Virus record (IMG/VR): IMGVR_UViG_3300014836_000320
Span: 22,313 to 86,312 of that record
Direction: 5' to 3' (one strand)
DNA from: a virus
Taxonomy: Duplodnaviria; Caudoviricetes
DNA: 64,000 nt
Shown: positions 1 to 64,000 of the stretch, piece after piece
How the letters are laid out: each line of letters opens with the position of its first letter
Numbering within the stretch: the stretch's first letter is position 1
Notes under the pieces: generated by a model
Databases searched by the model: none
What the model was told of the DNA's origin: nothing
What the model saw: only the letters and a program-made list of their open reading frames with translations
Program-made: the position numbers and the translations under genes

Positions 1-1189
1 CGGACAGAGATTTACATCAAGACTAAACACCGACATCTACAGTTCTGCCAGCATGAAATTGTCAGCCAACAGAATTGACCTAAACGGCCCTGTGGCCGCT
101 GAAGCAGAACTACCGGGCGAAAACAGTTTAATAACCAACTCTACAGTTGGACGTAGCGTGGCCGGGCGTGTGCCTGAGCGCGAACCCTGGGGCGGTCACT
201 CAGCAAGAAATGGTGGAGAACCCATCACAACTCCTGCAGGTGTTGTTGATCCTACTCTAGGGAATCAACAAATAACTCCAGCGGCATCAAGTCATGAAGA
301 ATTGCCACCGCCAGAAACGTCTGATGCTGTTACTTGTGTTCCTGAAGTTAACATTGATTCAATTGTCATGAGTGATACTGCCTTCAACATGATGAAAAGT
401 CGTGAAGCCTACCGTGGCATGATGTATAGTGACTTCCAGGGTTATAGTGTAGGTTATGGAACGCGAGTTGATATTTTTGGCCCTAGTAATCCAGCCAGTA
501 AAATTGATGACAATTTAAAACAAGCATTGATCAATGGACCCAGCGAAGCCGAAGCACGTCAGGCCAGCAGACAAATCATCGATAGGCACATTACTCCTCC
601 GTTGAGAGCAAGATTAAAATCTGCCATGGCTGGTAAAAATGTCTGTATTACACAAAGCCAGTTTGATGGGTTGTGCATGGCCGCTTACGGTAATCCACAG
701 TCGGCGTATCAAATGACCGATCAATTGGTTGAAGCCGGTGCCAAGGCCCCTGACGGTAAGCCTCCCAGAGCAGACATTGCTAGAATTTGGGCCAACTCGG
801 TAAGTGCCAATGCCAATCAGCGCAACGCAGAAGCACAATTTGTCATGACCGGAGAAGTGCCATCCAGCGTTAGGATAAGAACACCCGAGCAGTTGATGCG
901 TGACGGTATTGAATCAGATCGTCAAGCCGTGGCCAATGCCCGTGCAAGAAATCCAGCATATCCTTGGAAAAGTTCTTTGGGAAATGGTCCTCAAACTGGG
1001 CAACGTGTGGATGCCGCATATGGTCGTCCAACCCCTACTCAGTTAGCACAATGGGAACGCAGTTACTATCTTAACACAGGGCAACAAGCACCAGGAACCA
1101 CGTTGACCACACAGCAACTGGCGGCCAAACATGGTAGTTCGCACCAAGGCGCCAATAACCCACCCAATCAGCCTACACAGACCGCTTGA
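1..1189 (+). CDS. Baseplate hub/puncturing protein (gp5/VgrG-like), C-terminal part with phage lysozyme (GH24-like) domain; 5'-truncated
   Basis: Frame is open from the window edge; motifs REAYRG..YSD..GYSVGYG and ITQSQFDGL resemble phage lysozyme; lies upstream of the gp25-like gene. Confidence 0.7.
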   Translation, partial: GQRFTSRLNTDIYSSASMKLSANRIDLNGPVAAEAELPGENSLITNSTVGRSVAGRVPEREPWGGHSARNGGEPITTPAGVVDPTLGNQQITPAASSHEELPPPETSDAVTCVPEVNIDSIVMSDTAFNMMKSREAYRGMMYSDFQGYSVGYGTRVDIFGPSNPASKIDDNLKQALINGPSEAEARQASRQIIDRHITPPLRARLKSAMAGKNVCITQSQFDGLCMAAYGNPQSAYQMTDQLVEAGAKAPDGKPPRADIARIWANSVSANANQRNAEAQFVMTGEVPSSVRIRTPEQLMRDGIESDRQAVANARARNPAYPWKSSLGNGPQTGQRVDAAYGRPTPTQLAQWERSYYLNTGQQAPGTTLTTQQLAAKHGSSHQGANNPPNQPTQTA

Positions 1190-1214
1190 TATAACCCAGT
1201 ATTATCAGTGGTGG

Positions 1215-1220
1215 TAAATA
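1215..1220 (+). promoter_or_regulatory. T4-type late promoter core TAAATA, 6 nt before ATG
   Basis: ggTAAATAggcgttATG(1227). Confidence 0.55.
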
Positions 1221-1226
1221 GGCGTT

Positions 1227-1607
1227 ATGCCACGTGTAATATCAAAATTTCGAGGATACAGTAGCGTAGGGACTACATTTCTTAGTCCTGTTCGCTATGA
1301 CCTAGATCTTGCTAGACAAGACCTAGTAAATCAATTTAATACACGATTGGGCGAACGTGTAATGTTGCCAAAATTTGGCACAATAATCTGGGATCTGTTA
1401 TTTGATCCCTTAGACGAATCGCTTATAAAACTCATCCGAGATGATGTGGTCCGTATCATTAACGAAGACCCACGATGGAGACTGATATCAGTTGATGTTT
1501 CAGAAGGACCCAACGCTTTAGACATAAGAATACTTGTCAACTATCGTCCCAGTGATGAAACTATTACGTTGCCATTGACCTACGACAAAGGAACTAAAAC
1601 AGAATGA
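1227..1607 (+). CDS. Baseplate wedge subunit, gp25-like
   Basis: 126 aa; TRLGERVMLPKFGT..WDLLFDP..EDPR matches the gp25/GPW pattern. Confidence 0.85.
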   Translation: MPRVISKFRGYSSVGTTFLSPVRYDLDLARQDLVNQFNTRLGERVMLPKFGTIIWDLLFDPLDESLIKLIRDDVVRIINEDPRWRLISVDVSEGPNALDIRILVNYRPSDETITLPLTYDKGTKTE

Positions 1608-4600
1608 GCCAAACTAAACGCTTGAGCCAATTGTTTGCCGCAGAAAGTTGGCTCAACAATTATCGTTATCTAGTAAATGCTGACTTCAAGTCCTATGACT
1701 TTGAAAGTCTCAGGGAAGCATTGCTGAACTACATCCAGGTAAACTATCCTGAAGACTTCAACGATTTCATCAATTCCAGTGAATATGTGGCTTTGGTTGA
1801 CTTGATCAGTTATTTGGGTCAAAATTTGGCTTTCCGTGCGGATCTTAATCTCCGCGAAACATTTCTAGAAACTGCCGAAGTTCGTGACAACATCCTAAAC
1901 AATGCAAGACAGTTGGGCTACAAGCCTTTCCGTAATACTGCGGCTCGAGGATTTTTGCGTATTGAAGCAATTTCTACAACACAAAACTTATACGACAGCA
2001 AAGGTCAAAACTTGTCTGGGCAGACCATAGTATGGGCAGACTCTGCAAATCCAGACTTCAACGAACAATTTTCATTGATTCTCAATGAGGTTTTCAACAA
2101 GAACAATCCTGTTGGCCGCCCAGTGTCAAGTCTAATCAGCAATGGTGTGTCACGTCAACTCTATGAGTTTGATCAACCTGACAACAGAACAATGGTAGCA
2201 TCATTTGATGCATCAGCAAAAAACAACAACACCTACAGTTGTGAAGTTGTGCCAATGATGTTAAACACAGAAACTGGCCTAATTGAAGAAAAGTCTCCTA
2301 ATCCCTATGGCTACATGACCATGTTGTTCAACAACGACGGAACAGGATATTCCAACACCAGCAACGGTTGGTTCTTTTTATTCACTCAAGGCATTATGCG
2401 TTATGTAGATTATAGTTTGCCAACTAGAATTGAAAACCGAGTCATTGATGTTGATGCCTTCAACGTCAACGAAACTGATGTTTGGGTTCAAAGCATTGAC
2501 GGCCAAGGCCGCGTAATCAAGCAATGGAAACAGGTATCTGCTATTGCAGGAAAAAATGTCATCTTCAACAATGTTGAAAAAGATGAACGAGATATTTTTG
2601 AAGTAGTGACCCGCGGCAATGATGCAATCAGTATCAAGTTTGGTGATGGTAGTTTTGGAAACATACCCACAGACAATCTACGCATTTGGTATAGACAAAG
2701 TGCCAACGCAAACATTTCAATTTCTGGCATTGATGTAGAAGGTCTACAAATTCCAATCCGCTACATTGACGCAGACGGATTTACACAAGATGTAATTTTT
2801 ACACTGGGCCTAAACCAGGATGCTGTGGGCCTTGCCAACGAAACAATATCTCAGATTAAAAATCGTGCCAGTAGAACTGCTGCCAGTCAAGATCGCATGA
2901 TCACTGCCAGTGACTACAATACCTATCCAGAAGGAAAAGTAGCAGGCGTTGAAAAAATCAAAGCAATCAATCGTGTTCATGCTGGTCAAAGTGTTTTTGC
3001 TGACATCAACGATCCCACAGCAACATATCGCCCAGTGATTGTTTTGGCCGACGATGCTTTTGTTTATTCATCACAAGACATAGGCGAGGATACTGTTTCA
3101 GATGACCTAGGAACACTACAAGTTTTTAAATGGTTGGAAAATGCTTTGCTACAAAGATCACTGCATCAGTTCTATTATAGAAATTTCTCAACCATTCCTG
3201 CTCCAAATGGACTACAGTGGCGTTTAGTTGATACTGTGGTAGGAGCCAGCCACGGATTCTTTACCTTAGATGGAACTACACCAATTCGTGTTGGCAGAGG
3301 AACCACAGATCAAAAATTAAGAACTATTAGAAAGAATACATTATTCAAAGCCAATGATGGGTCATGGCATCGTATCTTGGACATTTATCGAGAAGGTTTT
3401 GGTGTAAGTCGCAACGACGGGACCAACACTGGTGTCCGCGCCAATGGAGAAGGAGCAGTATTTATTTCTGGAATCCAGGAATCTGCGTCTATGGTTGAAT
3501 GGTTCCCGTCATTGAGAACAAACTTCAATCCCAATGAACGACAGTTGATTCAACAGATAATCAAAGATCAGTTGAACTTTGGTCTACGCTACGATCAAAC
3601 AACAGACAGTTGGAAAATCATCAATGCAGATGATTTGGTTGAAGAAGGCGAATTTGCAAACATAACAGGAAGAAACTGGCTGATACGATTGAAGCACGAT
3701 TCCAGCAACAACTCGTGGATCTATACCTTTAGAAAAGATGTTGTGGTATTTGGTAGTGAAGGTCAGTTGTCATTCCACAATCAAAGATTTGGCACAGCAC
3801 TTGACCAAGTGACACGCCGAGTCCTCAAAGACAGCGTTGAAATTTTAAAAACCAATGTTGGTGTCACTGACAAACTGGTCTTTGACGTGGCAGATTACAT
3901 CGTGCTAGATGATGCACGTTATGATCCTAAACGTGTGCAATTGTGGTTGCCAGGATTGTCAGAGAACCTAGTGCCAGAAGATCCGCGGCTATTTGACAAA
4001 TTGTTTGGCAATTCAAAGATCAATTTAAAAACAGTGGAATTTGCCGATGCATTGGGTCAGTTTACAGTTCAACCAGTTGCCGACGATGATAGGATCACAG
4101 TTCCAGTCAAAGAAGATGTAACAGGCAAGAAACAATTGAAAGTTCAATACAATCATGTGCCGTTGCGTGACAATCGTGTCAACGCCGCAACTACCAACAT
4201 CATTGACATGTTTGTATTGACCACTGAATACAATATCTTGTTTAGAAACTGGATCGCTGGGGGTCTCAAAGGAACAATGCCGTTGGCATTGACCACATTT
4301 GAATTGGAACAGTTGATGCAGACTATTGTTCCTTTCAAGAGTGTCAGCGACACAATTGTTTTCCACCCAACCAAATACAAGGTTATTTTTGGCAACGGTG
4401 CAAAAAGCAAGGATCAAGCAATTATTCGTGTAACAAAAAGTGATGGCACAAAGGTCAGCAATGCAGAGATTCGCAGTCTTGTAGTTTCTGCCATCAATGA
4501 ATACTTTAGTGTTGACAATTGGGACTTTGGTGAAAGTTTTTACTTTACTGATATGGCATCCTGGGTTCATAGACGACTCGCAGGGGTGATCAGCAGTATT

Positions 4601-4747
4601 GTCCTGATTCCAAAACAATCTAATTCAAGTCTAAATCATTTTTTCCAAATCAAATGTGAGGAAGATGAGTTGTTAATTAGTAGTGCAATTGTGTCTGACG
4701 TTGAAGTGATCACGACACAACAAGCACCATTACCAAATAAGATCTAA
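1604..4747 (+). CDS. Baseplate wedge subunit, gp6-like
   Basis: 1047 aa; DFESLREAL..YPEDFNDF..ETFLETA..ARQLGYKP, FGDG.FG, QDRMITASDY; follows gp25-like gene. Confidence 0.8.
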   Translation: MSQTKRLSQLFAAESWLNNYRYLVNADFKSYDFESLREALLNYIQVNYPEDFNDFINSSEYVALVDLISYLGQNLAFRADLNLRETFLETAEVRDNILNNARQLGYKPFRNTAARGFLRIEAISTTQNLYDSKGQNLSGQTIVWADSANPDFNEQFSLILNEVFNKNNPVGRPVSSLISNGVSRQLYEFDQPDNRTMVASFDASAKNNNTYSCEVVPMMLNTETGLIEEKSPNPYGYMTMLFNNDGTGYSNTSNGWFFLFTQGIMRYVDYSLPTRIENRVIDVDAFNVNETDVWVQSIDGQGRVIKQWKQVSAIAGKNVIFNNVEKDERDIFEVVTRGNDAISIKFGDGSFGNIPTDNLRIWYRQSANANISISGIDVEGLQIPIRYIDADGFTQDVIFTLGLNQDAVGLANETISQIKNRASRTAASQDRMITASDYNTYPEGKVAGVEKIKAINRVHAGQSVFADINDPTATYRPVIVLADDAFVYSSQDIGEDTVSDDLGTLQVFKWLENALLQRSLHQFYYRNFSTIPAPNGLQWRLVDTVVGASHGFFTLDGTTPIRVGRGTTDQKLRTIRKNTLFKANDGSWHRILDIYREGFGVSRNDGTNTGVRANGEGAVFISGIQESASMVEWFPSLRTNFNPNERQLIQQIIKDQLNFGLRYDQTTDSWKIINADDLVEEGEFANITGRNWLIRLKHDSSNNSWIYTFRKDVVVFGSEGQLSFHNQRFGTALDQVTRRVLKDSVEILKTNVGVTDKLVFDVADYIVLDDARYDPKRVQLWLPGLSENLVPEDPRLFDKLFGNSKINLKTVEFADALGQFTVQPVADDDRITVPVKEDVTGKKQLKVQYNHVPLRDNRVNAATTNIIDMFVLTTEYNILFRNWIAGGLKGTMPLALTTFELEQLMQTIVPFKSVSDTIVFHPTKYKVIFGNGAKSKDQAIIRVTKSDGTKVSNAEIRSLVVSAINEYFSVDNWDFGESFYFTDMASWVHRRLAGVISSIVLIPKQSNSSLNHFFQIKCEEDELLISSAIVSDVEVITTQQAPLPNKI

Positions 4748-4750
4748 GAG

Positions 4751-7700
4751 ATGCAGAAAGATCCAAAACAATTTACAGGACAAGTTCCAGAAAATAACAC
4801 TTACCCTGGCCAGCGTAAAGAAGGGCGTGTTGCACCATTGGCCATTGATTTGTTGCCATTGGTATTTAGAACAGATACAAACAAGAAAATCTTTGGCGCC
4901 GCACTGGAAGACATGTTCCAGCCTTCGTCTATTGAAAACGTAAACTATGCAGTTGGTCAGCCATCTGGTAATGCTGGCATATCACAGGAATTCTTGCCAA
5001 GGAAAAATAGCCGCAGACAATTTGAAACTGGTCTTCTAGTCCAAGATTCAACCGGCACACGAGTTTTAACAGCCGATGACATTGCATTGAGCCAAGGCTT
5101 TTCTGATCAGCATCTCAATGAAAAACAAGTTCCAGTCAGTGTGTTAGATTTGCCAATCAATCCTGACAAGTTTGTCAATTGGAGCAACTACTATTGGCTT
5201 GAAGAAGGAATGCCAACACTTTATATTGTTGGAACTTCATTGGAAGATGGCGGTGTTATCAGCATTGTCAACGACATCATTGGCAAAAAGAACTACACAA
5301 TACCAACTCAAACCAATGGTCGAAGTGTTGAATTAAAAAATGGAATGCGTGTTGTATTCCAGAAAACTTACCCTAATAGAAACAACATTGACGGCAACAC
5401 ATCTGAGCAACATGTTGCTGACGGGTCAAATCAACTGGACTTCCAGCATGAAATGACTCAACAATACAATAAGAGCAAGATTTCCATATATGTAGACGGA
5501 GTATTAAAAACAGTCAACACTGATTATGCCTACACACTTGGCAGCATTATCTGGAGAGAAGGTAGTATTCCAGCCGCTGGTGCAGTGGTAGACATTGATC
5601 TACCAGACTACTGGGTCACTGAAGAAACTATACCACCAGAGCAACCAAAAATGGATCGCCGTTGGCAAGTGGAAGGCGTAGGCAGTCCCAGCGGCATTAG
5701 ATTGCTTCCAAGATCACATCAAACAACAACCACAGTTTACAGTTCAACCATTCAGAGTCTATGGGATCAAACAACTATTCCTTGGGATAGAATTGAATGG
5801 GACGGTGACATTCCTGGCATTAACAAAAAACATTATGTGCTACAGAACACAGGCGCCAGCAATCGATCAGCGTTCAGCCGTGTCAACGTTTGGATCCATA
5901 GAGATACAATCTTAACGGTTTGTAACTACCTCAACATAAAAACTGAAGAACTCATTGACGACCGTAAACGTGCATTGAGGCCAATTTTAGAGTTTGATCA
6001 CAGACTTGAGTTGTTCAATCACGGCACAAAATTTAGACATTGGGTTGACGCTGTGGTTGACAGTAGATTTTCAATCATTCCTGTGAATCCAGGATCTATT
6101 GGTCCATTTACATTGATTGGTCAACCATTGACCAAACTATTAGTTTATACATGCTTCAATGCAATTAGCAGTCAGTCTAATGCTATAACTGCGCGAGCAG
6201 TATTGGATAAACTGGCCCTGGCACTAGACAACAACGATGACGAAGCATTAAACGAATTTGCCTTGGGTTTTGAAGCCAACGATAGAACACTGGTCATTGA
6301 AACATTGTTGAATATCAAAACAATTTTGAGAAATGTTCGCCAAGGAAAACTTTCAAATGTTCAGCGACGTGTGCTGTGGATCATTGAAGGTGCTTGGCAA
6401 AACAAGATCATTACTTTTAAAACCAACGACGACAACATTGTAGTGGGCTTTGAAGTTGAATCAGCCAATGACGGTGATGCCACTGTGGTGTTGCCAGGCA
6501 GCGGATTTGAATCAATGATGGAATATCAATGGATCAACGGTCAAGTTGTTCCAGCACAGACTCGATTGACACCTGTTCAGAAGCCTTTGTATAACATATA
6601 CACTCGAGACCAACTGTCAATGACAGAGTGGTATCAAGTAAATGGAGTTAAGCCTACCAAGTTAAACTCAACAATTATTGAGTTTCTGGAAGAAGATGAT
6701 CCCATTGACACCGAATCTGGCTACAAACTTTCGTTCTTGGCCAGCAAATTTAAGTCATTGGATCCTAATACTCCAGCGGCCAATCCCATGTATGATATTC
6801 AATTTAAACATACGTTGCAGGATAAAATTTACTATCTAACTTCTGCTGTCACAGACAAAGAAATTCCTGGCCCTTATAGTTTTAGACGATTGCAATCTGT
6901 GATCACCGAACAAGAGCAATCAGTCAATGAAGGATTGAGTTTTGGATATAGACGTGCGTGGTTTAGGCTACGCAGTTGGGTAATCAATACTCACAGCCTC
7001 GACAAGCACATTGTGGGATCAGTATCTCGCATTGCCATTGATGCTCATGCGTGGCCTACCTATGAATGGAATATTTGTTATGAAAATAACATGCCAATGG
7101 TTTGCCACAGTGACAACCTTGAATACGCAGTTGAAAATTTAGTTGTGGCAGGCCGCGGCGAGAACCTAAAACTCAATACCATTGGTGTTAACACCATTGA
7201 CATTTTTAACAAGAATACGCAGACAAATGTAATGTCTGGAAGCACCAACGGCCATGGTCAAATAACAGTATTCATTCCTGCTGACATTGAAGCAGGTTTT
7301 TATGAACTACACTTCAATGGTGAAACAAAAGTCAACCTATTGATAATTGATCCTGCGGCTGATCCTAGAGCACCAGCAATCAAAGTCAATGGTATTGATG
7401 ACACCAACTACAGTTTTATTGTTGGCAGAGGAATTGACAATTACGCAACTAACTTGACAATTGAATTTAACAGCATCAGCGGTATCGCTGAAATCAAGCA
7501 CCAAGGCGAGTTTACCAGCAAATCAGATCATGCCACTGCTATTCCAGGGATTGAACTCAATCCCCTACAGATAGTAGAACTTGGCACGTTCACACCCAGT
7601 CGTTTGGTCAAAGGCATGCAAAGAACAATTAAAGCCAATGACATTCAAGAAAACTTAATTTGGACGTTGAGTCCACAGATTCCTGCACTGGATGGAGCAT

Positions 7701-10700
7701 TGATGGCTGACACATCTGCCATCAGAAGCACTTGGTTAAAAGAAAGAGTTAATCCCACTTTAACAGAAGCCTTGGCCAGTAGAAGCATGACCAGTTGGCG
7801 CTGGTTTAGAAAATTTATTTCGCTGTTGGATCGCTACAACAAAATGTATGATCTAGACAATGAATTGCCGCGGCTGACCCTTGATCGAATGTTAGAAGAA
7901 ATGAACACAGGTATCAATTATAGTGTGCCTGATGCAGTTTCTGGTATGGCGTTTAACACCAATGACATGAACATGGCGTCATACATTGCCAATGGTCAAA
8001 CAAGTTTTGCTATCAACACCGGTAGCCAAGAGTTTTACAGGGGAGTATATGGTCCTGATCACGTTTATGTGTATGTCAACAATATCTTACAGCACACCGG
8101 CTATGCCATCGTTGGCCAAAATGTAGTGTTTGATGTTGCGCTGGCAACAGATGATCAGGTTTCAATTTACCACAGTGGAGAAGAATTCATATATGCTGGC
8201 ATTCCTGCCAGCCCAGCAAAATTGGGCCTAGGTGGAGTGTTTAAACCGCAGTTGATTAGAGAAACCTGGGGAAATTACGATCGTGTCTTGATTCAATGTC
8301 ACGATGGCAGTAAAATTGTTGCCTTTCAAGAAAACTGGTTCAGCAACGGCGATCCCAGAGATGCTGTTATCCTGGAACTAGAAAGAAGAATTTATGCTGG
8401 ATGTGTCAACAGAATAGGTGATCCAACACGCCAACGTTTGTCAACATACATCTATGGTCAAGAAGCCAGTGCTGATCGAGCCTTGGCAGAACTACAATGG
8501 TTTTTTGCAAACAACATTGATTACAAAGAACGCACTGACTTTATCAACGACAATCCATGGACATGGAACTACAGCGGTAAGAGTTGGCGTCGACTTTATC
8601 TTGATGAGTTTGGCACAGTCCAGCCTCACAGTCATCCTTGGGAGATCCTGGGCTTTGATGAAAAACCTGTTTGGTGGGACACACACTATTCTTGGACAGA
8701 TCCTGTAAAACGTGCCAACTTAGAAATGGCTCTCATGGGAGGAAAAATCTCTGAGCCAGGTCAGCCTGTCACTTACGATTTCCGTGTGCGTAGACTTTCA
8801 GCACTGGGCTATCCTGTGGGAAGCCTAGGGCAACTGTTAAACCCTGTTGAGTGGGGCTTGCCTTCGCCCAGCGTTGATCAAGCACGTCAACCGTGGGACA
8901 TTGGCAGTTATGGTCCTGCTGAGGATGTATGGCTAAGAACTGGCGCCGGCATGTGGGCCGCTTGCATTGACAAAGCCAGCGATCTCAAGACTGCCAGCGA
9001 ATTTGTTGAAACTGGCATCAATCCTTTTATCAAACCAAATATCAATAACTCACCCAAGGTTTTAGGTGATACATCATTGGCACCCAGCAATTTTGTGCAG
9101 GCGAGACCAACCATTGGTATTGGTGCAGTATTGTTTGAAACCAATCGAGAACTGAATTTGTTAGGCGAATCTCCGCTACTGGAAATGTCACTGATTCAGC
9201 CAGTGCTACAGTTTAGCGTGGGTGGATTTACAGATTCCACTGTGCGGTTTAGAATGTATCACACAAGATACCAGTCTGGCAATTATGTGCCAGAAGAAGA
9301 CTTTGGCCTAACCCTAGACAGCGGTGTTGCTGAACACCAGGTTCGATATAGTGCAGTTCGTGTTGAAAAAGACGGCACAGGATTCAGAGTTTATGGTTTT
9401 GATCCCGAATACCGATATTTTGAAATCCTAGAACCCATTAAAGAAAACCCCAGCGGTGGTATCACTGGCTCATACCAGAATGTGTTTTCAACACCCACAG
9501 GTGATTACGTTGACTACAGTCAATGGAAACCCAATGCAGTCAAGGTTCCTTATGGTTCATTGATCAACAGCAAACAAGACTTGTTTGACTTTTTTGCAGG
9601 CATGAACGAACTACAATCACAACGAGGATTGATTTTTGATCAACTCAATGATCGTGGAACTGTCAACAACTGGAAACAAGCGGCCATTGATGCCCTATCT
9701 TGGATTGACGAAAACTGGAGTGAAGAACACTTTTGCGTTGTTGAACCAGCCACTGCTGCCGGCGGATTCAAGTTTCATCACGCAGAAGGCCAACTTGATC
9801 AACTCAATTCAGACTTGCTCAAACGCGGAAAAATTCTTTTTGCCACAGGCAAAATTGCACAAGGCTCAGATCTGTTGACCACAAGAGATTATGAAGAAAA
9901 CACAGATTTGATTCAATCTCTCAATGATGAACAAGTTATTTTTGCGGATCTAAAAATCCGCAAATATGATCATGTATTTTTCTTCAACTCTAAAACAAGA
10001 TTCAATGATCTCATTATAGATCATGTCACTGGACAGCGATTGGATTATATTGGCATTGTTGGACGTAGAACTCGTGGATGGGACGGGCGTTATCAAGCCA
10101 ATGGTGTATTGCCTACATTTACTGGTCTGCTACCAGGATTTGATGCACTGATCAATGACATCGTTGAAACTCGCAGACCTGAGAAATCACAATTTGACAA
10201 CTTCCTAGGCAGACTGTCTAAATCAAACGTTGTGCCAGTAAAAACCACTGTGCTCAGTGAAGTTATTCCTGATGCGGGTGTTGAATTTTTATTCAGACAG
10301 GGTCTACAAAGTGCTTCAGGCACCAACTTGGCCATCACAGCATTTTTCCGAAATGCCAATATTGATATTCCTGGCCGTAGCCAAGACATCAACGTCAACG
10401 AACAATGGCTGTTTGCCAGCGGAGAGTTTGGCAGACTAGGCAACAGAAAAATCTGGGAAATTGAACTCAGAAAAGAAGATTTGATCAACGACCGTCAAGT
10501 GATTAGATTCCTTGAAGGAAGAACAGATGTTGACCTACGCAGTGACAACATCATTGATATTATTGGCCCTAGAGACCCTCGCTGGATCAATCGTGATAGT
10601 TTTGATATACGTTTTGAAAAAGTAGCCCGTGCTGACATAGAGCAACAAAAACTTGCCACTATACAAAAGTGGTTGCCCAGTGCCGGTGTTGCCAACATTG

Positions 10701-13700
10701 ATCAAACTGATCTCAAGGCCAGAGATTTAAATCAACTGTCCAATGGACTGGCGTTGGACAATGAAAAAGTTCAACATCTACTGTCAATTCTAAGTTTCAG
10801 CAAGTTCAGAAACTATGAGCCAGAAGATCTTGTTTGGAACGATGGCGCTCTTTACAAGTGTGTGACAAAAGTCCAAGGCGGAGAAAATACCGCTTGGGAT
10901 CCTGATCAGTGGACAATCTACAATGTAGAAGCAACATTGTTGCCTCCAAACATTTGGGTCAGCGATTACAATTTCAAAAACCCGTTCTCAGAAACAACTC
11001 CTCCTGGAGATGCTGACGTTGTAGGCTGGAACGTGCTACAGTTGGTAGGTCCCACTTATGTTGAAGAATGCTGTCCAAATGCTATTCAGACAGGGTTAAA
11101 TGAAAGCAAAGTTACTTTTGGTAGCCCGCATCGTTTGACCACAGGAGATGTATTCCTAATGGTAGGAGCCAATGACGGCAACTACGACAAGTTCCACACA
11201 GTCAAAGATCGTGTTGATGACTACAACGTATTGATTGAAGGTCGTAGCACCAGCAATACACCTATTTTTAACCTAGTGGTATTCAAACTAACTTCAATGA
11301 AGTTTGGTTCTGTTGAAAGTCTACAGGCACAGTTAAATGGCGTTGAGGGTCTTAAAGAAGGCATGAAAGCCTTTGTAGAACCTGACGGAAGTCCCGACGG
11401 CGAATACATTGTTTACAAGTATACCAATCAAGGTAGCGTGTTCTCATGGCAACGTGACGAAACCTATACCACTGTTGCTGCCGCAATGGTCAATACACAA
11501 ACCATTGAAAGTGTAACATTGTTGGATTCTGCCAATGAAAATATGTTGGCCACAGTTGAAGTATTTGATCCTTACAAGGGTCTTACCATTGACGAGGTGG
11601 CAAGATTCATTGACTACAGAGACGGTGTTGATCCTGCAATCTACAACACAGATGACCTGGGTTTACCTGATCCAGATGCTGTCAACGTATGGAACAATCA
11701 ACACTTGGGTAGAATTTGGTGGGATACCAGTCGTGTTCGTTACTTTGAATACGAACAAGGCGACATCAATTATCGTGCCCGTAATTGGGGACAACAGTTT
11801 GACGGCAGTGAAGTGATAGTATATGAGTGGGTTCGTTCTGAACAATTGCCCACAACAGATGATGAACCAATGGCAAGACAAGACACCAGCAGTGGTGTTG
11901 GTGTTGTCAGATACAATGCCATTGAAGAAATTGAAACCACTGGTGCCACTCGCATATATTATTACTACTGGAAAAAGAATGTTTCTGAGTTGCCGGCCAA
12001 CAGCAGTAGACGCTACAGCGCCATTCAAATACAAACAGTATTAGACAATCCAGACGTTGCTGGTGTGACCTGGATGAGCCCCATTGACAGTAATGCGCTG
12101 ATTATTTCAAATATTAGACAATACCTTACTACGCGAAACAGCGTGATATTACGCATTGAACAAAAAGACACACCAGAACAACAGCACGAAACAGGCATTT
12201 TGGTCAGCGAAGGCTTTACTGGTGACGTTGTTCCTGAGTATCTGTTCCGTAGACTTCGTGTAAGCCTGACAGGCCGAGACAATTTTAGAAAGTCATACCC
12301 GCTCAACACATGGCGTGAGAACACCGCCTATGAAGTTGGTGCTTATGTAATCAAGCAAGACTTCCCAGCAGAAGTTTCTGTGTATGACAGTTACAGCACA
12401 CTGGAGTTGGCCATCAATGGCAATTACGGTGGCAGAGATATTCCCATTATTCAAGTGTTTGATGATGGTAGAGAAGAAGTCAAGAATGTGTTGCGTCCAA
12501 AGTTAACCGGAGATGATTTATCTCCCATTGATGAAAAACTGCATCGTGTGTTTTATGTGGCCAACAGAACAGTTAATCCTGCCAATGACATAGAGTCTCT
12601 TTGGAGAGTAGTGGCCAACGTTAATGGCGATCGCTTGGTTGTTGACTTGTATTCAGAAAACGAAGAAACAGCCAAACTACAAGTGTTGACCGACAACCCA
12701 ACAGCATCAATTGTTGAGGTCAACGGACTTTACATTTCTTCCACAGACTTTAGGCAAGACTACGTTGATGAAAAAATTGTGGTAAGTGCCACTAGTGCAA
12801 TTATTCGAGGAGTTTTGGAAAGCAACGAATATCGTGCTGTGATCAATGCCAGCCGTCGTGTGCCAGATCCAAGGCTACATCCTCTACGTCGCTACGGCAA
12901 CAACTACACAGTCATTCCACAAACATGGTTCAAGCACATTCGTGAGTCTCGCAGAAACTTTGTGAGAAGTGCCAATGCATACCTGCTAAAGATCAATGCA
13001 GTTGGCAAAGATCATTGGAATGCACACTTACTGACTTATAAACCTTTGTTTGGTCCATATATCAAGGACCTAACACCATACTGGAGATATGTTGATTATC
13101 TGGCCAATGGCTATCAGTATAACACAGAACAGTTTGTTATCAGCGATATTTCAGAAATGTCAGTTGATGGCATTTATGGCGTTGCAGACAGTCGTGGTGT
13201 CATTGACAAGTCCTTTGTCAAAACAGGCAATGACATTGCCTTGGTATATCAACGCAACGGCACCATTCAATTCAATGATGCAATCTGGGATGGTAGCCTA
13301 GGCGACGCTTGGGACATGGCTCGTTGGGATCAGTATGCCTGGGACGAAGACAACAGCGAAGTGGTAAGAAGTCTAATCACCGCATTGCGTGAAGACCTTT
13401 TTGTGGAAGATGATCTGGGCTACTTTAATCTATTCTTCTTTGACATGGTCAAAGAAAGCCTGAGACAAATCCCCAACGCAAATTGGGTGTCAAAAACCAC
13501 CTATTTGAACATCAGTCAAGTGTCAACCAATGATCTAACACCTGTGGGTGTTTACTTTGATCGCAGAGATGTGTTTGTTAAAAACTACATCAACGAAGTT
13601 AAACCTTACCACAGCAAGATTGTTGACATCAACCAAAGTCTAAGTAGCAACGAAAACATCACAGTCAACATTGAAGAAACGCTGGTATTGTCCATTGAAG

Positions 13701-13744
13701 AAAATGGCACAACAACTGCTCAAACCCTGGCCGAAGGCGGCTGA
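4751..13744 (+). CDS. Giant virion structural protein (probable baseplate wedge, gp7-like position)
   Basis: 2997-aa uninterrupted ORF after gp6-like gene; WD-rich ends; C-terminal YINEVKPYHSK. Confidence 0.6.
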   Translation: MQKDPKQFTGQVPENNTYPGQRKEGRVAPLAIDLLPLVFRTDTNKKIFGAALEDMFQPSSIENVNYAVGQPSGNAGISQEFLPRKNSRRQFETGLLVQDSTGTRVLTADDIALSQGFSDQHLNEKQVPVSVLDLPINPDKFVNWSNYYWLEEGMPTLYIVGTSLEDGGVISIVNDIIGKKNYTIPTQTNGRSVELKNGMRVVFQKTYPNRNNIDGNTSEQHVADGSNQLDFQHEMTQQYNKSKISIYVDGVLKTVNTDYAYTLGSIIWREGSIPAAGAVVDIDLPDYWVTEETIPPEQPKMDRRWQVEGVGSPSGIRLLPRSHQTTTTVYSSTIQSLWDQTTIPWDRIEWDGDIPGINKKHYVLQNTGASNRSAFSRVNVWIHRDTILTVCNYLNIKTEELIDDRKRALRPILEFDHRLELFNHGTKFRHWVDAVVDSRFSIIPVNPGSIGPFTLIGQPLTKLLVYTCFNAISSQSNAITARAVLDKLALALDNNDDEALNEFALGFEANDRTLVIETLLNIKTILRNVRQGKLSNVQRRVLWIIEGAWQNKIITFKTNDDNIVVGFEVESANDGDATVVLPGSGFESMMEYQWINGQVVPAQTRLTPVQKPLYNIYTRDQLSMTEWYQVNGVKPTKLNSTIIEFLEEDDPIDTESGYKLSFLASKFKSLDPNTPAANPMYDIQFKHTLQDKIYYLTSAVTDKEIPGPYSFRRLQSVITEQEQSVNEGLSFGYRRAWFRLRSWVINTHSLDKHIVGSVSRIAIDAHAWPTYEWNICYENNMPMVCHSDNLEYAVENLVVAGRGENLKLNTIGVNTIDIFNKNTQTNVMSGSTNGHGQITVFIPADIEAGFYELHFNGETKVNLLIIDPAADPRAPAIKVNGIDDTNYSFIVGRGIDNYATNLTIEFNSISGIAEIKHQGEFTSKSDHATAIPGIELNPLQIVELGTFTPSRLVKGMQRTIKANDIQENLIWTLSPQIPALDGALMADTSAIRSTWLKERVNPTLTEALASRSMTSWRWFRKFISLLDRYNKMYDLDNELPRLTLDRMLEEMNTGINYSVPDAVSGMAFNTNDMNMASYIANGQTSFAINTGSQEFYRGVYGPDHVYVYVNNILQHTGYAIVGQNVVFDVALATDDQVSIYHSGEEFIYAGIPASPAKLGLGGVFKPQLIRETWGNYDRVLIQCHDGSKIVAFQENWFSNGDPRDAVILELERRIYAGCVNRIGDPTRQRLSTYIYGQEASADRALAELQWFFANNIDYKERTDFINDNPWTWNYSGKSWRRLYLDEFGTVQPHSHPWEILGFDEKPVWWDTHYSWTDPVKRANLEMALMGGKISEPGQPVTYDFRVRRLSALGYPVGSLGQLLNPVEWGLPSPSVDQARQPWDIGSYGPAEDVWLRTGAGMWAACIDKASDLKTASEFVETGINPFIKPNINNSPKVLGDTSLAPSNFVQARPTIGIGAVLFETNRELNLLGESPLLEMSLIQPVLQFSVGGFTDSTVRFRMYHTRYQSGNYVPEEDFGLTLDSGVAEHQVRYSAVRVEKDGTGFRVYGFDPEYRYFEILEPIKENPSGGITGSYQNVFSTPTGDYVDYSQWKPNAVKVPYGSLINSKQDLFDFFAGMNELQSQRGLIFDQLNDRGTVNNWKQAAIDALSWIDENWSEEHFCVVEPATAAGGFKFHHAEGQLDQLNSDLLKRGKILFATGKIAQGSDLLTTRDYEENTDLIQSLNDEQVIFADLKIRKYDHVFFFNSKTRFNDLIIDHVTGQRLDYIGIVGRRTRGWDGRYQANGVLPTFTGLLPGFDALINDIVETRRPEKSQFDNFLGRLSKSNVVPVKTTVLSEVIPDAGVEFLFRQGLQSASGTNLAITAFFRNANIDIPGRSQDINVNEQWLFASGEFGRLGNRKIWEIELRKEDLINDRQVIRFLEGRTDVDLRSDNIIDIIGPRDPRWINRDSFDIRFEKVARADIEQQKLATIQKWLPSAGVANIDQTDLKARDLNQLSNGLALDNEKVQHLLSILSFSKFRNYEPEDLVWNDGALYKCVTKVQGGENTAWDPDQWTIYNVEATLLPPNIWVSDYNFKNPFSETTPPGDADVVGWNVLQLVGPTYVEECCPNAIQTGLNESKVTFGSPHRLTTGDVFLMVGANDGNYDKFHTVKDRVDDYNVLIEGRSTSNTPIFNLVVFKLTSMKFGSVESLQAQLNGVEGLKEGMKAFVEPDGSPDGEYIVYKYTNQGSVFSWQRDETYTTVAAAMVNTQTIESVTLLDSANENMLATVEVFDPYKGLTIDEVARFIDYRDGVDPAIYNTDDLGLPDPDAVNVWNNQHLGRIWWDTSRVRYFEYEQGDINYRARNWGQQFDGSEVIVYEWVRSEQLPTTDDEPMARQDTSSGVGVVRYNAIEEIETTGATRIYYYYWKKNVSELPANSSRRYSAIQIQTVLDNPDVAGVTWMSPIDSNALIISNIRQYLTTRNSVILRIEQKDTPEQQHETGILVSEGFTGDVVPEYLFRRLRVSLTGRDNFRKSYPLNTWRENTAYEVGAYVIKQDFPAEVSVYDSYSTLELAINGNYGGRDIPIIQVFDDGREEVKNVLRPKLTGDDLSPIDEKLHRVFYVANRTVNPANDIESLWRVVANVNGDRLVVDLYSENEETAKLQVLTDNPTASIVEVNGLYISSTDFRQDYVDEKIVVSATSAIIRGVLESNEYRAVINASRRVPDPRLHPLRRYGNNYTVIPQTWFKHIRESRRNFVRSANAYLLKINAVGKDHWNAHLLTYKPLFGPYIKDLTPYWRYVDYLANGYQYNTEQFVISDISEMSVDGIYGVADSRGVIDKSFVKTGNDIALVYQRNGTIQFNDAIWDGSLGDAWDMARWDQYAWDEDNSEVVRSLITALREDLFVEDDLGYFNLFFFDMVKESLRQIPNANWVSKTTYLNISQVSTNDLTPVGVYFDRRDVFVKNYINEVKPYHSKIVDINQSLSSNENITVNIEETLVLSIEENGTTTAQTLAEGG

Positions 13745-13769
13745 TAAAATGGGTTATAATTTAAGCCGC

Positions 13770-13775
13770 TAAATA
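13770..13775 (+). promoter_or_regulatory. Late promoter core TAAATA, 6 nt before ATG
   Basis: gcTAAATAtccactATG(13782). Confidence 0.55.
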
Positions 13776-13781
13776 TCCACT

Positions 13782-14399
13782 ATGAACAGAATTGACTTAC
13801 CAGTTAGCATTGAAGGATTTGTCAAGATTATAGATCTTGACACTCAGCAAGTATTACTCGAAGGACGCAATGCTATCCACAAGGAAAATATGAGTGTGGC
13901 CATCAGCCAAGCATTGACCAACGGAAATGTTGTCAGTGAAATACACTTTGGCAACGGTGCTACAATTACAGCAGTAGATGGGTCAATTTCTTATCGCCCT
14001 GCCAATATTTTTGGTGTGGATGCAGATCTTTACCGCCCAATTTACTATCGTGTTGTTGATCCGCTGGATTTTGACAACGGCGATCCACAAAACAACAACG
14101 TGCGTGTGCAACACATCAGCGGACTTGCTTACTCAGACATAGTGGTTACAACCACGCTTGACTATGCAGACCCTGGTGTTGACGGCACTGGTGGTGGATT
14201 CATCAAGAGTTCATCAACTGCACCGTTGGATCAACAGGCCACCAACGGTGCCATGCGCTTTGACGAAATTGGCCTTAAAAGTCGAGGAACCACAGGGCTT
14301 GATTCTGGTAAACTGTTGACACATTTTAGGTTTCACCCGGTGCAAAAGACTGCTGAACAGAGGATTCAGATTGTCTACACTCTAAGGGTAAGGGCGTAA
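13782..14399 (+). CDS. Virion structural protein (baseplate/tail-associated)
   Basis: 205 aa; position in tail module; FDEIGL..LLTHFRFHPVQKT C-terminus. Confidence 0.55.
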   Translation: MNRIDLPVSIEGFVKIIDLDTQQVLLEGRNAIHKENMSVAISQALTNGNVVSEIHFGNGATITAVDGSISYRPANIFGVDADLYRPIYYRVVDPLDFDNGDPQNNNVRVQHISGLAYSDIVVTTTLDYADPGVDGTGGGFIKSSSTAPLDQQATNGAMRFDEIGLKSRGTTGLDSGKLLTHFRFHPVQKTAEQRIQIVYTLRVRA

Positions 14400-14414
14400 C
14401 CATGGGCCTAAAAC

Positions 14415-14420
14415 TAAATA
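14415..14420 (+). promoter_or_regulatory. Late promoter core TAAATA
   Basis: acTAAATAgc; AAAGGA ribosome site follows, ATG at 14458. Confidence 0.5.
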
Positions 14421-14457
14421 GCGGAATCGAGCAAATTGCTCTAAAAGGACACTAAAA

Positions 14458-15555
14458 ATGGCATATGAAGTTAATAAAACCGATGGTTCAATTTTGCTCA
14501 ACATTCAAGAGGGCGAAGTTGATACCACTTATGGTTTAAACTTACTGGGTAAAAACTACCTAGGCTACGGCGAACTGATCGCTGAAAACTTTGTTCGTTT
14601 GTTGGAAAATTTCTCCAGCACCGACGAACCCTCAAACCCAATTCCAGGACAACTGTGGTTTAGCCTTCCTACCACTGCTGGCCAACCCAAGCAACTTAAA
14701 ATTTTCCACGGCAGCGGTGTATGGAAACCACTGGGACATGTATTTGTAGGCAGTGAGCCCAGCCTTGCTAATCGTAGCAAAGGCGACATGTGGTTTGATA
14801 CTGCCAACCAGTCATTGTTGATTTGGAGCGGTTCACGTTGGATTCACTTGAGCAACCTATGGGGTCCGCCAGGTCAAGAAACAGGCATGATTGTCAATGA
14901 GCCCATCAAGTGTGTCAACGGCAATCTTCATCGTGCCATCAAGTTTAAAGTAAATGGTGTGCTTACAGCAGTATTCAGTTCAGATGCCGCTTATACACCT
15001 GCACCTGCTGGTGAGCAAATTGACGGCTACGACTACACAGAATTCTGTGGTGGTGGCGATGCTGAAGGCGACGAAGGCGACTACAACGACACAGGCAAAA
15101 TTGGCAAAGGTGTTAACCTTAATTCCAGCAGTGACTTTAAGATCCGCGGCGTGGCCATTGAAGCAGAGTTTGCTGACGTTGCTGAGATCTATGTTGGTGA
15201 TGCCGCCTACGAACCTGGCACACTAGTTGGCCTAGGTGGCGCACAAGAAATTACTTCAACCAAGCGTGATGCTGATACCAGCATCTTTGGTGTAGTGTCA
15301 ACTCGTCCTGCTTACCTGTTGAATGCCAGAAAGAAATATGTAAAGAACGCACTACCAATTGCTGTGGCAGGTCGTATTCCTGTCAAGGTGCAGGGTTCAG
15401 TGCGTAAAGGTGATCGCTTAGTAGCCAGTGCAACACCTGGTGTTGCAAGATCTGCTACGGAAGCAGATCCAATTTGGAGTGTGATTGGCCGTAGCCTACA
15501 AGATTGGGCCGGCGAAGGCATAGGCAAAGTAGAGGCCACAGTAGGGGTTAGATAA
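14458..15555 (+). CDS. Tail fibre/spike-like protein with C-terminal intramolecular-chaperone (peptidase G2-like) domain
   Basis: PGQLWF and GDMWFDT motifs; ADVAEIY..GVVSTRPAYLLN..AVAGRIPVKV..KGDRLV. Confidence 0.65.
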   Translation: MAYEVNKTDGSILLNIQEGEVDTTYGLNLLGKNYLGYGELIAENFVRLLENFSSTDEPSNPIPGQLWFSLPTTAGQPKQLKIFHGSGVWKPLGHVFVGSEPSLANRSKGDMWFDTANQSLLIWSGSRWIHLSNLWGPPGQETGMIVNEPIKCVNGNLHRAIKFKVNGVLTAVFSSDAAYTPAPAGEQIDGYDYTEFCGGGDAEGDEGDYNDTGKIGKGVNLNSSSDFKIRGVAIEAEFADVAEIYVGDAAYEPGTLVGLGGAQEITSTKRDADTSIFGVVSTRPAYLLNARKKYVKNALPIAVAGRIPVKVQGSVRKGDRLVASATPGVARSATEADPIWSVIGRSLQDWAGEGIGKVEATVGVR

Positions 15556-15603
15556 TGCCTGTCCAACAGAGCATTAAAGGTAAAGGTTGGAAGAGCAAAT
15601 CTA

Positions 15604-18600
15604 ATGGATAAAAAGACCTACATTGTTGCACTCAAAGATGGAGTAGACTACAATCAGTTTTGGACTGAAGTAGAAACGCCTACCACAGGATTAGCCACGG
15701 TTCCTGACCGTGTAGTGGAAATTTCCAATGACAAAACAGGCATTCCTAATTTATGCGAATATTTGTTAACTGATGCGGAAGTATTACAGTTAAGAAATGA
15801 TTCAAGAGTAATTTCAGTCGAACTTCCAATAGACAAAAACCCATACATTACTGTTGGGCCTTACAATTTAAATTTTACTAAACCAAATGATAATTCAAGC
15901 AATGATTCTTATGTAAATTGGGGGTTGCCAAGGCATAGCAATATAAACGATGTTTATGATAGCAATGGAAATGCTTCCAGCGGCTACGCATATAACATTG
16001 ACGGCACAGGAGTTGACGTAGTAATATCTGACTCAGGTATACAATGGGATCACCCAGAATTTCAAGATTCAACTGGTGTCAGTAGAGTTAAACGGATAAA
16101 TTGGTATCAGGTGACTGGTGTAGCCAATCAAAATGGCGTTAACAGTTATGTAGACACTGATGGACATGGAACGCATGTAGCAGGAACGGTTGCTGGGAAA
16201 ACGTATGGCTGGGCAAAAAATTCTCACATTTATGCAATCAAAACATATAACACACAGCAAGGTGACAATATCAATTCTGCAGAAGCAATGAGAGCAATAT
16301 TGCTTTGGCATCAAAGAAAAACTAATCCGTCTGATCCAATTTATACTGGTAGACCGACTGTTGTTAATATGAGTTGGGGTGCTAGCCTTCGGTTGATAAC
16401 GGTTGATAACGGAGTAGCGGATCCTACCAATTTAGTATCACTGCTAACATCAACCACTGGCGGAAAATATAGAAATCAAGAGTGGTCAAAGAATGGATTA
16501 GAGACAACATTTACAGACCGTGGAATATTGATTGATGATTTGAACAATCCTATAAACAATCTCTGTTTAAGCAGTATGTTCAATGGATTCCCATTACTAA
16601 ACGATGAAACGGATTCTACATTAAACAGTATGATAAATGCTGGCATAATTGTTTGTATCGCCGGTGGCAATAGCAGTTATAAAGTAGATAACCCGTCATC
16701 TGATGTTACAAAGGATTTTAATAACTATCTAAATACTAATCTTTCAGGACTTTCAAGCACTGGTAAACTTTATTATCACCGTGGAAGTAGTCCTACAAAA
16801 AATTTAAATTATCCTGCTACGCTAGACGCTATTAAAGTAGGCAACATTGATGCTATAAAGTCAGGCTCAGACGATCAAGCCAATCAAAGTTCAATGAAAG
16901 GGCCAGGCATCGATGTTTGGGCAGCCGGCACATTCATAATGAGTGCAGGTAGCAATAATGATACAAAGGCTAGCCCTTATTTTTTAAACAGTTCATATAA
17001 ACAAAAAAATGATACCGGAACATCAATGGCCAGTCCGCAAGTTGCAGGTATGGCTGCATTGTATTTGCAACAGCACCCAACATCAACACCAGCACAAGTT
17101 AAAACGGCGTTATTAGCAAATGCTAAAAATACAATTTTAAATACCGGCACAGATAGCGATTACACCAATGGTAGATCATTACTTGGTAGTGAACCTAACG
17201 TCGCCTATATCAATCCTGTTATTCCTTATTACAGGCTGATACCCAGCACTTCAGATGTCAACGAAGGAAATCAGTTTACAGTTGATTTCACAACTAATCA
17301 AGCAGGCACATTTCCTTACCTGATCACTGGAACTATAAATTCAGCAGATTTAAGCGGTGCGCCAATGTCTGGGTCTTTAGCCAATGGCGATAGATTAACA
17401 TTCACAGTAGCCGCAGACTCTGTCAGCGAAGGCAACGAAACTTTTACAATCAAACTTCGCAACATCGTGCCTGAAGTAAGTGCTACTGTAACTATCACAG
17501 ATACATCAATGGGTCCTCCGCCATATTACTACTTTGAACGTTCTACACCCACAGTTTTTGAAGGTGGCACCTTCACTCTGACATTTAGAACCAATCAGTC
17601 TGGCTACTTCAACTACCAACTAAGCGGAGTGCAAAGCAGTGATCTTGTCAGTGGTGCGTTCCTTGGCAGCGTGGCCAACGGCGACGTATTGACATTCAAT
17701 GTTTCACCAACAGTGGCATTTCCTGGCAGCAGTCAAAGCAAAACATTTAGAATTGATTTGACCAACGGTGCCGCATCATCATCTGTGCAGATTCAAAATA
17801 GTCTACTGCCATTCGGCACACTGATTAGAACGGAATGCCGCGGCTTTGACAAGTATGGCATTTATGCTGATGGTCTAGGTGGTGAATACGATCAAATGAT
17901 CGAAAACAACAGCACCGAATGTGGTTACGTTGGTCCGCCTTCTGTGATATCTATTGTAAATCGTGGTCAAAAAATCCAAGACGAAGTATTCAATGGTGTG
18001 CTATTGTCAACCAATGAATTATTTGGCGACACTCATGCAGGTGAGGGCCCAAGTGCTGTGCCGGCTGTGCAGGACAATATTCGTTGGGGCTGGGGCGGAG
18101 AAAACATGCCATTAGTTGAACGCGGTGAAAAAATTACAGCGACATTGACCAACGAACTTGTGCATAGAATTAACCTAAGCACACTACGCACAGCCAGTTC
18201 CGATCAAGAACTTGTTGTTGTGGCCCGAGGTGAAAAAATCACTGCTGAGTTCCTTAATACTGCATCAACATTGTTGACAGGTGCAAGAGAACTTCGCAAC
18301 GTTGTTGATCCTGCTTTTACAGAGTTGTCAACACTGGGCACATATCCTTCAGATACCGAATGGCAAAATAAACTGGAAATTGTGTTGGAATATGCCTTTG
18401 GAGATTTTGGCACCTATGAAAGTGCTAGACACTTTTTCAATGCTGGTGGAGATCTAAGATTTGCACTGGGATTGGCCAATGGTTACGGCAACGGGTATCA
18501 TACTTGGCGTTGTATTTTCCAAGACATGGGCACCGTTCGTTTTAACATTGAAACTGCCAACAGTTTGAACACTCGCGGTGTCAGTCAAACTGTAGGATTC

Positions 18601-19023
18601 AGCGAACTAACCACAGAAGAACAATTGCTTTATACTAGCCCAAGTGGATCTGGTGGTGGTGGTTATGGCGGATATGGCGGATACGGCGGATATGGCGGAT
18701 ACGGCGGATATGGAGGCTATGGTGGCTATGGTGGCTACGGTGGCTATTGTGGATACGGAGGCTATGGTGGCTATGGTGGCTATGGTGGCTATGGTGGTTA
18801 TGGTGGCTACGCATCAAGCCGAGCCAAACTCTACGGTTACATTGACGGAGAAAAACTAATTCTTCGTTGGCTCTTGGACAACAGCGGCCTAAATATTCCT
18901 GTGCGCGGTGACCTATCATTGATCACATCCATGGTGCATCCAACCACAGTCACAGAAGGTTCAGTGGCTCTATCAATTCCTGAACCATTGGTTAGTATTA
19001 AAACCAACTGGCAAGAAATTTAA
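15604..19023 (+). CDS. Subtilisin-like (S8) serine protease fused to Ig/Calx-beta-like repeats and a C-terminal structural domain with a GGY repeat
   Basis: VDVVISDSG (Asp), HGTHVAG (His), IAGGN (oxyanion Asn), GTSMASP (Ser); N-terminal propeptide-like segment. Confidence 0.85.
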   Translation: MDKKTYIVALKDGVDYNQFWTEVETPTTGLATVPDRVVEISNDKTGIPNLCEYLLTDAEVLQLRNDSRVISVELPIDKNPYITVGPYNLNFTKPNDNSSNDSYVNWGLPRHSNINDVYDSNGNASSGYAYNIDGTGVDVVISDSGIQWDHPEFQDSTGVSRVKRINWYQVTGVANQNGVNSYVDTDGHGTHVAGTVAGKTYGWAKNSHIYAIKTYNTQQGDNINSAEAMRAILLWHQRKTNPSDPIYTGRPTVVNMSWGASLRLITVDNGVADPTNLVSLLTSTTGGKYRNQEWSKNGLETTFTDRGILIDDLNNPINNLCLSSMFNGFPLLNDETDSTLNSMINAGIIVCIAGGNSSYKVDNPSSDVTKDFNNYLNTNLSGLSSTGKLYYHRGSSPTKNLNYPATLDAIKVGNIDAIKSGSDDQANQSSMKGPGIDVWAAGTFIMSAGSNNDTKASPYFLNSSYKQKNDTGTSMASPQVAGMAALYLQQHPTSTPAQVKTALLANAKNTILNTGTDSDYTNGRSLLGSEPNVAYINPVIPYYRLIPSTSDVNEGNQFTVDFTTNQAGTFPYLITGTINSADLSGAPMSGSLANGDRLTFTVAADSVSEGNETFTIKLRNIVPEVSATVTITDTSMGPPPYYYFERSTPTVFEGGTFTLTFRTNQSGYFNYQLSGVQSSDLVSGAFLGSVANGDVLTFNVSPTVAFPGSSQSKTFRIDLTNGAASSSVQIQNSLLPFGTLIRTECRGFDKYGIYADGLGGEYDQMIENNSTECGYVGPPSVISIVNRGQKIQDEVFNGVLLSTNELFGDTHAGEGPSAVPAVQDNIRWGWGGENMPLVERGEKITATLTNELVHRINLSTLRTASSDQELVVVARGEKITAEFLNTASTLLTGARELRNVVDPAFTELSTLGTYPSDTEWQNKLEIVLEYAFGDFGTYESARHFFNAGGDLRFALGLANGYGNGYHTWRCIFQDMGTVRFNIETANSLNTRGVSQTVGFSELTTEEQLLYTSPSGSGGGGYGGYGGYGGYGGYGGYGGYGGYGGYGGYCGYGGYGGYGGYGGYGGYGGYASSRAKLYGYIDGEKLILRWLLDNSGLNIPVRGDLSLITSMVHPTTVTEGSVALSIPEPLVSIKTNWQEI
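18658..18810 (+). repeat. 17 tandem 9-bp units encoding (GGY)n, one unit CGY
   Basis: Units read directly: ggcggatat/ggcggatac/ggtggctat etc.; differences are synonymous apart from one G-to-C change. Confidence 0.95.
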
Positions 19024-19058
19024 CATCATCTAAGGTTTGCAATCCTAGTCCTGCGGGC

Positions 19059-19066
19059 TATAAATA
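19059..19066 (+). promoter_or_regulatory. Consensus T4 late promoter TATAAATA inside an inverted repeat
   Basis: TATAAATA flanked by GCGG/CCGC and AATCCTAG/CTAGGATT. Confidence 0.7.
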
Positions 19067-19094
19067 ACCGCGTATATAATTCTAGGATTTCTAC

Positions 19095-19442
19095 ATGGAT
19101 CAACGACTTAATGATGCCTTGGCGTTTGCTAACTATCGCTTGACGCTACAGATACAGCGCCAAAACATCATGGCCAGGGTTGAAGCGGCCCTGCTTGTAT
19201 CACACCAAAATTCAATTTTTCGTGCGTCACCAGAACTCATTGGGTTTGTTGATGCACACTCCCGCTTGTCCAAAGAACCATTGATTGTCAACGATCAAAG
19301 CGACAATGCCATTATAATTGCAAATCCACAGGAATTCATTGAGCAATTGATCAAGGCCTACGATTCAGCAATGGTTCTAAAAAATCAAGAACAACAGCGA
19401 CTAAAGACAGCCAGAAATCCTGCTAAAATTGTGGGGTTGTAA
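19095..19442 (+). CDS. Hypothetical protein (possible tail-fibre-assembly-like adaptor)
   Basis: 115 aa, first gene of the coupled cluster. Confidence 0.6.
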   Translation: MDQRLNDALAFANYRLTLQIQRQNIMARVEAALLVSHQNSIFRASPELIGFVDAHSRLSKEPLIVNDQSDNAIIIANPQEFIEQLIKAYDSAMVLKNQEQQRLKTARNPAKIVGL

Positions 19443-20321
19443 ATGAGCAGTCGCGGATTCATGATGTTTGCCTACAACAACGAACAGTTGGATTATACCC
19501 AATTGGCCATTGTTGCGGCCTACGCAGTTAAAAAATACATGCCCGGCATGCCAGTGGTTTTGGTCACTAACCAAATGAGCGTGGACCAGTGCCGCGAACG
19601 CCACGGCGAAGAAATCATGCGAGCCGCTTGGGACGACATTGTCATGACCAATCCTGACTATCAGCAGAACATTCGTCTACATCACGACGGTGCCTACAAC
19701 AGTTTCAATGCACAGTTTACCAACACCAACAAGCACGATATCTACAATCTTTCGCCCTTTGACGAAACCATCCTTATTGACACAGATTACTTGTGTGGCA
19801 ATGACAATCTAGCCAAACTGTTTGGTGGACAGCACTCGGTGGCCATGTATCGAGACGCTATAAATCTACGCTGTGAAGAACCCTATACCACAGAACGTTG
19901 GCTACACTATGCAGGTATTCGCATGTGGTGGTCAACTGTGGTCTACTGGCGCAAGAGTGAAGAAGCACAACATTTCTTTAACGTTTGGTCCAGTGTAAAA
20001 CAACACTGGGAATACTATCGTTATCTCTACAAGTTTCCAGGCAGTCTCTATAGAACTGACTATGCGGCTTCAATTGCCGCACATCTCTGTGATGGCTGGC
20101 AAGATGGCGGATTCATTGGCAGAATTCCTTTGCCCATGCGCTATCAAGACCAGCGTGACGATGTGGTCAAAATCCTAGGCCCCAATCATTGGGTCATGCT
20201 CAGTAATTTGCCTGAAGAATGGAAAAACGTTGCAGTGGAAATCCGCGGCGAAGATGTTCACATGATGAACAAGAAAAGCATCTTACGCAACTATGACACT
20301 ATCATGGAGCAGTTGGCATGA
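19443..20321 (+). CDS. Glycosyltransferase-like protein (GT-A fold)
   Basis: SPFDETILIDTDYL (DxD) and WSTVVYW. Confidence 0.6.
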   Translation: MSSRGFMMFAYNNEQLDYTQLAIVAAYAVKKYMPGMPVVLVTNQMSVDQCRERHGEEIMRAAWDDIVMTNPDYQQNIRLHHDGAYNSFNAQFTNTNKHDIYNLSPFDETILIDTDYLCGNDNLAKLFGGQHSVAMYRDAINLRCEEPYTTERWLHYAGIRMWWSTVVYWRKSEEAQHFFNVWSSVKQHWEYYRYLYKFPGSLYRTDYAASIAAHLCDGWQDGGFIGRIPLPMRYQDQRDDVVKILGPNHWVMLSNLPEEWKNVAVEIRGEDVHMMNKKSILRNYDTIMEQLA

Positions 20322-21022
20322 CTGTATATGTTATTGACAATGCCAACAATCCAAGATTATTTGATGTCACGCAAGCAGACATCAAATTCCACAATCCGCA
20401 TCTAGGAGCAGAACGTTTGCCGGCCTACAGTGATCCTGCAGAACAGTTAAAATGTCTGCAGAGTTTGCCACTGGATGCTGGTGATATTATTTGTTTTGCT
20501 GGTATTGCTCTCAGACGACATACTTGGCTCATGAAAGACATTGCTGTAGAACGCAGTTGGAATCTCATGCCGGGTCAGACAGTTGATCATAGACTAGTGC
20601 CCATCGAAGCAGGAAAGACTTTTAAGCGGCGACCACAAGACATGAACAATCATGTAGGATCACCATATGTAATGATCATTGGCAATCCATTGACAGCCGT
20701 AGAGTCTTGGTCAATGATACAGAATTTTGCACCTGAAGATGTTTGGCCACAATACCTACCAGAACAGCCAACCATACATCATTGGCTCAGTGCCACTGCG
20801 GCTTTGTGCCCAGGCTGGTTGACTCCAGATTGGTTTCCAGTTGTTGACACCAGTGTTAGAGATTTAGAAATTGCACCAGTGATGTATGCCAGCAATCATT
20901 GGACAGATTGGATTGCCTTTTATCCAGCCAACGGAAACTTTAAACTGGAAAACCACAGCCAACTTTATCCTGTGTGGTTAGACGAAACAGAAAAACCATT
21001 GGAGTATTGGCACAATGAGTGA
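20318..21022 (+). CDS. Hypothetical protein, possibly a degenerate GT
   Basis: 234 aa, ATGA-coupled to the upstream gene. Confidence 0.5.
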   Translation: MTVYVIDNANNPRLFDVTQADIKFHNPHLGAERLPAYSDPAEQLKCLQSLPLDAGDIICFAGIALRRHTWLMKDIAVERSWNLMPGQTVDHRLVPIEAGKTFKRRPQDMNNHVGSPYVMIIGNPLTAVESWSMIQNFAPEDVWPQYLPEQPTIHHWLSATAALCPGWLTPDWFPVVDTSVRDLEIAPVMYASNHWTDWIAFYPANGNFKLENHSQLYPVWLDETEKPLEYWHNE

Positions 21023-21998
21023 AATTATTGATGATGGCATTCAGTTTGAACTTAGAAAACGCAAGAAAACTGGCCAAGACTTTTGGACAATTTACTATAA
21101 CACCACCAACGGAACCATTTTAAACATTGAACCAGGTCAAATGCAATCTCCAGAAACCCTGGTAATCAGTTATGTCAGAGTTAAAAAAATTCTGTCAGGT
21201 CAGGAAAATCAAAACAACTATCGCATAGACTACAATGAAAAACTTGGAGCACTAGATTTAATTGATCTTAGAAAACCTCAGGAATACAAAAAGAAAAAGC
21301 AAAATTGGCAAGTTTGGCTTAGCCAATCAGAATTCAGCGGAGATGCGTTTGCAGATCTACGAGCCACCCTGTTCCAAGAAAATGGAATGCTACGCATTGA
21401 AGCCAGTAGAGATTGGGGACAACAAACCAAAGAAAATCCCAACAGACTCAAAGACTTTGAGATTTACTTGTCAGACATTGAAGATCCTCATCTGGTGTTT
21501 GGCTTTAACAATATTCCTACTCAAGAAATCATTGAAAAGGGATTTTGGGAGTGTAGACTTTGGAGTTTTATGGATCACGGTCTAGTGCAAAATATCTTGT
21601 ATCACAATCAAAACATCAGACTAAATCTTCCCCCTGTTGCTCGATCAGTTTCATTTAAAAGATCCAAACAATACTTTCCTTTCAGCGGTATCATTGATGA
21701 TCAGACACTCATGAGTCATCCAGGGCCTGGACAACACATCAGCATTTTTGTTAAAAACAACTCTGTCTGGGCGCAGAGTCATTATGAAAAAGGTTCAAGT
21801 CTTGACAACATAATTGGAAACCTTCGTGCAGGACTGATCTGGCGCGACGACCCAGATAACTTTCTTGGTTGGGTTGAGTTTCCTGCTTTGATGTTGAGAC
21901 AACCTCAACCATTTGAATTGATCAGTGATTGGAACGATCCACACCCACCAAATCTATTATATAAAGCAAACAACATAGACATTGGAGTCTTACAATGA
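21015..21998 (+). CDS. Hypothetical protein
   Basis: 327 aa, coupled; weak internal duplication (..EDPHLVFG / ..DDPDNFLG). Confidence 0.5.
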   Translation: MSEIIDDGIQFELRKRKKTGQDFWTIYYNTTNGTILNIEPGQMQSPETLVISYVRVKKILSGQENQNNYRIDYNEKLGALDLIDLRKPQEYKKKKQNWQVWLSQSEFSGDAFADLRATLFQENGMLRIEASRDWGQQTKENPNRLKDFEIYLSDIEDPHLVFGFNNIPTQEIIEKGFWECRLWSFMDHGLVQNILYHNQNIRLNLPPVARSVSFKRSKQYFPFSGIIDDQTLMSHPGPGQHISIFVKNNSVWAQSHYEKGSSLDNIIGNLRAGLIWRDDPDNFLGWVEFPALMLRQPQPFELISDWNDPHPPNLLYKANNIDIGVLQ

Positions 21999-22966
21999 AA
22001 ACCCCTATCAGTGAATTTGATGTAGTGTTCATCAGTTACGATGAACCTAATGCCGACGAGAACTGGGCAGACTTATTAGAGAAGTGCCCGTGGGCCAAAC
22101 GCAGTCATGGCGTGTTTGGTAGTGATGCTTGCCATAAAGCCGCTGCCAAAATGGCAGAAACAGAACGATTTATCAGCATTGATGCTGACAACAAAGTGCG
22201 TCCTGACTTTTTTGAATTAGAACTTGATTTACACAAGTTTGATCGCAGTGATGTATTGTCTTGGTCAGGTAAAAATGTCATCAATGGCCTAGTCTACGGC
22301 AACGGCGGTGTTAAACTTTGGCCCAAGAAAGTTGTAGAGCAAATGAGAACACACGAAGCAGTGGATTCAGGCGCCGGTGCTGTTGATTTTTGTTGGGATA
22401 TTCACTATCATCAACTCAACAACATCTACAGCGATGTCTACAATAACTCAACACCATACCAGGCCTATCGTGCAGGATTTCGTGAAGGGGTGAAACTTGC
22501 ACTACACGACGGTCGTCCAATGGATTGGCGCCAAATCAAAGACAAGAATCACTACAAGAATCATCGTAGACTCTTGGTGTGGATGAGTGTTGGTGCCGAC
22601 GTTGACAATGGTCTTTGGGCCATGTATGGTGCTAGATTGGGCTGTTATCTAACCAACCTACATCGCGGCTGGGACTATACCCTAGTCAGAGATTTTGAAT
22701 GGCACACTCAGTATTGGAACGAAGATGTAGCACCAAGATTTGCCGGCGGCAATGAACGTTGTGTGCGTAGCAATTACACCTGGGACAGAGAAAAACTTCA
22801 ATCAGAAATTGTCAAACTTGGTCGCGCACTCAGACAAGATCTAGGCCTCGATATTGCCGAACTTGACGACGCCGGCAGCAAGTTTTTTAAAGCCAGTTAC
22901 TTTAATCCTCATAGACTTGGTCCACTAGTCAAAGAATCTGATGTTGAACAGTTTATTCTGGAATGA
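21995..22966 (+). CDS. Glycosyltransferase-like paralog 1
   Basis: FISYDEPNA, IDADN, YGNGGVKLW, GFREGVKL. Confidence 0.6.
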   Translation: MKTPISEFDVVFISYDEPNADENWADLLEKCPWAKRSHGVFGSDACHKAAAKMAETERFISIDADNKVRPDFFELELDLHKFDRSDVLSWSGKNVINGLVYGNGGVKLWPKKVVEQMRTHEAVDSGAGAVDFCWDIHYHQLNNIYSDVYNNSTPYQAYRAGFREGVKLALHDGRPMDWRQIKDKNHYKNHRRLLVWMSVGADVDNGLWAMYGARLGCYLTNLHRGWDYTLVRDFEWHTQYWNEDVAPRFAGGNERCVRSNYTWDREKLQSEIVKLGRALRQDLGLDIAELDDAGSKFFKASYFNPHRLGPLVKESDVEQFILE

Positions 22967-22969
22967 TCA

Positions 22970-23845
22970 ATGCTAGATGTCTTTTTTATTTCCATAGGTG
23001 AGGCCAATGCCGAAGATAACTGGAAAAAGTTAACACAGTTACGGCCAGATGCCAAGCGTGTGCAAGACGTCAAAGGCATCTATGAAGTTCATAAGACTTG
23101 TGCAAAAATCAGCACCACAGAAAATTTTTGGGTAGTTGATGCGGATGCTTGGGTTCTCAATGACTTTGATTTTGCTTGGGAGCCAGATGCCAATGTTCAT
23201 CACTGGAACGTGCCTGAACCCGAGTGTGTGTTAATTTGGCGCAGTCGCAATCCAGTCAACGACCTTGAATACGGATACGGCGGTGTCAAAATGTTTCCAA
23301 GACAACCGTTTATGGAAGATCGTGCCTGGCACATTGATCTATCAACAACCATTGGATCTGTCACAGTAGTCAAAGATCAACTCAGTTGTGAAACGCGATT
23401 CAATGCCACGCCTGAAAGTGCTTGGATTGGTGGATTTAGAGAGTGTGCTAAACTAGCATCATTGACTTCGGTGTGCGGTCGTATTCAACGTAAAAATTAC
23501 AGTATGATGGAAGAATTAGAAGAACTAGAGCGTTACATTGCCACGCAAGACTGGACAGCAGAACAACGCACAGCCTATCGCAAAGGTAAAAAGGCTGTTA
23601 TCATTGACAGTTACAAATACGAAACAAACATCTACAATTACTTTGGCGACATAGAAACAGCCGCTGATCGTTATAGTGCTTGGTCACGTTACGGTTGGCA
23701 TAGATACAACGGGCAGTATGCAGTATTAGGTGCTCAAGCAGGAGTCAAGTATGGATTAAAGAATGCCAGCAACCTGCAGGCAATGAACCAAATCAATGAT
23801 TGGAATTGGTTACGACAGGAGTTCAAAAAACATGTCAATGTTTAA
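22970..23845 (+). CDS. Glycosyltransferase-like paralog 2
   Basis: FISIGEANA, VDADA, YGYGGVKMF, GFRECAKL. Confidence 0.6.
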   Translation: MLDVFFISIGEANAEDNWKKLTQLRPDAKRVQDVKGIYEVHKTCAKISTTENFWVVDADAWVLNDFDFAWEPDANVHHWNVPEPECVLIWRSRNPVNDLEYGYGGVKMFPRQPFMEDRAWHIDLSTTIGSVTVVKDQLSCETRFNATPESAWIGGFRECAKLASLTSVCGRIQRKNYSMMEELEELERYIATQDWTAEQRTAYRKGKKAVIIDSYKYETNIYNYFGDIETAADRYSAWSRYGWHRYNGQYAVLGAQAGVKYGLKNASNLQAMNQINDWNWLRQEFKKHVNV

Positions 23846-24809
23846 AGTTAAACCAACTGCTCAGAGTTTCAAACCCAGCAATAGAATGATTCGAGACATC
23901 CCTGTGGTGTTTTTAAGTTTTGATGAGCCCAACGCAGATCATCACTGGGAATTGTTGCAAAAAGTAGTGCCACATTCCAACATTGCCCGAGTGCATGGAG
24001 TCAAAGGATTTGATGCCTGCCACAAAGCCGCTGGCAATGCATTTCCTTGGAGCGACTATGTTATCACTGTAGACGCTGACAATCAAATTGATCCTGAGTT
24101 CTTTAACAAAACTGCGCCACAGCAGATCACGTTAGGCATGACTTTTACCTGGGGCGGCCGCCAATTTACCAATGGCTTGATGTATGGCAACGGTGGACTC
24201 AAAATGTGGAATCGAGATCACTTGTTGAACATGCGTAGTCACGAAGCATCTGACAACGAAAGAGATGCTGTTGACTTTTGCTGGGACTTTCAACAATACA
24301 AAGAAGTTCCAGGTTGTTATTCAACTGTTTATACCAACGGCAGTCCTTATCAAGCATTTCGTGTGGGCTTCAGAGAAGGTGTAAAATTGTCAATGGAACA
24401 AGGACAGGTCATTGATCCGGAACGAATCAGCAAAGACATGCATGCCGCTAACTTTCAACGATTGCTGACTTGGATGACTGTGGGTCGAGATGTAGAACAC
24501 GGTGCCTGGAGCATGTATGGCGCCAGACTAGCGGCCAAGATGTTGTATTTTGATGATTTTGATTTTACTTTGATCAGAGATTACGATTGGTTCATTGACT
24601 TTTTTGAACAACACAAAAACAAAGAAATTATCACTGAACTTACCACACTGAGTGTAAAATTGCAAGACGTGTATGGATTCAGACTTCCTGGGTTTACCGC
24701 TGATGAAAGTCGCATGCTCAAAATGCTACAACTGCATCCTGAAAAACCTTTGACCTATGAAGATGTGCGTTGGAGAACCAACTTGGGCATGTTTGGATGG
24801 TTCAAATGA
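23838..24809 (+). CDS. Glycosyltransferase-like paralog 3
   Basis: FLSFDEPNA, VDADN, YGNGGLKMW, GFREGVKL; start chosen at the ATG overlapping the upstream stop. Confidence 0.6.
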   Translation: MFKVKPTAQSFKPSNRMIRDIPVVFLSFDEPNADHHWELLQKVVPHSNIARVHGVKGFDACHKAAGNAFPWSDYVITVDADNQIDPEFFNKTAPQQITLGMTFTWGGRQFTNGLMYGNGGLKMWNRDHLLNMRSHEASDNERDAVDFCWDFQQYKEVPGCYSTVYTNGSPYQAFRVGFREGVKLSMEQGQVIDPERISKDMHAANFQRLLTWMTVGRDVEHGAWSMYGARLAAKMLYFDDFDFTLIRDYDWFIDFFEQHKNKEIITELTTLSVKLQDVYGFRLPGFTADESRMLKMLQLHPEKPLTYEDVRWRTNLGMFGWFK

Positions 24810-26032
24810 CAGAAGAACAAATCTTAGAAGCCAAGATTGCCATCCTCTATTTCATTGAAGAAGCCTGCGGCTATCGTCACAGTCTGCATTGGCTTAGACG
24901 CTGGATGGAAAGTGGTCAACAAAGCGACCTAGAACATCTCATTATTGAAATTGGTCGAGAAAATTTCTACGACTTCAAGCGGTTAATTCAAGCAACGCAG
25001 GGCGACAATGATGCTCGTTGGGAGATGATGTCAATTTTGACTCAACGTGGTATCATAGTTCCTGATGAATGGAAGCCAGTGCGCGAAGAAGAAGGCTCGT
25101 TACTAGAGCAGGATATAGTGTTGACCTCAGCACCAGAAGCAATGATTCACAGTATGCAGTTTGGTGAGCAGGATTTTAATACTGCTATCGGCAACACATG
25201 GAACGTGTTTAATTGGATTCAAGAAAACAAAAAAAATTATCCTGAACTAGATCCCATGGGGATCTTGGCCTATGCGATGGAAAAACTTTACAACAGTCAA
25301 AGCAATGTCTATGAAGTGTGTTACTTTATTAGAATGCTGTTGGGCAAAGGCACACTGATAGAAAATACCATCAATGAAGACCTAGAACTTTTTGCCAAAA
25401 ACGTTGGCAATTATTTTGCTGACCAAGAATGGGTAACCAAAAATCTCATGTTGGCTATTCAAAATGGTCCAGAAGAAAACTGGAAGGATGCGCTCAGTAG
25501 AAACCAAGTTAAAAGTAAAATTTGGTTGCTGGACAAACTCGAAAGCACTGGCTGGTTTACACAAAAGCCAACAGTGACCAAAGAAAATCCCACAATGGTT
25601 TTGGTTGGGGGTTGGGTTGGATTACTGCCTTTTATTGCGGCAGTTCGCAATCAAAAACTAGGTGCAGTGATCAATGTTGACATAGACGAATCAACACATT
25701 TGCCAGCCAAGGTTTTAAATGGTCAGCACTACACTGAATTTAGAAATCTAGCCAAAGACATAAGAACACTTGACTTCAACAAGTTTAAAAACTTTGTCAT
25801 AGTTGACACCATTGTTGAACATTTTGAAAATCATGCAGAATGGATACAAAGTCTGCCCGCAGGAACCAAACTTATATTGCAAGGCAACGACATGTTTGAT
25901 GTGCCAGACCATGTAAACTGTCATCATAACTTGGATGAGTTTGTTGACACCTGCGGCCTAGCCAAAGTTATTTGGCAAGGCGAACTCACAATGCCAGGTT
26001 GCACAAGATTTATGGTAATTGGCACAACATGA
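24806..26032 (+). CDS. Protein with C-terminal class I SAM-dependent methyltransferase-like domain
   Basis: MVLVGGWVGLL, VINVDID, IVDTIVEH; ATGA overlap at 24806. Confidence 0.55.
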   Translation: MTEEQILEAKIAILYFIEEACGYRHSLHWLRRWMESGQQSDLEHLIIEIGRENFYDFKRLIQATQGDNDARWEMMSILTQRGIIVPDEWKPVREEEGSLLEQDIVLTSAPEAMIHSMQFGEQDFNTAIGNTWNVFNWIQENKKNYPELDPMGILAYAMEKLYNSQSNVYEVCYFIRMLLGKGTLIENTINEDLELFAKNVGNYFADQEWVTKNLMLAIQNGPEENWKDALSRNQVKSKIWLLDKLESTGWFTQKPTVTKENPTMVLVGGWVGLLPFIAAVRNQKLGAVINVDIDESTHLPAKVLNGQHYTEFRNLAKDIRTLDFNKFKNFVIVDTIVEHFENHAEWIQSLPAGTKLILQGNDMFDVPDHVNCHHNLDEFVDTCGLAKVIWQGELTMPGCTRFMVIGTT

Positions 26033-26547
26033 GCAAATTAAGATATTATAGAACAGATGCCAAAATAGATCTAGAACGTCTGCTGGTAGAAGCCAATGCC
26101 TTGGCCTGGGACGATACAATCAAGCAGTATCGTCCTCAAACTGCTGTGCAAAATGCCGACGGCAACGAAGACTACCTCGAAGGCACAGGATCAAAACCTG
26201 GTCAAACAGACGACAAGTGGGCCAATCTACGAAGCGATTTATCAAACACCTGGTGGGAAACATTTTTTGCCAGTTTGCCTTGGCGTGTGTATAGAACCAG
26301 AATTATGATAATGCCGCCGCGAAGTTGCTACAGCATACACAGCGATACCAGCCCTAGGTTGCACATTGCGTTAAAAACACATCCGCAGGCCAAGTTCATT
26401 TTTACCAATCCACCAGAACTGGTTCATGTTCCTGCTGATGGATATGTTTGGTGGGTTGATACTCGTGAGGAGCACACAGCCATCAATGCCAGTATGGAAC
26501 CACGTTGGCACCTGCTATTAAGCCTGGTAAACACACCAGACCATTAA
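26029..26547 (+). CDS. 2OG-Fe(II) dioxygenase, aspartyl/asparaginyl beta-hydroxylase-like
   Basis: RIMIMPP..YSIHSD..RLHI..VDTREEHTAIN..RWHL (HxD...H). Confidence 0.7.
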   Translation: MSKLRYYRTDAKIDLERLLVEANALAWDDTIKQYRPQTAVQNADGNEDYLEGTGSKPGQTDDKWANLRSDLSNTWWETFFASLPWRVYRTRIMIMPPRSCYSIHSDTSPRLHIALKTHPQAKFIFTNPPELVHVPADGYVWWVDTREEHTAINASMEPRWHLLLSLVNTPDH

Positions 26548-26563
26548 ACGGCTACATAATGAC

Positions 26564-27208
26564 ATGTCACTATATGTAGAAATTTCCAATGCCGAAACCT
26601 TTGATAGCCATTTACCGGCCTACGAAACCTTTTTGCGTCGAATTGCCGCTGAATCCAGAGAAGAAAACAAAGTATTGGTCAACATGGGTTGGGAACCACC
26701 CAGTGGTCTATTGTATCTGATTCAACCAGAGCGAGATCAATATCGTCGATGGACACAAGGACAGGGCGAAATTGCATTGCTCTATGATAGACTCACTGGC
26801 GGTATTGTTGGCATCAGCGCAGTAGAGCATAGCCTACTCAGCGACAACATCAGTTCAGGTGGAAATCGTTGCTGGCTACAACGCGAATATAGACTCAACA
26901 ACGAAGTTTCAAAACATCTGTTGGCCAGCAATTTTGCCTGGACTCAAAAACAAAACAAAATTGGCATGATGCTGACATTCAATCAGTATAACAAAGGCAT
27001 CTACGACATTATTGTTCATAGAACACAAGGTAAAAAGGTCTCCATTGGCAAAGTATGGAGCAATTGGTGGGACGACTGTGTGCCTATACAAAAGAAAATT
27101 TTATTACACAATGTTCCACAGTGGGCAGTTATAAAACCCAATGCAGACCGGAGTATGATCCACGACGAGGTCCAAGAACTAACAGAACTATATGGTGTTG
27201 ACGAATGA
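26564..27208 (+). CDS. GNAT-like acyltransferase
   Basis: IVGISAV..NRCWLQREYR resembles the GNAT beta4/motif A region. Confidence 0.45.
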   Translation: MSLYVEISNAETFDSHLPAYETFLRRIAAESREENKVLVNMGWEPPSGLLYLIQPERDQYRRWTQGQGEIALLYDRLTGGIVGISAVEHSLLSDNISSGGNRCWLQREYRLNNEVSKHLLASNFAWTQKQNKIGMMLTFNQYNKGIYDIIVHRTQGKKVSIGKVWSNWWDDCVPIQKKILLHNVPQWAVIKPNADRSMIHDEVQELTELYGVDE

Positions 27209-28155
27209 TACAAAACACACTTAACAATCATTTGACTTATTGGTATAATGATGATGAAAACCAACGTTGGCGCAAAGACCCCAACGACTATACATCAATG
27301 CGTGTTGGTGGCTGTAGCAGAGCACCTTTTTCTGCAAAAATTGAATGGACTAGAATTGCGCGGCTACTGATTGATCAATATCCTGATCTCACAATTTTTA
27401 TGAGCGGCGGACTTGACAGTGAAATTGCACTTCGCTGTTTTTTGGCCGCAGGCATTAAACCAAAACTTGCAACCATACGTTTCCCTGATGACAAGAATGC
27501 CTACGATATTGCTCCCATGATTGATCTGGTCCAGCAAGAATGGGGGTTAGATGTTTCTGTCATTGACTTTGATCCTGAAGAGTTTTGCCTGAGCGGAGAG
27601 TATCTAGCAATTGCTGAAAAGTATCAGGCCTATACATTTTACCAACAGATTTTGCTTAAGGTTGCCGAAGACTATTCTGCGCCAATGATCACTGTTGATG
27701 AAGTTGAATTGGAAAAACTGCCCGCAGTCAACTACGACACTGGCGAGGTCATGTGGCGTTGGACATTTTTAAAGAAAGAAGACCAAGACGGTGTCTGGAG
27801 AAGATTTGCTGACAAAACAGGAATACCAGCGTTGAACAATTTTTATACCTACACACCAGAAAGCATGTTGGCATTCCTTAGGCTACCTACCACAGCCGCC
27901 TTGATTCGAGATCAGATCCCATTCAAGTTGAGTTGGACCAGTAGCAAAATGAAAATTTATTCAGAGGCCGGGTTTAAATTTAGAATGCGACCCAAATGGC
28001 ACGGGATGGAAAACTACATGCACTTGTGGGACTTTGTGAAGTCAAACCAACACACTAGTCTATTAGGATGCAACCCTCAATCTTATACAATTCCAGCATT
28101 GGAGTTGGAAGAAAATTTAGCAAAAGGAAGAATCAGCCAATGCAGTATTCTATAA
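27205..28155 (+). CDS. PP-loop adenine nucleotide alpha-hydrolase (asparagine-synthetase-like)
   Basis: IFMSGGLDSE. Confidence 0.65.
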   Translation: MIQNTLNNHLTYWYNDDENQRWRKDPNDYTSMRVGGCSRAPFSAKIEWTRIARLLIDQYPDLTIFMSGGLDSEIALRCFLAAGIKPKLATIRFPDDKNAYDIAPMIDLVQQEWGLDVSVIDFDPEEFCLSGEYLAIAEKYQAYTFYQQILLKVAEDYSAPMITVDEVELEKLPAVNYDTGEVMWRWTFLKKEDQDGVWRRFADKTGIPALNNFYTYTPESMLAFLRLPTTAALIRDQIPFKLSWTSSKMKIYSEAGFKFRMRPKWHGMENYMHLWDFVKSNQHTSLLGCNPQSYTIPALELEENLAKGRISQCSIL

Positions 28156-28787
28156 AACCATTGGATCACGACCAACTTGGCGTGGTAACCAAACTAGCCA
28201 ATGAAATTTATAACGGACTAGATGAAGACAAGTATCCTGACTTTAGAGTAGGCTACGATATCAATGCTGAAGAAAATCGAGAAAAATATTTTGGCATGTT
28301 CATGCTTCCTTCACATTTCATTGGTTTTACTCAGCGAAGAGCCTATGGTGTATTTGACGAAAACAATCAACTGATTTCCGCAGTTGGTGTTCGTCGTTAT
28401 AGTCACATGCCTTGCTGGAGTTTAAGTTGGCTATTGAGTCCTAAAATTGGTGCTAGATTTATTCCTTTGTTTAGATACATGGTTGATGAACTGTGTAAAA
28501 TTCATGAAACAGCAGGATTCAATGAATTGCTGGTCACTTATCCCAGTTCCAGAGAAGAAGCCTACAGTAGAATCATGTTGTTCATGCGTGAACGGTATTT
28601 TACATTTGTAGAAACCACTATTCCTGCAAAAACAGTCAGTGCTTTTGAATTCATTCACGAACTGTCTGGAAAAACGTTACACCCGCACGACATCAATCTG
28701 AGAAGATACATACTGCGTAGAGAAGATATGACCCCCGCCAGTGAAGGCGGACAAGCAAAAAGAAAAATAAAACAAGACAATGATTGA
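28140..28787 (+). CDS. GNAT-like protein
   Basis: AYGVFDENNQLISAVGV..WSLSWL; alpha/beta pattern typical of GNAT. Confidence 0.35.
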   Translation: MQYSIKPLDHDQLGVVTKLANEIYNGLDEDKYPDFRVGYDINAEENREKYFGMFMLPSHFIGFTQRRAYGVFDENNQLISAVGVRRYSHMPCWSLSWLLSPKIGARFIPLFRYMVDELCKIHETAGFNELLVTYPSSREEAYSRIMLFMRERYFTFVETTIPAKTVSAFEFIHELSGKTLHPHDINLRRYILRREDMTPASEGGQAKRKIKQDND

Positions 28788-29691
28788 TACTACTGTAAAA
28801 ACCTGGCTTGCTGACCAGTGGGATTTATATGCCAAAACTCGGCAAATTCCTTACATTGTTGCACTATGGCTTCCATACCATATTCTTGGTATTGGTGCTA
28901 TTTTATTTGCATTGGCCACTGAGTGGAGTTGGTGGTATCCAGTATGGGCTGTTTGCGGCTGGATTCTACTGGACGGCGTAGGCAACAACCTAACACTACA
29001 CAGATTCCTAAGTCACCGCAGTTGGCAACCCCGCAAGTGGATGGAACCCTTTTTACTTTGGGCGGCAACAATGACTGCCGAGGGCTCACCAATTTGGTGG
29101 GCGGCACTACATCGCGGTCATCACCATAGAGTCAGCGATCAAGAAGGCAAAGATATCCACACACCTGTGGGCAATGGCTGGTGGCACAGTTACATGGGTT
29201 GGCAGTTTGGCATCAAGCAAGACTCAGTGAGTTTCCGCCATGCAGTAGATCTATTGCGTGATCGTAGGCTGGTGTTTATTCACGAAAACTACAACAAGAT
29301 CATCTATGGAACTTTGCTGTTGAGTTGGTTACTGTTTGGTTTGACTTTTACCATTTGGTTCTTTATTGTTGGCGCACTGATGAGTCTACATGCTGACGGA
29401 TTGGTAAACACATTTGGACATGTGCCTGGTGCTGGTTACAAGAACTTTGAAAACCGTGATGCCAGCACCAATGTATGGTGGATTGGTTATTTTCATTGGG
29501 GCTCAGGTTGGCACAACAATCATCACAGAGAGCCCAGCAGTTTTGATTTTGGTTCAACAGTCAGTGGTAGAAAGTTTGAGTTTGATCCTTGTTTCTTGAT
29601 AGTATGGCCATTTGCTTCTACAACGGAATTAAAGAGGTTGTGGAGCAATCGTAAAAATGCTATACTCAAGAGACAAGGAACATCAGCATGA
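28780..29691 (+). CDS. Membrane fatty-acid desaturase (delta-9 type)
   Basis: His boxes HRFLSH, HRGHH, HNNHH; hydrophobic segments. Confidence 0.9.
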   Translation: MIDTTVKTWLADQWDLYAKTRQIPYIVALWLPYHILGIGAILFALATEWSWWYPVWAVCGWILLDGVGNNLTLHRFLSHRSWQPRKWMEPFLLWAATMTAEGSPIWWAALHRGHHHRVSDQEGKDIHTPVGNGWWHSYMGWQFGIKQDSVSFRHAVDLLRDRRLVFIHENYNKIIYGTLLLSWLLFGLTFTIWFFIVGALMSLHADGLVNTFGHVPGAGYKNFENRDASTNVWWIGYFHWGSGWHNNHHREPSSFDFGSTVSGRKFEFDPCFLIVWPFASTTELKRLWSNRKNAILKRQGTSA

Positions 29692-30569
29692 CTTTACGAA
29701 CAGAAATTGATTTTGAGCAAGACAAAACTTACCTTCCAGTCCTGGATCACGGATTTGTTGGTTTAGTTGATCACATGGGATCAGATGCGGCCATTGTGCA
29801 GGCCGCTAGAGTCAGTTATGGAGCCGGCACCAAACAAGTGCAGGATGACCGTAACCTAATTCGTTATCTAATGCGGCACGAGCATACTACGCCATTTGAA
29901 ATGTGCGAAGTCAAGTTTCACCTCAAGTTACCCATCTTTGTGATGCGACAACTTGTTAGACACAGGACAGCCAGCCTAAATGAATATTCCGCTAGATATT
30001 CTGTTATCACAGATGAATTCTACATACCTGATGCCAAAAACCTTAAGCCGCAGAGTTCAACCAATAAGCAGGGTCGAGAAGGAGAACTCGACAGTATCGC
30101 ATCAAACCACACCATCTACGATATGCGACAAGCATGGGATAGTAACTACGAACTCTATGAACGCTTTATCAACGACTTTGGCCTGGCGAGAGAAACTGCT
30201 AGACAGATCTTACCGGTGGGTGGATACACCGAGTGTTATTGGAAAGCAAATCTAAAGAACTTTCTGCATATGGCACGACTTCGTATGGATAGTCATGCAC
30301 AATGGGAGATTCAAGAATTTGCCAGAGCCATGTATGCATTGGCTCAACCATTGTTTCCTGAAGCCTGTCAAGCATTTGAAGATTATCAACAAAATGCTGT
30401 CAAATTCAGTGCCCAAGACCTAGCATTACTCAAACGTATAATCAACAGAGAACGTTGGTTTGATCTGGAACAAGATTTTCGTGACGACAAAGGCATTGCC
30501 AAATCTTTTGGCATGAGTCAGCGAGAAGTCGTTGAGTTCAAACAAAAGTTAAACTTGGATGCTCTATAA
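29688..30569 (+). CDS. thyX: FAD-dependent thymidylate synthase
   Basis: AARVSY, HTTPFE, RHRTASLNEYSARY. Confidence 0.95.
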   Translation: MTLRTEIDFEQDKTYLPVLDHGFVGLVDHMGSDAAIVQAARVSYGAGTKQVQDDRNLIRYLMRHEHTTPFEMCEVKFHLKLPIFVMRQLVRHRTASLNEYSARYSVITDEFYIPDAKNLKPQSSTNKQGREGELDSIASNHTIYDMRQAWDSNYELYERFINDFGLARETARQILPVGGYTECYWKANLKNFLHMARLRMDSHAQWEIQEFARAMYALAQPLFPEACQAFEDYQQNAVKFSAQDLALLKRIINRERWFDLEQDFRDDKGIAKSFGMSQREVVEFKQKLNLDAL

Positions 30570-31440
30570 GATCAGTGATCAACCTTTTTTGAGATTTGAC
30601 CAGCATCTAGATATTCCTGGATTGTTGGATCTCAAAGAAGAACTTTGCCATGCTTTCACTGAGGCTTGGTTAGGGCTTGGCAAAGGAAACCAAGCATTGC
30701 CATCAGTGGCAGGTCATCCAGCCAATTGGCCAAACAGCAACAGCAATGTTGAGGAAGTGTATCTTCCTCACTATGAAGGGCAGGAACTGGCAGGAGCACT
30801 ACATCAGACTCTCAAAGACCAGTCTGCTCCCGGGCATGCTCGTGTTAAATCTTTTGTAGAAAATGGTCACCCCAGTTACGCATACATGTTTTTAAAACTG
30901 CTGGGTAATAATCAAGGCATTGGCTATCAAATGTTTATCAGACAGCCAACAACCAGCAATTATGCAGAAAAGCATCTGGCAGACAAAACCAAAGATTCAT
31001 TGTATTATGACAGGTTTACTTTTTTCCTAGATTGGGTTAAAAAGCAAAAAATATTTTCTGAGATTGGTCGTGTGGTCGTCTTCTTCAATGACCAGCATCA
31101 GTTTTGCCTAGTGCATAGAGATCACAATCAATTCAATGTAGTGGAAAATCCAGATGAGTTTGTTTGGTTCAATGTATTTCCGGATCGCAAACGTTTTTAT
31201 GTGCTAGATGGTGAAACCGGAGAAAAGCACTACTTTGACAACCATGCAATTTGGTTTGACACAGCAAACTGGCACGGCAGTGATCCTTGTGCGTTTGCGG
31301 CATTTACAATTCGTGTTGACGGAGTCTTTACCAAAACTTGGCGTAAGAAGATTGGATACAAACCAAAAGTCACAGAAGAAAAGAAGGTTCCTAAGAAACC
31401 TTCTAAGTCTAAAAACATGTGGAGTCAGGCTAAGGACTAA
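30559..31440 (+). CDS. 2OG-Fe(II) dioxygenase-like protein
   Basis: GRVVVF..LVHRD..WFDTANWHG. Confidence 0.5.
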   Translation: MLYKISDQPFLRFDQHLDIPGLLDLKEELCHAFTEAWLGLGKGNQALPSVAGHPANWPNSNSNVEEVYLPHYEGQELAGALHQTLKDQSAPGHARVKSFVENGHPSYAYMFLKLLGNNQGIGYQMFIRQPTTSNYAEKHLADKTKDSLYYDRFTFFLDWVKKQKIFSEIGRVVVFFNDQHQFCLVHRDHNQFNVVENPDEFVWFNVFPDRKRFYVLDGETGEKHYFDNHAIWFDTANWHGSDPCAFAAFTIRVDGVFTKTWRKKIGYKPKVTEEKKVPKKPSKSKNMWSQAKD

Positions 31441-32497
31441 GTTCTTTAGTGGCAGTTAAACCACCCTGCTCGTTTTCCCACAAGAATCCCCAGGCATTGT
31501 TGTATCTGGTAATGGTAGGCAAACTAGGCCACTTGGTTTTGTGTAGCAGGTAGTTTTGATTGGGCCAAATATCATAGATCAGTTTCTTTGCTGGTAGTTT
31601 GTAACTGGCCCAAGTATCTCCCAACTTGGGTTCTTTGGTATATAGAGCCCAACGTTGAAATTCTTCTGTATCAAAAAAGTTCACAACCTGACGAGCCATT
31701 GCTACTGCCTGTTCCGCAGTAGGAGCATGCATGCTCATACGATACTTCACAGCCTGCCACTTCATGGTAAAGTTTAACCACCATAGAAAGTCGTGATTGG
31801 AATCTAAAGGTATAGGACAGGCATTGACCAAATTGTAAAGCATTTGTTCACGTTCATCTCTGTGCTCTTTGACTTTGTCTAAGAGCCAAACTAGACTGCC
31901 AGTTGTCCAAGGATTATGGATGTCATTGTAGTTTAGTGTAGAGTCCATGTAACTCTTCAGAGTCAAACTACCAAACAGATTATCAGCACATTCACCAGTG
32001 ACACACAGGTAGCGAGGATTTGACACAATATCATAAAATCTGTTGCTGTTGATCAAGCAATGGCCAAAATTTGGCAATATCACTTGTTTGAAAAAGTCAG
32101 GGTTTTCAATCTGACTGTCTTCGTTGAATGCCAACAGCACATGGTCGCGGATGTCATTCCAATAAGGACTTGCTATAAGGAGACAAACAATCAGCGTGGA
32201 ATCAATGCCACCTGAATACATGATCACCAACTTGTCAAGATTTTCATCTTGTTTGAAGCGAGCAATGATATCGCTCATGCGCTGATTAGCACAGGCTTCA
32301 AATGACATAGCCAACCCTGGACTGGGCATAGGGCTATTGTTGTGGATTTCAATCCCTGGCACATTTAGTGTGCCAGTCCTATCACTTAAACTGATCCAAG
32401 GATTAAACATTCGTAAGAAACTGATTTCTGGTGGATCAATTTCTTGTGCAATGTTGCTGTTGATCAGACGGTGTGGAATATAATAGAGTAAATTCAT
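31430..32497 (-). CDS. PP-loop ATPase, asparagine-synthetase-like
   Basis: IMYSGGIDST and VTGECADNLFG; start at TAATG overlap. Confidence 0.7.
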   Translation of the reverse strand: MNLLYYIPHRLINSNIAQEIDPPEISFLRMFNPWISLSDRTGTLNVPGIEIHNNSPMPSPGLAMSFEACANQRMSDIIARFKQDENLDKLVIMYSGGIDSTLIVCLLIASPYWNDIRDHVLLAFNEDSQIENPDFFKQVILPNFGHCLINSNRFYDIVSNPRYLCVTGECADNLFGSLTLKSYMDSTLNYNDIHNPWTTGSLVWLLDKVKEHRDEREQMLYNLVNACPIPLDSNHDFLWWLNFTMKWQAVKYRMSMHAPTAEQAVAMARQVVNFFDTEEFQRWALYTKEPKLGDTWASYKLPAKKLIYDIWPNQNYLLHKTKWPSLPTITRYNNAWGFLWENEQGGLTATKELSP

Positions 32498-33123
32498 TAC
32501 ATTAACATACTCAAAAATGCATCTTCGTCCATAGCGGCTCTTGCCTGGGCAAATTCTATTTTGTTTGAGGCACAACGAATAGCCTCTTGATGCTTGATAC
32601 GCAGGTATTCAAGTTTTCTAATCATGTCTTGTTGATTCATTGATTTGACAGTGATCATCCTGGCAGCAACTTCTAGGTCAAGCCCTGCGGCATCAGCATA
32701 ATCTTGAATGAATCCAATGCTTTCAGGATCACGAATACCTCCCAGCACAGACCAAGCCTGTTGTGTTTTGTATTGATAGGCTTCTTGTTGCCACGGCACC
32801 ACATCAGCGAATCGTTTGTAACCGTGAGCAATACGCTGATGAAGTTCACCAACTAAACTTACTCTGGCTCGTAGGATCTGACTGAGTTCTTCAATCTCTG
32901 TGGGTTTCTTGGCACCAATCAATGATGTGTTTCTGGGCCCAGAAAATTTAATTTTAAAGTCAACATTGTTGTTTTTGAGTTGCTGGTATTCAACATCGTC
33001 GACACCATAAATTCTACAGATGGCTCTGAATTCGCTACCGCAGGCACTTTCCAACAAAGACAAACTTTCGTGCCAGGCCAAAACATAGTTGTCGGCCGTG
33101 CAGGCCAATGCTATCCAATTCAT
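32497..33123 (-). CDS. Hypothetical protein; C-terminus resembles tail-fibre assembly proteins
   Basis: WQQEAYQYKTQQA..YADAAGLDLEVAARMITVK. Confidence 0.45.
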   Translation of the reverse strand: MNWIALACTADNYVLAWHESLSLLESACGSEFRAICRIYGVDDVEYQQLKNNNVDFKIKFSGPRNTSLIGAKKPTEIEELSQILRARVSLVGELHQRIAHGYKRFADVVPWQQEAYQYKTQQAWSVLGGIRDPESIGFIQDYADAAGLDLEVAARMITVKSMNQQDMIRKLEYLRIKHQEAIRCASNKIEFAQARAAMDEDAFLSMLM

Positions 33124-33171
33124 TTCTTCACCTTAGTTGTGAAATATATAGTCAATGTTATTTGACAGATT

Positions 33172-33705
33172 TTACCGACCAAATATATCTGGAGTGAATC
33201 TAGCACTCAACATCAATCGGCGGTGCTCGCGAGATTGATTGATCACTTGGTGTGGTATATCAACGCGGACTACAGTAGGACGATCTACTATAACGGATTT
33301 AATGACTCTGGGTTCTTCTTGCCAGTTCAGTTTTAGATACTTTAGTCCTTGTCCATTGGCAGTTTCGTCAAGATTAAATTTGCCACCATACCAAAGCATT
33401 TCACCCACTTCGGTGATTGGCAAATTCAATGCCCAATTGCTGGCTCCAATTCTTTGAGCAGTGAAACCATCAACATGGAGTTCCTGAATGTTTTCAGGCG
33501 ACTGTGCAAACACAATGGCACTTTTGATTTCATGATCGTGGCCTGTGATTTTCTTGACCTGATTGCAAAGCATAGAACCAACCCAAGCCAACTCTTCGTT
33601 TTTGAGAATATAAGATTTTTGGCCATCGACGTCCGGCATCAAGTGCTGGAAACGAACTTTGATCATGGGCCAGGTTACAATGTCAACGTGTTTGTATAAA
33701 AGCAT
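33172..33705 (-). CDS. 2OG-Fe(II) dioxygenase-like protein
   Basis: ELHVDG..WALNLP..VRVDIPHQV..RLMLSARF. Confidence 0.55.
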   Translation of the reverse strand: MLLYKHVDIVTWPMIKVRFQHLMPDVDGQKSYILKNEELAWVGSMLCNQVKKITGHDHEIKSAIVFAQSPENIQELHVDGFTAQRIGASNWALNLPITEVGEMLWYGGKFNLDETANGQGLKYLKLNWQEEPRVIKSVIVDRPTVVRVDIPHQVINQSREHRRLMLSARFTPDIFGR

Positions 33706-33710
33706 GTTTT

Positions 33711-33752
33711 TATTTAGTCGTGGTCAACAATCATATTATGAGCATATAAATA
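33711..33752. promoter_or_regulatory. Divergent pair of late promoter cores: TAAATA (-, 33711-33716) and TATAAATA (+, 33745-33752)
   Basis: Each lies 5 nt from an ATG (33705 on -, 33758 on +). Confidence 0.6.
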
Positions 33753-33757
33753 CCTGG

Positions 33758-34228
33758 ATGGAGAGTTTAATGGAACATATCGTAGTCTTTTTTGCATGGA
33801 CACTTTATCTATATGTCATACACAGAGCGATTCACGCAGTTGGAGTAAAATATTTTCCAATAGCGTTCCAGGCGCATGCAGACCATCATAGATACATCAA
33901 CACACATGCTAAAACCACCTGGCATTGGAACAATTTGTTTTTGTTCAATGATACCTGGATGAGCACACTTGACTTATGGATTACTGAAGTAATACCCACC
34001 TTGATCTTTAGTTGGATAACTGGCTACTGGTGGGTCAGCGTATTCTACTACTTCTGGGCGGCATTTGTTCAAGAGATAATTGAACACAATCCAGACTTTG
34101 ACATGTATCCTGTGCTTACAAGTGGAAAGTGGCATCTGGTTCATCACCGAGATACCACTGTCAACTTTGGCCTGTTTGTTCCACTATGGGATAGGCTATT
34201 TGGAACCTATCGCCGTCATGTTGGTTGA
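33758..34228 (+). CDS. Sterol desaturase / fatty-acid hydroxylase family membrane protein
   Basis: HRAIH, HADHH, EHN, HLVHH, NFGLFVPLWDRLFGT; alternative start at 33770. Confidence 0.85.
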   Translation: MESLMEHIVVFFAWTLYLYVIHRAIHAVGVKYFPIAFQAHADHHRYINTHAKTTWHWNNLFLFNDTWMSTLDLWITEVIPTLIFSWITGYWWVSVFYYFWAAFVQEIIEHNPDFDMYPVLTSGKWHLVHHRDTTVNFGLFVPLWDRLFGTYRRHVG

Positions 34229-34941
34229 GTTTCAAACCTTTTAGAACTTCCTGAGCGTTCAACCCAATCGTAAAAACTGTTGATTGATTTCTTGGGATTA
34301 TCTATTTCGTGCTCAATGACAACAGGCCAAATTTCAAACCAATGTCGAGTCACTAGACCTTTGCTGGCGCCATATGCGGCATTGGTTGGATGAAATTTTA
34401 GTTTAATGATGTTGCCAGGCATCACGTAACTTTGGCTGGGTCCATTGATAACACCGTGTGCATCTAAGTTTGCCCATGCATGCTCAATGGCATTGATAAA
34501 CTCTGGCACTTTGAACTCTTGGAACAACTTCCATTGACCGCCAATGTATTTCCAAACACTCATAACAACGTGTCTGCCTTTGTAACTTAAAGTATCAATG
34601 AAGATAGTGTCTTCTTCCACTGGCAAGTTTAGGTAAGAACTTTTGCGTTTATCAATGTATCCGGGTATGTTGACATTACATAGTGCAATCTGGTCATTGA
34701 TAGATTCTAAAAATTTGTGGCCTTCTTGATCCCACGCCACAGCAGACATAATTTTTAAACTGCGGTCCCACTCTTCTTTGGCCAAATCAATGATTCTAAC
34801 ATTTGAAAGATCTGCCGGAACTGTGCCAGACTCTAGTGTTCGTCCATTGGTCAACAGCACAGCAACTTCAGAGTTTTTGACTTTAAATGCAGGAATAATT
34901 CTAGTGGCTATTTCTGATGGATTGATAAAAAGAATTTTCAC
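34216..34941 (-). CDS. Hypothetical protein, possibly a degenerate ATP-grasp fold
   Basis: IDTLSYKGRHVVMSVWKY and GVINGPSQSYV; GTG start. Confidence 0.35.
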   Translation of the reverse strand: MKILFINPSEIATRIIPAFKVKNSEVAVLLTNGRTLESGTVPADLSNVRIIDLAKEEWDRSLKIMSAVAWDQEGHKFLESINDQIALCNVNIPGYIDKRKSSYLNLPVEEDTIFIDTLSYKGRHVVMSVWKYIGGQWKLFQEFKVPEFINAIEHAWANLDAHGVINGPSQSYVMPGNIIKLKFHPTNAAYGASKGLVTRHWFEIWPVVIEHEIDNPKKSINSFYDWVERSGSSKRFETQPT

Positions 34942-34945
34942 AATT

Positions 34946-35260
34946 TTACTCTTGATTGAAATGTGTGGCTAACAGGGCACCTACGAATCTCGTAACTCTG
35001 GTTTTGATCAGTTCGCTGTTCATCATTACTTCAAAATCAACAATGCGATCTAGGTATTGTTCTAACTGCTTAATGCCTAATACTTCCTTGCTGGTTTTAA
35101 TTTCACTTAACTCTGCTTGCTTAAACATAAGTTCTGTTCCGTCGTCTAGATAAACTTTGATCCAATCAATGTATTCTACAGGCACTTCCTCTACATGGAT
35201 TTCTCTCAGCATATCTTCAAAACTACGATCCTTTTTCCTAATACTCATCCTTTGCTCCAA
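34946..35260 (-). CDS. Hypothetical protein
   Basis: 104-aa ORF in operon. Confidence 0.55.
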   Translation of the reverse strand: MEQRMSIRKKDRSFEDMLREIHVEEVPVEYIDWIKVYLDDGTELMFKQAELSEIKTSKEVLGIKQLEQYLDRIVDFEVMMNSELIKTRVTRFVGALLATHFNQE

Positions 35261-35291
35261 AAAGACCGCAACCTAAAACTCCATCGTTCTA

Positions 35292-35891
35292 TTAGGCCGC
35301 GGTTGTCACTTTTGATGGTCTCCCGCGGCCGCGCTTTGCGGGTTCGTCGGGGACCGTTACTAAGTTTGGGACTGCTTGGTCCTTTGGGTCAAGTTTTTCT
35401 GCCTCCTCACGCAGACGTTTGGCTTCGGCTTCAAATGTTCGCGCCTGAGACCTAAACTTGTCAGCAATTTGCTTGTCAGACAACACACCTGGTGGGTTTT
35501 TGCTTTCAGCAAGAGCCTGTGCTTCTTTTGGTGCTTGGTTGATTAAACGCAATTGTGAATTTAATTCAGCCAGGTTAATTGAAACACTGGGTTGCGGAGT
35601 CATCATAACTGATTTAGTTGTGACTTTTACCAGCCAACCATTTTGATGTAGTGTGTTCAGCATGTTGGTGCCGTCTTTGAACTTTTGTCTAAACAAAAAC
35701 TCACTGACTTCTGTGCTTTCTTGAGCGGTTGTGCTTTCAATAGCGGCTATGAGGTCGTCGTGGAATTGTGTTGGTAATGCTTCGGTCAAGACGATCAATG
35801 CATTTTCAGCGTCGCCTGGAACTTCTCGAAAAACCACAATACACTTCTTACCTTTGCCATCAACACCAACGTGTTTAATAAATTTTGGCAT
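35292..35891 (-). CDS. Hypothetical protein with coiled coil and C-terminal AT-hook-like motif
   Basis: KRGRGRPSK; AGGAGG ribosome site. Confidence 0.65.
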   Translation of the reverse strand: MPKFIKHVGVDGKGKKCIVVFREVPGDAENALIVLTEALPTQFHDDLIAAIESTTAQESTEVSEFLFRQKFKDGTNMLNTLHQNGWLVKVTTKSVMMTPQPSVSINLAELNSQLRLINQAPKEAQALAESKNPPGVLSDKQIADKFRSQARTFEAEAKRLREEAEKLDPKDQAVPNLVTVPDEPAKRGRGRPSKVTTAA

Positions 35892-35906
35892 AATGCCTCC
35901 TTATGT

Positions 35907-36146
35907 TTAGTTTGTGCCGTCAACAGGTGTTGTATCGCCGGTTTCGGTAACTTCTGCACCCTCGCCACCTTCGGTAGTTTCGTCGGCGGCAGGTGCTGGG
36001 GGTTCTGCACTCTTGATAAAGGTAGTCAACTTGTCGTAGACATCACCAATGATCTTCATCTCATTGGCACGAAAAGCGCCGCGCTGGGCGCCAAGTTCGA
36101 TAGCGCCTGCGGCTACCTTAAGATCTTGAAGGACTAGTCCTTGCAT
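35907..36146 (-). CDS. Small hypothetical protein with acidic tail
   Basis: AGGAG before MQGLVL; TATAAGTA late-like motif at 36197-36204. Confidence 0.6.
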   Translation of the reverse strand: MQGLVLQDLKVAAGAIELGAQRGAFRANEMKIIGDVYDKLTTFIKSAEPPAPAADETTEGGEGAEVTETGDTTPVDGTN

Positions 36147-36240
36147 TTTAGTTCTCCTGTTTTGGATTATGGACATGTCACTATGTCCTCGGAGATACTT
36201 ATAGTCGCAAAGACTCGGGGTGTTGGCCATTGCGGCCAAA

Positions 36241-36267
36241 AATAAAGCGCACCTGGTGCGCTTTATT
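36241..36267 (-). terminator. Intrinsic terminator
   Basis: Perfect 12-bp inverted repeat AATAAAGCGCAC/GTGCGCTTTATT, T-run on the - strand. Confidence 0.8.
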
Positions 36268-36733
36268 CTACCAAGTTACTCCAAACCCATCCTGTAATGG
36301 ATTCGTCATCTGGTGATCCTTTTTGTATTATTTTTATATGGTGCCACCCGTCTCGTGTTTCAAGTATCTCAACTGTAGATCCTTCATACAGCACAGACAT
36401 GATTGGGTAACCCATTCCTGGACCAGTGCGTAGATTTGAATCTACAGAAATTTTACCAACTGCGGTATACTCGCGTTCTGTGGGGTTAACCATCGATTCA
36501 ATTTGTGCTGGTGTTGGTGTTGTTGCCATCGTCACAGATTTGACAACTTTTAATTCAATGGGCTCAACATCTTTCTTGACAGGAAGAGGTCTATGATTCT
36601 GGCAAGTGCTGATTCCGGGTTTATAAAACCAAACACAATTGTAAAAAAAGGAACCAACGTGGATGGAAGTCAGTAGCACAAATGCAAATGTCAAACAGGT
36701 GACAAAAAAAGGACTGTGCCCAAAACTAAGCAT
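36263..36733 (-). CDS. Membrane-anchored bacterial SH3 (SH3b) domain protein
   Basis: N-terminal hydrophobic helix; SNLRTGPG..GSTVEILETRDGWHHI..GWV. Confidence 0.75.
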   Translation of the reverse strand: MLSFGHSPFFVTCLTFAFVLLTSIHVGSFFYNCVWFYKPGISTCQNHRPLPVKKDVEPIELKVVKSVTMATTPTPAQIESMVNPTEREYTAVGKISVDSNLRTGPGMGYPIMSVLYEGSTVEILETRDGWHHIKIIQKGSPDDESITGWVWSNLVE

Positions 36734-36900
36734 CAATGTGCAACCATTTTTGGTAGATAAGGAACGGAACGAACTCCGTGTAGTTGTTGCAGGAGTTCAC
36801 GAGCCTGCTGGGCAGATTCGGCCATGACTCTGACTGTTTTTTCTTCTCCACCTGGTCCAGGTTGTCGGACTGTGGTTTCAAACATTTTTAAGTTTTTCAT
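36733..36900 (-). CDS. 55-aa small protein absent from the ORF track (MKNLKMFETTVRQPG...)
   Basis: Manual translation; TGATG coupling to the SH3b gene. Confidence 0.6.
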   Translation of the reverse strand: MKNLKMFETTVRQPGPGGEEKTVRVMAESAQQARELLQQLHGVRSVPYLPKMVAH

Positions 36901-36914
36901 TCTAGTATCATAAT

Positions 36915-37131
36915 AAAGTGCTCTGCGAACCCCGGTGGTAATTATACCGCATCAAGCGCCAGGAACCCCCAACACCATCACGCACGGCCTCCACCCACTC
37001 CCCGACGGGTTCCGTTAACGCATTGCCAGCGGCCTTTCGGTTCAAAGACTACCACCCGTGGCTATCACACCACTTCTCATCCTGCGGGTCACAGTATCTG
37101 CTGATTAGGCAGAACGTTCATTGCCAACTAG
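36915..37131 (-). ncRNA. Candidate structured non-coding RNA, about 200 nt, family unrecognised
   Basis: No ORF; 106/180 G+C over 36921-37100; nested long-range helices with G-U pairs on the - strand; GAAA tetraloop. Confidence 0.7.
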
Positions 37132-38337
37132 TTACCTACGATTGGCAGGCACATAATTGGCAGTAATGCCAAACGGTGCAGTGATATCTCTGCTACCATG
37201 CACAACAAACAAGGTATCGCAGTAGTCTGGATCACCCCAACTACCACAAGGATAGCCGTCTGTGAACATCACCAACTGGTGCGGATGGACTTCATTGTCC
37301 TTCATCCACTGCCATACACATTCAAATGCAGTTCCACCACCGCCTTGAATAGGATATTCGCTCATGTCGCGGCCATCATCGCTGGTGAATTCGTCTTCGT
37401 TGTAGACGCTGGTATCAAAGGTAATGATACGAACCTTGTAAGACGTAAACTGATCCAGCGAGCCTTGCACCATGCCCAAGAAGTCTGACAGCATGTCCTC
37501 GCCAATGGATCCAGAAGCGTCTAATGCAACCACAATGTCAAGTTCCTCGCCAGGCAGTTGACCGGGCAAGACTGCACCAGTGTGCCAGGCCTTACGATTA
37601 GGACGCATCCAGGTGTAGTCGCTTTTGAGCGAACCACTGAACTGAATACGAAGCAGATCCTTCAAGTCCATTACAGGTGCAGTAATGTCTTTGACCAAAC
37701 GCTGGATATCGCCTGGCACATTGCCGGCACCTGCATTCTTTGCGGCCTGAAGCACAGCCTCACGCCATTCGTCACGCAAGGCCTTCTTTTCTTCTTCAGT
37801 CAACGGCTTCATCTTAGGACGGCCCTTGCCATCCTTGCTGTCAGTGCCGTCGCCGTCACCTTCATCTTCACCGTCCCCATCAGGGTCCATGTGCATGTCC
37901 AAGGTCATCTTAATTTCTACAGCATTGGCCATGAGTTCGTCATAGACTTCGTCTGCGGTCTTGCCAGTGTATTTAGAGTCCAACAAGATTGGCACCGCTT
38001 GAATAGCACGGCCAATACCTTCACGGACCAACATGCCGTTGATCACATAGTCGCCAGCCATGTTCCAGACCTGCGGATTACGATCACCGCGGCGTGACAT
38101 GTGATCAAAAATAATGTGGCCAAGTTCGTGGCCAAAGCCAAAAATTAGTTCTTGCTCGTCAAGTTTTTGGATGAAGTCGGAATTGTAATAAAAAGACCTG
38201 CCGTCGGTGGCCAATGTAGGACACCAATCGCATTCTTCTAGTTTGAGTCGGGCGGCCAAAGGACCCCAGAAAGGATACTTCAGTAGCATAGCGACACGAG
38301 TCTTAATCAACTTATCGCGGGCGGACATCTTTGACAT
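37132..38337 (-). CDS. Metallopeptidase-like (HExxH) plus VWA domain protein, MoxR partner
   Basis: HELGH; acidic linker; VALDASGS MIDAS motif; AGGAG before MSKMS. Confidence 0.8.
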   Translation of the reverse strand: MSKMSARDKLIKTRVAMLLKYPFWGPLAARLKLEECDWCPTLATDGRSFYYNSDFIQKLDEQELIFGFGHELGHIIFDHMSRRGDRNPQVWNMAGDYVINGMLVREGIGRAIQAVPILLDSKYTGKTADEVYDELMANAVEIKMTLDMHMDPDGDGEDEGDGDGTDSKDGKGRPKMKPLTEEEKKALRDEWREAVLQAAKNAGAGNVPGDIQRLVKDITAPVMDLKDLLRIQFSGSLKSDYTWMRPNRKAWHTGAVLPGQLPGEELDIVVALDASGSIGEDMLSDFLGMVQGSLDQFTSYKVRIITFDTSVYNEDEFTSDDGRDMSEYPIQGGGGTAFECVWQWMKDNEVHPHQLVMFTDGYPCGSWGDPDYCDTLFVVHGSRDITAPFGITANYVPANRR

Positions 38338-38368
38338 GGTGGCTCCTATGTTTTCAGCGTATGTATCT

Positions 38369-38397
38369 ATTATAGTGCAATTTTGGATTAAGGTCAA
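38369..38397 (-). promoter_or_regulatory. sigma70 promoter
   Basis: TTGACC-N17-TATAAT. Confidence 0.75.
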
Positions 38398-38402
38398 CCA
38401 TT

Positions 38403-38690
38403 TTATTTTGGCCCACACAAGTCCCAAAGCATGGCAACTTGTGGGTCTCTGAACCAAATGGTTTTGCGTGGCACATAGTCCCAATCCAATCTTTTTAGGC
38501 CTTGATTTCTGGCCCACTCGGTAACTTCACGGATCGCTTGGCTCTGCCATGGGCGGGCAGACCAGCCCTTCCTTTGTTCGCGGAGCCACTCGCTGACATC
38601 GGATGGTGTTGGAGGCCGGTCTGCCCACTGACTGTGAACGTCTGGCCCATACAATTGCTCTACTATGGGCCATGGGCGTTCTCTATGCAT
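38403..38690 (-). CDS. Trp-rich hypothetical protein
   Basis: 95-aa ORF filling the gap between the AAA and VWA genes. Confidence 0.5.
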   Translation of the reverse strand: MHRERPWPIVEQLYGPDVHSQWADRPPTPSDVSEWLREQRKGWSARPWQSQAIREVTEWARNQGLKRLDWDYVPRKTIWFRDPQVAMLWDLCGPK

Positions 38691-38692
38691 AC

Positions 38693-39796
38693 TTACTCAT
38701 CTGTAAGCAGGTTGGCATACCGCTTGAAGAAATCAGGGAAGTTCTTCATCTTCTTGCGGTCAAATACCACCTTGTAATTCTTGAGCACGGTGTGAGCACC
38801 CATGATAACCATCTCGGGTTCAAAGTTCGCCATCATAAAGCCCAGCCAGTTATCGGCACTTTCATTGAACGTGTCAATCTTGCCAGAACGTTTGGCGTCT
38901 TCGTAGCGGCTACGAAGTTCGTAGCACAGGCTAGTGACCAGAGCGTAGCCTGCGGACACTTCCTTGGCACGGAACTCCTTGACCTTACCATTGAGCACAT
39001 CTGACGGGTCGGGCAAGTCTGCGGCATGCTTACGATGGGCCATAAACTTAATTGCCATACCTTCACCTACCAGACCAGCCACCATATCGGTGTTGGAAGA
39101 GTCAGGCAGGTTGTCATCCAGCATGTCAGACACGAAACTCCAGGTGCGCGGAGTAGCAAAGGCGCGGTCGTGTTGCACCGGATCAAAATTGTAGAGGTCG
39201 CCCTTGAACTGCTTCAGGAAACCCACCACATGCGGATGGATCTCATGGCCAAGAGCCCAGTGCTCCCAGTCTTCAAAGTCCACACGGATTTCCAAGTGCA
39301 TGAAGCGGTTAGCCAGTGGGCTAGGCATACGATAGGTAACACCCTTATCGCCCATACGGTTACCTGCGGCAATGATCACTACATTGTTGGGCAGAGTATA
39401 CTGGCCTACTTTGCGGTTGAGCACCAACTGATAGGCCGCGGCCTGAACAGCCGGCGGAGCAGAGTTCAACTCGTCCAAGAACAGGAACACAATGTCGTGT
39501 TCTTGTGCAAATTCTTTGCTGGGCAATTCTGAAGGGGTAGCCCACTTCATGGTATTGTCGCCTTGACTGTAGTAAGGCACACCTTTAATGTCTGTGGGAT
39601 CCATAAGGGCCATACGCAAGTCAATTACAGTAGAGTTAGGAAACTCACTGGCAACCTGGTTCACCATGTCGGACTTGCCAACACCGGGAGGACCCCAAAC
39701 AAATACCGGGCGGCGTTTTGCAACGGCACGGCGAAGAATAGGTTTGCACTCGCTAATCTTAACGGTGCGGGTTTCAACTTGACTACGATTTCCCAT
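38693..39796 (-). CDS. MoxR-like AAA+ ATPase
   Basis: GPPGVGKS, FLFLDE, AAGNR, PLANRF, TPRTW. Confidence 0.9.
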   Translation of the reverse strand: MGNRSQVETRTVKISECKPILRRAVAKRRPVFVWGPPGVGKSDMVNQVASEFPNSTVIDLRMALMDPTDIKGVPYYSQGDNTMKWATPSELPSKEFAQEHDIVFLFLDELNSAPPAVQAAAYQLVLNRKVGQYTLPNNVVIIAAGNRMGDKGVTYRMPSPLANRFMHLEIRVDFEDWEHWALGHEIHPHVVGFLKQFKGDLYNFDPVQHDRAFATPRTWSFVSDMLDDNLPDSSNTDMVAGLVGEGMAIKFMAHRKHAADLPDPSDVLNGKVKEFRAKEVSAGYALVTSLCYELRSRYEDAKRSGKIDTFNESADNWLGFMMANFEPEMVIMGAHTVLKNYKVVFDRKKMKNFPDFFKRYANLLTDE

Positions 39797-39828
39797 GGTG
39801 GCTCCTTCAGGGGGTTGATGATGTTTAT

Positions 39829-39857
39829 ATTATAGCAAGGCAGGGTAGAAGTGTCAA
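39829..39857 (-). promoter_or_regulatory. Consensus sigma70 promoter inside a long hairpin
   Basis: TTGACA-N17-TATAAT. Confidence 0.85.
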
Positions 39858-39879
39858 CCTCTACCCGCTCCTGCTACAA

Positions 39880-40158
39880 TTAAGAGGCTGTGGCTTCCTT
39901 AGCGCCAGCAGGCTGGACCTGAGCAACAAACTCAGATGCGTCAATCTCAGCCTTAGTCATAGGCTTGGGCAGTTCCACAAACTTGACGTCAGTGCAACCT
40001 GCGCGAACAAGAGTGCGGGTTCGACGCTTGTCGTTAGTATAACGCAGAGCGCCACGACCCTTCTTGTCTACGGCATAGCCGACAAAGGCAAAGGTCTCGC
40101 CAGCGGCAACAGCCTCAACAGCGGCTTCGATGGACTTAGCAGAAACGGGCTTGGACAT
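39880..40158 (-). CDS. Small early protein
   Basis: 92 aa; AGGAG ribosome site; own promoter. Confidence 0.7.
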   Translation of the reverse strand: MSKPVSAKSIEAAVEAVAAGETFAFVGYAVDKKGRGALRYTNDKRRTRTLVRAGCTDVKFVELPKPMTKAEIDASEFVAQVQPAGAKEATAS

Positions 40159-40214
40159 AATGTAAACTCCTGTGAGTGTGTAAAATGTAGCAGAACCATT
40201 CCGCTACAATGTCT

Positions 40215-40243
40215 ACTATACTAGAGATCCAGATCCTTGTCAA
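40215..40243 (-). promoter_or_regulatory. sigma70 promoter
   Basis: TTGACA-N17-TATAGT; leader hairpin at 40186-40208. Confidence 0.75.
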
Positions 40244-40385
40244 CCTCTTTTTGAGTCTTGGGTTTTCGCTTGTAAGCCATACGGTTACGCTCAACCCTAC
40301 CTCGAAAAGGGGTATCTGCTGAATAAAGTTCCGTGGCACGGCGCTTTATTTTGGGCAGTTTGACAGTGATAGTGGTTCTTCGCAT
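40221..40385 (-). CDS. 54-aa basic protein, ArfA-like, absent from the ORF track
   Basis: Manual translation MRRTTITVKLPKIKRRATELYSADTPFRGRVERNRMAYKRKPKTQKEVDKDLDL. Confidence 0.6.
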   Translation of the reverse strand: MRRTTITVKLPKIKRRATELYSADTPFRGRVERNRMAYKRKPKTQKEVDKDLDL

Positions 40386-40394
40386 AGTTCACTT

Positions 40395-40423
40395 ATTATG
40401 CCTGATTCTGGGTCAAAGGTCAA
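40395..40423 (-). promoter_or_regulatory. sigma70 promoter
   Basis: TTGACC-N17-CATAAT, 9 nt before ATG 40385. Confidence 0.7.
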
Positions 40424-40442
40424 CCCCTAAATGCCAAAAAAA

Positions 40443-40548
40443 GTGTTGTATTTTTGCAACACGCTAAGTCATTGATTTTTAAGGGTTTTTTGCTTAATCT
40501 GCTAAGTTGTTGATTTTTAAGGGCTTTTTTGTTGTAAAAATGCCACAA
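40443..40548. repeat. Palindrome plus two ~30-bp direct repeats plus a degenerate inverted palindrome copy
   Basis: gtgttgtatttttgcaacac; gctaagtcattgatttttaagggttttttg and gctaagttgttgatttttaagggcttttttg. Confidence 0.85.
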
Positions 40549-40555
40549 TTTCTGC

Positions 40556-40990
40556 TTATTTTTTGTGCAAATGTAGGTCACGGACTTGACGTAGCACATG
40601 GCTCATAGTAGTAAAATGCTCGCTAACCAACTCTAAGGTTGTGTCAATTGGACTAGTAGCCACGCTGGCCATGCCAAATGCAATGGAGCCCATGTCTTTG
40701 AAATAGTTAGGTGAGGGCCAGCGCCGTTGTTTGAACTCCCAAGCATCAATGAACAAGCATTCTTCTCCTACATTACGAAGTTCTATGCGTTTGGTTAGGC
40801 CAGGTTTGGTTTGTGCTGTCATCATTTTGATTGCAATTGGTTCTTCCCACACATCTGTTCGATCTATGGTTCTTGCAATGGTATGCACAAGGAACGCTTC
40901 AACATCTGGAACCAAATAGGTCTTACTAGCACCTTGTGCTTCCATGACCATTTCCCAACCGGCACGAACATATGGTTCCCAATGCTTCAT
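40556..40990 (-). CDS. Hypothetical protein
   Basis: 144 aa; TAAATA 5 nt upstream. Confidence 0.6.
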   Translation of the reverse strand: MKHWEPYVRAGWEMVMEAQGASKTYLVPDVEAFLVHTIARTIDRTDVWEEPIAIKMMTAQTKPGLTKRIELRNVGEECLFIDAWEFKQRRWPSPNYFKDMGSIAFGMASVATSPIDTTLELVSEHFTTMSHVLRQVRDLHLHKK

Positions 40991-41003
40991 GCGGATATTT
41001 ATT

Positions 41004-41882
41004 CTAGGTGGTAATAATCCTGATCTTATTGCGGTCTTGTTGACTGCGGCATTGATTCATGACACAGGCAAAATGGCTGGTGGGCGGTTGCCAGTCTGGG
41101 TCAAATACATTTCTAGGTTCGCTCCTGCCACCACACTGGCTGTAAGACACAAACCCTCGAGCATTGATCTGCATCCAGTCAACACCAGCATAACATGGCT
41201 TTCCTGTGTAGATAGGATCTGTTGAATTGACCGTTGCCAGGCTCACATAATTGGGATCTGCTTGACCTGGTTGCAAGGGCTCTGTGTTGTCCTGCCATAT
41301 ATCAGGACGGCCATAGATACGATTAACATCAACAAGATCGTATTCTCTGTGTGGTTCACCGTCTACACCACGCAACATCTGCTCTTGACATTGATAGCCA
41401 AGACTACGGAAACGTTGAACATGTTCTCTTGACTCTGTGATTGCACCAGGAGCCAATGGCACAGTGATGGCTATTTGTATATCTCTGCCTTGACTTTCTT
41501 CAAATATAAAATCAAACACCTCGTTGTTTTGCCAAGGATGGTAGGTCAGTTCCAAACGATCAATTAAACCCAGTATTGGATAGATTCCAAACCAAGTGTC
41601 ATCACCACTGGTTTCAAGACAGATGCTGGCAGGGCGTGACTTTATCTTTTTTAGTAAAGTGCTGAGATGAGGATAGTGTAAAGGTTCACCCCCTCCCAGC
41701 GTCCAGTGTATCTTGTTATGATGCTGATAGTGTGCCGCTTGTATTTTTTCAATGACTGTTAGATATTGCTCAACTGTTTTATCTAACGCACCATTTTTAA
41801 ATTCTGCTGGACAGTAACTACACTGAAATGTGCAGTAGCCATTGATAGTCCAAGCAACTTCTGAATGTGCCAACTCAATCAT
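41004..41882 (-). CDS. Radical SAM protein with C-terminal Cys-rich (SPASM/twitch-like) domain
   Basis: CTFQCSYC; GGEP; CYAG..CGG..C...C; TAAATA 5 nt upstream. Confidence 0.85.
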   Translation of the reverse strand: MIELAHSEVAWTINGYCTFQCSYCPAEFKNGALDKTVEQYLTVIEKIQAAHYQHHNKIHWTLGGGEPLHYPHLSTLLKKIKSRPASICLETSGDDTWFGIYPILGLIDRLELTYHPWQNNEVFDFIFEESQGRDIQIAITVPLAPGAITESREHVQRFRSLGYQCQEQMLRGVDGEPHREYDLVDVNRIYGRPDIWQDNTEPLQPGQADPNYVSLATVNSTDPIYTGKPCYAGVDWMQINARGFVSYSQCGGRSEPRNVFDPDWQPPTSHFACVMNQCRSQQDRNKIRIITT

Positions 41883-41902
41883 AATGATATTTATTGAGTG
41901 GT

Positions 41903-42310
41903 TTAAATTTTACCTTGCGCTCTACGACTCAATCCATCTAGCCAAAGAATAACATCGTCATTGACCAGTCGTATCTCCATGGCGTCCTGTTCGCCAAACA
42001 CTCTAAAGTAGCCGTTGCCAAAATAGTAAGGCCAGTCTAAGTGATCTTGCAAGCCAATGAGATGACCAGGCTTAGGAGACCAACCAGGAGTCATCTGATA
42101 ACTCCAATAGCGGAAGTTACCGCGCATGAGGTCCCAACCAAGCGGCGTTAGTCTTAGACCGCGACTGCGACCCGGCACATAGTTTTTAAAAAGGGTGTAA
42201 GGGGATACTTCAACTGTGCCGTCAAGATTGAGGTTCTGTTGAAGAAGATACTCAGTTATTTTTACCGCTAGATCCATGCTCACTGATCTTGCGACCTTGC
42301 TTGAGTTCAA
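41903..42310 (-). CDS. Hypothetical protein
   Basis: ORF in operon; start uncertain (42277 possible). Confidence 0.55.
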   Translation of the reverse strand: MNSSKVARSVSMDLAVKITEYLLQQNLNLDGTVEVSPYTLFKNYVPGRSRGLRLTPLGWDLMRGNFRYWSYQMTPGWSPKPGHLIGLQDHLDWPYYFGNGYFRVFGEQDAMEIRLVNDDVILWLDGLSRRAQGKI

Positions 42311-42563
42311 CCACAGAAAAGTCTGTGGTCTGGAACATTTTGTTTAAGCGATCTGCTAGATTGAAAGCATGGCCAGGATTTGAGAAACTTACCTTCTTAT
42401 ACTTGGGTCCAGGGTATGAAACCAAACTGTTTAAGGTGCGTAGGTTGATGGGCTTGTCTTTGTAAAAGACTGCATAAATTGCGTCAGCACTCAACACTTC
42501 CTCTGCCTTGTAGGAGCGGGGATTAACGTTGCTGAGAAGAATAGTAGGTTTAGGTCTGCTCAT
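42252..42563 (-). CDS. Hypothetical protein
   Basis: 103 aa; TAAATA 8 nt upstream. Confidence 0.65.
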   Translation of the reverse strand: MSRPKPTILLSNVNPRSYKAEEVLSADAIYAVFYKDKPINLRTLNSLVSYPGPKYKKVSFSNPGHAFNLADRLNKMFQTTDFSVVELKQGRKISEHGSSGKNN

Positions 42564-42604
42564 GATGCTGTTATTTATGAGCAGAAGAGAATTAAAACTT
42601 GTTT

Positions 42605-42925
42605 TTAAATCATGAGTCTTGGTGGTTTTGCTTCAAATCCTGTGCCAAAACTAACCACACAAGTTATTTCATTTTTCTCTAGGAACGTGGCCAATACAGT
42701 CCAGTTTCCTGTCTTGCCATTGACCCAAAAACTCATTAAAAACTTGGCACTGGTGCTGTTTTGTATGGCACCTGAGATAATGAACTGTTCTCCGCGCTTG
42801 ACCAAATCGTCACGAATAGTGTTGGTTTCACCACAATGCCATTTGGTTTCTATATCAAAACTTTTGGCATTGGCCGAACACAATGTCAAGAAGGATGCTA
42901 CTACTCCAATCAGCAGTTTATCCAT
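42605..42925 (-). CDS. Putative exported protein
   Basis: Signal-peptide-like N-terminus ending ANA-K. Confidence 0.55.
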   Translation of the reverse strand: MDKLLIGVVASFLTLCSANAKSFDIETKWHCGETNTIRDDLVKRGEQFIISGAIQNSTSAKFLMSFWVNGKTGNWTVLATFLEKNEITCVVSFGTGFEAKPPRLMI

Positions 42926-43901
42926 AGGTAGCGTTTAACCATTCAGTGTGATGTTGAGCCGAGTCTACAGCCTTTTGCATGTTATGCCGCCCACAGAACT
43001 TGATAAAGTGCGGACCCACTGATGGTTTCTTAGGTTGTTGAACAGCAGTGGCAATGGTTTCGTCTAAGATAGACTTGATGTTGCTGGGTTGTGCTCTAAG
43101 GTCAATGATTGAACGATTGCGTTCGTAGTCATCACGCACCAGGTGTTCAACGCCTTCATGGTCGGTCCAACGTTGCAACATTAGATTGTTCCACATGAAT
43201 CCTTTGTTGTTGCGATCAGCATAGGCTTCTTCAAGTCCAACCTTGTTCTTAGAACCTTTGGTTCTAACACCAGGATATGCTGAGAAGATGTTGTCACTGA
43301 CATCACCTCGCATGCATTTTTCAAACAACATCCAGTCAGGGTTAGGAGCAGGTTTGACTTCCTTGGTTTTCTTGTCTACGACTGCTCGCCCCTTGTCGTC
43401 ATAGTAACCTTCGTGTGTTGTCAGCACACCAGCAATGCCGTTGTAGAGTTGAACGTTGGTGGCAATCAGTTGCTCAAAATCGCTGTCGCTGGATACAATT
43501 GTATGATTGTCGTTGGGATGAAGATCAATCCAACGTGCGATCAAATCGTCGGCTTCAACCTGAGCATGTCGTAGCACAGTGATATTGGTCTTGGATTCCA
43601 AGTATTCTCTGAACTCGTCAAAACTCTTCCAAAACAATTCATCTTCAGCCTGCTCCTTGGGAGTTTGAGCCGCACGGGCTTCGCTTCGCTGAGCCTTGTA
43701 AGGACGGTAGACGTCCTTGCGCCAACTGCGACCTTCAAAGCAGAACACCACATGGCGACCTTGGCGCTCTCGCCATTGTTTCAGCACAGAGGCAAGAATA
43801 ATGTGATAACTCATGGCCACACGCTCTTCTGGATCGCCGGAGCGGATCACATGGCGGGCACGGAAGAAGAGATTGGCGGCGTCTACAATAAGATAACTCA
43901 T
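42918..43901 (-). CDS. 5'-3' exonuclease / T4 RNase H-like (FEN family)
   Basis: LIVDAAN, EADDL, SSDSDF, MRGDVSDNI. Confidence 0.9.
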   Translation of the reverse strand: MSYLIVDAANLFFRARHVIRSGDPEERVAMSYHIILASVLKQWRERQGRHVVFCFEGRSWRKDVYRPYKAQRSEARAAQTPKEQAEDELFWKSFDEFREYLESKTNITVLRHAQVEADDLIARWIDLHPNDNHTIVSSDSDFEQLIATNVQLYNGIAGVLTTHEGYYDDKGRAVVDKKTKEVKPAPNPDWMLFEKCMRGDVSDNIFSAYPGVRTKGSKNKVGLEEAYADRNNKGFMWNNLMLQRWTDHEGVEHLVRDDYERNRSIIDLRAQPSNIKSILDETIATAVQQPKKPSVGPHFIKFCGRHNMQKAVDSAQHHTEWLNATYG

Positions 43902-43907
43902 GCAGTA

Positions 43908-43936
43908 ATTCTAACACGAGTAGACTTAGATGTCAA
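43908..43936 (-). promoter_or_regulatory. sigma70 promoter, probably giving a leaderless mRNA
   Basis: TTGACA-N17-TAGAAT, 6 nt before ATG 43901. Confidence 0.7.
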
Positions 43937-44256
43937 CTGGATTTTTGACTTTTATTGCGAGTTTGGACACGACCCGCATCGGCTACAAAATTGCCGTCGG
44001 CAATTTGGTCCATGCTGATGTTTCTACATAGTTCAGTGAACCACATGTCTACAATGGCTTCAGCGGTGGGAGCATTGTAACCATGAGCCATTAGATAGCG
44101 CACAAAGGCCGGATTCCACTCAAGTTCAAAATAACCTTCTTTGGGATTGTTTGGATCAATGTGGGCCTTGACAACATTGACCCAAGGATCAGGACTGTCG
44201 CGCATGCGACGTGCATCATTGTTTTTTATAAAAAGATTTTTAAACCAGTTTAACAT
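43933..44256 (-). CDS. Hypothetical protein
   Basis: 107-aa ORF. Confidence 0.6.
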   Translation of the reverse strand: MLNWFKNLFIKNNDARRMRDSPDPWVNVVKAHIDPNNPKEGYFELEWNPAFVRYLMAHGYNAPTAEAIVDMWFTELCRNISMDQIADGNFVADAGRVQTRNKSQKSS

Positions 44257-45154
44257 TTTTGTGCGTTTGATTGGGTAACATTTTTAACAAGGAACCGTAT
44301 TTTTCAGACTGGGTATCTTCAAGAATCCAAAAAAAGTTTTGGCCATCGTTGGTTGCATACGCCCTTGTTTTATATATGCTGGTAATGAAATCATGTTTTT
44401 CCTTAATGTCTACATTTGACAACAAGGTAGTTTTACCGGCAACACCAATGAACTGTAAATTTAAATCCTGAATGGCCTCTAAAAATAAAGCCAACTGGCT
44501 CGGATGCTCAGCGGCAATATCGTCCACTGCTATCACAGCATTCTTGTTTAAAAAGTCATTGACCAACAGTTTCAGTATGGCCAAATTATTTTGAAAATTG
44601 CTGGCTGATAGGTCAAAAGAAACAAAGTCAAACTTGGTCCCTGCCAGGTTAGCGACATTTTCTGTGATTTGAACTATGTTGGGATACGATGCTTGGAACT
44701 TAGTAGCAACACCACGAATCACTGATTCTAACATTTTAGGGTCAGTGGGTATTGGAAATTCTTTGAGAACGCCCTCGGCACTGGGATTTCTTACACTTTC
44801 GCAGAAATCTCGGATCACATCTGTCACCCATGGATTTTTTGGATCGTAGTTTAGATTGTGTTGTTTGGTAAGTTTAAAAAAGGAAAAGTCATCTACCAAA
44901 TACCATTGAGTTTTACCGCAATGATCACTGGAAACCAGTTCCAGCAGATCTTCAACCATCATTGGCAATGCGCCATAGTAACAGCCTAGATCCAAAAGAG
45001 TGTTGGGTTGAAACAAATGTGTCAGTTGAGCAAATACAACATTATTAAGGTATGTAGGAGAAACAGGCCCAGACAATTGCATGGCTGGTGACTTTAAAAG
45101 TGTAGGCAAAGTAAACCGCAGATACTTTGTATCAACGTTGTGTTTAATTTTCAT
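44240..45154 (-). CDS. Class I SAM-dependent methyltransferase-like protein
   Basis: LLDLGCYYG, FDFVSFD, IAVDD. Confidence 0.65.
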   Translation of the reverse strand: MKIKHNVDTKYLRFTLPTLLKSPAMQLSGPVSPTYLNNVVFAQLTHLFQPNTLLDLGCYYGALPMMVEDLLELVSSDHCGKTQWYLVDDFSFFKLTKQHNLNYDPKNPWVTDVIRDFCESVRNPSAEGVLKEFPIPTDPKMLESVIRGVATKFQASYPNIVQITENVANLAGTKFDFVSFDLSASNFQNNLAILKLLVNDFLNKNAVIAVDDIAAEHPSQLALFLEAIQDLNLQFIGVAGKTTLLSNVDIKEKHDFITSIYKTRAYATNDGQNFFWILEDTQSEKYGSLLKMLPNQTHKNVKLV

Positions 45155-45341
45155 CAAATAAATTTTGTTCTCGAACTTTGATTTCTTCCAACACTTGTTC
45201 GCGCTGATGGTTGGTGTATTCATACCATTCACTGCGCTCTTTGGAAGTTCGAAAACAAGCAATACAAAAATCACCATCAACTACACAAACACCCTGGCAA
45301 GGGTTGGTGTTGTTGGCATGTTCAATGTCGTTGTTAACCAT
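45144..45341 (-). CDS. DUF1289-like small Cys protein
   Basis: PCQGVC..CIACFRT...R..W. Confidence 0.7.
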   Translation of the reverse strand: MVNNDIEHANNTNPCQGVCVVDGDFCIACFRTSKERSEWYEYTNHQREQVLEEIKVREQNLFDEN

Positions 45342-45579
45342 GTCGGTCATTGTAATCGTCCTGGAATTCATAAGGTTTGTTTTTTCTCTTGGTCGTAGTT
45401 TTTTTCTTAAAAACTAATCTCGACCACCAACTTTTTTTAACAGGTTGTGTGCTGGGTGTGAATCCAGCGAACCTAAGACTTTCTACAGCACTACTAATAT
45501 GGCATTCAGGGCAACAACTACCCAAAGGCACTTGTGTTATCTTATTTCCGCAGAGATGGGTCCAAGTAGTGTTATTCAT
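45334..45579 (-). CDS. Hypothetical protein
   Basis: 81 aa, coupled. Confidence 0.45.
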   Translation of the reverse strand: MNNTTWTHLCGNKITQVPLGSCCPECHISSAVESLRFAGFTPSTQPVKKSWWSRLVFKKKTTTKRKNKPYEFQDDYNDRHG

Positions 45580-45609
45580 CTGCGTATGTAGCCTTTCTAA
45601 CAGTTTAAA

Positions 45610-45987
45610 TTAGATCTTAGTTTCAAGTTCTTTAACGGTGTTGACAATAGCACCAGCAAAATTCAATGCAGACTGCTTGTTCAACAGCATGTGATGTTCT
45701 TGTTTGTGGACACCATGAATCAAGATATCCCATACAGCACGAAGTCGTGCCGGCCAATCCTTCCAAAATCCTCTAGTCCAAGTAGTGACATAAAAACTAA
45801 CTTCTACGTCAGGAATATCTTTTTCTCGCTGAACTTCAATCCACATCTTTACAGCATGTTCATCAGCAGAACACTCGCATTCTACATTAAAGACTTGAGC
45901 ATCACCAAAGTCTTGATCAATGCTGATGCCTTGGGCTGGAGTTTGTGCTTTCATTGGGTTTCCTCCTGTGTATCCTGTGCCAAACAT
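45610..45987 (-). CDS. Hypothetical protein
   Basis: TAATG-coupled start. Confidence 0.55.
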   Translation of the reverse strand: MFGTGYTGGNPMKAQTPAQGISIDQDFGDAQVFNVECECSADEHAVKMWIEVQREKDIPDVEVSFYVTTWTRGFWKDWPARLRAVWDILIHGVHKQEHHMLLNKQSALNFAGAIVNTVKELETKI

Positions 45988-46229
45988 TATTTTCTTCCTG
46001 TTGTATAATCTTGATCTTCGTCCACTGGCTCGCAATCTCTGCGATGTGTGAGCATGAACATGGTCATCTCAGGACTGTCACTGTCAATCCAAAATCTAGT
46101 TCTATTCGCATGTGCTTCAAGTTTGATTTTGTTTTCGCGCAACCATTCAAGCACATCAACAAAACATGGATTATGCGAATAAACACAAAATTGCTTGATC
46201 ACTTTCTCCCCCAGTCTATACGGCTCCAT
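45987..46229 (-). CDS. Hypothetical protein
   Basis: 80 aa, coupled. Confidence 0.5.
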   Translation of the reverse strand: MEPYRLGEKVIKQFCVYSHNPCFVDVLEWLRENKIKLEAHANRTRFWIDSDSPEMTMFMLTHRRDCEPVDEDQDYTTGRK

Positions 46230-46423
46230 AGTCTATCATATAGGTAATATGATGTCATCCACACACAATTGATAACAATGGTAGGCAACAATGCCTGTGT
46301 CATGCTTTGTCCAGTGACCAACAACATCACATAGGTTGACAGTATCACCCATATCCTATAGATGATGGTTTTGACCAGTGTTCTGGTTCTAGTTTCTCTT
46401 ACTTGCCCCAACCGTTGCCCCAA
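46199..46423 (-). CDS. DUF2061-like small membrane protein
   Basis: ETRTRTLVKTIIYRI..YYLYDRLWSRIDWG. Confidence 0.6.
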   Translation of the reverse strand: MGQRLGQVRETRTRTLVKTIIYRIWVILSTYVMLLVTGQSMTQALLPTIVINCVWMTSYYLYDRLWSRIDWGRK

Positions 46424-47268
46424 ATATCCACATGCAGTCTGGGACTATAGTTGTAGCCACGCTTGAGTGCTTCATCGGCAACATTGATACGATTACCATC
46501 ATACACACTAACAACACCACCCACAGGCATCACATACACAGGACCTGTAAATCCAGCATAGCGATATTCAGACACCGCCTGATCTACTTCGTCAAAGTGT
46601 TCTAGGGATTCTACCACAAACTTCAAGTAGGTAAACCCCAACCAATTGTAAGATTTTACCACATCAGGCTTGACAGCATCTTCCCAGCGTTCGCCACTGG
46701 CCGACAGTTTGGGACTTACACTAAAAGTAACAGTATCCCAACTACGATCTGAACGCTCGTTCTTCCATTGATAGAAGTAGTCAATGAGTTCTTGATACAA
46801 AGGCTGAGTGCCGTTGGTTTCGAATGTGATGTTGCGTAGATCTTCCATGCCAGGTTGACTCAGCAAGTCGGCATATTCTCGTTGCCAGCCCAACAAAGGT
46901 TCGCCACCGGTGATCACAAGATGAACATCATTGCCATTGCGTTGTTGCCAATGTTGGTTTGGAGTCAATGCCAATAGACGTTGAACCACTTCTTGATTGT
47001 CATATGTGGGGCTTAGATGTTTGAATGCTGGATGCCAACTAGCATAACTGTCACAGCCTGTGCTCACCAGTGGCAATTCTTCAAAAGTTTTGTAGATACC
47101 AACATTTTGTGCAATAGGCTCTACTTCCTTGGTCTTCTCTCCTTTTCTCAGGCCAAAGCCTGCACATTGGAAATTGCAACCAAAAGTTCGTAAAAACACA
47201 CTAGGCACACCAACAAAGCGTCCTTCGCCTTGTGCAGAGTAAAACAGTTCGCTAATTTTAAGTTTCAT
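46399..47268 (-). CDS. queE: 7-carboxy-7-deazaguanine synthase (radical SAM)
   Basis: SELFYSAQGEG..FLRTFGCNFQC..CDS, ITGGEP, FETNGT, SPKL, PRLHVDIW. Confidence 0.9.
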   Translation of the reverse strand: MKLKISELFYSAQGEGRFVGVPSVFLRTFGCNFQCAGFGLRKGEKTKEVEPIAQNVGIYKTFEELPLVSTGCDSYASWHPAFKHLSPTYDNQEVVQRLLALTPNQHWQQRNGNDVHLVITGGEPLLGWQREYADLLSQPGMEDLRNITFETNGTQPLYQELIDYFYQWKNERSDRSWDTVTFSVSPKLSASGERWEDAVKPDVVKSYNWLGFTYLKFVVESLEHFDEVDQAVSEYRYAGFTGPVYVMPVGGVVSVYDGNRINVADEALKRGYNYSPRLHVDIWGNGWGK

Positions 47269-47539
47269 AGATTCTTGACCACCTTTTTAACTTTTCAAAC
47301 TTGCGTTGCTTGGCAAGTTCAATTTCGTTTCCATCAACTACATTGTATAATTTTAACAGATCTATCGCCGCTTGTAAATCCCCTACTTCTTCGGTTAGGC
47401 GTTCACGGTTAGATCCACCTTCCTTGAGGTGAGTCTCGTCAATGCCAAACCTACGGATCTTACAGACCATTTGGCTGACTTCGGCACATTCTTCCTGTAG
47501 CACCGTTAGGATTTCTTCTTCTCGTGTCATGTTATTCAT
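47258..47539 (-). CDS. MazG-like NTP pyrophosphohydrolase
   Basis: LQEECAEV..LTEEVGDL. Confidence 0.7.
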   Translation of the reverse strand: MNNMTREEEILTVLQEECAEVSQMVCKIRRFGIDETHLKEGGSNRERLTEEVGDLQAAIDLLKLYNVVDGNEIELAKQRKFEKLKRWSRIYET

Positions 47540-47766
47540 TCTTTAACCTCCCAAGCCCAATTGACAACCTGCCAGTCACTGAGACAATCTTCAAAACAAT
47601 AATTGGCATCAACATGCTCTTTGCCAAACTTTTCGCACATCTTACCATACCAATACGGATAATATCGTTGACGAATTTCATCCTCAGACAAGGTCTCAAC
47701 ATATCCACCTGTGTCGTTGGATCTTGGTGAATCTGGATCATATTCGTTGTAAGAAAAATATCTCAT
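47536..47766 (-). CDS. Hypothetical protein
   Basis: ATGA-coupled on both sides. Confidence 0.5.
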
Positions 47767-48782
47767 TTCAGAAACACATCGTTGATTTGTCGATTCACCC
47801 GGATAAAGGTTGTGCATTTAGGCAGTTGCTTGAGTGTTGGTGCACCAACATAGGTGCAGGTGCTACGCAGGCCACCAAGCAGATCCAGCACAGTCCCATT
47901 AACTGGCCCTCTATAAGGAATTGACACAGTTCGGCCTTCACTGCTACGATATTGTGCCACACCACCGTTGTGTTTGTTCATGGCAGTATCACTGCTCATT
48001 CCGTAAAATGTAACACGGCCATCTTTTACTTCACCGCCACCTTCATCATGTCCAGCCAACATTCCGCCGAGCATGACAAAATCTGCGCCTGCTCCAAATG
48101 CTTTAGCCACATCACCTGGGCAAGTGCAACCGCCATCAGCAATGATATGGGCACCGAGGCCATGTGCCGCATCAGCGCATTCAATGATCGCAGAAAGTTG
48201 CGGGTAGCCAACCCCAGTTTGTATCCGAGTCGTGCATACCGATCCCGGTCCGATTCCAACTTTGACAATGTCGGCTCCTCGTAAAATAAGTTCTTGGGTC
48301 ATATCAGCCGTGACCACGTTGCCGGCAATGATAGTGTGAGAACTAAACGCTTCTCTAACACTATGAATAAAATCACCAAAGTGCTCGCTGTAACCATTGG
48401 CCACGTCAACACAGATAAAATGAATTTCAGGATAGGCTGTTAGAATTTGTCTAAGTCTACTAAAGTCTTCTCTACTGGTTCCAGTGCTGACAGCAAAATA
48501 CTTGCCACCAATGGTAGTCACAATATCATGTAAATCATCGGGCTCGTAGTTTTTAATTAGACAAGTAAACAGCCCGTGTTCGTGCAATGACTCGGCCATA
48601 CCAATAGTGCCAACTCCGTCCATGTTACTGGCCATGACAGGAACACCAGTCCATTCAGTTTGACTGTATTTGAAACGATAGCGACGTTTGAGATCAACTT
48701 CTCGTCGACTTGACAATGTGCTACGCTTGGGGCGAATCAGCACATCGCGAAAGTCTAGTTTGATATCTTCTTCAATACGCAA
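47763..48782 (-). CDS. guaC: GMP reductase
   Basis: [40 protein letters not shown]. Confidence 0.95.
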
Positions 48783-48783
48783 T

Positions 48784-49644
48784 TTAAATTTCCAATACTA
48801 ATTCAGGATTCCACTCAGACACTTCACCCCACGATTCATAACCGCGAGGATTGCACACTACTCTAGTAGTTCCTACTAGATAATCAAAGGGTTGATGCAT
48901 ATGACCGTGTGTCCAAAGCACAATTTCTGGATGATCTAAAATAAACTCACTGAGGTCACTGGCATAGCCACCGTTCATATGGAAGTCGTTTTTATAGCGA
49001 GCATCAATGCTTTGATATGTAGGCGCATGATGACCCACAACAACAACCTTTTTGGTGCTACCTTGTTTGCGAAGATCATCCAACACATTCTCAAAGTATT
49101 CTTTGGTTCTCATGTGTCGTTCCATGACATGGGCAGGACGCAGTCGTGTATAACCTGCACGATCATTACGAATAACTCTAAAGTCATTCATCTTCTCACT
49201 GATAGAATGTTGAGTTAATGGATCACCTTTGTTCATATCTGTCCAGAGTGTTCCGCCAACAAACACAACATCATTGATTTCAACAGAGTTTCTTTCAAGG
49301 AAGTGAATATTGCTGAACTTGGCACATTCACTGCGAATATGCTCTACAGTTTCAAAGAACTTGCCATGATAGAATTCGTGATTGCCTGCAACATAGATTA
49401 CATGCGGAAATTGAAAACTCACACGCCGGAGAAAGTCTCTAAATCTTAGAGCAGTGGCTTGGCGCCGACCAAGATCGGCCAGGTTAGCATTGCTATACAT
49501 CTTGTAATCCATTTCAGGATGTTCGTGTAAGTCGCTACCGATGAGAATGTCGCCAGAAAGAATCAAGACATTTGTGTCGCCAACATTGCGAATGTTAATG
49601 TCTGAGAATTCTAAGTGCAGATCACTAACCAGTTGTATCTTCAT
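48784..49644 (-). CDS. Calcineurin-like metallophosphoesterase
   Basis: SDLH, GD, GNHE, HHAP, HGHMH. Confidence 0.9.
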
Positions 49645-49930
49645 CGTGATTTCCTGATTCAAGTTTTGCCAAAGGATTGAGTCCATTTACAGGAATACCA
49701 TCTTCGTCTACGATTCCAAATCCATCAAATACAAATCCACAGCCCTTGCAAAAATCTTCAAACATCTGTAGAATTTCACCTAAGTCTGCTTCCTTGTGAT
49801 CTACCATGATGGTTCTATGTCCATCATTGTAGTAAAAGAACCATTGCGGCTCAATGGGATTGACTTCTAGTTCCTTGCTGGATTTTTCCAGTTGTTTGAC
49901 AATACTGTTCCATGGATCAATTTTTTGCAT
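49625..49930 (-). CDS. Hypothetical protein
   Basis: 101-aa ORF in operon. Confidence 0.5.
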   Translation of the reverse strand: MQKIDPWNSIVKQLEKSSKELEVNPIEPQWFFYYNDGHRTIMVDHKEADLGEILQMFEDFCKGCGFVFDGFGIVDEDGIPVNGLNPLAKLESGNHDEDTTG

Positions 49931-50693
49931 CTCGCAGTTTCCGGTTAATGTTCAACATCTGTTCTAACATTGTAGCATCAATTCCATTATTTTGCAACTC
50001 TGTTTTGTAAGTTGTAGAGTCTTTTGGAAAACAATGTCCACCAAAACCACGTGATCCATCTGGGCCTGGTGTGTCCCAATGAGTTGACCCTAGCCTAGGT
50101 TCACTACGCAACACGCCAGCCACATTGGCATAGTTGACATCATATGATTCACACAATTCTCGCAGTTGGTTGGCAAAGACCACTTTCATAGAAAGGAAAG
50201 TATTGGTGGCCAACTTCATTGCCATGGCTTCTTTGGCTGATACTGTAAACACAGTGGTTCTAGGCATTAGATCAAAAGTTTTTGCAAATGTTGCGGCATG
50301 ATAGCCTCCCAGCACAATAAGTTTGGGGTTAACAGCATCTTCTTCCCAATGATTGGCTCGAATAAATTCGGGCCAAACAACAAGCCTATCTCCTAACACT
50401 TTTTCTAGTTTATCAATGGATTCCAGACTCAGTGTGCTACGAACCAAATAGTTTCCTGCAAACTTGTGCAGTTCCGCATTGCGAATGGCTTTGAATACAA
50501 TTTCGTCGTCATTGAGACCGTTGCTACCCAACGGACTGGGAACACAAATTACACACCACTGGGCTTGATCAAATCGTTCACTGTGAATGTTCAACGGAGG
50601 ATCGTCAAACTCAACATCACCTACTTCTGTGTGCCAAGATAAAAACTTTTCTGTGGCCTTGCCAACAAACCCTCGACCTTTGATGATTACCAT
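49917..50693 (-). CDS. UDP-glucose/GDP-mannose dehydrogenase family protein (lacks C-terminal domain)
   Basis: GRGFVG, CVPSP, PEF, KLATNTF, GFGGHCFPKD. Confidence 0.85.
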   Translation of the reverse strand: MVIIKGRGFVGKATEKFLSWHTEVGDVEFDDPPLNIHSERFDQAQWCVICVPSPLGSNGLNDDEIVFKAIRNAELHKFAGNYLVRSTLSLESIDKLEKVLGDRLVVWPEFIRANHWEEDAVNPKLIVLGGYHAATFAKTFDLMPRTTVFTVSAKEAMAMKLATNTFLSMKVVFANQLRELCESYDVNYANVAGVLRSEPRLGSTHWDTPGPDGSRGFGGHCFPKDSTTYKTELQNNGIDATMLEQMLNINRKLRDAKN

Positions 50694-51454
50694 GCTTGTC
50701 CTTTTAAAATATATTCGGGATACTTTCTAATACTGTAATCTAACAGCGGTTCCAGTCGAGCAACATTAACCCAACCCTTGATTACAATTAAAATTTTTCG
50801 ATATGCTGGATCAAAGTCAGCGGCATGTAAAAACGATTCGTTGTTCCAAGCAAAGGTATTGGTATCATTGGGAAGTTTAACGTATAAACGTCGATGTTCT
50901 TCTACATCGGTATGAGGTTCAAACTCACTGGCACTGGCTAACCAAAACGTTTCCTTAGGATTTTTATCGTCAAGCATGATTCTAATTTCAGTAGGAAAGC
51001 GCAACTTACCGTCAATGCTGTCAGGCATGTTACCGTCATAGTGTAACGGTATAGTCCTGTGAGCACTCCAGAGTCTAATAGAACGAATTTTTACATACGG
51101 AAGTTGATTCAATAATTTTTCAATCAGTTTGCTATTGGCATCAATCATTGGTTGACAGATCTTAGATCCCCAGGCACCTTCGCCGTAGAGTTCAGGTAAT
51201 TCGTAAATGCTCATTCCATCCCATTGCGTATGATCAATGCTGGGTTTAGTAGTTCCTACAGAACCTCGATCAATGTGATTGCGCCATACACGTTCTTTTT
51301 CATCGTTCCAGATATGCCAAAAGTCTGACCAAGAGTCGGGCTCAAACTTTGGCAACGCCAACGGCAAAGCGGCAATGCCCGCATATTTTTCTGACAATCG
51401 CGGGCATTCAGCAAGATCAATTAGTTGTTCTAATTTTTTATAATCAACTTTCAT
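50687..51454 (-). CDS. 2OG-Fe(II) dioxygenase-like protein
   Basis: [19 protein letters not shown]. Confidence 0.5.
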
Positions 51455-51768
51455 TCTTCTAGCAAATGCCTTTTATCTTTAACAGTCTTGAATTCTTCTG
51501 CAGATTCAAGTTCAGGCTTGCGCCTAGTAATAACAGGCCAAGACTTGGCCAAGCGCAGGTTGATTTCGGCCCAGGACTTATCTTCAAGTGTGTTGTCATC
51601 AACAATGGCCTCAACAGGACATTCAGGAATACAAACGCCACAGTCAATACACTCGTTGGGATCAATTACAAGAAAATTAGGACCTTCATGAAAGCAGTCT
51701 ACAGGACATACTTCCACGCAATCTGTATACTTGCATTTGATACAGGCTTCGGTAACATAATGACTCAT
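51451..51768 (-). CDS. fdxA: 7Fe ([3Fe-4S]+[4Fe-4S]) ferredoxin
   Basis: [30 protein letters not shown]; start MSHYV at a TAATG overlap. Confidence 0.9.
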
Positions 51769-52187
51769 TAGTGTGAACCCCAATTGTTTTTTGCAGTATC
51801 TTTGTCTACATCTCGACGCTTGCCGGATAAGCCCAGCATGGCACGATATTCTTGCCATGCGGCTTGCACCATCGGATCCTGTTCGGTATCGCCCGAAGGA
51901 AATAGATCTGCCCATACACAGTTTTCCATGATCTTGCCACGGTATTGACCAAAATCTCTGGGCTGATGAATCTTGCCTGATTCCCATAGTTGAACAGCAA
52001 CAGCAAGGCAACGCTCTCGATCCAAGCCATAAAGGTAATCATCTCTATAAAGGTATTCGTCTACCAGCGCATCAAGCCTACTACGGTCAGTCATGGTGCC
52101 CGACACAATGACCACAACATCATTGATATCTACGTCACCCTTGACAATATCACGAATACAACGACCATAACTAAATCCCACTTTCAT
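51768..52187 (-). CDS. Hypothetical protein
   Basis: 139 aa; AGGAG ribosome site. Confidence 0.6.
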
Positions 52188-52690
52188 AGTGTGCTCCTAT
52201 TCCACCAACTTTCCCAAGGAAAATCAATCCAAACATCATTTTCAAGTTTATTCACTGACATACCAGCAAAGTCGCTGGTTTCATTGCTGGCTTCGTTGTC
52301 AACAAGACTTGCCCAGCGTATTTCGTCGTGCCAGAAATTTTCTGTAAACATGTGATCTACACCAGCAACAGAACTAGCCCAATCTTCTTTAAGCCATGCT
52401 TGTGTGGCACCCGAGTCGTTGATATCGTCGACCAACAAAATGTTTTTACCATCTAACACCATTTCCGGTGCCCATGTTAGGCTTTCACATTCTCCACCGT
52501 CACGCAAACTTACCTTGACACTGGCATGCGGAACGTTCAAGTAATGACTCAACATTACAGAAGGAACTAGACCACCTCGATCTACACCAATCACAAGATC
52601 AGGACGCCAGCCTGATGTTTGTATTTGTCTAGCAATCTCTTGTGCTAAATGTTGGATGTCTTGCCAACTCAATGATAGTTTATCGCTCAT
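52184..52690 (-). CDS. Type I phosphoribosyltransferase (Gpt-like)
   Basis: GVDRGGL, LLVDDINDSGAT, WIDFPWE. Confidence 0.85.
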   Translation of the reverse strand: MSDKLSLSWQDIQHLAQEIARQIQTSGWRPDLVIGVDRGGLVPSVMLSHYLNVPHASVKVSLRDGGECESLTWAPEMVLDGKNILLVDDINDSGATQAWLKEDWASSVAGVDHMFTENFWHDEIRWASLVDNEASNETSDFAGMSVNKLENDVWIDFPWESWWNRSTL

Positions 52691-53163
52691 AGGTCTTCGT
52701 CAAGTTTACGATCAGGTCCGCCTAACAGTTTTTCCAATGCTTTATACTCATCGTAGAGTTCTTTAAGCATGGGATACTTTTCGTGCAATTCAAAATTAGG
52801 TGCAAGAATCAGCAAACGCTTTTTAATAGTTTCAACAACGTCTGCTAGTTCTTCAAGGTCAATTCTCTTACCATTGGCGGTATTGATTTCATTGACACCA
52901 CTGATAGAATTAGTTGGCATAGACGATGTAAATGAAAAATTGCCGCCGCTACTACCGCCAATGGTAATGCCACTTAAATCAATGGTGTCAGTGCCAACAG
53001 AATCAATGGTGTAAACTGGGCCTGCGGCACCATAGTTTGTGGTAGTGATATTGGCAATGTCAATTTCCTGTGCAATAAATCCCGAAGACATGTTAGCGCC
53101 ATCACTGGACCATGTAAACTCTAGTGGCTTAACGCTGTCAAGTTTCTTTTGATCATCGTCCAT
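52687..53163 (-). CDS. Hypothetical protein
   Basis: TAATG-coupled to folE. Confidence 0.5.
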   Translation of the reverse strand: MDDDQKKLDSVKPLEFTWSSDGANMSSGFIAQEIDIANITTTNYGAAGPVYTIDSVGTDTIDLSGITIGGSSGGNFSFTSSMPTNSISGVNEINTANGKRIDLEELADVVETIKKRLLILAPNFELHEKYPMLKELYDEYKALEKLLGGPDRKLDEDL

Positions 53164-53846
53164 TATGCCCTCTTGCAAGCATTGACAATGTTCATGAACT
53201 CTAAACGCACACTAGGGTCTGACTTGAATACACCGCCAATCTTGCTGGTCACTGTAGATGAACCAACATCCTCGACACCACGGCTTTTGACACAGTAATG
53301 CTGAGCATCAATGACCACAGCAATGTCGTCAGTTTCTAGAATGAACTGTAGTGCGTGGTAGACCTGCTCGGTAAGGCGTTCTTGAATCTGTGGACGCTTG
53401 GCAAAGTATTCAACTACGCGGTTGATCTTGCTAAGACCTAGAACCTTTTGCTTGGGGATATAGGCCACAGTGGCCACACCATCAATCACAACAAAGTGAT
53501 GTTCACAGTTACTCTGCACATTGACGTTGCGTTCAATGACCATTTCATCGTATTTCATCTTGTTGTCAACTGTGGTGCATTTGGGAAATGCATCGTAGTC
53601 AAGCCCCCAGAAGATTTCGTTCACATACATCTTGGCCACACGCTTGGGGGTTTCAATGAGACTGTCATCGCTGAGATCTAGACCAAGAGCCTGCATAATC
53701 TTGGTAAAGTGACCTTCAATGAGATCAATCTTTTCTTTGCGATCTAAGGTGTTGGGTTCTGTTGGAGTTTCTACTCCGCACTTGACCAGGTGCTCATGAA
53801 CCAGTTTACCCAATTCGGGGTCAGTTTTAGTTTTGTTATATGACAT
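53163..53846 (-). CDS. folE: GTP cyclohydrolase I
   Basis: [37 protein letters not shown]. Confidence 0.95.
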
Positions 53847-53906
53847 AGTTATCCTTCCTTACGCGGATATGATTTTTGAAAATGTTGCTACCTTTGTGTA
53901 GCAGGC

Positions 53907-54227
53907 CTATTTATCAGATCCATTGTTTATTATACGCTCATTCTGCTCTTTAATCAAGACTTCGGCTGGCCAAACTAGCAAGAAAAACATCATATCGTCT
54001 CGATGTTTAAAATGGATCAAGGTAGTGTAGTCCATGTGGGCATACAGATCTCCAGTTTTGCTTCTTGTAAGTTGGCCCAAGGATCGCCAGTCCAATGGCT
54101 GTCCACGAAAATTAGTAGCAGTCCAACGGCGTCCACAGTTGTCCACCAACCATCGACGAACCACACTTAGATTTGCCAACGGTGAAACAAGTTTTACCGA
54201 GTGCCAGACTTGATTTTTTGTTGACAT
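53907..54227 (-). CDS. Hypothetical protein
   Basis: 106 aa; contains TAAATA (53908-53913) that may serve folE. Confidence 0.5.
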   Translation of the reverse strand: MSTKNQVWHSVKLVSPLANLSVVRRWLVDNCGRRWTATNFRGQPLDWRSLGQLTRSKTGDLYAHMDYTTLIHFKHRDDMMFFLLVWPAEVLIKEQNERIINNGSDK

Positions 54228-54463
54228 CAGCGACTAGCAAAAAAATCTGATTTCCTTAGGTCGTCCCAGCCACCGATAAGTGTTTCATCAATGAAAATCT
54301 GTGGAACAGTCCTGGCCCCAGGAATTCGTTCTAACAGCATTTCTCTCGTAACACCGTTGTGACCAATTTTGTTTTCTGTAAAGTCCATGCCCTTACTGCG
54401 AAACCAGTTCTTGGCCATGTCACAGTAAGGACAATTGTCCTTGCTCCAAATTTCAATTTTCAT
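54227..54463 (-). CDS. Glutaredoxin
   Basis: CPYC, TVPQIFI, IGGWDD. Confidence 0.9.
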   Translation of the reverse strand: MKIEIWSKDNCPYCDMAKNWFRSKGMDFTENKIGHNGVTREMLLERIPGARTVPQIFIDETLIGGWDDLRKSDFFASR

Positions 54464-54464
54464 T

Positions 54465-54989
54465 TTATTCTCCGGGAGGATTGTATGTTTGCTCGTATTC
54501 GTAACGAGCAACTCTATAGAACTGGTCTTGTGTGCCAGGCTCCTGGACTAGGTAGTCACCAGGCTTCAGTGTCATTGGTGAACCCCAAGGTGCTGTAAAA
54601 CTAACAGGTTGTGATCCTGTGTATTTTGCTACCATTCTAACTGCATTGATATCGGGCTTGCGACGGCCATTGCCTGCTTCAATGGGATAGTTCTTGGCCA
54701 ACTTGGCTTCTGGTCCAATGTTGTATTTTTCTTTGCTAGGGCCGCTGACAATGACATCGCCAACATTGACTGCCTTGACTGTTTCATGGCCGTCTTCAGT
54801 TACAGTTTCTAATTGAAACTGTTCTCCGCTTTTGCCAAAACTCAATGCTGGCATTGAGTCAATGTTGGTCTGATTGATAGGCTCGTTAAACGGACTATAG
54901 GTCAAGTCCTTTTTGTGTGTAGGCAGAAACTTTAATTGACTGGCAATTTGTTGTATATCTGCGTTTTCTTTTAGATCGGTGATTTTCAT
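54465..54989 (-). CDS. Hypothetical protein (PGDY motif)
   Basis: APWG..LKPGDYLV. Confidence 0.55.
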   Translation of the reverse strand: MKITDLKENADIQQIASQLKFLPTHKKDLTYSPFNEPINQTNIDSMPALSFGKSGEQFQLETVTEDGHETVKAVNVGDVIVSGPSKEKYNIGPEAKLAKNYPIEAGNGRRKPDINAVRMVAKYTGSQPVSFTAPWGSPMTLKPGDYLVQEPGTQDQFYRVARYEYEQTYNPPGE

Positions 54990-55411
54990 TTTGTTTTCTC
55001 CACTTCAGATTCATAGACTCTTCGTCTTAGACTGCTAGAACTAAAACTATGGTCTCGACCATTAAAGTAAAGTTCAATTCCTCGCTTATGGCAAATTTCT
55101 CTGCCAGTAAACTCTTTGCCTTCGTATTCCACGCCCAGTATTCTAACATCAATAGGCAAGGTAAGCAATAGATCTTCTAGATCTTTTTCTGTATTGTAAA
55201 CCCAAACTTCGTCAACATACCTAGAGCCTTTGAGTTGCATTTGTCTTTCAACAATACTCTGCACTGGTCTGTTCTTGTTGGGTCGGTCAAGTGTTGGATC
55301 GTTTTGCAAGCCAACAATCAAATAGTCACATTGTGTTTTGGCTTCTTGTAGCATGGCCACATGACCTGCATGTAGAAGGTCAAATGTTGAACAGGTAAAT
55401 CCCACTTTCAT
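54986..55411 (-). CDS. Cytidylyltransferase (TagD-like)
   Basis: FDLLHAGH, R.H.FSSSSLR. Confidence 0.85.
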   Translation of the reverse strand: MKVGFTCSTFDLLHAGHVAMLQEAKTQCDYLIVGLQNDPTLDRPNKNRPVQSIVERQMQLKGSRYVDEVWVYNTEKDLEDLLLTLPIDVRILGVEYEGKEFTGREICHKRGIELYFNGRDHSFSSSSLRRRVYESEVEKTK

Positions 55412-55414
55412 AGT

Positions 55415-56413
55415 TTATGCGTAGTGTTGATAAGTTTTGCTATTATACCAAGCCCAACTGGTTCTAACAATATTTTCTAGGCGACTGTTTTCTGCTTGCC
55501 AGCCTGCCCAGTTTTTGAACTTCTGAGGACTTGCTACTAAAACTGCAGGATCTCCTGCACGTCTAGGGCCAGTATGAATCAATAGTGTGCGACCAGTGAT
55601 GCGTTCAACTTCAGCAATGACTTCTCGAATACTGTAGCCGCGACCTGAACCTAGATTAAATTCTTGAAACGGTTCTACAAAGTCTGATGCAATGAGTGTG
55701 GCATCAATATGTGCTCGGGCAATGTCTTCTACATGTAGGTAATCCCTGACACAAGTGCCATCAGCGGTGCTGTAATCTTCGCCATTGAGCGTAAACACAC
55801 CGCCCGAGATCAAACTCTCCATCAATCGTGCAATTACATGAGTAGCCTGTTTGACTTGCCCATGACGAACCTGAGCGTCGGCACCACATGCGTTGAAATA
55901 TCTCAATGCCACAGCCTTAAAACCATAGGCACGAGCACAGTCTCGGATAACCTGCTCGGCCATAAGTTTACTGTGACCATAGGGACTGATAGGCAGTTTG
56001 TTGCTTTCTTCTGTGAGCATTTTACTATCAATGGGATTACCATAGGTAGCCGCTGAACTAGAAAATACAAAAGTCTTTGTCCAGCCCTTGTCTGCCAAAT
56101 TCTTCATAAGTCTGGCAGTATTACCTACGTTATTCATGTAGTAGGTTGCTGGATCCTGCATGCTAGGACCAACAAGGCTAGTGCCAGCAATATGAATCAC
56201 TGCTTTGGCATCTTTGCTTTGAACGGCTGTGGAAAACAAACCCGAAGTAAAATCTCCAGGAATGGTCACATCAATGTGTTCACGAATCCAAGGACTTAGG
56301 TTAGTATTACGATCACAACCAATGATCTTGTAGCCCTGGTCTTTGAAACGAAGAACTGTTTGGCCACCAATGTAACCATTGCATCCAGTTATGCCAACCC
56401 ATTTATCTGTCAT
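55415..56413 (-). CDS. galE: UDP-glucose 4-epimerase
   Basis: GCNGYIG, SSSAATYG, YGHSK, LRYFNACG, VRDYLHV. Confidence 0.9.
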   Translation of the reverse strand: MTDKWVGITGCNGYIGGQTVLRFKDQGYKIIGCDRNTNLSPWIREHIDVTIPGDFTSGLFSTAVQSKDAKAVIHIAGTSLVGPSMQDPATYYMNNVGNTARLMKNLADKGWTKTFVFSSSAATYGNPIDSKMLTEESNKLPISPYGHSKLMAEQVIRDCARAYGFKAVALRYFNACGADAQVRHGQVKQATHVIARLMESLISGGVFTLNGEDYSTADGTCVRDYLHVEDIARAHIDATLIASDFVEPFQEFNLGSGRGYSIREVIAEVERITGRTLLIHTGPRRAGDPAVLVASPQKFKNWAGWQAENSRLENIVRTSWAWYNSKTYQHYA

Positions 56414-57636
56414 GATGTGTAGAGTTTATATTTTGTTTCACTGACATGATCGCGATAACGATTGCCTGCGCGATTCCATTGCTGAGCCTTACACTCCATA
56501 CCACCTTCTGCTACGGTTCCAGCAGTTTCCATGATATCTAGAATGCGATCAATGGTGCCATTGTTCCAATCACTGATTTTACCTTGTGCTGGATGCGGTG
56601 CTCGCAACAGTTCAATTAACTTGTCAAGCGCATCTTGTTGACTCCAAGGCACATACATCCTTGTGTGGTCGTTGGCAAAGGTTTCAGGAAAACTTCTATA
56701 AGCAGGATACAGCACATTGCAACCAAGAGTATCGGCTTCGCTTACAGTATTTGAAACCCAATCCTGTAACGCACAATTAAAGAGAACTTTGCTGTCGTTG
56801 ACAATATTGTAGTAATCGTTCTTGCTAAGATCCTTGTAGATCTTGAGCATGCCACGACTTTCAAGTGCTTGAGCACGTTCCAGATACTTGGGGTTGTTGC
56901 TACGCAATGGCCCGCCGGACAAGATGGCAAATTCCACATGTGGTTTAAATTTGTCAGCATGCCAAGTCTCAATGAGATCCATAAAGAAGTCAGGTTGCTT
57001 CTCTTGATCAAACCTTGCGGCAAACACCACACGGTCGGCTCGTTGATCCCAAGGTTTGACTTGATTGTTGACACGACCAAGAACTTCTTCTTTGCCAAAT
57101 GCTAGGCCACTAATATTGTAAATTGGAGCAGTCCAATTAGCAATACGCATATGAGCAACCATCTCTTCATTAGTGGCAAGAACACCTGTAGCAAAACAAT
57201 TGACCATTTGTTCATAAGTTGACATCCATCCAGCCATGCCCCAAACATGAACAAAGTCATCGGGGTCAATGGCCTGTGCTAAACAACGCACAAAGACTCT
57301 GGGTCTTTGATTGGCTGGAATTTGATCCATGATGTATGGAAGCGATTCAATGCCAGGCTGAAACATGTCTTCAAAATAGACAACATCCTCGCCGGTGACT
57401 TCACCGCTTCGCATCATTTGAACCAAGTTCATCATTTGACTCATACCAAAGTAACTGCGACCATGTGCATCCAGCACTTGGCCTACACTGATTGCTTTGG
57501 TATTGTCTAAGGTCAGACCAGGAACAATAACATAGTCAATGCCGCGGCGTTTGAATACCGCTTCATTCCAGTCCTGTAGTTGAAGCGTGTATCTACCCTG
57601 ATAGGGTTCTAATCCCATGTAGTAGAGTTTACGCAT
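56410..57636 (-). CDS. GT-B fold glycosyltransferase
   Basis: FAARFDQEKQ, DWVSNTVSEA..GC. Confidence 0.75.
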   Translation of the reverse strand: MRKLYYMGLEPYQGRYTLQLQDWNEAVFKRRGIDYVIVPGLTLDNTKAISVGQVLDAHGRSYFGMSQMMNLVQMMRSGEVTGEDVVYFEDMFQPGIESLPYIMDQIPANQRPRVFVRCLAQAIDPDDFVHVWGMAGWMSTYEQMVNCFATGVLATNEEMVAHMRIANWTAPIYNISGLAFGKEEVLGRVNNQVKPWDQRADRVVFAARFDQEKQPDFFMDLIETWHADKFKPHVEFAILSGGPLRSNNPKYLERAQALESRGMLKIYKDLSKNDYYNIVNDSKVLFNCALQDWVSNTVSEADTLGCNVLYPAYRSFPETFANDHTRMYVPWSQQDALDKLIELLRAPHPAQGKISDWNNGTIDRILDIMETAGTVAEGGMECKAQQWNRAGNRYRDHVSETKYKLYTS

Positions 57637-58057
57637 TGGTGTCCTCACGATCCAAGCGGTTGGGCATACAACACATACCGTCAGCAGTATGACGAGTGGT
57701 TGGTGCCCAGGCACTCTTGTAAAGACCCACGTGGATCTTTAGCACCTTGGGTGTGCGCTCAGGTGTGCCCTGAACATGGAAAGTGTAGGTAAAACTACGC
57801 GAACCTGTTTCTTCGTTGGCACGAAGTTCCGGCGCTTCAATCCTAAATTCGTGAATATACTGGTCACGAACTAGATCTTGTAGATACTGCTCATAGAGCC
57901 TTGTTGGCAACATAGCCAACTCCTCTGTTAGAACTCCATCATAGAGTTCTGAGATCTTGAGCAGATCAAACTTGATATGAGCCAAGTTCAATGAACTACG
58001 TCGGGGTTGATTGTAATTGTTACGATTGTCAAAACGAACGTTAGGCTTGTTAATCAT
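57629..58057 (-). CDS. Hypothetical protein
   Basis: 8-bp overlaps at both ends. Confidence 0.55.
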   Translation of the reverse strand: MINKPNVRFDNRNNYNQPRRSSLNLAHIKFDLLKISELYDGVLTEELAMLPTRLYEQYLQDLVRDQYIHEFRIEAPELRANEETGSRSFTYTFHVQGTPERTPKVLKIHVGLYKSAWAPTTRHTADGMCCMPNRLDREDTNA

Positions 58058-58421
58058 ACTGCCGTAGGCAACCATTTTCGCCATCCTCTGAGACTTCGAT
58101 CCAAACAGATCGGTTAGTGAATTGTGCTGAAATTTTAGCATAGAGTTCTTCTGCTATCATTTCGCACGACTTGTGATTCAGTTCAAGTGTGCCAGTGGAA
58201 TATAGTTTTTCCAACCAGCGTTTGAACTGAATAAATTCCACATCACGGTCATCGTGAAAAACTTGTAGATAGACCTTGAAGTGGAAAATATGTCGATGTG
58301 GGCTTGCAAGAAAACTCACATCAAATTCGTCACCAGAGGCTAACTTAGGATCAGTAGCCGCCGCTGGGTAACAGTGAATTCCTTCCTTGCGGAACGTTAC
58401 CCAAATCATGTCTTTGGACAT
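58050..58421 (-). CDS. queD: 6-carboxytetrahydropterin synthase-like (QueD/PTPS T-fold)
   Basis: HRHIFHF, SCEMIA, EVSEDGENG. Confidence 0.65.
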   Translation of the reverse strand: MSKDMIWVTFRKEGIHCYPAAATDPKLASGDEFDVSFLASPHRHIFHFKVYLQVFHDDRDVEFIQFKRWLEKLYSTGTLELNHKSCEMIAEELYAKISAQFTNRSVWIEVSEDGENGCLRQYD

Positions 58422-58432
58422 GTTATTCCTTT

Positions 58433-58675
58433 TTAATCAATATAATTGTTGGCTTTGAGATAGACCCACATCTTCCAATCAATTGCTTGAAGGAATTTGA
58501 GGACGTCTTCCATTTTGGCATTAAGTTCCGCAATGCCAGCATCGTTAGAAGTTGCTGGTGCTGGTGCCGCCGCAGGCTTTGCATCAACAGGTGCCGCTTC
58601 TACCGCAGGCTTCTTGGGCAAGGGCTTTCGCACTACCGGCTTAGTGAGATTACCAACTTGAATATCTTCGCTCAT
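58433..58675 (-). CDS. Small Pro/Ala-rich hypothetical protein
   Basis: 80 aa; AAGGA ribosome site. Confidence 0.55.
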   Translation of the reverse strand: MSEDIQVGNLTKPVVRKPLPKKPAVEAAPVDAKPAAAPAPATSNDAGIAELNAKMEDVLKFLQAIDWKMWVYLKANNYID

Positions 58676-58686
58676 AGTATTTCCTT

Positions 58687-59220
58687 TTAAAGTGGACGAT
58701 CGTTTTTGTATTCATCCCAAGAAGTAAAACGCTTGCGGTCAAGTAGTTCATTCAACTGCCAGCACCAAACACCTGGGTTTGTTTCATCAAAACCAATATC
58801 ATCGATCTTGATAGTTGTATTGTAATTAAGCAATTTGATGTATGGCATTTTAACCGAAATCATTGGAATGAACCTATGATTGTCAGTGAGACCACCGTCA
58901 AGAAGACCATTAAGTTGGCCGGGTTCAAGATCGAGGGTGGCAAGAAACCCTGCGTCCATAACTTCGGCGATCATACGCTCCCATCCAGTCCATCCATCAT
59001 AATCCTTGTTGCCAAGACTGAAACTCATGTTTGCACCAAAGTAGACATGCTCACATCCTTCTTCAGTTGCCATACGAATCACTTCCTTGGCGTCCTGTAG
59101 ACCTACAACAAACAATGTGCGTTTGCCATATGCTGGTGACTTTTCAACTTCAACACCCACAAACATTTCAACCTGATCACGCTCGCCATCTGCATAGTTA
59201 CGCATGAAATTGCTAGACAT
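58687..59220 (-). CDS. Hypothetical protein adjacent to the TGT-like gene
   Basis: 177 aa. Confidence 0.6.
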   Translation of the reverse strand: MSSNFMRNYADGERDQVEMFVGVEVEKSPAYGKRTLFVVGLQDAKEVIRMATEEGCEHVYFGANMSFSLGNKDYDGWTGWERMIAEVMDAGFLATLDLEPGQLNGLLDGGLTDNHRFIPMISVKMPYIKLLNYNTTIKIDDIGFDETNPGVWCWQLNELLDRKRFTSWDEYKNDRPL

Positions 59221-59224
59221 GTGC

Positions 59225-60781
59225 TTATACCTTCAATGAGTTTTCGAGTTCTACAAGACGTTCATCGTCAGGATTGTCAAAGTCGCCGGCTTCGGCTCCG
59301 TCAACAATTACTTCATCGTCACCAGAATCAAAGATATCGTGGACTGCTTCTGCACCCGACTTGCGAGTCTTACGACCCGAGAACTCGGCAAGCAGTAGCG
59401 AACACTGGTCCAGTAACTTCATTGGTTCTTGGCTACGAAATACTTGGTGAACTAATTCCATAACGTATAATACATTACGTGGCACCCATAAGTCAAGTTG
59501 TCCTTCCTGGCTACGTTGCTTGGTTCTTCTCCAATCTGTGGGATTGGGTCTAGTAAGGCGCCAAGCAACATCAGCCAATGCGTTGGCTCGTTGAACCGAC
59601 TCAATGTGTTGGTAAACATTGTGACCCATAATCAGGCTGTATGAGAAAGTGTCCCAAGAAGTCTTGGCAACCTTGCCATTCTTGTTGGCCTGACCCGGCT
59701 TGTAGTAGCAAACATCTCCCATGGTGATGCGCTCACCAATAGGGCTGTTCCAAGGCCAAGGAATAGTAGAGCCACTGAGATCGCGGTTGTCTACACACTT
59801 CTCCATCACATAAGTGAACCTATCGTTGCTGTGAACGTGTTGGGTATAACTCAATCCATACGCAGTGGCAACAAATGGACTGGCGCAGTCATATGTGACC
59901 ATCATGTTGGGATTCACCGTTTCACGCAAGGCTCGTTGAACTGCTGTCAAGAATACTGCAAATTCTAACCGGCTGGTGCCCAAGACGTGGATCACATCAC
60001 GGCCTGGAGCCAACATGCCTTCGTCGCGCATTTGAATCAAGCGGCGTAACAAGAGATGTGCATCTTGCATGTTGTTACCACCCATGGCCCAACCTTCAAA
60101 AGGAAAGTGCTTGACATTGTCATACCAAATGTCTGCTTCCTGATTGTTGGAACCCTGTAGCACATTCAAAAACTTGGTCTGATGCTTGCGATTGGCCAGG
60201 AACCAAGCATTGTTATAAAGTGTGCCATCTAAACATTCTTGAAAACTCTTAAGACCTGTGCGTTCGTTTAGTGGAGGTCTTGCCGCCCAAGTAGGAATAT
60301 CAAGAACCATGCTGTAATCAGCAGTATGCTCAAGCCAGTTGAGAATCTGGCCGCGAGTCTTGTCAGCCGATCCTTTGTATCCTGCGTCACCGGGTTTCTC
60401 CATGAAGTTTTCCCAGTCAAACTTGATAACACCCTTGGCAATCTGGAATCCACCACTGTCGCCGAGAATAAAAGTATTCTTGCGATCGCGCTTTTGAATC
60501 ATTGATTCATCGGTGTCAGTTTTTGTCAAGTCTAACTGTGCATGACCAGCCGAGTAAAGTGCATAAGGATAGTGATAGTAAGCGGCTTCCTTATTAAGGA
60601 AGTTCATGCCTTCTACGCCAGTCTCAAATTCCTTGGGCACACGATTAGCAGGAATAGAACCTGGAGAGTTTTGTTCCTTGCTGATAATGGTATTATAGAA
60701 GGTTGAGATGCTAGGAAGAAAGATAGCATAGTCTTGGTTCCTAGCCCAAAGATCTACCCTTGTTTTTTTACTGGCTGTCAT
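59225..60781 (-). CDS. tRNA-guanine transglycosylase-like protein (probable DpdA-type DNA base-exchange enzyme)
   Basis: ILGDSGGFQ, MVLDIP, VLQG, IHVLG, TYDCASP; next to the replication genes. Confidence 0.8.
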   Translation of the reverse strand: MTASKKTRVDLWARNQDYAIFLPSISTFYNTIISKEQNSPGSIPANRVPKEFETGVEGMNFLNKEAAYYHYPYALYSAGHAQLDLTKTDTDESMIQKRDRKNTFILGDSGGFQIAKGVIKFDWENFMEKPGDAGYKGSADKTRGQILNWLEHTADYSMVLDIPTWAARPPLNERTGLKSFQECLDGTLYNNAWFLANRKHQTKFLNVLQGSNNQEADIWYDNVKHFPFEGWAMGGNNMQDAHLLLRRLIQMRDEGMLAPGRDVIHVLGTSRLEFAVFLTAVQRALRETVNPNMMVTYDCASPFVATAYGLSYTQHVHSNDRFTYVMEKCVDNRDLSGSTIPWPWNSPIGERITMGDVCYYKPGQANKNGKVAKTSWDTFSYSLIMGHNVYQHIESVQRANALADVAWRLTRPNPTDWRRTKQRSQEGQLDLWVPRNVLYVMELVHQVFRSQEPMKLLDQCSLLLAEFSGRKTRKSGAEAVHDIFDSGDDEVIVDGAEAGDFDNPDDERLVELENSLKV

Positions 60782-60977
60782 TGTCTGCGGGTTCTTTTAA
60801 AAGTGATTTGTGAAGGATAACGTCATACAACTCAATGTGATCCCCTTCATAAGACGTTTTCTTAGAAACAGTCCTGATGTAAAGGAAGATGTTATTGGCG
60901 GCCAATTGATCTGAACATTGGTTAATGGTTTCAATTGCGCTTTTAACACGATCAATGAGTTGTTGGTCTTTAGGCAT
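60768..60977 (-). CDS. Small hypothetical protein
   Basis: 69 aa, coupled. Confidence 0.45.
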   Translation of the reverse strand: MPKDQQLIDRVKSAIETINQCSDQLAANNIFLYIRTVSKKTSYEGDHIELYDVILHKSLLKEPADNDSQ

Positions 60978-60978
60978 A

Positions 60979-61698
60979 TTAGCCCTGTGCCATAATCAAG
61001 TATTCGTAAGCAACAACACCAGAATCAAACTCAACTCTAGCAACCTTCTCACTGAGACTGACTGTTGGCGTTCCTTGACTGGCAGTCTTTAGTGCAAGAA
61101 TCAAAGGTTGGATTGGCAATACCACAGGACGCTTGAGTGTCTGAGTAGTATCAGCAAAAACAAATTTGCCTGAGTGGCCGCCGCCTGCGGCACCACCTAA
61201 GGTGAAAACCAACTTGCCATTTTCTGTGGTAGCAGTCAAGTTAGGATCAATGTTGGTATAAAGTCCTGCACGAACTGCCAACTCGGAAATTTTATTTGAT
61301 GCAGGCTGAACAGTCACATCCCACGACGTGCCCTTGAAGTTACGAGTCTTAGTCTTCATTAGGTTGGTAGGAGTCAAACGATAGTGGTCGTTGTTGCCGT
61401 TTTTATCACTGAAAACAAAACGGTCTACTTCGCTCTTAGAGTTAGTGCCAGAGTTAACATTGGCATCTTGATCCTTGTATAGGCCACTGAGACCTACCAA
61501 GAAGCCCAGATTCAGCATACCAAACTTCTCAGGAAGGTCGGTAAACGTCTGTGGGGTATTGGCCAATACTGTAAGTGTTGAATCTTCAGGATAGGCTGTG
61601 AACTTGGTCTTGTCAGTTTCTTTCTCAACAAGAATTTCTTCAAATGTGCCAAGACTTGCAATGTTCTTGGACACGTCTAACACGATATCTTTTAGCAT
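60979..61698 (-). CDS. Probable sliding clamp (gp45-like)
   Basis: 239 aa, beta-rich, directly downstream of the polymerase; weak resemblance only. Confidence 0.5.
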   Translation of the reverse strand: MLKDIVLDVSKNIASLGTFEEILVEKETDKTKFTAYPEDSTLTVLANTPQTFTDLPEKFGMLNLGFLVGLSGLYKDQDANVNSGTNSKSEVDRFVFSDKNGNNDHYRLTPTNLMKTKTRNFKGTSWDVTVQPASNKISELAVRAGLYTNIDPNLTATTENGKLVFTLGGAAGGGHSGKFVFADTTQTLKRPVVLPIQPLILALKTASQGTPTVSLSEKVARVEFDSGVVAYEYLIMAQG

Positions 61699-61725
61699 AA
61701 AAGGCTCTCCAGGTTTAATAGTTTG

Positions 61726-61754
61726 ATTATAAGGTGGCTTGTGGTAAATGTCAA
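61726..61754 (-). promoter_or_regulatory. Consensus sigma70 promoter
   Basis: TTGACA-N17-TATAAT; GGAG ribosome site downstream. Confidence 0.85.
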
Positions 61755-61761
61755 CTGATCT

Positions 61762-64000
61762 TTAGTCAAAAAGGTCATCAACAAAGCCGCGGTCTTTACT
61801 TAGATTTAAATCCCACTTGAGAACACCCAAAAGGTTGTCAATCTTGGAATCAATGATGGTTTCTTCCATGGCCACATGATCAAATGGCAATTGTTTGAAC
61901 CAGTCTGGTAGGTTCAACTCGTCAATGGGATAGGCGATTGAGTTGATCTGCATGGGATTACTTTTGAGTTTACACACAATAACCTTTTGGCCATCAGTGA
62001 TATCCATACTGCGGCGATCCGAGAATGCTTCCTTGATCCTATTCCAGTTGATAGCCGCCATGGCATGACCAATGCTACACTTGCCAGTCTTTTGATAAAC
62101 TGAGGTATGCTTGGTCAAATTGTTGACTCGCTTGGGAGTGCCTTTTTCCCAGCCAGGACGACTCTTGAATTCCTCGCGGAACTGTTTGACACGGGCCATG
62201 ACTTGATGTTGACTTAGACCTTCCAGGGTCATAGTAAGTGCTTCCTCCAAGAATCGTTGCATAAACTCTGGAGTATCGGCTCGTTTCATATCAAGACCCA
62301 TGGCTTTGAGTTCACCTGACGAACCATCTTGATCTTTGCGCTTGCCTTCCTTGTCATAGATCAGCACAGCATAACGCTTCTTGGTATGGTAAATGCCCTT
62401 GCTGGCAACCACTTCACGACCTGCTTTGATGATCTCACCTTGAGACCTTGGGCAATTAAAGGCTTCGGTCATGAATGACGGGAACGTTTCATTGACCTGT
62501 TCGGCCACTGTATCATAGATGTCAATGACACTTTCTCGAGTCCACTCCACAGCACCAGACTCAATCTTGTCCTTAAACAACGGATAGGCACTAAAGTAAA
62601 CTGAGTCAGTGTCACCGTAGATAATGGCTTCGCCAATATGATCCTTGATGCCTGTGAACATTTCATTGACAGCACCAGCCATGTGTCTAGCAATAAGTCG
62701 CCCACACAAAGTTGTAGATTGACCCAGTCGCTGATCAAAGAACCTGCTACCTGCGTTCAACAACGCACCATAAGCAGAGTTCAAGTTAATTTTCTTAACC
62801 AATTGACGCTTGTCCCAGAATTCAAACTCTTTGGGATCTGAGGCACTCTTGGCTTTCTTTTGCAGTTCTTTACGTTCAGCATACCAGCGTTCCAATAGGC
62901 CTGGAATAATACCCTTGCTGTCGTATTTGAAGATGGTGCCGTTGCCGCTGAGCATCAGCGGCTGGCCACTGTGAAACACCAAATCATAGACTTCGGCACT
63001 GGACATTTCAGTGCTGGTTCCATCGCTCCAGTCTACAATTTCTGTAGTGCCCACGTCACGATTCATTACGCTTTCGTATTCGTAGCAGGCAAACTTGCCT
63101 TCCCAGAATTCAGCAACGCCCTTGCCAGCATCAATGTATTCTTGAATGCCTGCTAGAGTTCTAACTTGCCGCACCTGTCCAACAATGGTCTCGGGACTCA
63201 TGTTCAGCGCACGAATCACCGACGGATACAGACTGTTGATGTCCATAGACCCAATCCATTCGTGCATGCCTGCCTTGGGCACAGCCACATAAGCACCTGC
63301 CGCGGCATTGTCTAAGCCTGATCCACGCTGTGGACGGTCTGGCACTACCATACCTAGGTCATGTGCTTCATTGATCAGTGCTTGGTCAGTAACAGCCACA
63401 GCACCCAATGTGGCTCTGAGACCCACTGTGTTAGAGTGTGCAATCAGATTAGTTAGATCAATAAACTTGAGTTTGGCATCCAGTTTCTTTAATAGCACAA
63501 CGTCTTGCCTGTTATAGGCAATAAACTTTTCGTAGTCGTTGTTGTAGAGTTGGTCCAGTGTGCCCTCATAGGGAATCTTTTTCTCACCAATCTCATATTC
63601 ACCAATGGCATCCAAGCGATAGGTATGCATCTCGTGATAGTTGTATTTTCTATACAGTTCAAGATAGTCAAGATGCACACGACCAATGGTGTCAAAGGTT
63701 TCTAGAATCTTGCCATACTTTTCAAACTCGCGACGCTTGGGAAACTGATTCCAAAGACACATGCGACGAGTATGTTCTCGGCTCAGCACCCTAGTAATGC
63801 GGTTAGTCATGTAAGGGATATCATAGCCCTCTGAGTTCCAACCCGACAATATGTCTGCGTCTTCAATAATGTCTAACCACATCTCCAGCATCTGTGCTTC
63901 AGTTTCGCAGAGTATGGTATCATCAAACTTGGCCACAATACTTTCGGCATGCTCTTGAGTCATGCCTTCTGGCTTGATGGTCAATGTAATGGTTCTATCC
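61762..64000 (-). CDS. Family B DNA polymerase (gp43-like), 5'-truncated by the window edge
   Basis: GWNSEGYD, SMDINSLYP, KKINLNSAYG, YGDTDS, KKRYA; frame open to the edge. Confidence 0.95.
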   Translation of the reverse strand, partial: DRTITLTIKPEGMTQEHAESIVAKFDDTILCETEAQMLEMWLDIIEDADILSGWNSEGYDIPYMTNRITRVLSREHTRRMCLWNQFPKRREFEKYGKILETFDTIGRVHLDYLELYRKYNYHEMHTYRLDAIGEYEIGEKKIPYEGTLDQLYNNDYEKFIAYNRQDVVLLKKLDAKLKFIDLTNLIAHSNTVGLRATLGAVAVTDQALINEAHDLGMVVPDRPQRGSGLDNAAAGAYVAVPKAGMHEWIGSMDINSLYPSVIRALNMSPETIVGQVRQVRTLAGIQEYIDAGKGVAEFWEGKFACYEYESVMNRDVGTTEIVDWSDGTSTEMSSAEVYDLVFHSGQPLMLSGNGTIFKYDSKGIIPGLLERWYAERKELQKKAKSASDPKEFEFWDKRQLVKKINLNSAYGALLNAGSRFFDQRLGQSTTLCGRLIARHMAGAVNEMFTGIKDHIGEAIIYGDTDSVYFSAYPLFKDKIESGAVEWTRESVIDIYDTVAEQVNETFPSFMTEAFNCPRSQGEIIKAGREVVASKGIYHTKKRYAVLIYDKEGKRKDQDGSSGELKAMGLDMKRADTPEFMQRFLEEALTMTLEGLSQHQVMARVKQFREEFKSRPGWEKGTPKRVNNLTKHTSVYQKTGKCSIGHAMAAINWNRIKEAFSDRRSMDITDGQKVIVCKLKSNPMQINSIAYPIDELNLPDWFKQLPFDHVAMEETIIDSKIDNLLGVLKWDLNLSKDRGFVDDLFD

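Follow-up and report, generated by a model that had tools for sequence, protein, structure and literature searches.

A putative glycan-tailoring enzyme island behind the baseplate and fibre genes of an uncultured aquatic jumbo phage

Introduction

Why would a phage carry a long run of glycosyltransferase, methyltransferase, oxygenase and lipid-enzyme genes directly behind its baseplate and fibre genes? This arrangement occurs in a 64,000-nucleotide stretch of DNA (the window), a fragment of the ~330 kb genome of an uncultured aquatic jumbo myovirus. An earlier sequence-only reading had proposed a late-expressed cluster that decorates virion or fibre proteins or makes a small glycolipid-like product, either being an uncharacterised system. 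We interpret the region as a late-class tailoring island that may serve glycan tailoring of a virion protein, and give this reading a probability of roughly 0.45, somewhat below even odds.

Results

Fifteen co-directional plus-strand ORFs are tightly packed between 19095 and 31440, with no overlap or gap longer than 16 nt at any junction given plausible internal ATG starts (Table 1). Downstream of 31440 the genes are convergent, on the minus strand at 31430-33705, the plus strand at 33758-34228 and the minus strand again at 34216-34941. Because the cluster genes are conserved as proteins and keep their order in ~30 long related IMG/VR loci, we regard these ORFs as real genes; the proposed layout of 15 packed plus-strand genes followed by mostly convergent ones agrees with both the coordinates and these loci. 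The last ORF, formerly a possible ATP-grasp protein, had no Pfam match and is not conserved, so that this assignment was dropped.

Table 1. Features of the cluster and its borders in the window.
Coordinates	Strand	Product or feature	Basis or remark
19024..19094	+	Intergenic region with TAAATA promoter-type hexamer (19061-19066)	34 nt before first start codon
19095..19442	+	Small protein (115 aa), operon head	Conserved down to RsoM2USA gp354
19443..20321	+	GT8-like (glycogenin/LPS glycosyltransferase type) GT-A candidate; invariant DxD (D113, D115)	Two weak concordant leads
20318..21022	+	234 aa, no assigned family	Conserved within clade only
21015..21998	+	327 aa, no assigned family	Conserved within clade only
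21995..22966	+	GT-A glycosyltransferase paralog 1 (predicted); DAD and GNGGxKxW motifs; family-specific helical C-terminal half	AF2 and structure search
22970..23845	+	GT-A glycosyltransferase paralog 2 (predicted)	36% identity to paralog 1
23832..24809	+	GT-A glycosyltransferase paralog 3 (predicted); start probably ATG at 23832 or 23838	44% identity to paralog 1
24797..26032	+	Clade-specific helical N-terminal domain and C-terminal class I SAM methyltransferase fold	AF2, Foldseek, VIA
26029..26547	+	Asp/Asn beta-hydroxylase-like cupin; putative Fe(II)/2OG oxygenase	PF05118, 24.6 bits (cut-off 22.6)
26564..27208	+	214 aa, no assigned family	55 clusters, all on phage-like contigs
27205..28155	+	PP-loop ATP pyrophosphatase-type enzyme, SGGLDS motif	Weaker support
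28140..28787	+	Possible GNAT acyltransferase, lead only	Language model (ESM Atlas)
28780..29691	+	Membrane delta-9 (SCD/DesC-type) fatty-acyl desaturase, three His boxes	PF00487, 58 bits
29688..30569	+	ThyX flavin-dependent thymidylate synthase	PF02511, 188 bits; phrog_85
30559..31440	+	Candidate Fe(II)/2OG oxygenase; H186, D188, H239, R252 invariant	Motif only
31430..32497	-	Stand-alone asparagine-synthetase-type PP-loop domain (SGGIDS), no glutaminase domain	Weak Asn_synthase match
32497..33123	-	208 aa, no assigned family; co-transcribed with two flanking minus-strand genes	
33172..33705	-	Candidate Fe(II)/2OG oxygenase; H77, D79, H152, R163 invariant	Motif only
33758..34228	+	Small membrane di-iron fatty-acid hydroxylase family protein	PF04116, 47.8 bits
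34216..34941	-	No assigned family; outside conserved cluster	Homolog in 1/80 related loci

The octamer TATAAATA, previously taken as the operon promoter, has two copies in the window where 1.6 are expected; it is not enriched, and because its count is close to expectation it provides no promoter evidence by itself. What held of the promoter claim is the placement of TAAATA. This hexamer is depleted in the window (16 copies observed, 31.6 +/- 5.6 expected), and 10 of the 16 copies sit 11-67 nt upstream of a same-strand start. The starts so preceded include those of the gp25-like gene at 1227, of 13782, 14458 and 19095, and of 33172 (-) and 33758 (+), the last two with TAAATA at 33711-33716 and 33747-33752, each 11 nt upstream of its gene. 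A core, TAAATAAC, is kept upstream of the 19095 homologue in most of 35 distinct relatives; a long hairpin there carries TAAATA in its apical loop and has z < -2 in 21 of 27 folded sequences. Judged from sequence, TAAATA is a positional promoter-type signal common to the cluster and the baseplate genes.

The 5' part of the operon (19095-26547, module A) appears to be glycan-building. Structural models confirmed three paralogous proteins as predicted GT-A glycosyltransferases, each with a DxD motif. The AF2 model of paralog 1 (pLDDT 96.2) superimposed on B4GALNT1 with a VIA Z of 10.8 (rmsd 3.0, 143 residues aligned), SpsA, WrtF and TarP following closely, and its Foldseek matches included RmlT, TarP and PBCV-1 A64R. 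Its family comprises 1231 clusters at 50% identity; conservation of D63 and D65 reaches 90% or more, and fusions to GT-B domains occur in some members. Paralog 2 is homologous to RsoM2USA gp348 and to a Bdellovibrionota neighbour gene; paralog 3, missing from two relatives (L048 and L053), has a weak Glycos_transf_2 match at the DxD. The fourth of the four GT-A proteins proposed earlier, 19443, stays a candidate with two weak concordant GT8 leads: its nearest named ESM Atlas clusters are Glyco_transf_8, Mannosyl_trans3 and Nucleotid_trans (score 0.95), and all 11 PDB matches of its family profile are glycogenin-1 (E 0.11), with alignments spanning the DxD. It is 81% identical in relatives and 33% identical to RsoM2USA gp353, and 20318..21022 has no detectable relation to its family.

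The proposed methyltransferase was confirmed at the fold level. Its AF2 model (pLDDT 91.6) gave 438 Foldseek matches with E < 1e-3, all of those listed being SAM-dependent methyltransferases or close same-fold relatives, and residues 219-409 aligned over 175 residues with a VIA Z of 15.2 and an rmsd of 3.0 (NTMT1, NodS, RebM). This C-terminal domain is also found in RsoM2USA gp347 and in Bdellovibrionota genes beside a glycosyltransferase pair. Membrane segments were found in none of the module A proteins. The operon-head protein had no Pfam or PHROG match, and 21015..21998 had no Pfam match in 12 family members. Among the three HxD..H dioxygenases suggested earlier, the cupin passes Pfam; 30559 and 33172 are defined by their conserved HxD..H..R motifs only. 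The former is accessory, present in 13 relatives, and had no PDB or Pfam support.

Two PP-loop ATPases had also been proposed, and these stand less firmly, with SGGxDS motifs and Pfam matches in family members. Run against the PDB, the 27205 family profile hit NAD synthetase at the PP-loop (E 0.05) and a pooled Pfam scan found NAD_synthase in 8 members; for 31430, 14 pooled members match Asn_synthase (best 2e-5) and many homologs bear PF00733. Of two suggested GNAT proteins, 28140..28787 retains a language-model lead, an ESM Atlas score of 0.96 to viral clusters that partly bear Acetyltransf_1 or are named N-acetyltransferase, with no Pfam match in 12 members. The other, 26564..27208, found no support as a GNAT, with Pfam matches in 0 of 55 clusters, no PDB match and no relation to 28140-28787. 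Both membrane lipid enzymes stood up as proposed: the desaturase has hydrophobic segments, matches human and mouse SCD1 (E 2e-12) and is 75% identical in relatives, and the PF04116 hydroxylase is 77% identical.

ThyX, which was missing from the earlier enzyme list, serves the nucleotide pool in the ordinary way and sits within the operon as a passenger. Its presence there would suit DNA hypermodification, in which the glycosyltransferases would act on modified bases of phage DNA, a common role of phage glycosyltransferases (reviewed in PMC12619734). We consider this highly improbable, since the ThyX product is ordinary dTMP, the genes lie in the structural and not the replication module, homologs occur in bacterial chromosomal glycan clusters, and no ThyA-type hydroxymethylase was found within the 86 kb searched (26% of the genome).

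The enzymes are 75-85% identical in relatives, compared with 36-56% for the neighbouring fibre proteins, and gene order and content are invariant in ~30 loci despite this fibre divergence. The module A core recurs in Ralstonia phage RsoM2USA and distant jumbo-phage contigs, and in RsoM2USA and ~12 such contigs, with glycosyltransferase identity of only 36-58%, the operon immediately follows homologs of baseplate genes 13782 and 14458. The attachment of the cluster to the baseplate/fibre module is supported, with TAAATA common to structural genes and the core position kept in distant phages. XacN1 is the reported closest relative of RsoM2USA (PMC8504454) and was not among the tblastn matches for the glycosyltransferase family; a virion of this type therefore does not require the module.

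A second module, B (26564-28787 and 30559-34228), is separable from module A. Both of its blocks are jointly missing in L074 and L076, where ThyX and module A stay (L076 keeping the cupin), and module B is also missing in RsoM2USA and distant phages. These losses, ThyX in mid-operon and the sporadic 30559 and 34216 would suit a plastic island behind the fibres in which only the glycosyltransferase/methyltransferase core is a functional unit and ThyX, the desaturase, the oxygenases and the PP-loop enzymes are unrelated auxiliaries; comparable hyperplastic regions have been described in T4-like aquatic phages. We hold this to be unlikely: order and content do not vary across the ~30 loci, the module B flanks are lost together, and a similar enzyme mix sits beside the fibres of the unrelated phage Mosig. 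Two modules can be told apart in the region, a glycosyltransferase/methyltransferase one that is widely shared and one that is separable; ThyX is ordinary and 34216-34941 is not a member.

Bacterial homologs bear on the main rival, remodelling of the host envelope. The soluble glycosyltransferases and the methyltransferase would take lipid-linked or LPS/capsule intermediates as substrates, and acyl chains of the membrane or of lipid A would be the target of an LpxO/OlsC-type hydroxylase, the desaturase and the fatty-acid hydroxylase; the changed surface would lead to superinfection exclusion or keep progeny from sticking to debris. PF05118 includes lipid hydroxylases too, and the cluster has two integral-membrane lipid enzymes. 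Bdellovibrionota chromosomes carry two glycosyltransferases and a methyltransferase adjoining GT2 and PMT_2 genes, and in Rhodobacterales chromosomes the family adjoins GT4 genes; its bacterial members lie among GT2, GT4, GT28-like and PMT_2 genes. Mosig has Asp_Arg_Hydrox adjoining FA_desaturase beside its fibres, GT8 is a typical LPS family and was so interpreted in PMC7029224, and the same reading was proposed for pelagimyophage host recognition clusters (PMC7029224). We nevertheless find host-envelope remodelling somewhat doubtful: the promoter motif is common to structural genes, late expression would be an odd time for surface rebuilding, even deeply diverged phages strictly keep the position within the baseplate/fibre module, and no flippase, ligase or Gtr-type membrane component was seen among the cluster genes.

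Discussion

On the favoured reading, a protein of the phage particle would be decorated by the cluster enzymes; we infer the acceptor, timing, order of steps and link between modules A and B. Module A would be a line of soluble enzymes (GT8-like, three GT-A, class I methyltransferase, cupin hydroxylase) that attach a short, methylated oligosaccharide, made from nucleotide sugars, to a phage protein during particle assembly. The most likely acceptor would be a component of the baseplate or of a fibre whose gene lies just upstream, and the first step may be a hydroxylation or a linkage to Tyr, Ser or Thr. Module B would contribute two PP-loop enzymes of the adenylating, amide-forming kind, a possible acyltransferase, two oxygenases known by motif only, and two membrane di-iron lipid enzymes, the delta-9 desaturase and the hydroxylase; together these would either elaborate the module A product further or alter a membrane lipid.

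Virion glycosylation is favoured by the GT-A folds with DxD, the GT8 leads, the methyltransferase fold and the GT-B-fused family members; by the soluble character of module A and the TAAATA shared by gp25-like and baseplate genes; by the operon position behind baseplate genes across distant phages and an enzyme conservation exceeding that of the fibre proteins; and by a sugar-nucleotide epimerase/dehydratase gene on the same contig, the PBCV-1 A64R match and the joint loss of module B. By analogy, virion glycosylation reported for mycobacteriophages (Freeman et al. 2023, as cited in PMC12619734) may also support it. Against it stand the envelope-glycan-type settings of the bacterial homologs (Bdellovibrionota, Rhodobacterales) and the authors' reading of the closest published islands as host O-chain modification (PMC7029224). 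A further objection comes from the desaturase and hydroxylase: both are membrane lipid enzymes, and what they would do to a virion protein is not obvious. The lack of a glycosyltransferase-family match in XacN1, whose virion type dispenses with the module, also counts against it.

Among known systems, chlorovirus PBCV-1 A064R has a GT-A domain among the Foldseek matches listed (2p6w, E 2e-3). We take A064R to be a capsid glycan protein with two glycosyltransferase domains and a methyltransferase domain, a set that parallels the conserved triad here of two glycosyltransferases and a methyltransferase. It differs in being one polyprotein of a eukaryotic virus where the present phage has separate genes, and the similarity is only at the GT-A fold level (TM ~0.2-0.3). 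The claim of an uncharacterised system is fair for the function of the present cluster; the island type, a fibre-adjacent enzyme island or "host recognition cluster", is already published (PMC7029224, PMC12619734 and mycobacteriophage virion glycosylation). In mycobacteriophages, as far as the citation of Freeman et al. 2023 in PMC12619734 conveys, phage glycosyltransferases decorate virion proteins, the mechanism proposed here; host and phage type differ, and the modification is demonstrated there by mass spectrometry and predicted here from genes. Moraphages, an aquatic jumbo-phage lineage compared by description, have four putative glycosyltransferase orthogroups in their core genome, and virion glycosylation is mentioned as an option (PMC12619734). 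The fibre-adjacent genes of cultured Pelagibacter phage Mosig, an example of the host recognition cluster phages, include Asp_Arg_Hydrox, FA_desaturase, N-acetyltransferase, methylases and 2OG dioxygenases. Pelagimyophage and cyanomyophage host recognition clusters (Zaragoza-Solas et al. 2020, PMC7029224) are likewise glycosyltransferase-rich islands in the structural module by the fibres, with GT8 as the commonest glycosyltransferase plus auxiliary enzymes (PMC7029224), and functions in both are putative. They are hypervariable and non-syntenic by definition; in contrast, the present cluster, with an unannotated glycosyltransferase family, belongs to a ~330 kb jumbo myovirus that is related to RsoM2USA and Rak2-like phages and lies outside Kyanoviridae, is fixed across ~30 loci, and its enzymes are the best-conserved genes of the neighbourhood.

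A conserved enzyme cluster behind the baseplate/fibre module

The window lies in an 86-kb IMG/VR record with a CheckV completeness of 26%; because an identical protein is also encoded on a 332-kb contig elsewhere, we estimate the genome at ~330 kb. The sequence-only reading had placed a tailoring-enzyme cluster directly behind the tail-fibre genes, and this placement was borne out. The immediate upstream neighbour is a baseplate/fibre module. Its products are a gp25-like baseplate wedge protein, two proteins of 1047 and 2997 aa, one of 205 aa that is also conserved among Rak2-like jumbo phages, one of 365 aa that matches structural/baseplate proteins of PA5oct and Atu_ph07 at its C-terminus, and one of 1139 aa with a subtilase domain. 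The gene layout described in that reading also held. The cluster opens with 15 coupled plus-strand genes (19095 to 31440; ORFs are named by their lower coordinate), all of whose junctions range from a 16-nt overlap to a 16-nt gap when internal ATG starts are used for the five genes whose listed TTG/ATG starts overlap the preceding gene. Three convergent minus-strand genes (33705 to 31430) and then a short plus-strand gene follow.

Comparison by tblastn with 80 related IMG/VR loci revealed that the series from the fibre gene 15604 to the hydroxylase gene 33659 is collinear in ~30 long loci. Median identities of the enzymes greatly exceed those of the fibre and subtilase proteins; constraint is much stronger on the enzymes than on the adjacent structural proteins. 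Membrane-like segments were found in the desaturase and the hydroxylase only. Beyond the cluster lies a conserved gene pair, encoding a MoxR-type AAA ATPase and then a DUF2201 metallopeptidase/VWA protein.

Features of the cluster and its surroundings in the window, with Pfam matches and median amino acid identity in relatives
Feature	Coordinates or ORF	Strand	Pfam match	Identity
gp25-like gene	1227
TAAATA sites (examples)	1215, 13770, 33711, 33747, 40996, 41888, 42572
Baseplate-type genes	13782, 14458
Subtilase-containing fibre protein	15604-19023			36-56% (fibre and subtilase proteins)
Tyr-Gly-Gly loop	18664-18810
Hairpin region	19030-19090
Module A	19095-26547
Small protein	19095	+
GT8-like protein	19443	+		81%
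ORF 20318	20318	+
GT-A paralog 1	21995	+		85%
Other GT-A paralogs	22970, 23832	+
Methyltransferase	24797-26032	+
Asp/Asn beta-hydroxylase type	26029-26547	+	Asp_Arg_Hydrox
Module B	26564-28787 and 30559-34228
GNAT candidates	26564, 28140	+
PP-loop protein	27205	+
Desaturase	28780	+	FA_desaturase	75%
ThyX	29688	+	ThyX
Candidate oxygenase	30559	+
PP-loop protein	31430	-
Candidate oxygenase	33172	-
Hydroxylase (also handled as 33659)	33758-34228	+	FA_hydroxylase	77%
Proposed ATP-grasp protein (unsupported)	34216
MoxR-type/DUF2201 pair	37132-39796	-
Radical SAM protein	41004-41882	-
Epimerase/dehydratase	55415-56413	-	PF01370 (152 bits)

Three GT-A paralogs and a GT8-like protein

The 21995, 22970 and 23832 proteins share 27-44% identity with one another. 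Their family is very large: at 90% identity it falls into more than 7,700 metagenomic clusters that carry neither a name nor a Pfam assignment, and at 50% identity into 1,231; the paralogs reached at best 13.6 bits against the Glycos_transf_2 (PF00535) cut-off of 23.3. An AlphaFold2 model of 21995 based on 76 diverse relatives (pLDDT 96) contains the Rossmann-like alpha/beta/alpha nucleotide-binding domain of GT-A enzymes. Residues 2-150 of the model align with these enzymes over 143 residues (VIA Z 10.8, rmsd 3.0). The best structural matches are B4GALNT1, a Leptospira GT, SpsA, WrtF and TarP, and the Foldseek matches include RmlT, TarP and the PBCV-1 capsid-glycan transferase A64R. D63 and D65 of the DxD metal/nucleotide-binding motif are at least 90% conserved or invariant among 76 sequences, and the motif reads DAD in all three paralogs. 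The helical C-terminal half of 21995 is family-specific; in ~15 clusters of the 21995-type family, the domain is fused to a GT-B (GT1/GT28) domain.

Of four GT-A-like proteins originally proposed, these three are thus supported by fold and DxD motif, and the fourth, 19443, has two GT8 leads that are weak but agree with each other. Among named Atlas clusters, those nearest to it are Glyco_transf_8 and clan relatives (0.95). Its family profile has 11 PDB matches, all to glycogenin, with alignments that run through the DxD motif at a weak E of 0.11. No Pfam model matched 19443, and hhalign detected no relation between the GT8-like and GT-A families. A relation between the 20318 and 19443 families was rejected: the hhalign probability of 98% was an artefact of tandem GT8-like duplicates from distant phages in the alignment and was 0.2% without them. 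Such a duplicate fills the slot of ORF 20318 in these phages (L087:4982-6428, L092:3789-5257 and L109:5751-7162). Approximately 21 kb downstream of the cluster is a gene for an NAD-dependent sugar-nucleotide epimerase/dehydratase, a possible supplier of donor sugar for the GTs.

Other enzymes of the cluster

Pfam and PHROGs searches with all 20 ORFs gave four Pfam matches and, from PHROGs, only ThyX and the unnamed phrog_35201 (the desaturase); megablast of the region against phage genomes found no match. PDB profile searches with 24770, 30559, 33172 and 26564 gave no meaningful match, nor did single-family contig searches (2OG-FeII_Oxy_3, Acetyltransf_1 and WbuX), whose sensitivity is no better than that of hmmscan, find anything.

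The predicted methyltransferase was confirmed as a class I SAM fold in the C-terminal 190 residues of the 24797 protein. The domain has the seven-strand Rossmann-like architecture (VIA Z 15.2, 175 residues aligned, rmsd 3.0) and 438 Foldseek matches with E < 1e-3; in its Gly-rich motif I and the acidic residue after strand 2, G270, W271, D293 and D295 are invariant across 22 sequences. The desaturase (58 bits to FA_desaturase; SCD1 at E 2e-12 with three His boxes aligned) and the sterol-desaturase/hydroxylase, which passes the Pfam cut-off, were likewise upheld. Among the three proposed HxD..H dioxygenases, 26029 matches PF05118 with 24.6 bits (cut-off 22.6). The other two, 30559 and 33172, are candidate Fe(II)/2OG oxygenases by motif alone: their HxD...H and distal Arg are invariant, no profile or structure matched in the Pfam, PDB profile and 2OG-FeII_Oxy_3 searches, and hhalign finds no relation between the two.

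For the two proposed PP-loop ATPases, the SGGxDS motif is present in both (SGGLDS in 27205, SGGIDS in 31430) and invariant in alignment A3, and family members match known models, 14 of them Asn_synthase (best 2e-5) and 8 NAD_synthase in a pooled Pfam scan; many 31430 homologs carry PF00733. The window protein itself scores 14 bits with the Asn_synthase model, below the cut-off of 21. Unlike asparagine synthetase B, 31430 (355 aa) has no N-terminal Ntn glutaminase domain and matches in the synthetase part only. The N-acetyl sugar amidotransferase WbuX/PseA (TIGR03573) had no contig match at E <= 10. QueC was rejected as an identity for the PP-loop genes, the matches being of AsnB/NadE type and none of QueC type. 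As for the two GNAT-like proteins, the sole lead to acetyltransferases comes from a language model (Atlas) for 28140, and nothing supports the assignment of 26564; no Acetyltransf match occurred in 23 members, and hhalign shows no mutual relation. The ATP-grasp assignment of 34216 was abandoned, with no Pfam match even at E <= 1-10 and a homolog in one related locus only.

A promoter-type motif shared with baseplate genes

The octamer TATAAATA, previously taken as the promoter of the cluster, occurs twice in the window versus 1.6 copies expected; it is not enriched and therefore provides no evidence by itself. The hexamer TAAATA is about two-fold depleted (16 copies versus 31.6 +/- 5.6 expected), and 10 of the 16 copies are located 11-67 nt upstream of a same-strand start. 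The genes concerned are the gp25-like gene, 13782, 14458, 19095, the divergent pair 33172 and 33758, and four minus-strand genes located further along the window. Thus, three units of the cluster carry the same promoter-type motif as the baseplate genes. In most of 35 distinct relatives, the region ahead of the 19095 homolog retains the core TAAATAAC, whereas the octamer is not retained. By analogy with T4, the TAAATA-type motif would indicate late expression of the cluster. Most TAAATA copies lie 11-14 nt ahead of an ATG, a spacing too short to accommodate a ribosome-binding site, so that many of the late-type genes could be leaderless.

Upstream of the operon, TAAATAA lies within the loop at the apex of a hairpin that has two tiers and spans ~50 nt. 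Homologous sites occur in other related loci (L010, L012, L044, L069 and others), with stems that vary between relatives and pairing that is kept (e.g., GTACGTTG/CAACGTAC versus ATGCGCTG/CAGCGCAT). Single-sequence folds have energies of -15 to -27 kcal/mol, and z is below -2 in 21 of 27 sequences (median -5.2, mononucleotide shuffles), the window's own copy being weaker (z -1.4). RNAalifold gave no consensus structure for the hairpin from an alignment that is out of register. The hairpin could act in processing or termination of the fibre transcript, or serve as a structured promoter.

A conserved core and a second module

Among deposited phages, the 21995-type GT family occurs only in the cultured Ralstonia phage RsoM2USA (344 kb). 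Behind the baseplate, sheath and structural genes of this phage, gp354-gp347 are the counterparts of 19095, 19443, a 21995-type GT, a 22970-type GT and the methyltransferase domain. About a dozen MAG-filed contigs, evidently jumbo phages, keep the order 13782-14458-19095-19443-GT at a GT identity of only 36-58%. On Bdellovibrionota chromosomes, a 22970-type GT, a 21995-type GT and a methyltransferase-like gene lie side by side, adjoining GT2 and PMT_2 genes; on a Roseibium chromosome, a 21995-type gene comes after a GT4 gene. The RsoM2USA, jumbo-phage and Bdellovibrionota contexts identify two GTs plus the methyltransferase as the conserved functional unit, to which phages add the GT8-like gene and that for the small 19095 protein.

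MAG-filed contigs with jumbo-phage baseplate genes and module A, the GT/methyltransferase part (L087, which is PBPT01000016.1 of 335 kb, L083/L084, L092/L093, L109, L151 and L155/L162), are labelled Neomarinimicrobiota, Gammaproteobacteria, Rickettsiales, Fischerella, Legionellales and Haliscomenobacter, and are probably misbinned phage genomes. A further window gene, preceded by a TAAATA box of its own, encodes a radical SAM protein; in 14 of 80 bacterial/MAG loci, weak homologs of this protein (21-30% identity) lie no more than a few kb from the GT family.

Genes from 26564 onward are absent in RsoM2USA and the distant phages. Two relatives, L074 and L076, lack both segments of module B and retain 26029, ThyX and module A. 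This joint absence is weak evidence that module B may be gained and lost as a unit.

Candidate acceptors

These results are compatible with soluble enzymes that assemble a short methylated glycan stepwise. A virion protein is suggested as the acceptor by the promoter class, by the fixed position of the cluster in the baseplate/fibre module over deep divergence, and by precedents in mycobacteriophages and chloroviruses. The enzymes might instead act on host glycans or lipids, in agreement with the bacterial genomic contexts of the GT family and the membrane lipid enzymes in module B; this is also the published reading for the pelagimyophage host recognition cluster (PMC7029224). The contexts of the bacterial homologs make glycosylation of DNA by the GTs unlikely.

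With a virion protein as acceptor, the C-terminal domain of the 15604 fibre protein attracts attention by its (Tyr-Gly-Gly)n loop. The loop has 16 units in the window, and at least three in 36 of the 40 relatives covering the site (3-24 units in total); it always lies between conserved LLYTSP and SSRLKLYG segments and in some relatives is broken up into two or three tracts. The GT8-like protein has its best match in glycogenin, an enzyme that glucosylates tyrosine; the loop is accordingly a candidate acceptor, although this is suggestive only. Module A is present in distant phages without a 15604-type protein. A strict tie of the Tyr-Gly-Gly tract to module B was rejected, since L072 combines module B with a short loop.

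In a further reading, module A would be a protein tyrosine/serine glycosylation line acting on this fibre loop. Priming by the glycogenin-like GT8 would take place on the hypervariable poly(Tyr-Gly-Gly) loop of the distal fibre protein, whose gene directly precedes the cluster. Elongation and capping of the glycan would fall to the three GT-A paralogs and the methyltransferase, and module B would supply hydroxyl, amide or acyl groups. This would yield a chemically tailored, glyco-adhesive tip that determines host range. We consider this unlikely, with a probability of about 0.1.

Relation to known systems

A triplicated GT family with no Pfam model is among the best-conserved genes of an abundant freshwater/marine jumbo-phage clade. 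To our knowledge, virion glycosylation has so far been demonstrated only in mycobacteriophages and giant eukaryotic viruses. Should this family modify the baseplate or fibre, glycosylated virions would be a widespread trait of environmental Gram-negative phages, with a bearing on host range and evasion of recognition. If host molecules are the target, the cluster would be a conserved set of phage tools with which glycans and lipids of the host envelope are rewritten. The question can be put to a direct test in RsoM2USA, a cultured phage that has the core module.

Fibre-adjacent GT-rich islands have already been published (PMC7029224), and four core GT groups have been reported for moraphages (PMC12619734). 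The fixed, strongly conserved cluster architecture is new. Two other elements are also new, a very large unannotated GT family with a methyltransferase partner, both also occurring in Bdellovibrionota, and a putatively separable module B. In the cultured pelagimyophage Mosig, the neighbours of the tail-fibre genes include genes for Asp_Arg_Hydrox, FA_desaturase, N-acetyltransferase, methylase and 2OG dioxygenase; the enzyme mix next to fibres thus recurs in unrelated phages. Like the cluster described here, the host recognition cluster of T4-like aquatic myophages lies as an island within the structural module and combines fibre, GT and auxiliary genes. That cluster is hypervariable and non-syntenic among related genomes, whereas the present one is collinear in ~30 loci.

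Follow-up and report, generated by a model that had tools for sequence, protein, structure and literature searches.

The stretch of DNA analysed here, referred to as the window, comprises 64,000 nucleotides of an 86-kb IMG/VR virus record to which CheckV assigns a completeness of 26%. On the minus strand of the window, the gene for a MoxR-type AAA ATPase (38693-39796, -) lies ahead of a gene for a DUF2201 metallopeptidase / VWA-like protein (37132-38517, -; Pfam PF13203, 7e-37, and PF09967, 1e-17), and PHROG 1314 and 1297 are the matches obtained at this gene pair. The gap that extends from the stop codon of the VWA gene (37132) to the start of a 55-aa open reading frame (start at 36900; 36733-36900, -) holds a real gene for a structured non-coding RNA of about 200 nt at 36915-37120 on the minus strand; the ends of this interval are approximate, and its core, as delimited by the covariance model R1 described below, is 36919-37096. 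The original prediction for this locus had proposed an unrecognised structured RNA of this size on this strand, within an ORF-free stretch having 59% G+C. There is no ORF of at least 60 aa inside the gap, the G+C content is 0.59 over 36919-37096, and the proposal of an RNA gene is upheld by the covariation of its homologues and by the lack of an Rfam match.

Downstream of the RNA, the 55-aa ORF represents a family of small proteins that also occurs inside the tRNA arrays of related phages, and it is accompanied on the same side by an SH3_3 protein. Upstream, the VWA gene has about 67% DNA identity with its counterparts in Asteriusvirus-like jumbo phages such as 121Q. A radical-SAM gene (41004-41882, -) is located upstream of MoxR in the window, while in relatives it directly follows either the VWA gene or the RNA, so the MoxR/VWA/radical-SAM module has been rearranged in the window lineage. 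The possibility that the RNA stretch is a remnant of a radical-SAM gene was ruled out, since tblastn reveals no likeness and that gene is present at 41004-41882. The copy of the RNA in the window is placed after the MoxR-VWA operon and outside any tRNA array; ARAGORN calls no tRNA gene in the window, and none in the 86-kb record either. A scan of the window for promoter-like and terminator-like sites on the minus strand yielded none between the VWA gene and the RNA, and none after the RNA.

Homologues and searches against known families

The minimum free energy fold of 36901-37131 on the minus strand has a z-score of -1.40, with 16 of 200 shuffled sequences being equally stable, and the corresponding fold on the plus strand has a z-score of -0.33. 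The fold of the single sequence is not significant, and the evidence beyond chance therefore rests on homologues.

Searches against known families return no relevant match: Rfam 15 yields none at the gathering score over the whole window, and only chance rows for snoRNAs and lncRNAs when E values up to 10 are admitted over 36700-37300. The RNA had been described as lacking the hallmarks of tRNA, tmRNA and RNase P RNA, and in agreement with this description there is no ARAGORN call and no relevant Rfam 15 match for any of these classes or for the known self-cleaving ribozymes. In a megablast and blastn comparison with 50,697 phage records, only the VWA coding part is matched, in Asteriusvirus-like jumbo phages. 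The R1 model finds no match in the full genomes of the cultured jumbo phages 121Q, Kaldavass and Vibrio 2.275.O, and a scan of 185,579 prokaryote genomes (596 Gb) with an invariant 18-mer from the element gives 16 matches, approximately the number expected by chance, none of which passes R1.

Homologues are abundant in IMG/VR. Among 44 contigs encoding relatives of the VWA protein, the element follows the VWA gene in three, with 95% identity in L002, 79% identity in L007, and a short derivative in L003/L004. The invariant 18-mer (ACCCGCAGGATGAGAAGT) has matches in 64 IMG/VR contigs, and two further motifs from the element have matches in more than 119 and more than 120 contigs, respectively. 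An nhmmer search of IMG/VR contigs retrieves 202 copies, of which 152 are unique. The covariance model R1 has 179 positions and was built from 47 homologues; the window copy, which is itself part of this seed, aligns to model positions 1-179 with 198.6 bits (E 4e-63), as a full-length member of a family whose copies score 125-200 bits. Scores nearly identical to that of the window copy are obtained for 95 sequences outside the seed. On the likeliest reading, this large and uncatalogued RNA family is restricted to one clade of uncultured jumbo phages, which have the MoxR / DUF2201-VWA / radical-SAM module in common.

Two variant forms were observed. A truncated derivative of about 70-100 nt occupies the post-VWA site in L003 (3001-3071) and L004 (4512-4570), where it scores 27.5 bits with R1; it retains the GGGUGGU strand, hairpins H2 and H2b and a short closing stem, and lacks Ha and the entire H4/H5 arm (these elements are defined below). 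This derivative could be a relic undergoing decay or else a minimal form of the RNA. In a separate subclass (L047, L053, L055, L060, L068, L071, L111 and L272), an insert of 60-70 nt with extra hairpins is found between J1/2 and H2.

Covariation-supported fold

The fold was derived from mutual information and pair counts across homologues, and its coordinates are given here on the minus strand of the window. Across 48 sequences, 96.3% of the cells are paired and 27 pairs are changed on both sides, compared with 36-47% of cells paired in slid controls. When 96 distinct sequences are considered, the paired fraction is 97.2%, with changes on both sides in 28 pairs and 603 cells; slid controls overall are 36-48% paired, and none of 500 shuffles attains the observed values of pairing or covariation. 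The strand is set by G-U pairs, as had been predicted: at one position G-U is preserved in 95 of 95 sequences, and at several pairs U-G is common.

The RNA has a branched fold, consisting of five local hairpins (H0, Ha, H1, H2 and H2b), a long 3' arm of nested helices H3, H4 and H5 that contains a kink-turn, and a pseudoknot. The 5' end carries the single-stranded motif AACGU (37114-37118), which most members have as ACGU or CCGU and which a few members lack. It is followed by H0 (UCUGC/GCAGA, 37113-37109 with 37101-37097, loop CUAAUCA), all five pairs of which change on both sides with 100% pairing, and by the 4-bp hairpin Ha (CUGU/GCAG, 37094-37091 with 37085-37082), which is also 100% paired and presents a near-invariant pentaloop, GACCC (37090-37086). 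Three of the four Ha pairs change on both sides (for example CG 65 / GC 26 at one position, and GC 64 / CG 23 / AU 7 at another). A conserved, unpaired junction, GAUGAGAA (37081-37074; family pattern GA-N2-5-GAAG), leads to H1 (GUGGU/GCCAC, 37073-37069 with 37062-37058, loop GUGAUA), at which up to four pair types occur per position, and then to the nearly invariant J1/2 strand GGGUGGU (37057-37051). H2 (GUCUUU/AAAGGC, 37049-37044 with 37037-37032) covaries, and its loop GAACCG contains a conserved ACC (37041-37039). The last of the local hairpins, H2b (CGC/GCG, 37031-37029 with 37021-37019), has the 7-nt loop UGGCAAU, and its third pair is C-G in 64 sequences and U-A in 30.

The outer helix of the 3' arm is H3 (GAACCC/GGGUUC, 37012-37007 with 36932-36927), in which six of six pairs change on both sides and pairing is 100%. 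The conserved, unpaired junction GUCGGGGA (37006-36999; GUCGGGRA in the family) connects it to H4 (GUGG/CCAC, 36998-36995 with 36938-36935), which is nested in H3 and has a variable pair (C-G 80 / U-A 8 / A-U 7) that is never broken; the internal-loop strand AUAAUUA (36945-36939) lies directly 5' of the 3' strand of H4, CCAC. The H5 arm (36946-36988) is in turn nested in H4, and its C-stem (36988-36983 with 36951-36946) is 98.6% paired, with four pairs changing on both sides. Above the C-stem is the kink-turn, which consists of the bulge CGU (36982-36980), the tandem G.A and A.G pairs of 36979-36978 with 36953-36952, and then a U.U pair; the tip of the arm is variable. The canonical stem, 3-nt bulge and tandem G.A pairs that define a kink-turn are recognizable by sequence alone in most members (GNNNNG-NNN-GAUGG / CUUGA-UNNNNU). 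Plain stems replace the kink-turn arm in L051, L080, L077, L078 and L084, and their tips can be read as GNRA loops. The molecule ends in the 3' tail GCAGAGCA (36919-36926), in which AGC is invariant. In all, about 60 positions are invariant or nearly so, and these are clustered in the junctions, with the variable arm at the periphery. A further helix, CGU/ACG (37116-37114 with 37015-37013), which would close the 5' domain, is tentative at most: it does not covary and is broken in one subclass.

This fold differs from the one originally proposed, a rod with bubbles that is essentially the thermodynamic fold of one sequence; the rod is wrong, since the covariation supports the multi-branched, pseudoknotted fold with its kink-turn arm. 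The five long-range helices on which the rod was based (CUGUGACCC/GGGUUCGCAG, GGUGGUAG/UUACCACC, CCGC/GCGG, GCGUUA/UGGCGC and GGAACCC/GGGUUCC) are 66.5% paired in 48 homologues, compared with 66.4% in shuffles, and have a covariation score of 0.086, compared with 0.087 in shuffles. Several strands have other partners: CUGU/GCAG closes the local 4-bp hairpin Ha; GGAACCC pairs with 36932-36927; and the partner of GCGG is 36987-36984. The pairing of GGUGGUAG with UUACCACC is possible in 97.9% of cells because both strands are conserved, but it was rejected as a helix or switch, since its variable position does not covary (U opposed by G in 35 sequences, A in 7 and U in 6). The actual partner of ACCACC is the middle GUGG (36998-36995), where the variable base pair is C-G in 35, U-A in 7 and A-U in 6; GGUGGUAG/UUACCACC could still form as a transient alternative pairing. 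The supposed side hairpin CC-GAAA-GG is part of H2, and what was taken for a G-rich apical region comprises a junction, one strand of a helix and an internal loop, with no apex. The one helix of the rod model that holds is the side hairpin GUGGU-GUGAUA-GCCAC (37073-37058), which covaries and is identical to H1.

The pseudoknot pairs ACCC of the Ha loop (37089-37086) with GGGU of J1/2 (37057-37054), and is 98.9% paired. An exact compensatory change, in which the loop reads GACAC and the strand GUGUGGU, is found in L247, L248 and L271; these three sequences are identical, and therefore represent one compensatory event. Elsewhere, the pairing includes a wobble in L254 and a mismatch in L272. The sequence support for the pseudoknot as a probable contact is thus positive but thin, amounting to one compensatory event, one wobble and one counter-example. 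A pairing between GGU of J1/2 (37053-37051) and ACC in the loop of H2 is proposed as well. In L144, L168 and L267, whose helices differ, a common triple change is observed (Ha loop GGUCCC, strand GGGCGGU, H2 loop AGCC), and, with one exception, the identity of the base that precedes GGGUGGU (C or A) goes together with that of the base preceding ACC in the H2 loop (A or U). Because of these co-ordinated changes, the Ha loop, J1/2 and the H2 loop probably meet in one core. An alternative in which the Ha loop would pair with GUCGGGG, a junction, was discarded, since the variable base of the junction changes without compensation.

Association with phage tRNA arrays

Most copies of the RNA lie among tRNA genes. 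Of the unique full-length copies, 114 of 126 have tRNAs within 3 kb, and all 1401 of the 1401 neighbouring tRNAs are on the strand of the RNA, with none on the opposite strand. The spacing is often tight: the CCA end of the preceding tRNA lies 0-4 nt from the ACGU motif in 72 of 102 cases, and the next tRNA starts 3-10 nt past the terminal ...AGCA in 49 of 107. The abutting tRNAs suggest where the RNA would begin and end throughout the family. Each of four complete or nearly complete genomes (332-364 kb) contains one copy of the RNA together with 23-30 tRNAs. The record from which locus L225 comes, with 524,565 bases, has arrays at about 115-126 kb and 417-426 kb on opposite strands, with 53 tRNAs and two copies of the RNA, one per array; either the phage is very large or the assembly has fused two genomes. 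All five of these sequences encode the VWA protein; the distance between its gene and the RNA is 15-20 kb in the four genomes of 332-364 kb and is much greater, for both copies, in the 524-kb record.

Approximately 10% of the family is found outside arrays. These copies start at the stop codon of a same-strand gene, which may encode a VWA protein, a radical-SAM protein, a methyltransferase or a small ORF; the window copy follows the VWA gene, as do those in L002, L007 and L073. In the L007 genome, the RNA follows the VWA gene and the tRNA array is elsewhere. Because some copies follow other genes, and because the array of L007 lies elsewhere, the RNA is not needed in cis for the tRNAs, and its relocations out of the array mark it as an independent gene rather than a spacer. 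The position between the VWA and SH3b genes is a lineage-specific relocation, and the family belongs to phage tRNA arrays. In one subgroup (L046, L058, L063, L067 and relatives), a conserved stretch (GCAUAUUGAAGCACAUUAAAGAUAGGGUCGUAG...) is found about 10-240 nt after the RNA and before the next called tRNA, and may be another small RNA or a tRNA missed by ARAGORN.

The family of the 55-aa ORF (36733-36900, -), whose members are about 49 aa long (for example L081:1771-1923, L086:1698-1850 and L067:9140-9289), is the only recurrent ORF beside the RNA. It was located in 29 of the loci that bear the RNA, where it invariably shares the strand of the tRNAs and as a rule follows the RNA at a distance of 10 nt to 10 kb, within the tRNA arrays; a single-sequence search finds it in one of five complete genomes. 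An AF2 model of the 55-aa protein has a pLDDT of 89 and a beta-beta-alpha-beta layout, and a Foldseek search with this model returned nothing significant. The family shows a weak likeness to the RNA polymerase inhibitor Gp2 of phage T7 (PF16857, E 0.095; PDB 2wnm, E 1.3; hhalign probability 49.5% over 37 columns). The ORF is described here as a neighbour, and as a candidate partner at most.

Proposed role and comparison with known systems

The reading to which roughly an even chance is assigned is that the gene specifies a structured RNA of about 205-215 nt that would be stable, act in trans and be released by host tRNA-processing nucleases. The RNA would be co-transcribed with its neighbours, as part of the tRNA polycistron in arrays and of the MoxR-VWA operon in the window, where it probably belongs to the operon transcript because no promoter or terminator separates them. 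Host RNase P, which cuts the next tRNA at its 5' end, would thereby generate the 3' end of the RNA, and an endonuclease together with trimming after the preceding CCA would generate the 5' end; we infer the ends, the stability and the abundance of the transcript. The compact core with its invariant junctions may then bind a partner (a protein, an RNA or a small ligand) that is tied to translation or to the metabolism of tRNAs in the infected cell. Such invariant junctions would be just as fitting for a ribozyme or for a ligand pocket.

A ribozyme, which was among the original suggestions, has a low but appreciable probability. In it, the junctions and the pseudoknot would form an active site that either cuts at the RNA's own borders, helping to free the tRNAs that flank it, or works in trans with tRNAs or other RNAs as substrates. 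The size and complexity of the RNA (a pseudoknot, about 60 near-invariant positions in junctions, a variable peripheral arm) would befit such an enzyme, and the ends of the RNA coincide with tRNA borders; however, there is no match to an Rfam ribozyme even at E values up to 10, the 3' border is already explained by host RNase P, and the distances involved are not constant (0-4 nt between CCA and the core, and 3-10 nt or much more between the core and the tRNA that follows it), so that exact self-cleavage at tRNA ends is unlikely. It is also conceivable, if unlikely, that the RNA is a new catalytic, ligand-sensing or tRNA-sensing RNA whose pseudoknotted core acts or reports on the 23-30 tRNAs of the phage, for example through its second invariant strand, GGGUGGA. 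This strand resembles the UGGN bulge of T-box RNAs, which pairs with the NCCA ends of tRNAs. If this were true, phages would be using RNA to control translation in a novel way while they take over the host.

That the RNA forms a self-assembling particle composed of RNA only, as a small analogue of ROOL and GOLLD, is quite improbable. It occupies the same genomic niche (PMC12286853), and some of its variable arm tips can be read as GNRA-type loops (GAAA, GUAA, GCAA), but it has 200 nt rather than 500-800 nt, it matches neither the ROOL nor the GOLLD model of Rfam, no conserved palindromic or mutually complementary loops were found, and the arm tips are not conserved. A cis-acting element, whether a processing or insulator module of the tRNA polycistron, a riboswitch-like leader or a promoter region, must be regarded as equally doubtful. 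The RNA always abuts same-strand neighbours, and a conserved TATAAT-like stretch lies at 36944-36939, 40 nt before the next start codon. Against this, no usable -35 partner for that stretch and no minus-strand promoter were found, and the compensatory changes include G-U pairs, which indicates that selection acts on the RNA and not on the DNA. A riboswitch or leader is disfavoured because the downstream neighbours vary (eleven tRNA identities, radical SAM, the 55-aa ORF and other small ORFs) and an expression platform is missing, as are a terminator and a sequestering helix; and a general processing module would be expected in more than one copy per 23-30 tRNAs. Of the functions originally suggested, a 6S-like RNA polymerase decoy and a CsrA/Rsm sponge have very little probability. 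The weak likeness of the 55-aa ORF family to T7 Gp2 (hhalign probability 49.5%) offers a hint from the neighbourhood only, whereas the decoy has no structural basis, because the supported fold is branched and pseudoknotted; the rod-like pairing scores like shuffles, and there is no Rfam match to 6S RNA at the gathering score or at E values up to 10. A CsrA/Rsm sponge requires many GGA motifs in hairpin loops. The RNA has no Rfam match to CsrB/RsmZ and a single conserved GGA, which is single-stranded (in CAGGAUG) and outside the hairpin loops GACCC, GUGAYA, AACC and UGGCAAU.

The proposed trans-acting RNA can be compared with other RNAs of phage tRNA islands. To our knowledge, no function has been assigned to rnaC and rnaD (species 1 and 2) of phage T4. 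Like the RNA described here, they are small stable non-tRNA RNAs that lie in a phage tRNA cluster, on the tRNA strand, and abut a tRNA (NC_000866 annotation). They are not homologous to it, the best R1 score in the T4 tRNA cluster with filters off being 3.4 bits (E about 1), and they are shorter, with 119 and 139 nt compared with about 205 nt, a pseudoknot and a kink-turn in the window RNA. In the T4 sequence, a segment of rnaC can be read as resembling a T arm, and the last bases of rnaD are CACCA. Phages and prophages also encode ROOL and GOLLD, frequently in the vicinity of tRNA islands, and these RNAs assemble into nanocages (PMC12286853); they differ in being cage-forming RNAs of 500-800 nt or more, while the RNA of the window has about 205 nt and is not matched by their Rfam models. 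A catalogue compiled from IMG/VR by Fremin et al. (2023) comprises 8,495 anonymous motifs of DNA viruses, some of them beside tRNAs (PMC10690425). The text of that article describes no motif with the features of the window RNA, which may be listed in the catalogue anonymously. At the level of building blocks, the H5 arm (36988-36975 with 36956-36946) shares the stem, 3-nt bulge, G.A/A.G pairs and U.U pair of the kink-turns of box C/D RNAs and several riboswitches, the difference being that the kink-turn here is a component of one peripheral arm, without the guide architecture of box C/D RNAs.

We know of no one who has established the function of T4 rnaC/rnaD, GOLLD or ROOL, all of which are elaborate RNAs of phage tRNA islands. 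To these, the present family adds a compact and very well constrained example with a strict stoichiometry, there being one copy per array of 23-30 tRNAs in complete genomes of 330-520 kb. Knowledge of its role could explain why giant phages invest in nearly complete sets of tRNAs. The family offers hundreds of natural variants with a clear secondary structure, and because the RNA is small it is more amenable to probing, cryo-EM, ligand screens and ribozyme assays than the classes of 600-800 nt.

Follow-up and report, generated by a model that had tools for sequence, protein, structure and literature searches.

The 64,000-nt window analyzed here, a piece of the genome of an uncultured jumbo phage whose layout is related to that of Pseudomonas phage PA5oct, carries what homology identifies as a DNA-modification island of the phiST/PA5oct type, predicted to serve 7-deazaguanine (dDG-type) modification. 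The kind of system is already known, namely giant-phage replacement of DNA guanine by 7-deazaguanine, with a phosphoribosyltransferase (PRTase) as its overlooked helper. We place moderate confidence in an overall reading in which a dDG-type island is accompanied by an optional guanine-salvage PRTase and by GuaC, a phosphoesterase and probably a MazG-like enzyme as add-ons. The contig is 26% complete. The island occupies window positions ∼46.4 to 60.8 kb, and the 7.5 kb flagged in an earlier note form its downstream half. The six genes that the note named, queE, a MazG-like gene, guaC, a metallophosphoesterase gene, a Gpt-like PRTase gene, and folE, are confirmed there and are tightly packed on the minus strand, the strand of all genes described below. 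Neighboring ORFs overlap or abut (47,258–47,268 and 47,536–47,539; 1 nt separates the GuaC and phosphoesterase ORFs), which fits a single transcription unit. Joint recurrence of QueE, FolE, and PRTase in hundreds of related contigs argues against chance clustering of these three, and membership of GuaC and the phosphoesterase in the gene group is restricted to a small clade. The variable island is bounded by a conserved core gene encoding a 5′-3′ exonuclease/RNase H (42,918–43,901; PF02739 E 2e-20, phrog_107), which is syntenic across nearly all related loci.

The island type is indicated by two genes lying 5 to 7 kb beyond the six-gene group in the same run, encoding a DpdL homologue and a TGT-fold protein. 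The DpdL homologue (58,050–58,421), a proposed T-fold decarboxylase of 7-carboxy-7-deazaguanine (CDG), exhibits 34% identity to phiST CGPG_00067 (E 9e-14) and 52 to 61% identity to homologues in PA5oct, ACP17, and Phosso, and contains the published DpdL motif LxxxHRHxF (PMC10516641). The putative DpdA-like transglycosylase (59,225–60,781; 518 aa) was not detected by the Pfam TGT model; its AlphaFold model (pLDDT 79) matched TGT in Foldseek with probability 1.00 and E 4e-8, the motifs DSGGFQ, LQG, GWAMGG, HFLGTS, and FDCASP are invariant, and identity to PA5oct gp168 is 38% over 552 aa. Its sequence relationship to the 259-aa DpdA3 is weak and barely alignable. FolE, the GTP cyclohydrolase I catalyzing the first step to CDG (53,163–53,846), scored 330 bits against NF006824 (cut-off 202) and matched PF01227 with E 3e-62. 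The QueE-like radical SAM protein (46,399–47,268; phrog_2076 E 5e-53), a putative 7-carboxy-7-deazaguanine synthase, belongs to a divergent phage subfamily: it had no match in the Pfam search and only partial matches of ∼40 bits to the NCBIfam QueE models, whose cut-offs are 200 to 300, but shares 46% identity with the Synechococcus phage BUCT-ZZ01 QueE and 36% with its Vibrio phage nt-1 counterpart, and has the N-terminal motifs QGEG and GCNFQC...GCD. QueD was not found within the 86 kb of contig searched; both 100%-complete relatives encode it, 60 to 75 kb from the module. The searches for purA and queC proposed in the earlier note returned no PurA, and no QueC in the contig or the complete relatives.

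By homology to the phiST system at each core step, GTP would be converted to CDG via FolE, QueD (presumably encoded elsewhere in the genome, as in the complete relatives) and the QueE-like enzyme, DpdL would decarboxylate CDG to 7-deazaguanine, and the TGT-fold DpdA-like enzyme would swap this base for guanine within phage DNA. The PRTase would then combine the released guanine with PRPP to form GMP, and the guanine would thereby re-enter the GTP pool on which FolE draws. GuaC would convert GMP to IMP as a general pool function, it and the phosphoesterase, and probably MazG, having landed in a variable island. With the DpdL homologue and the TGT-fold enzyme in the run, base exchange on DNA is the expected route, which speaks against the free-standing, toyocamycin-like nucleoside pathway of the earlier note; the association of the PRTase with que genes is far above chance and recurs in unrelated phages.

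The Gpt-like 6-oxopurine PRTase (52,184–52,690; PF00156 E 1.5e-12) behaves as a conserved module helper. Against the NCBIfam Gpt equivalog it scored 55 bits, under the cut-off of 138. The top Foldseek matches to its AlphaFold model (pLDDT 92) were a Pyrococcus horikoshii purine PRTase, Sulfolobus solfataricus HGXPRT, and Escherichia coli XGPRT, and a profile search of the PDB returned 1VDM (E 5e-21) followed by XGPRT/HGXPRT entries. The protein contains the PRPP motif VDDINDSGAT, in which the catalytic Asp lies, and, as in Gpt, a W..FPWE motif at its C terminus. All of its signature residues, including the catalytic Asp of DDINDxGxT, are common to 77 chromosomal bacterial homologues without que neighbors, and they include the Asp that in 6-oxopurine PRTases (HGPRT/XGPRT) contacts N7. 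Fold, profile, and signature residues are thus consistent with canonical 6-oxopurine chemistry.

Genomic context ties the PRTase, as far as sequence can tell, to the deazaguanine pathway. All five PRTase-bearing lineages among the cultured phages checked carry deazaguanine genes, in differing gene orders: phiST, immuto, BUCT-ZZ01, and MaInes encode FolE and QueD, and in PA5oct the PRTase gene is located between those for DpdL and QueE. Among the best 80 IMG/VR PRTase loci, QueE lies within 10 kb in 69, FolE in 66, and DpdL in 47, and contiguous QueE-PRT-QueD-FolE cassettes were seen (L080/L081). The co-occurrence check suggested in the earlier note therefore upheld linkage to queE and folE for the PRTase, and not for guaC, which is sporadic. 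These counts also bear on the possibility that PRTase, GuaC, phosphoesterase, and MazG are generic salvage genes in a hypervariable early-gene island that merely sits beside the que genes. Strong variation among relatives in the stretch bounded by the GT-B and RNase H genes, the wandering behavior of GuaC and the phosphoesterase, and the housekeeping bacterial relatives of the PRTase would all be expected under such an arrangement; confinement of the PRTase family, in the cultured phages checked, to CDG-making genomes of five unrelated lineages renders it improbable. A Pfam PRTase domain is absent from 8 of 11 DpdL-bearing cultured lineages, consistent with the PRTase being an optional helper rather than a core step. 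Its role is most likely the recycling of guanine expelled through base exchange, as judged from its sequence and context; no paper accounting for such a helper was found in the literature covered.

Alternatively, the PRTase could be a TubE-like CDG-PRTase making the CDG ribonucleotide, from which DpdL would generate 7-deaza-GMP; kinases and ribonucleotide reductase would then supply 7-deaza-dGTP to the polymerase, the MazG-like enzyme would remove dGTP, and the TGT-like enzyme would clear residual guanine only. We regard this tubercidin-like, pre-replicative route as unlikely. TubE, a purine-type PRTase capable of CDG specificity, takes CDG and PRPP, such that ribosylation precedes decarboxylation (PMC6112128), a PRPP-dependent 7-deazapurine precedent that lends substance to the earlier note's proposal of a deazaguanine base channeled into the nucleotide pool, although base exchange on DNA remains the expected route. 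Tubercidin clusters likewise lack QueC and contain a PRTase, decarboxylase, GMP reductase, and phosphohydrolase (bioRxiv 10.64898/2026.04.15.718813). In several lineages the PRTase gene is part of the que operon, and in MaInes it adjoins dNMP kinase and ribonucleotide reductase genes; MazG-like genes recur in the modules. Modification of phiST and immuto DNA is reported to be complete (100% replacement) and reconstitution of DpdL plus DpdA in E. coli failed (PMC10516641), leaving room for a missing nucleotide-level step. Weighing against the route, the 8 DpdL-bearing lineages without a PRTase domain indicate that DpdL cannot generally rely on a phage PRTase. A DpdA/TGT-like gene accompanies the PRTase in the jumbo lineage (within 10 kb in 37 of 80 IMG/VR loci, many of them truncated), L081, phiST, immuto, and PA5oct, with none identified in PRTase-bearing BUCT-ZZ01 or MaInes. 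The PRTase also retains every signature residue found in its housekeeping relatives from bacteria, the N7-contacting Asp among them.

The earlier note had further enlisted GuaC and the phosphoesterase as pathway steps, and neither assignment held. GuaC (47,763–48,782) passes the equivalog cut-offs for a canonical NADPH GMP reductase (NF003470, 549 bits, cut-off 397; TIGR01305, 530 bits, cut-off 492) and is 62% identical to Salmonella GuaC. It is missing from 12 large relatives, 2 of them 100% complete, and from the four complete cultured PRTase-bearing phages checked, and is found in XacN1, RAS14, and Cr30, genomes without a QueE-like gene or FolE. About half of the nearest 80 IMG/VR GuaC loci lie inside a deazaguanine module, where the gene takes at least three different positions, and the other half in an unrelated auxiliary-gene island; in Cr30, GuaC, phosphoesterase, and glutaredoxin genes of the same kinds are grouped together. 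By distribution, GuaC is an ordinary wandering nucleotide-pool gene added to the island and outside the deazapurine pathway, and pool rebalancing, the note's simpler alternative, is the better reading for it; the module embedding of half the loci could nevertheless signify function rather than a hotspot. The calcineurin-type metallophosphoesterase (48,784–49,686; PF00149, phrog_1649 E 1e-53), also a variable add-on, belongs to a family with 193 phage records, including E. coli, Salmonella, and Caulobacter jumbo phages (whose que genes were not checked), and occurs in 10 of 80 related PRTase loci, all in the closest clade. This spread marks it as a generic large-phage nucleotide-pool gene rather than a deazapurine step. 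A full tubercidin/toyocamycin parallel, in which GuaC would reductively deaminate 7-deaza-GMP to 7-deaza-IMP, host PurA/PurB would yield 7-deaza-AMP, and trimming by phosphoesterase or MazG would lead to a toxic nucleoside or to DNA containing 7-deaza-adenine, is therefore very unlikely, even though the gene content fits TubC/B/E/D plus a phosphohydrolase, tubercidin synthesis uses host PurA/PurB (PMC6112128), and half of the GuaC loci are module-embedded. The DpdA-like enzyme adds to the case against it, such enzymes being read by a 2026 genome-mining rule as a marker of nucleic-acid rather than secondary metabolism.

The small MazG-like NTP pyrophosphohydrolase (47,258–47,539; phrog_4856 E 5e-23; EExxE and ExxD motifs) is probably a general phage nucleotide-pool gene. 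It occurs in 17 of 80 related PRTase loci, and MazG-like genes recur within dDG-type modules of three lineages (the window, phiST, and immuto). As a counterpoint to the overall reading, such dNTP pyrophosphohydrolases have no obvious purpose in a purely post-replicative route. Also present are a truncated UDP-glucose-dehydrogenase-like ORF comprising the middle domain only (49,917–50,693; PF00984 E 4e-20; positions 71–296 of the 413 in TIGR03026); an FdxA-type 4Fe-4S ferredoxin, a possible electron donor to QueE, with its domain in the last ∼105 residues (51,451–52,011; PF11953 and Fer4 families; phrog_8732 E 2e-40 on residues 82–185); a 163-aa protein between PRTase and FolE (52,687–53,178), without match in family searches and with a partial 35% match to PA5oct gp165; and, outside the six-gene stretch, a GT-B-like glycosyltransferase (56,410–57,714; weak PF00534 match), 71% identical to the neighbor of DpdL in BUCT-ZZ01 and kept with the module in 54 of 80 PRTase loci.

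Among nucleoside pathways, toyocamycin/sangivamycin synthesis (ToyD/B/C/M, ToyH, ToyE, ToyG/F, ToyI) shares FolE, QueE, a PRTase, a GMP reductase homologue, and a phosphatase with the window but needs QueC (preQ0) and dedicated PurA/PurB homologues, neither of which was found. Because QueC is absent, tubercidin biosynthesis in Streptomyces tubercidicus is the closer parallel, being CDG-based and QueC-free, with a purine-type PRTase, decarboxylase, GMP reductase, and phosphohydrolase (TubC/A/B, TubE CDG-PRTase, TubF UbiD decarboxylase, TubD GMP reductase, TubG Nudix; PMC6112128). In the window, however, the candidate decarboxylase is a T-fold DpdL rather than UbiD, the phosphohydrolases are of MazG and calcineurin rather than Nudix type, GuaC is a canonical enzyme that relatives can do without, a DNA/tRNA-type transglycosylase is present, and the product is expected in DNA rather than as a free nucleoside. 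The PRTase itself shares the fold, PRPP loop, catalytic Asp, and W..FPWE purine-stacking motif of E. coli XGPRT/Gpt, P. horikoshii 1VDM, and S. solfataricus HGXPRT, and differs from them in its sub-cut-off Gpt score, an insertion after the PRPP motif, and a genomic context of 7-deazaguanine synthesis. With the phiST/immuto dDG system the window has in common FolE, a QueE-like protein, DpdL with LxxxHRHxF, a TGT-fold insertion enzyme, a MazG-like gene, and the absence of QueC; phiST and immuto each encode a homologous PRTase, yet the main text of the paper on that system nowhere mentions a phosphoribosyltransferase. Unlike phiST and immuto, the window has an insertion enzyme about twice the length of DpdA3, no QueD in its contig fragment, and additional GuaC, phosphoesterase, ferredoxin, and sugar-nucleotide genes. 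No report of DNA modification in PA5oct (Arenbergviridae) was found in the literature searched. Its gp162–gp168 stretch, annotated as hypothetical and without GuaC, phosphoesterase, or FolE, shares with the window the order DNA polymerase, clamp, TGT-like (38% identity), DpdL (52%), PRTase (gp163, 24%), QueE-like (34%), and RNase H (48%), and PA5oct, being culturable, provides a natural test bed.

The window comprises the final 64 kb of a virus contig from IMG/VR that is 86.3 kb long; with a CheckV completeness of 26%, the contig points to an uncultured jumbo phage of about 330–380 kb. From ~40 to 64 kb of the window every gene lies on the minus strand, and all six of the genes that an earlier note had likened to the toyocamycin pathway were recovered by Pfam, PHROG, NCBIfam and phage comparisons. 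The first, a QueE-like radical SAM enzyme (46399–47268, minus strand; phrog_2076, E 5e-53), is 36% identical to QueE of Vibrio phage nt-1 and 46% to that of Synechococcus phage BUCT-ZZ01, has no Pfam match, and scores ~40 bits with the equivalog models of QueE in NCBIfam, under their cut-offs, consistent with a divergent QueE subfamily. The remaining genes, likewise on the minus strand, encode a 93-aa MazG-like protein (47258–47539; phrog_4856), a GMP reductase, GuaC (47763–48782), above cut-off for both NF003470 and TIGR01305 and 62% identical to Salmonella GuaC, a metallophosphoesterase (48784–49686) and a Gpt-like phosphoribosyltransferase (PRTase; 52184–52690), with support from Pfam, PHROG and NCBIfam, and the GTP cyclohydrolase I FolE (53163–53846; NF006824, 330 bits versus a cut-off of 202; also Pfam and PHROG). 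Megablast found no counterpart of this 7.4 kb among cultured phages. Interspersed among the six are two uncharacterised ORFs, a truncated UDP-glucose-dehydrogenase-like ORF and an FdxA-type ferredoxin. The dehydrogenase-like ORF (49917–50693, minus strand) retains the middle part alone (model positions 71–296 of 413), perhaps as a relic or as a domain put to another use. The 4Fe-4S ferredoxin, which forms the C-terminal ~105 residues encoded by the ORF at 51451–52011 (minus strand) and occurs in near-identical contigs only, might serve QueE, as a radical SAM enzyme, as electron donor. A single 2997-aa ORF (4751–13744, plus strand) lies in the half of the window that holds the structural genes.

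Beyond these coordinates, the same gene run contains a DpdL homologue and a TGT-fold protein. The 123-aa DpdL homologue (58050–58421, minus strand) matches DpdL of Cellulophaga phage phiST (E 9e-14) and reads L..PHRHIF in place of the QueD motif CxxxHGH, i.e., LxxxHRHxF, the published DpdL signature (PMC10516641). The 518-aa DpdA-like protein (59225–60781, minus strand) has no match in Pfam or PHROG, nor in PDB sequences searched with its family profile; Foldseek pairs its predicted structure (pLDDT 79) with tRNA-guanine transglycosylases at a probability of 1.00, and the DSGGFQ and FDC catalytic motifs are kept. The TGT identity was settled only by this predicted fold, which sequence searches had not achieved, and membership in the DpdA3 subfamily was unsupported on alignment to phiST DpdA3 (hhalign, 8% probability). 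Together, the DpdL homologue and the TGT-fold protein mark the locus as a dDG-type 7-deazaguanine island, in which modification of the DNA itself is predicted from sequence and modelled structure. No PTPS (QueD) match was found in the 86-kb contig, itself 26% complete; QueD is present in nine of 12 large relatives and in both 100%-complete relatives, 60–75 kb off the module. A 163-aa ORF between the PRTase and FolE genes was considered as a hidden QueD and rejected, as there was no family or cluster evidence for it. The whole module (QueE, FolE, DpdL, TGT-like and RNase H) is also held by three contigs from GTDB MAGs assigned to Chitinophagales, Crocinitomicaceae and Rickettsiales (L251, L252 and L259), which are probably phage sequences that ended up in bacterial bins. 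A second radical-SAM protein of 292 aa (41004–41882, minus strand; PF04055, E 8e-8, with a weak phrog_2076 match) is encoded ~4.5 kb from QueE, on the far side of the RNase H gene. Sugar genes at 54986–57714 (minus strand), encoding a GT-B-like glycosyltransferase, an NAD-dependent sugar epimerase and a cytidylyltransferase, accompany the module in many relatives and may add sugar to deazaguanine; the glycosyltransferase is 71% identical to the product of a DpdL-adjoining gene of BUCT-ZZ01.

The PRTase exhibits the features of a purine enzyme and is truly linked to the deazaguanine pathway. Its family profile matches the Pyrococcus horikoshii purine PRTase (E 5e-21), Sulfolobus solfataricus HGXPRT and E. 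coli XGPRT, and its model (pLDDT 92) has the fold of these enzymes, i.e., a type I PRTase fold with the PRPP-binding D-D-x-x-D-T/S-G-x-T loop and a purine-stacking C-terminal Trp; it fails the Gpt equivalog NF006613 (55.5 bits versus a cut-off of 138). By tblastn, the only cultured phages with this family are the phiST group, Flavobacterium phage immuto, BUCT-ZZ01 and two Brevundimonas phages. A Pfam search added gp163 of the Pseudomonas jumbo phage PA5oct, annotated as hypothetical (L331:10175–10609 = NC_071039 226936–227370; PF00156, E 6e-10) and placed between DpdL (gp166) and QueE (gp162), with gp168 homologous to the TGT-fold protein of the window. Searches confirmed that phiST, immuto, BUCT-ZZ01 and MaInes each encode both FolE and QueD, and the PRTase gene usually sits within or next to the que operon: QueE-PRT-x-QueD-FolE in BUCT-ZZ01, QueD-x-QueE-x-x-PRT-FolE in immuto, and dNMP kinase-FolE-PRT in MaInes. 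Relatives of the PRTase occur on at least 557 IMG/VR contigs; within 10 kb of the best 80 of these loci were found QueE (69/80), FolE (66/80), DpdL (47/80) and a TGT-like gene (37/80), and in two contigs (L080 and L081) the genes form an uninterrupted cassette, QueE-PRT-QueD-FolE. The grouping of PRTase and deazaguanine genes that the earlier note had seen recurs in cultured phages and IMG/VR loci alike. In 29 of the best 80 loci (e.g., L054:8462–8809) the module also houses a gene for a HIT-domain nucleotide hydrolase/transferase, which the window lacks. A phosphoribosyltransferase appears nowhere in the main text of the 2023 paper on phage deazaguanines (PMC10516641), and no paper in the literature searched ties a PRTase to phage deazaguanine genes.

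Two roles for the PRTase were weighed. In the first, the PRTase would ribosylate 7-carboxy-7-deazaguanine (CDG) as TubE does in tubercidin biosynthesis, DpdL would decarboxylate the nucleotide, and 7-deaza-dGTP would be formed before replication, with no adenine branch. This route would have precedent in TubE, a CDG-specific purine-type PRTase, with decarboxylation following ribosylation (PMC6112128), and would suit the MazG-like dNTP pyrophosphohydrolases within the modules of the window phage, phiST and immuto, three lineages in which the MazG-like gene recurs beside the PRTase. It would also suit the reports that phiST and immuto are fully substituted and that the published dDG model, in which DpdL acts on the free base and DpdA3 follows, failed on reconstitution in E. 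coli, DpdL plus DpdA giving no dDG (PMC10516641). However, the signature residues of the phage PRTase family are all common to its closest cellular relatives (31–40% identity), which are housekeeping genes on Sphingomonadaceae and Flavobacteriaceae chromosomes, without que genes next to them. These shared residues include the Asp of the DDINDxGxT loop, which contacts N7 in 6-oxopurine PRTases (HGPRT/XGPRT). An altered pocket with two base-proximal substitutions (Asn for the archaeal Lys; Arg for the archaeal loop Tyr), first suspected as a specificity change, was rejected, the same residues occurring in 76/77 and 40/77 chromosomal bacterial homologues without que neighbours. Strict coupling of PRTase and DpdL, a prediction of the TubE-then-decarboxylase order, was rejected as well, since eight of 11 DpdL-bearing cultured lineages (ACP17, Phosso, RHph_I1_18, Bakedbeans, X1, BCSR5, Ahp1 and D479) are without any PRTase domain. 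We consider the ribosylation route rather unlikely on this comparison.

Most lineages with the PRTase yielded a DpdA/TGT-like gene as well (the jumbo lineage, L081, phiST, immuto and PA5oct); in BUCT-ZZ01 and MaInes none was identified. This co-presence, together with the DpdL lineages lacking a PRTase, the housekeeping relatives and the shared residues, favours a second role in which the PRTase performs ordinary guanine chemistry; by the same comparison of sequences it appears to be a helper of the module and not a core step. In such a scheme, base exchange would expel one guanine for each deazaguanine put in, the price of each deazaguanine would be one GTP, and the PRTase would convert guanine and PRPP to GMP, closing the loop.

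GuaC and the phosphoesterase do not share the linkage of the PRTase. None of 12 large relatives (two complete) has GuaC, nor do the four complete cultured PRTase-bearing phages that were checked, and the gene is carried by XacN1, RAS14 and Cr30, none of which has a QueE-like gene or FolE; in Cr30 it is found together with the same phosphoesterase and glutaredoxin. The 80 nearest IMG/VR GuaC genes (69–100% identity) fall into two halves by location. About half lie inside the deazaguanine island, where they occupy at least three distinct sites, and about half lie in an unrelated island of host-like genes (L175:5745–19990 and ~38 similar loci) encoding a cell-wall hydrolase, an Rv2179c-like exoribonuclease, Hsp70, Hsp20, haem oxygenase, ferredoxin-dependent bilin reductase, CsgG and a curlin-repeat protein. 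On one 278-kb contig, >200 kb separate GuaC from QueE/FolE. The phosphoesterase family spans 193 phage records, some of them from jumbo phages of E. coli, Salmonella and Caulobacter, and among relatives of the window phage is restricted to the closest clade. Both genes are add-ons of ordinary auxiliary metabolism, and GuaC would most simply convert GMP to IMP, the plainer alternative that the earlier note had itself offered. Of its toyocamycin-like reading, the six genes and the PRTase link stand, while GuaC as a GMP reductase travelling with the pathway, and the phosphoesterase as a further step, do not. A fuller version of the ribosylation route, in which GuaC-bearing phages such as that of the window add an adenine branch, with part of the 7-deaza-GMP reductively deaminated and then passed to host PurA/PurB, strikes us as highly improbable; were it true, the phage DNA would carry 7-deaza-adenine besides 7-deazaguanine.

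7-Deazaguanine in phage DNA is a known anti-restriction strategy, and the island type is already known; the lone element that the literature leaves unexplained is the PRTase, as a conserved helper, with its recurrent adjoining MazG-like gene. Among the cultured phages checked, the PRTase occurs only in genomes with the pathway, making it a candidate for a missing or boosting component.

Among natural products, tubercidin rather than toyocamycin is the closest parallel to the locus because QueC, which the toyocamycin branch uses, is absent: none was found in the contig, and none over cut-off in five relatives, one of them complete. The toyocamycin pathway also has a preQ0-specific PRTase (ToyH) and its own homologues of adenylosuccinate synthetase/lyase. 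In tubercidin biosynthesis a GMP-reductase homologue and a phosphohydrolase complete the pathway, and PurA/PurB are taken from the host (PMC6112128), so the finding of no PF00709 (PurA) match in the contig or four relatives (one complete) is compatible with a tubercidin branch. The UbiD-family decarboxylase characteristic of tubercidin was not found in Pfam scans of the island ORFs. Under a genome-mining rule, nucleoside pathways are marked by the absence of a nucleic-acid insertion enzyme (bioRxiv 10.64898/2026.04.15.718813), whereas the window encodes the TGT-fold protein. Among phages, phiST and immuto have been described with the kind of island predicted for the window (PMC10516641). By gene order the closest cultured match is PA5oct, in which DNA polymerase and clamp are followed by the TGT-like protein (38% identity), DpdL (52%), the PRTase, the QueE-like enzyme and RNase H.
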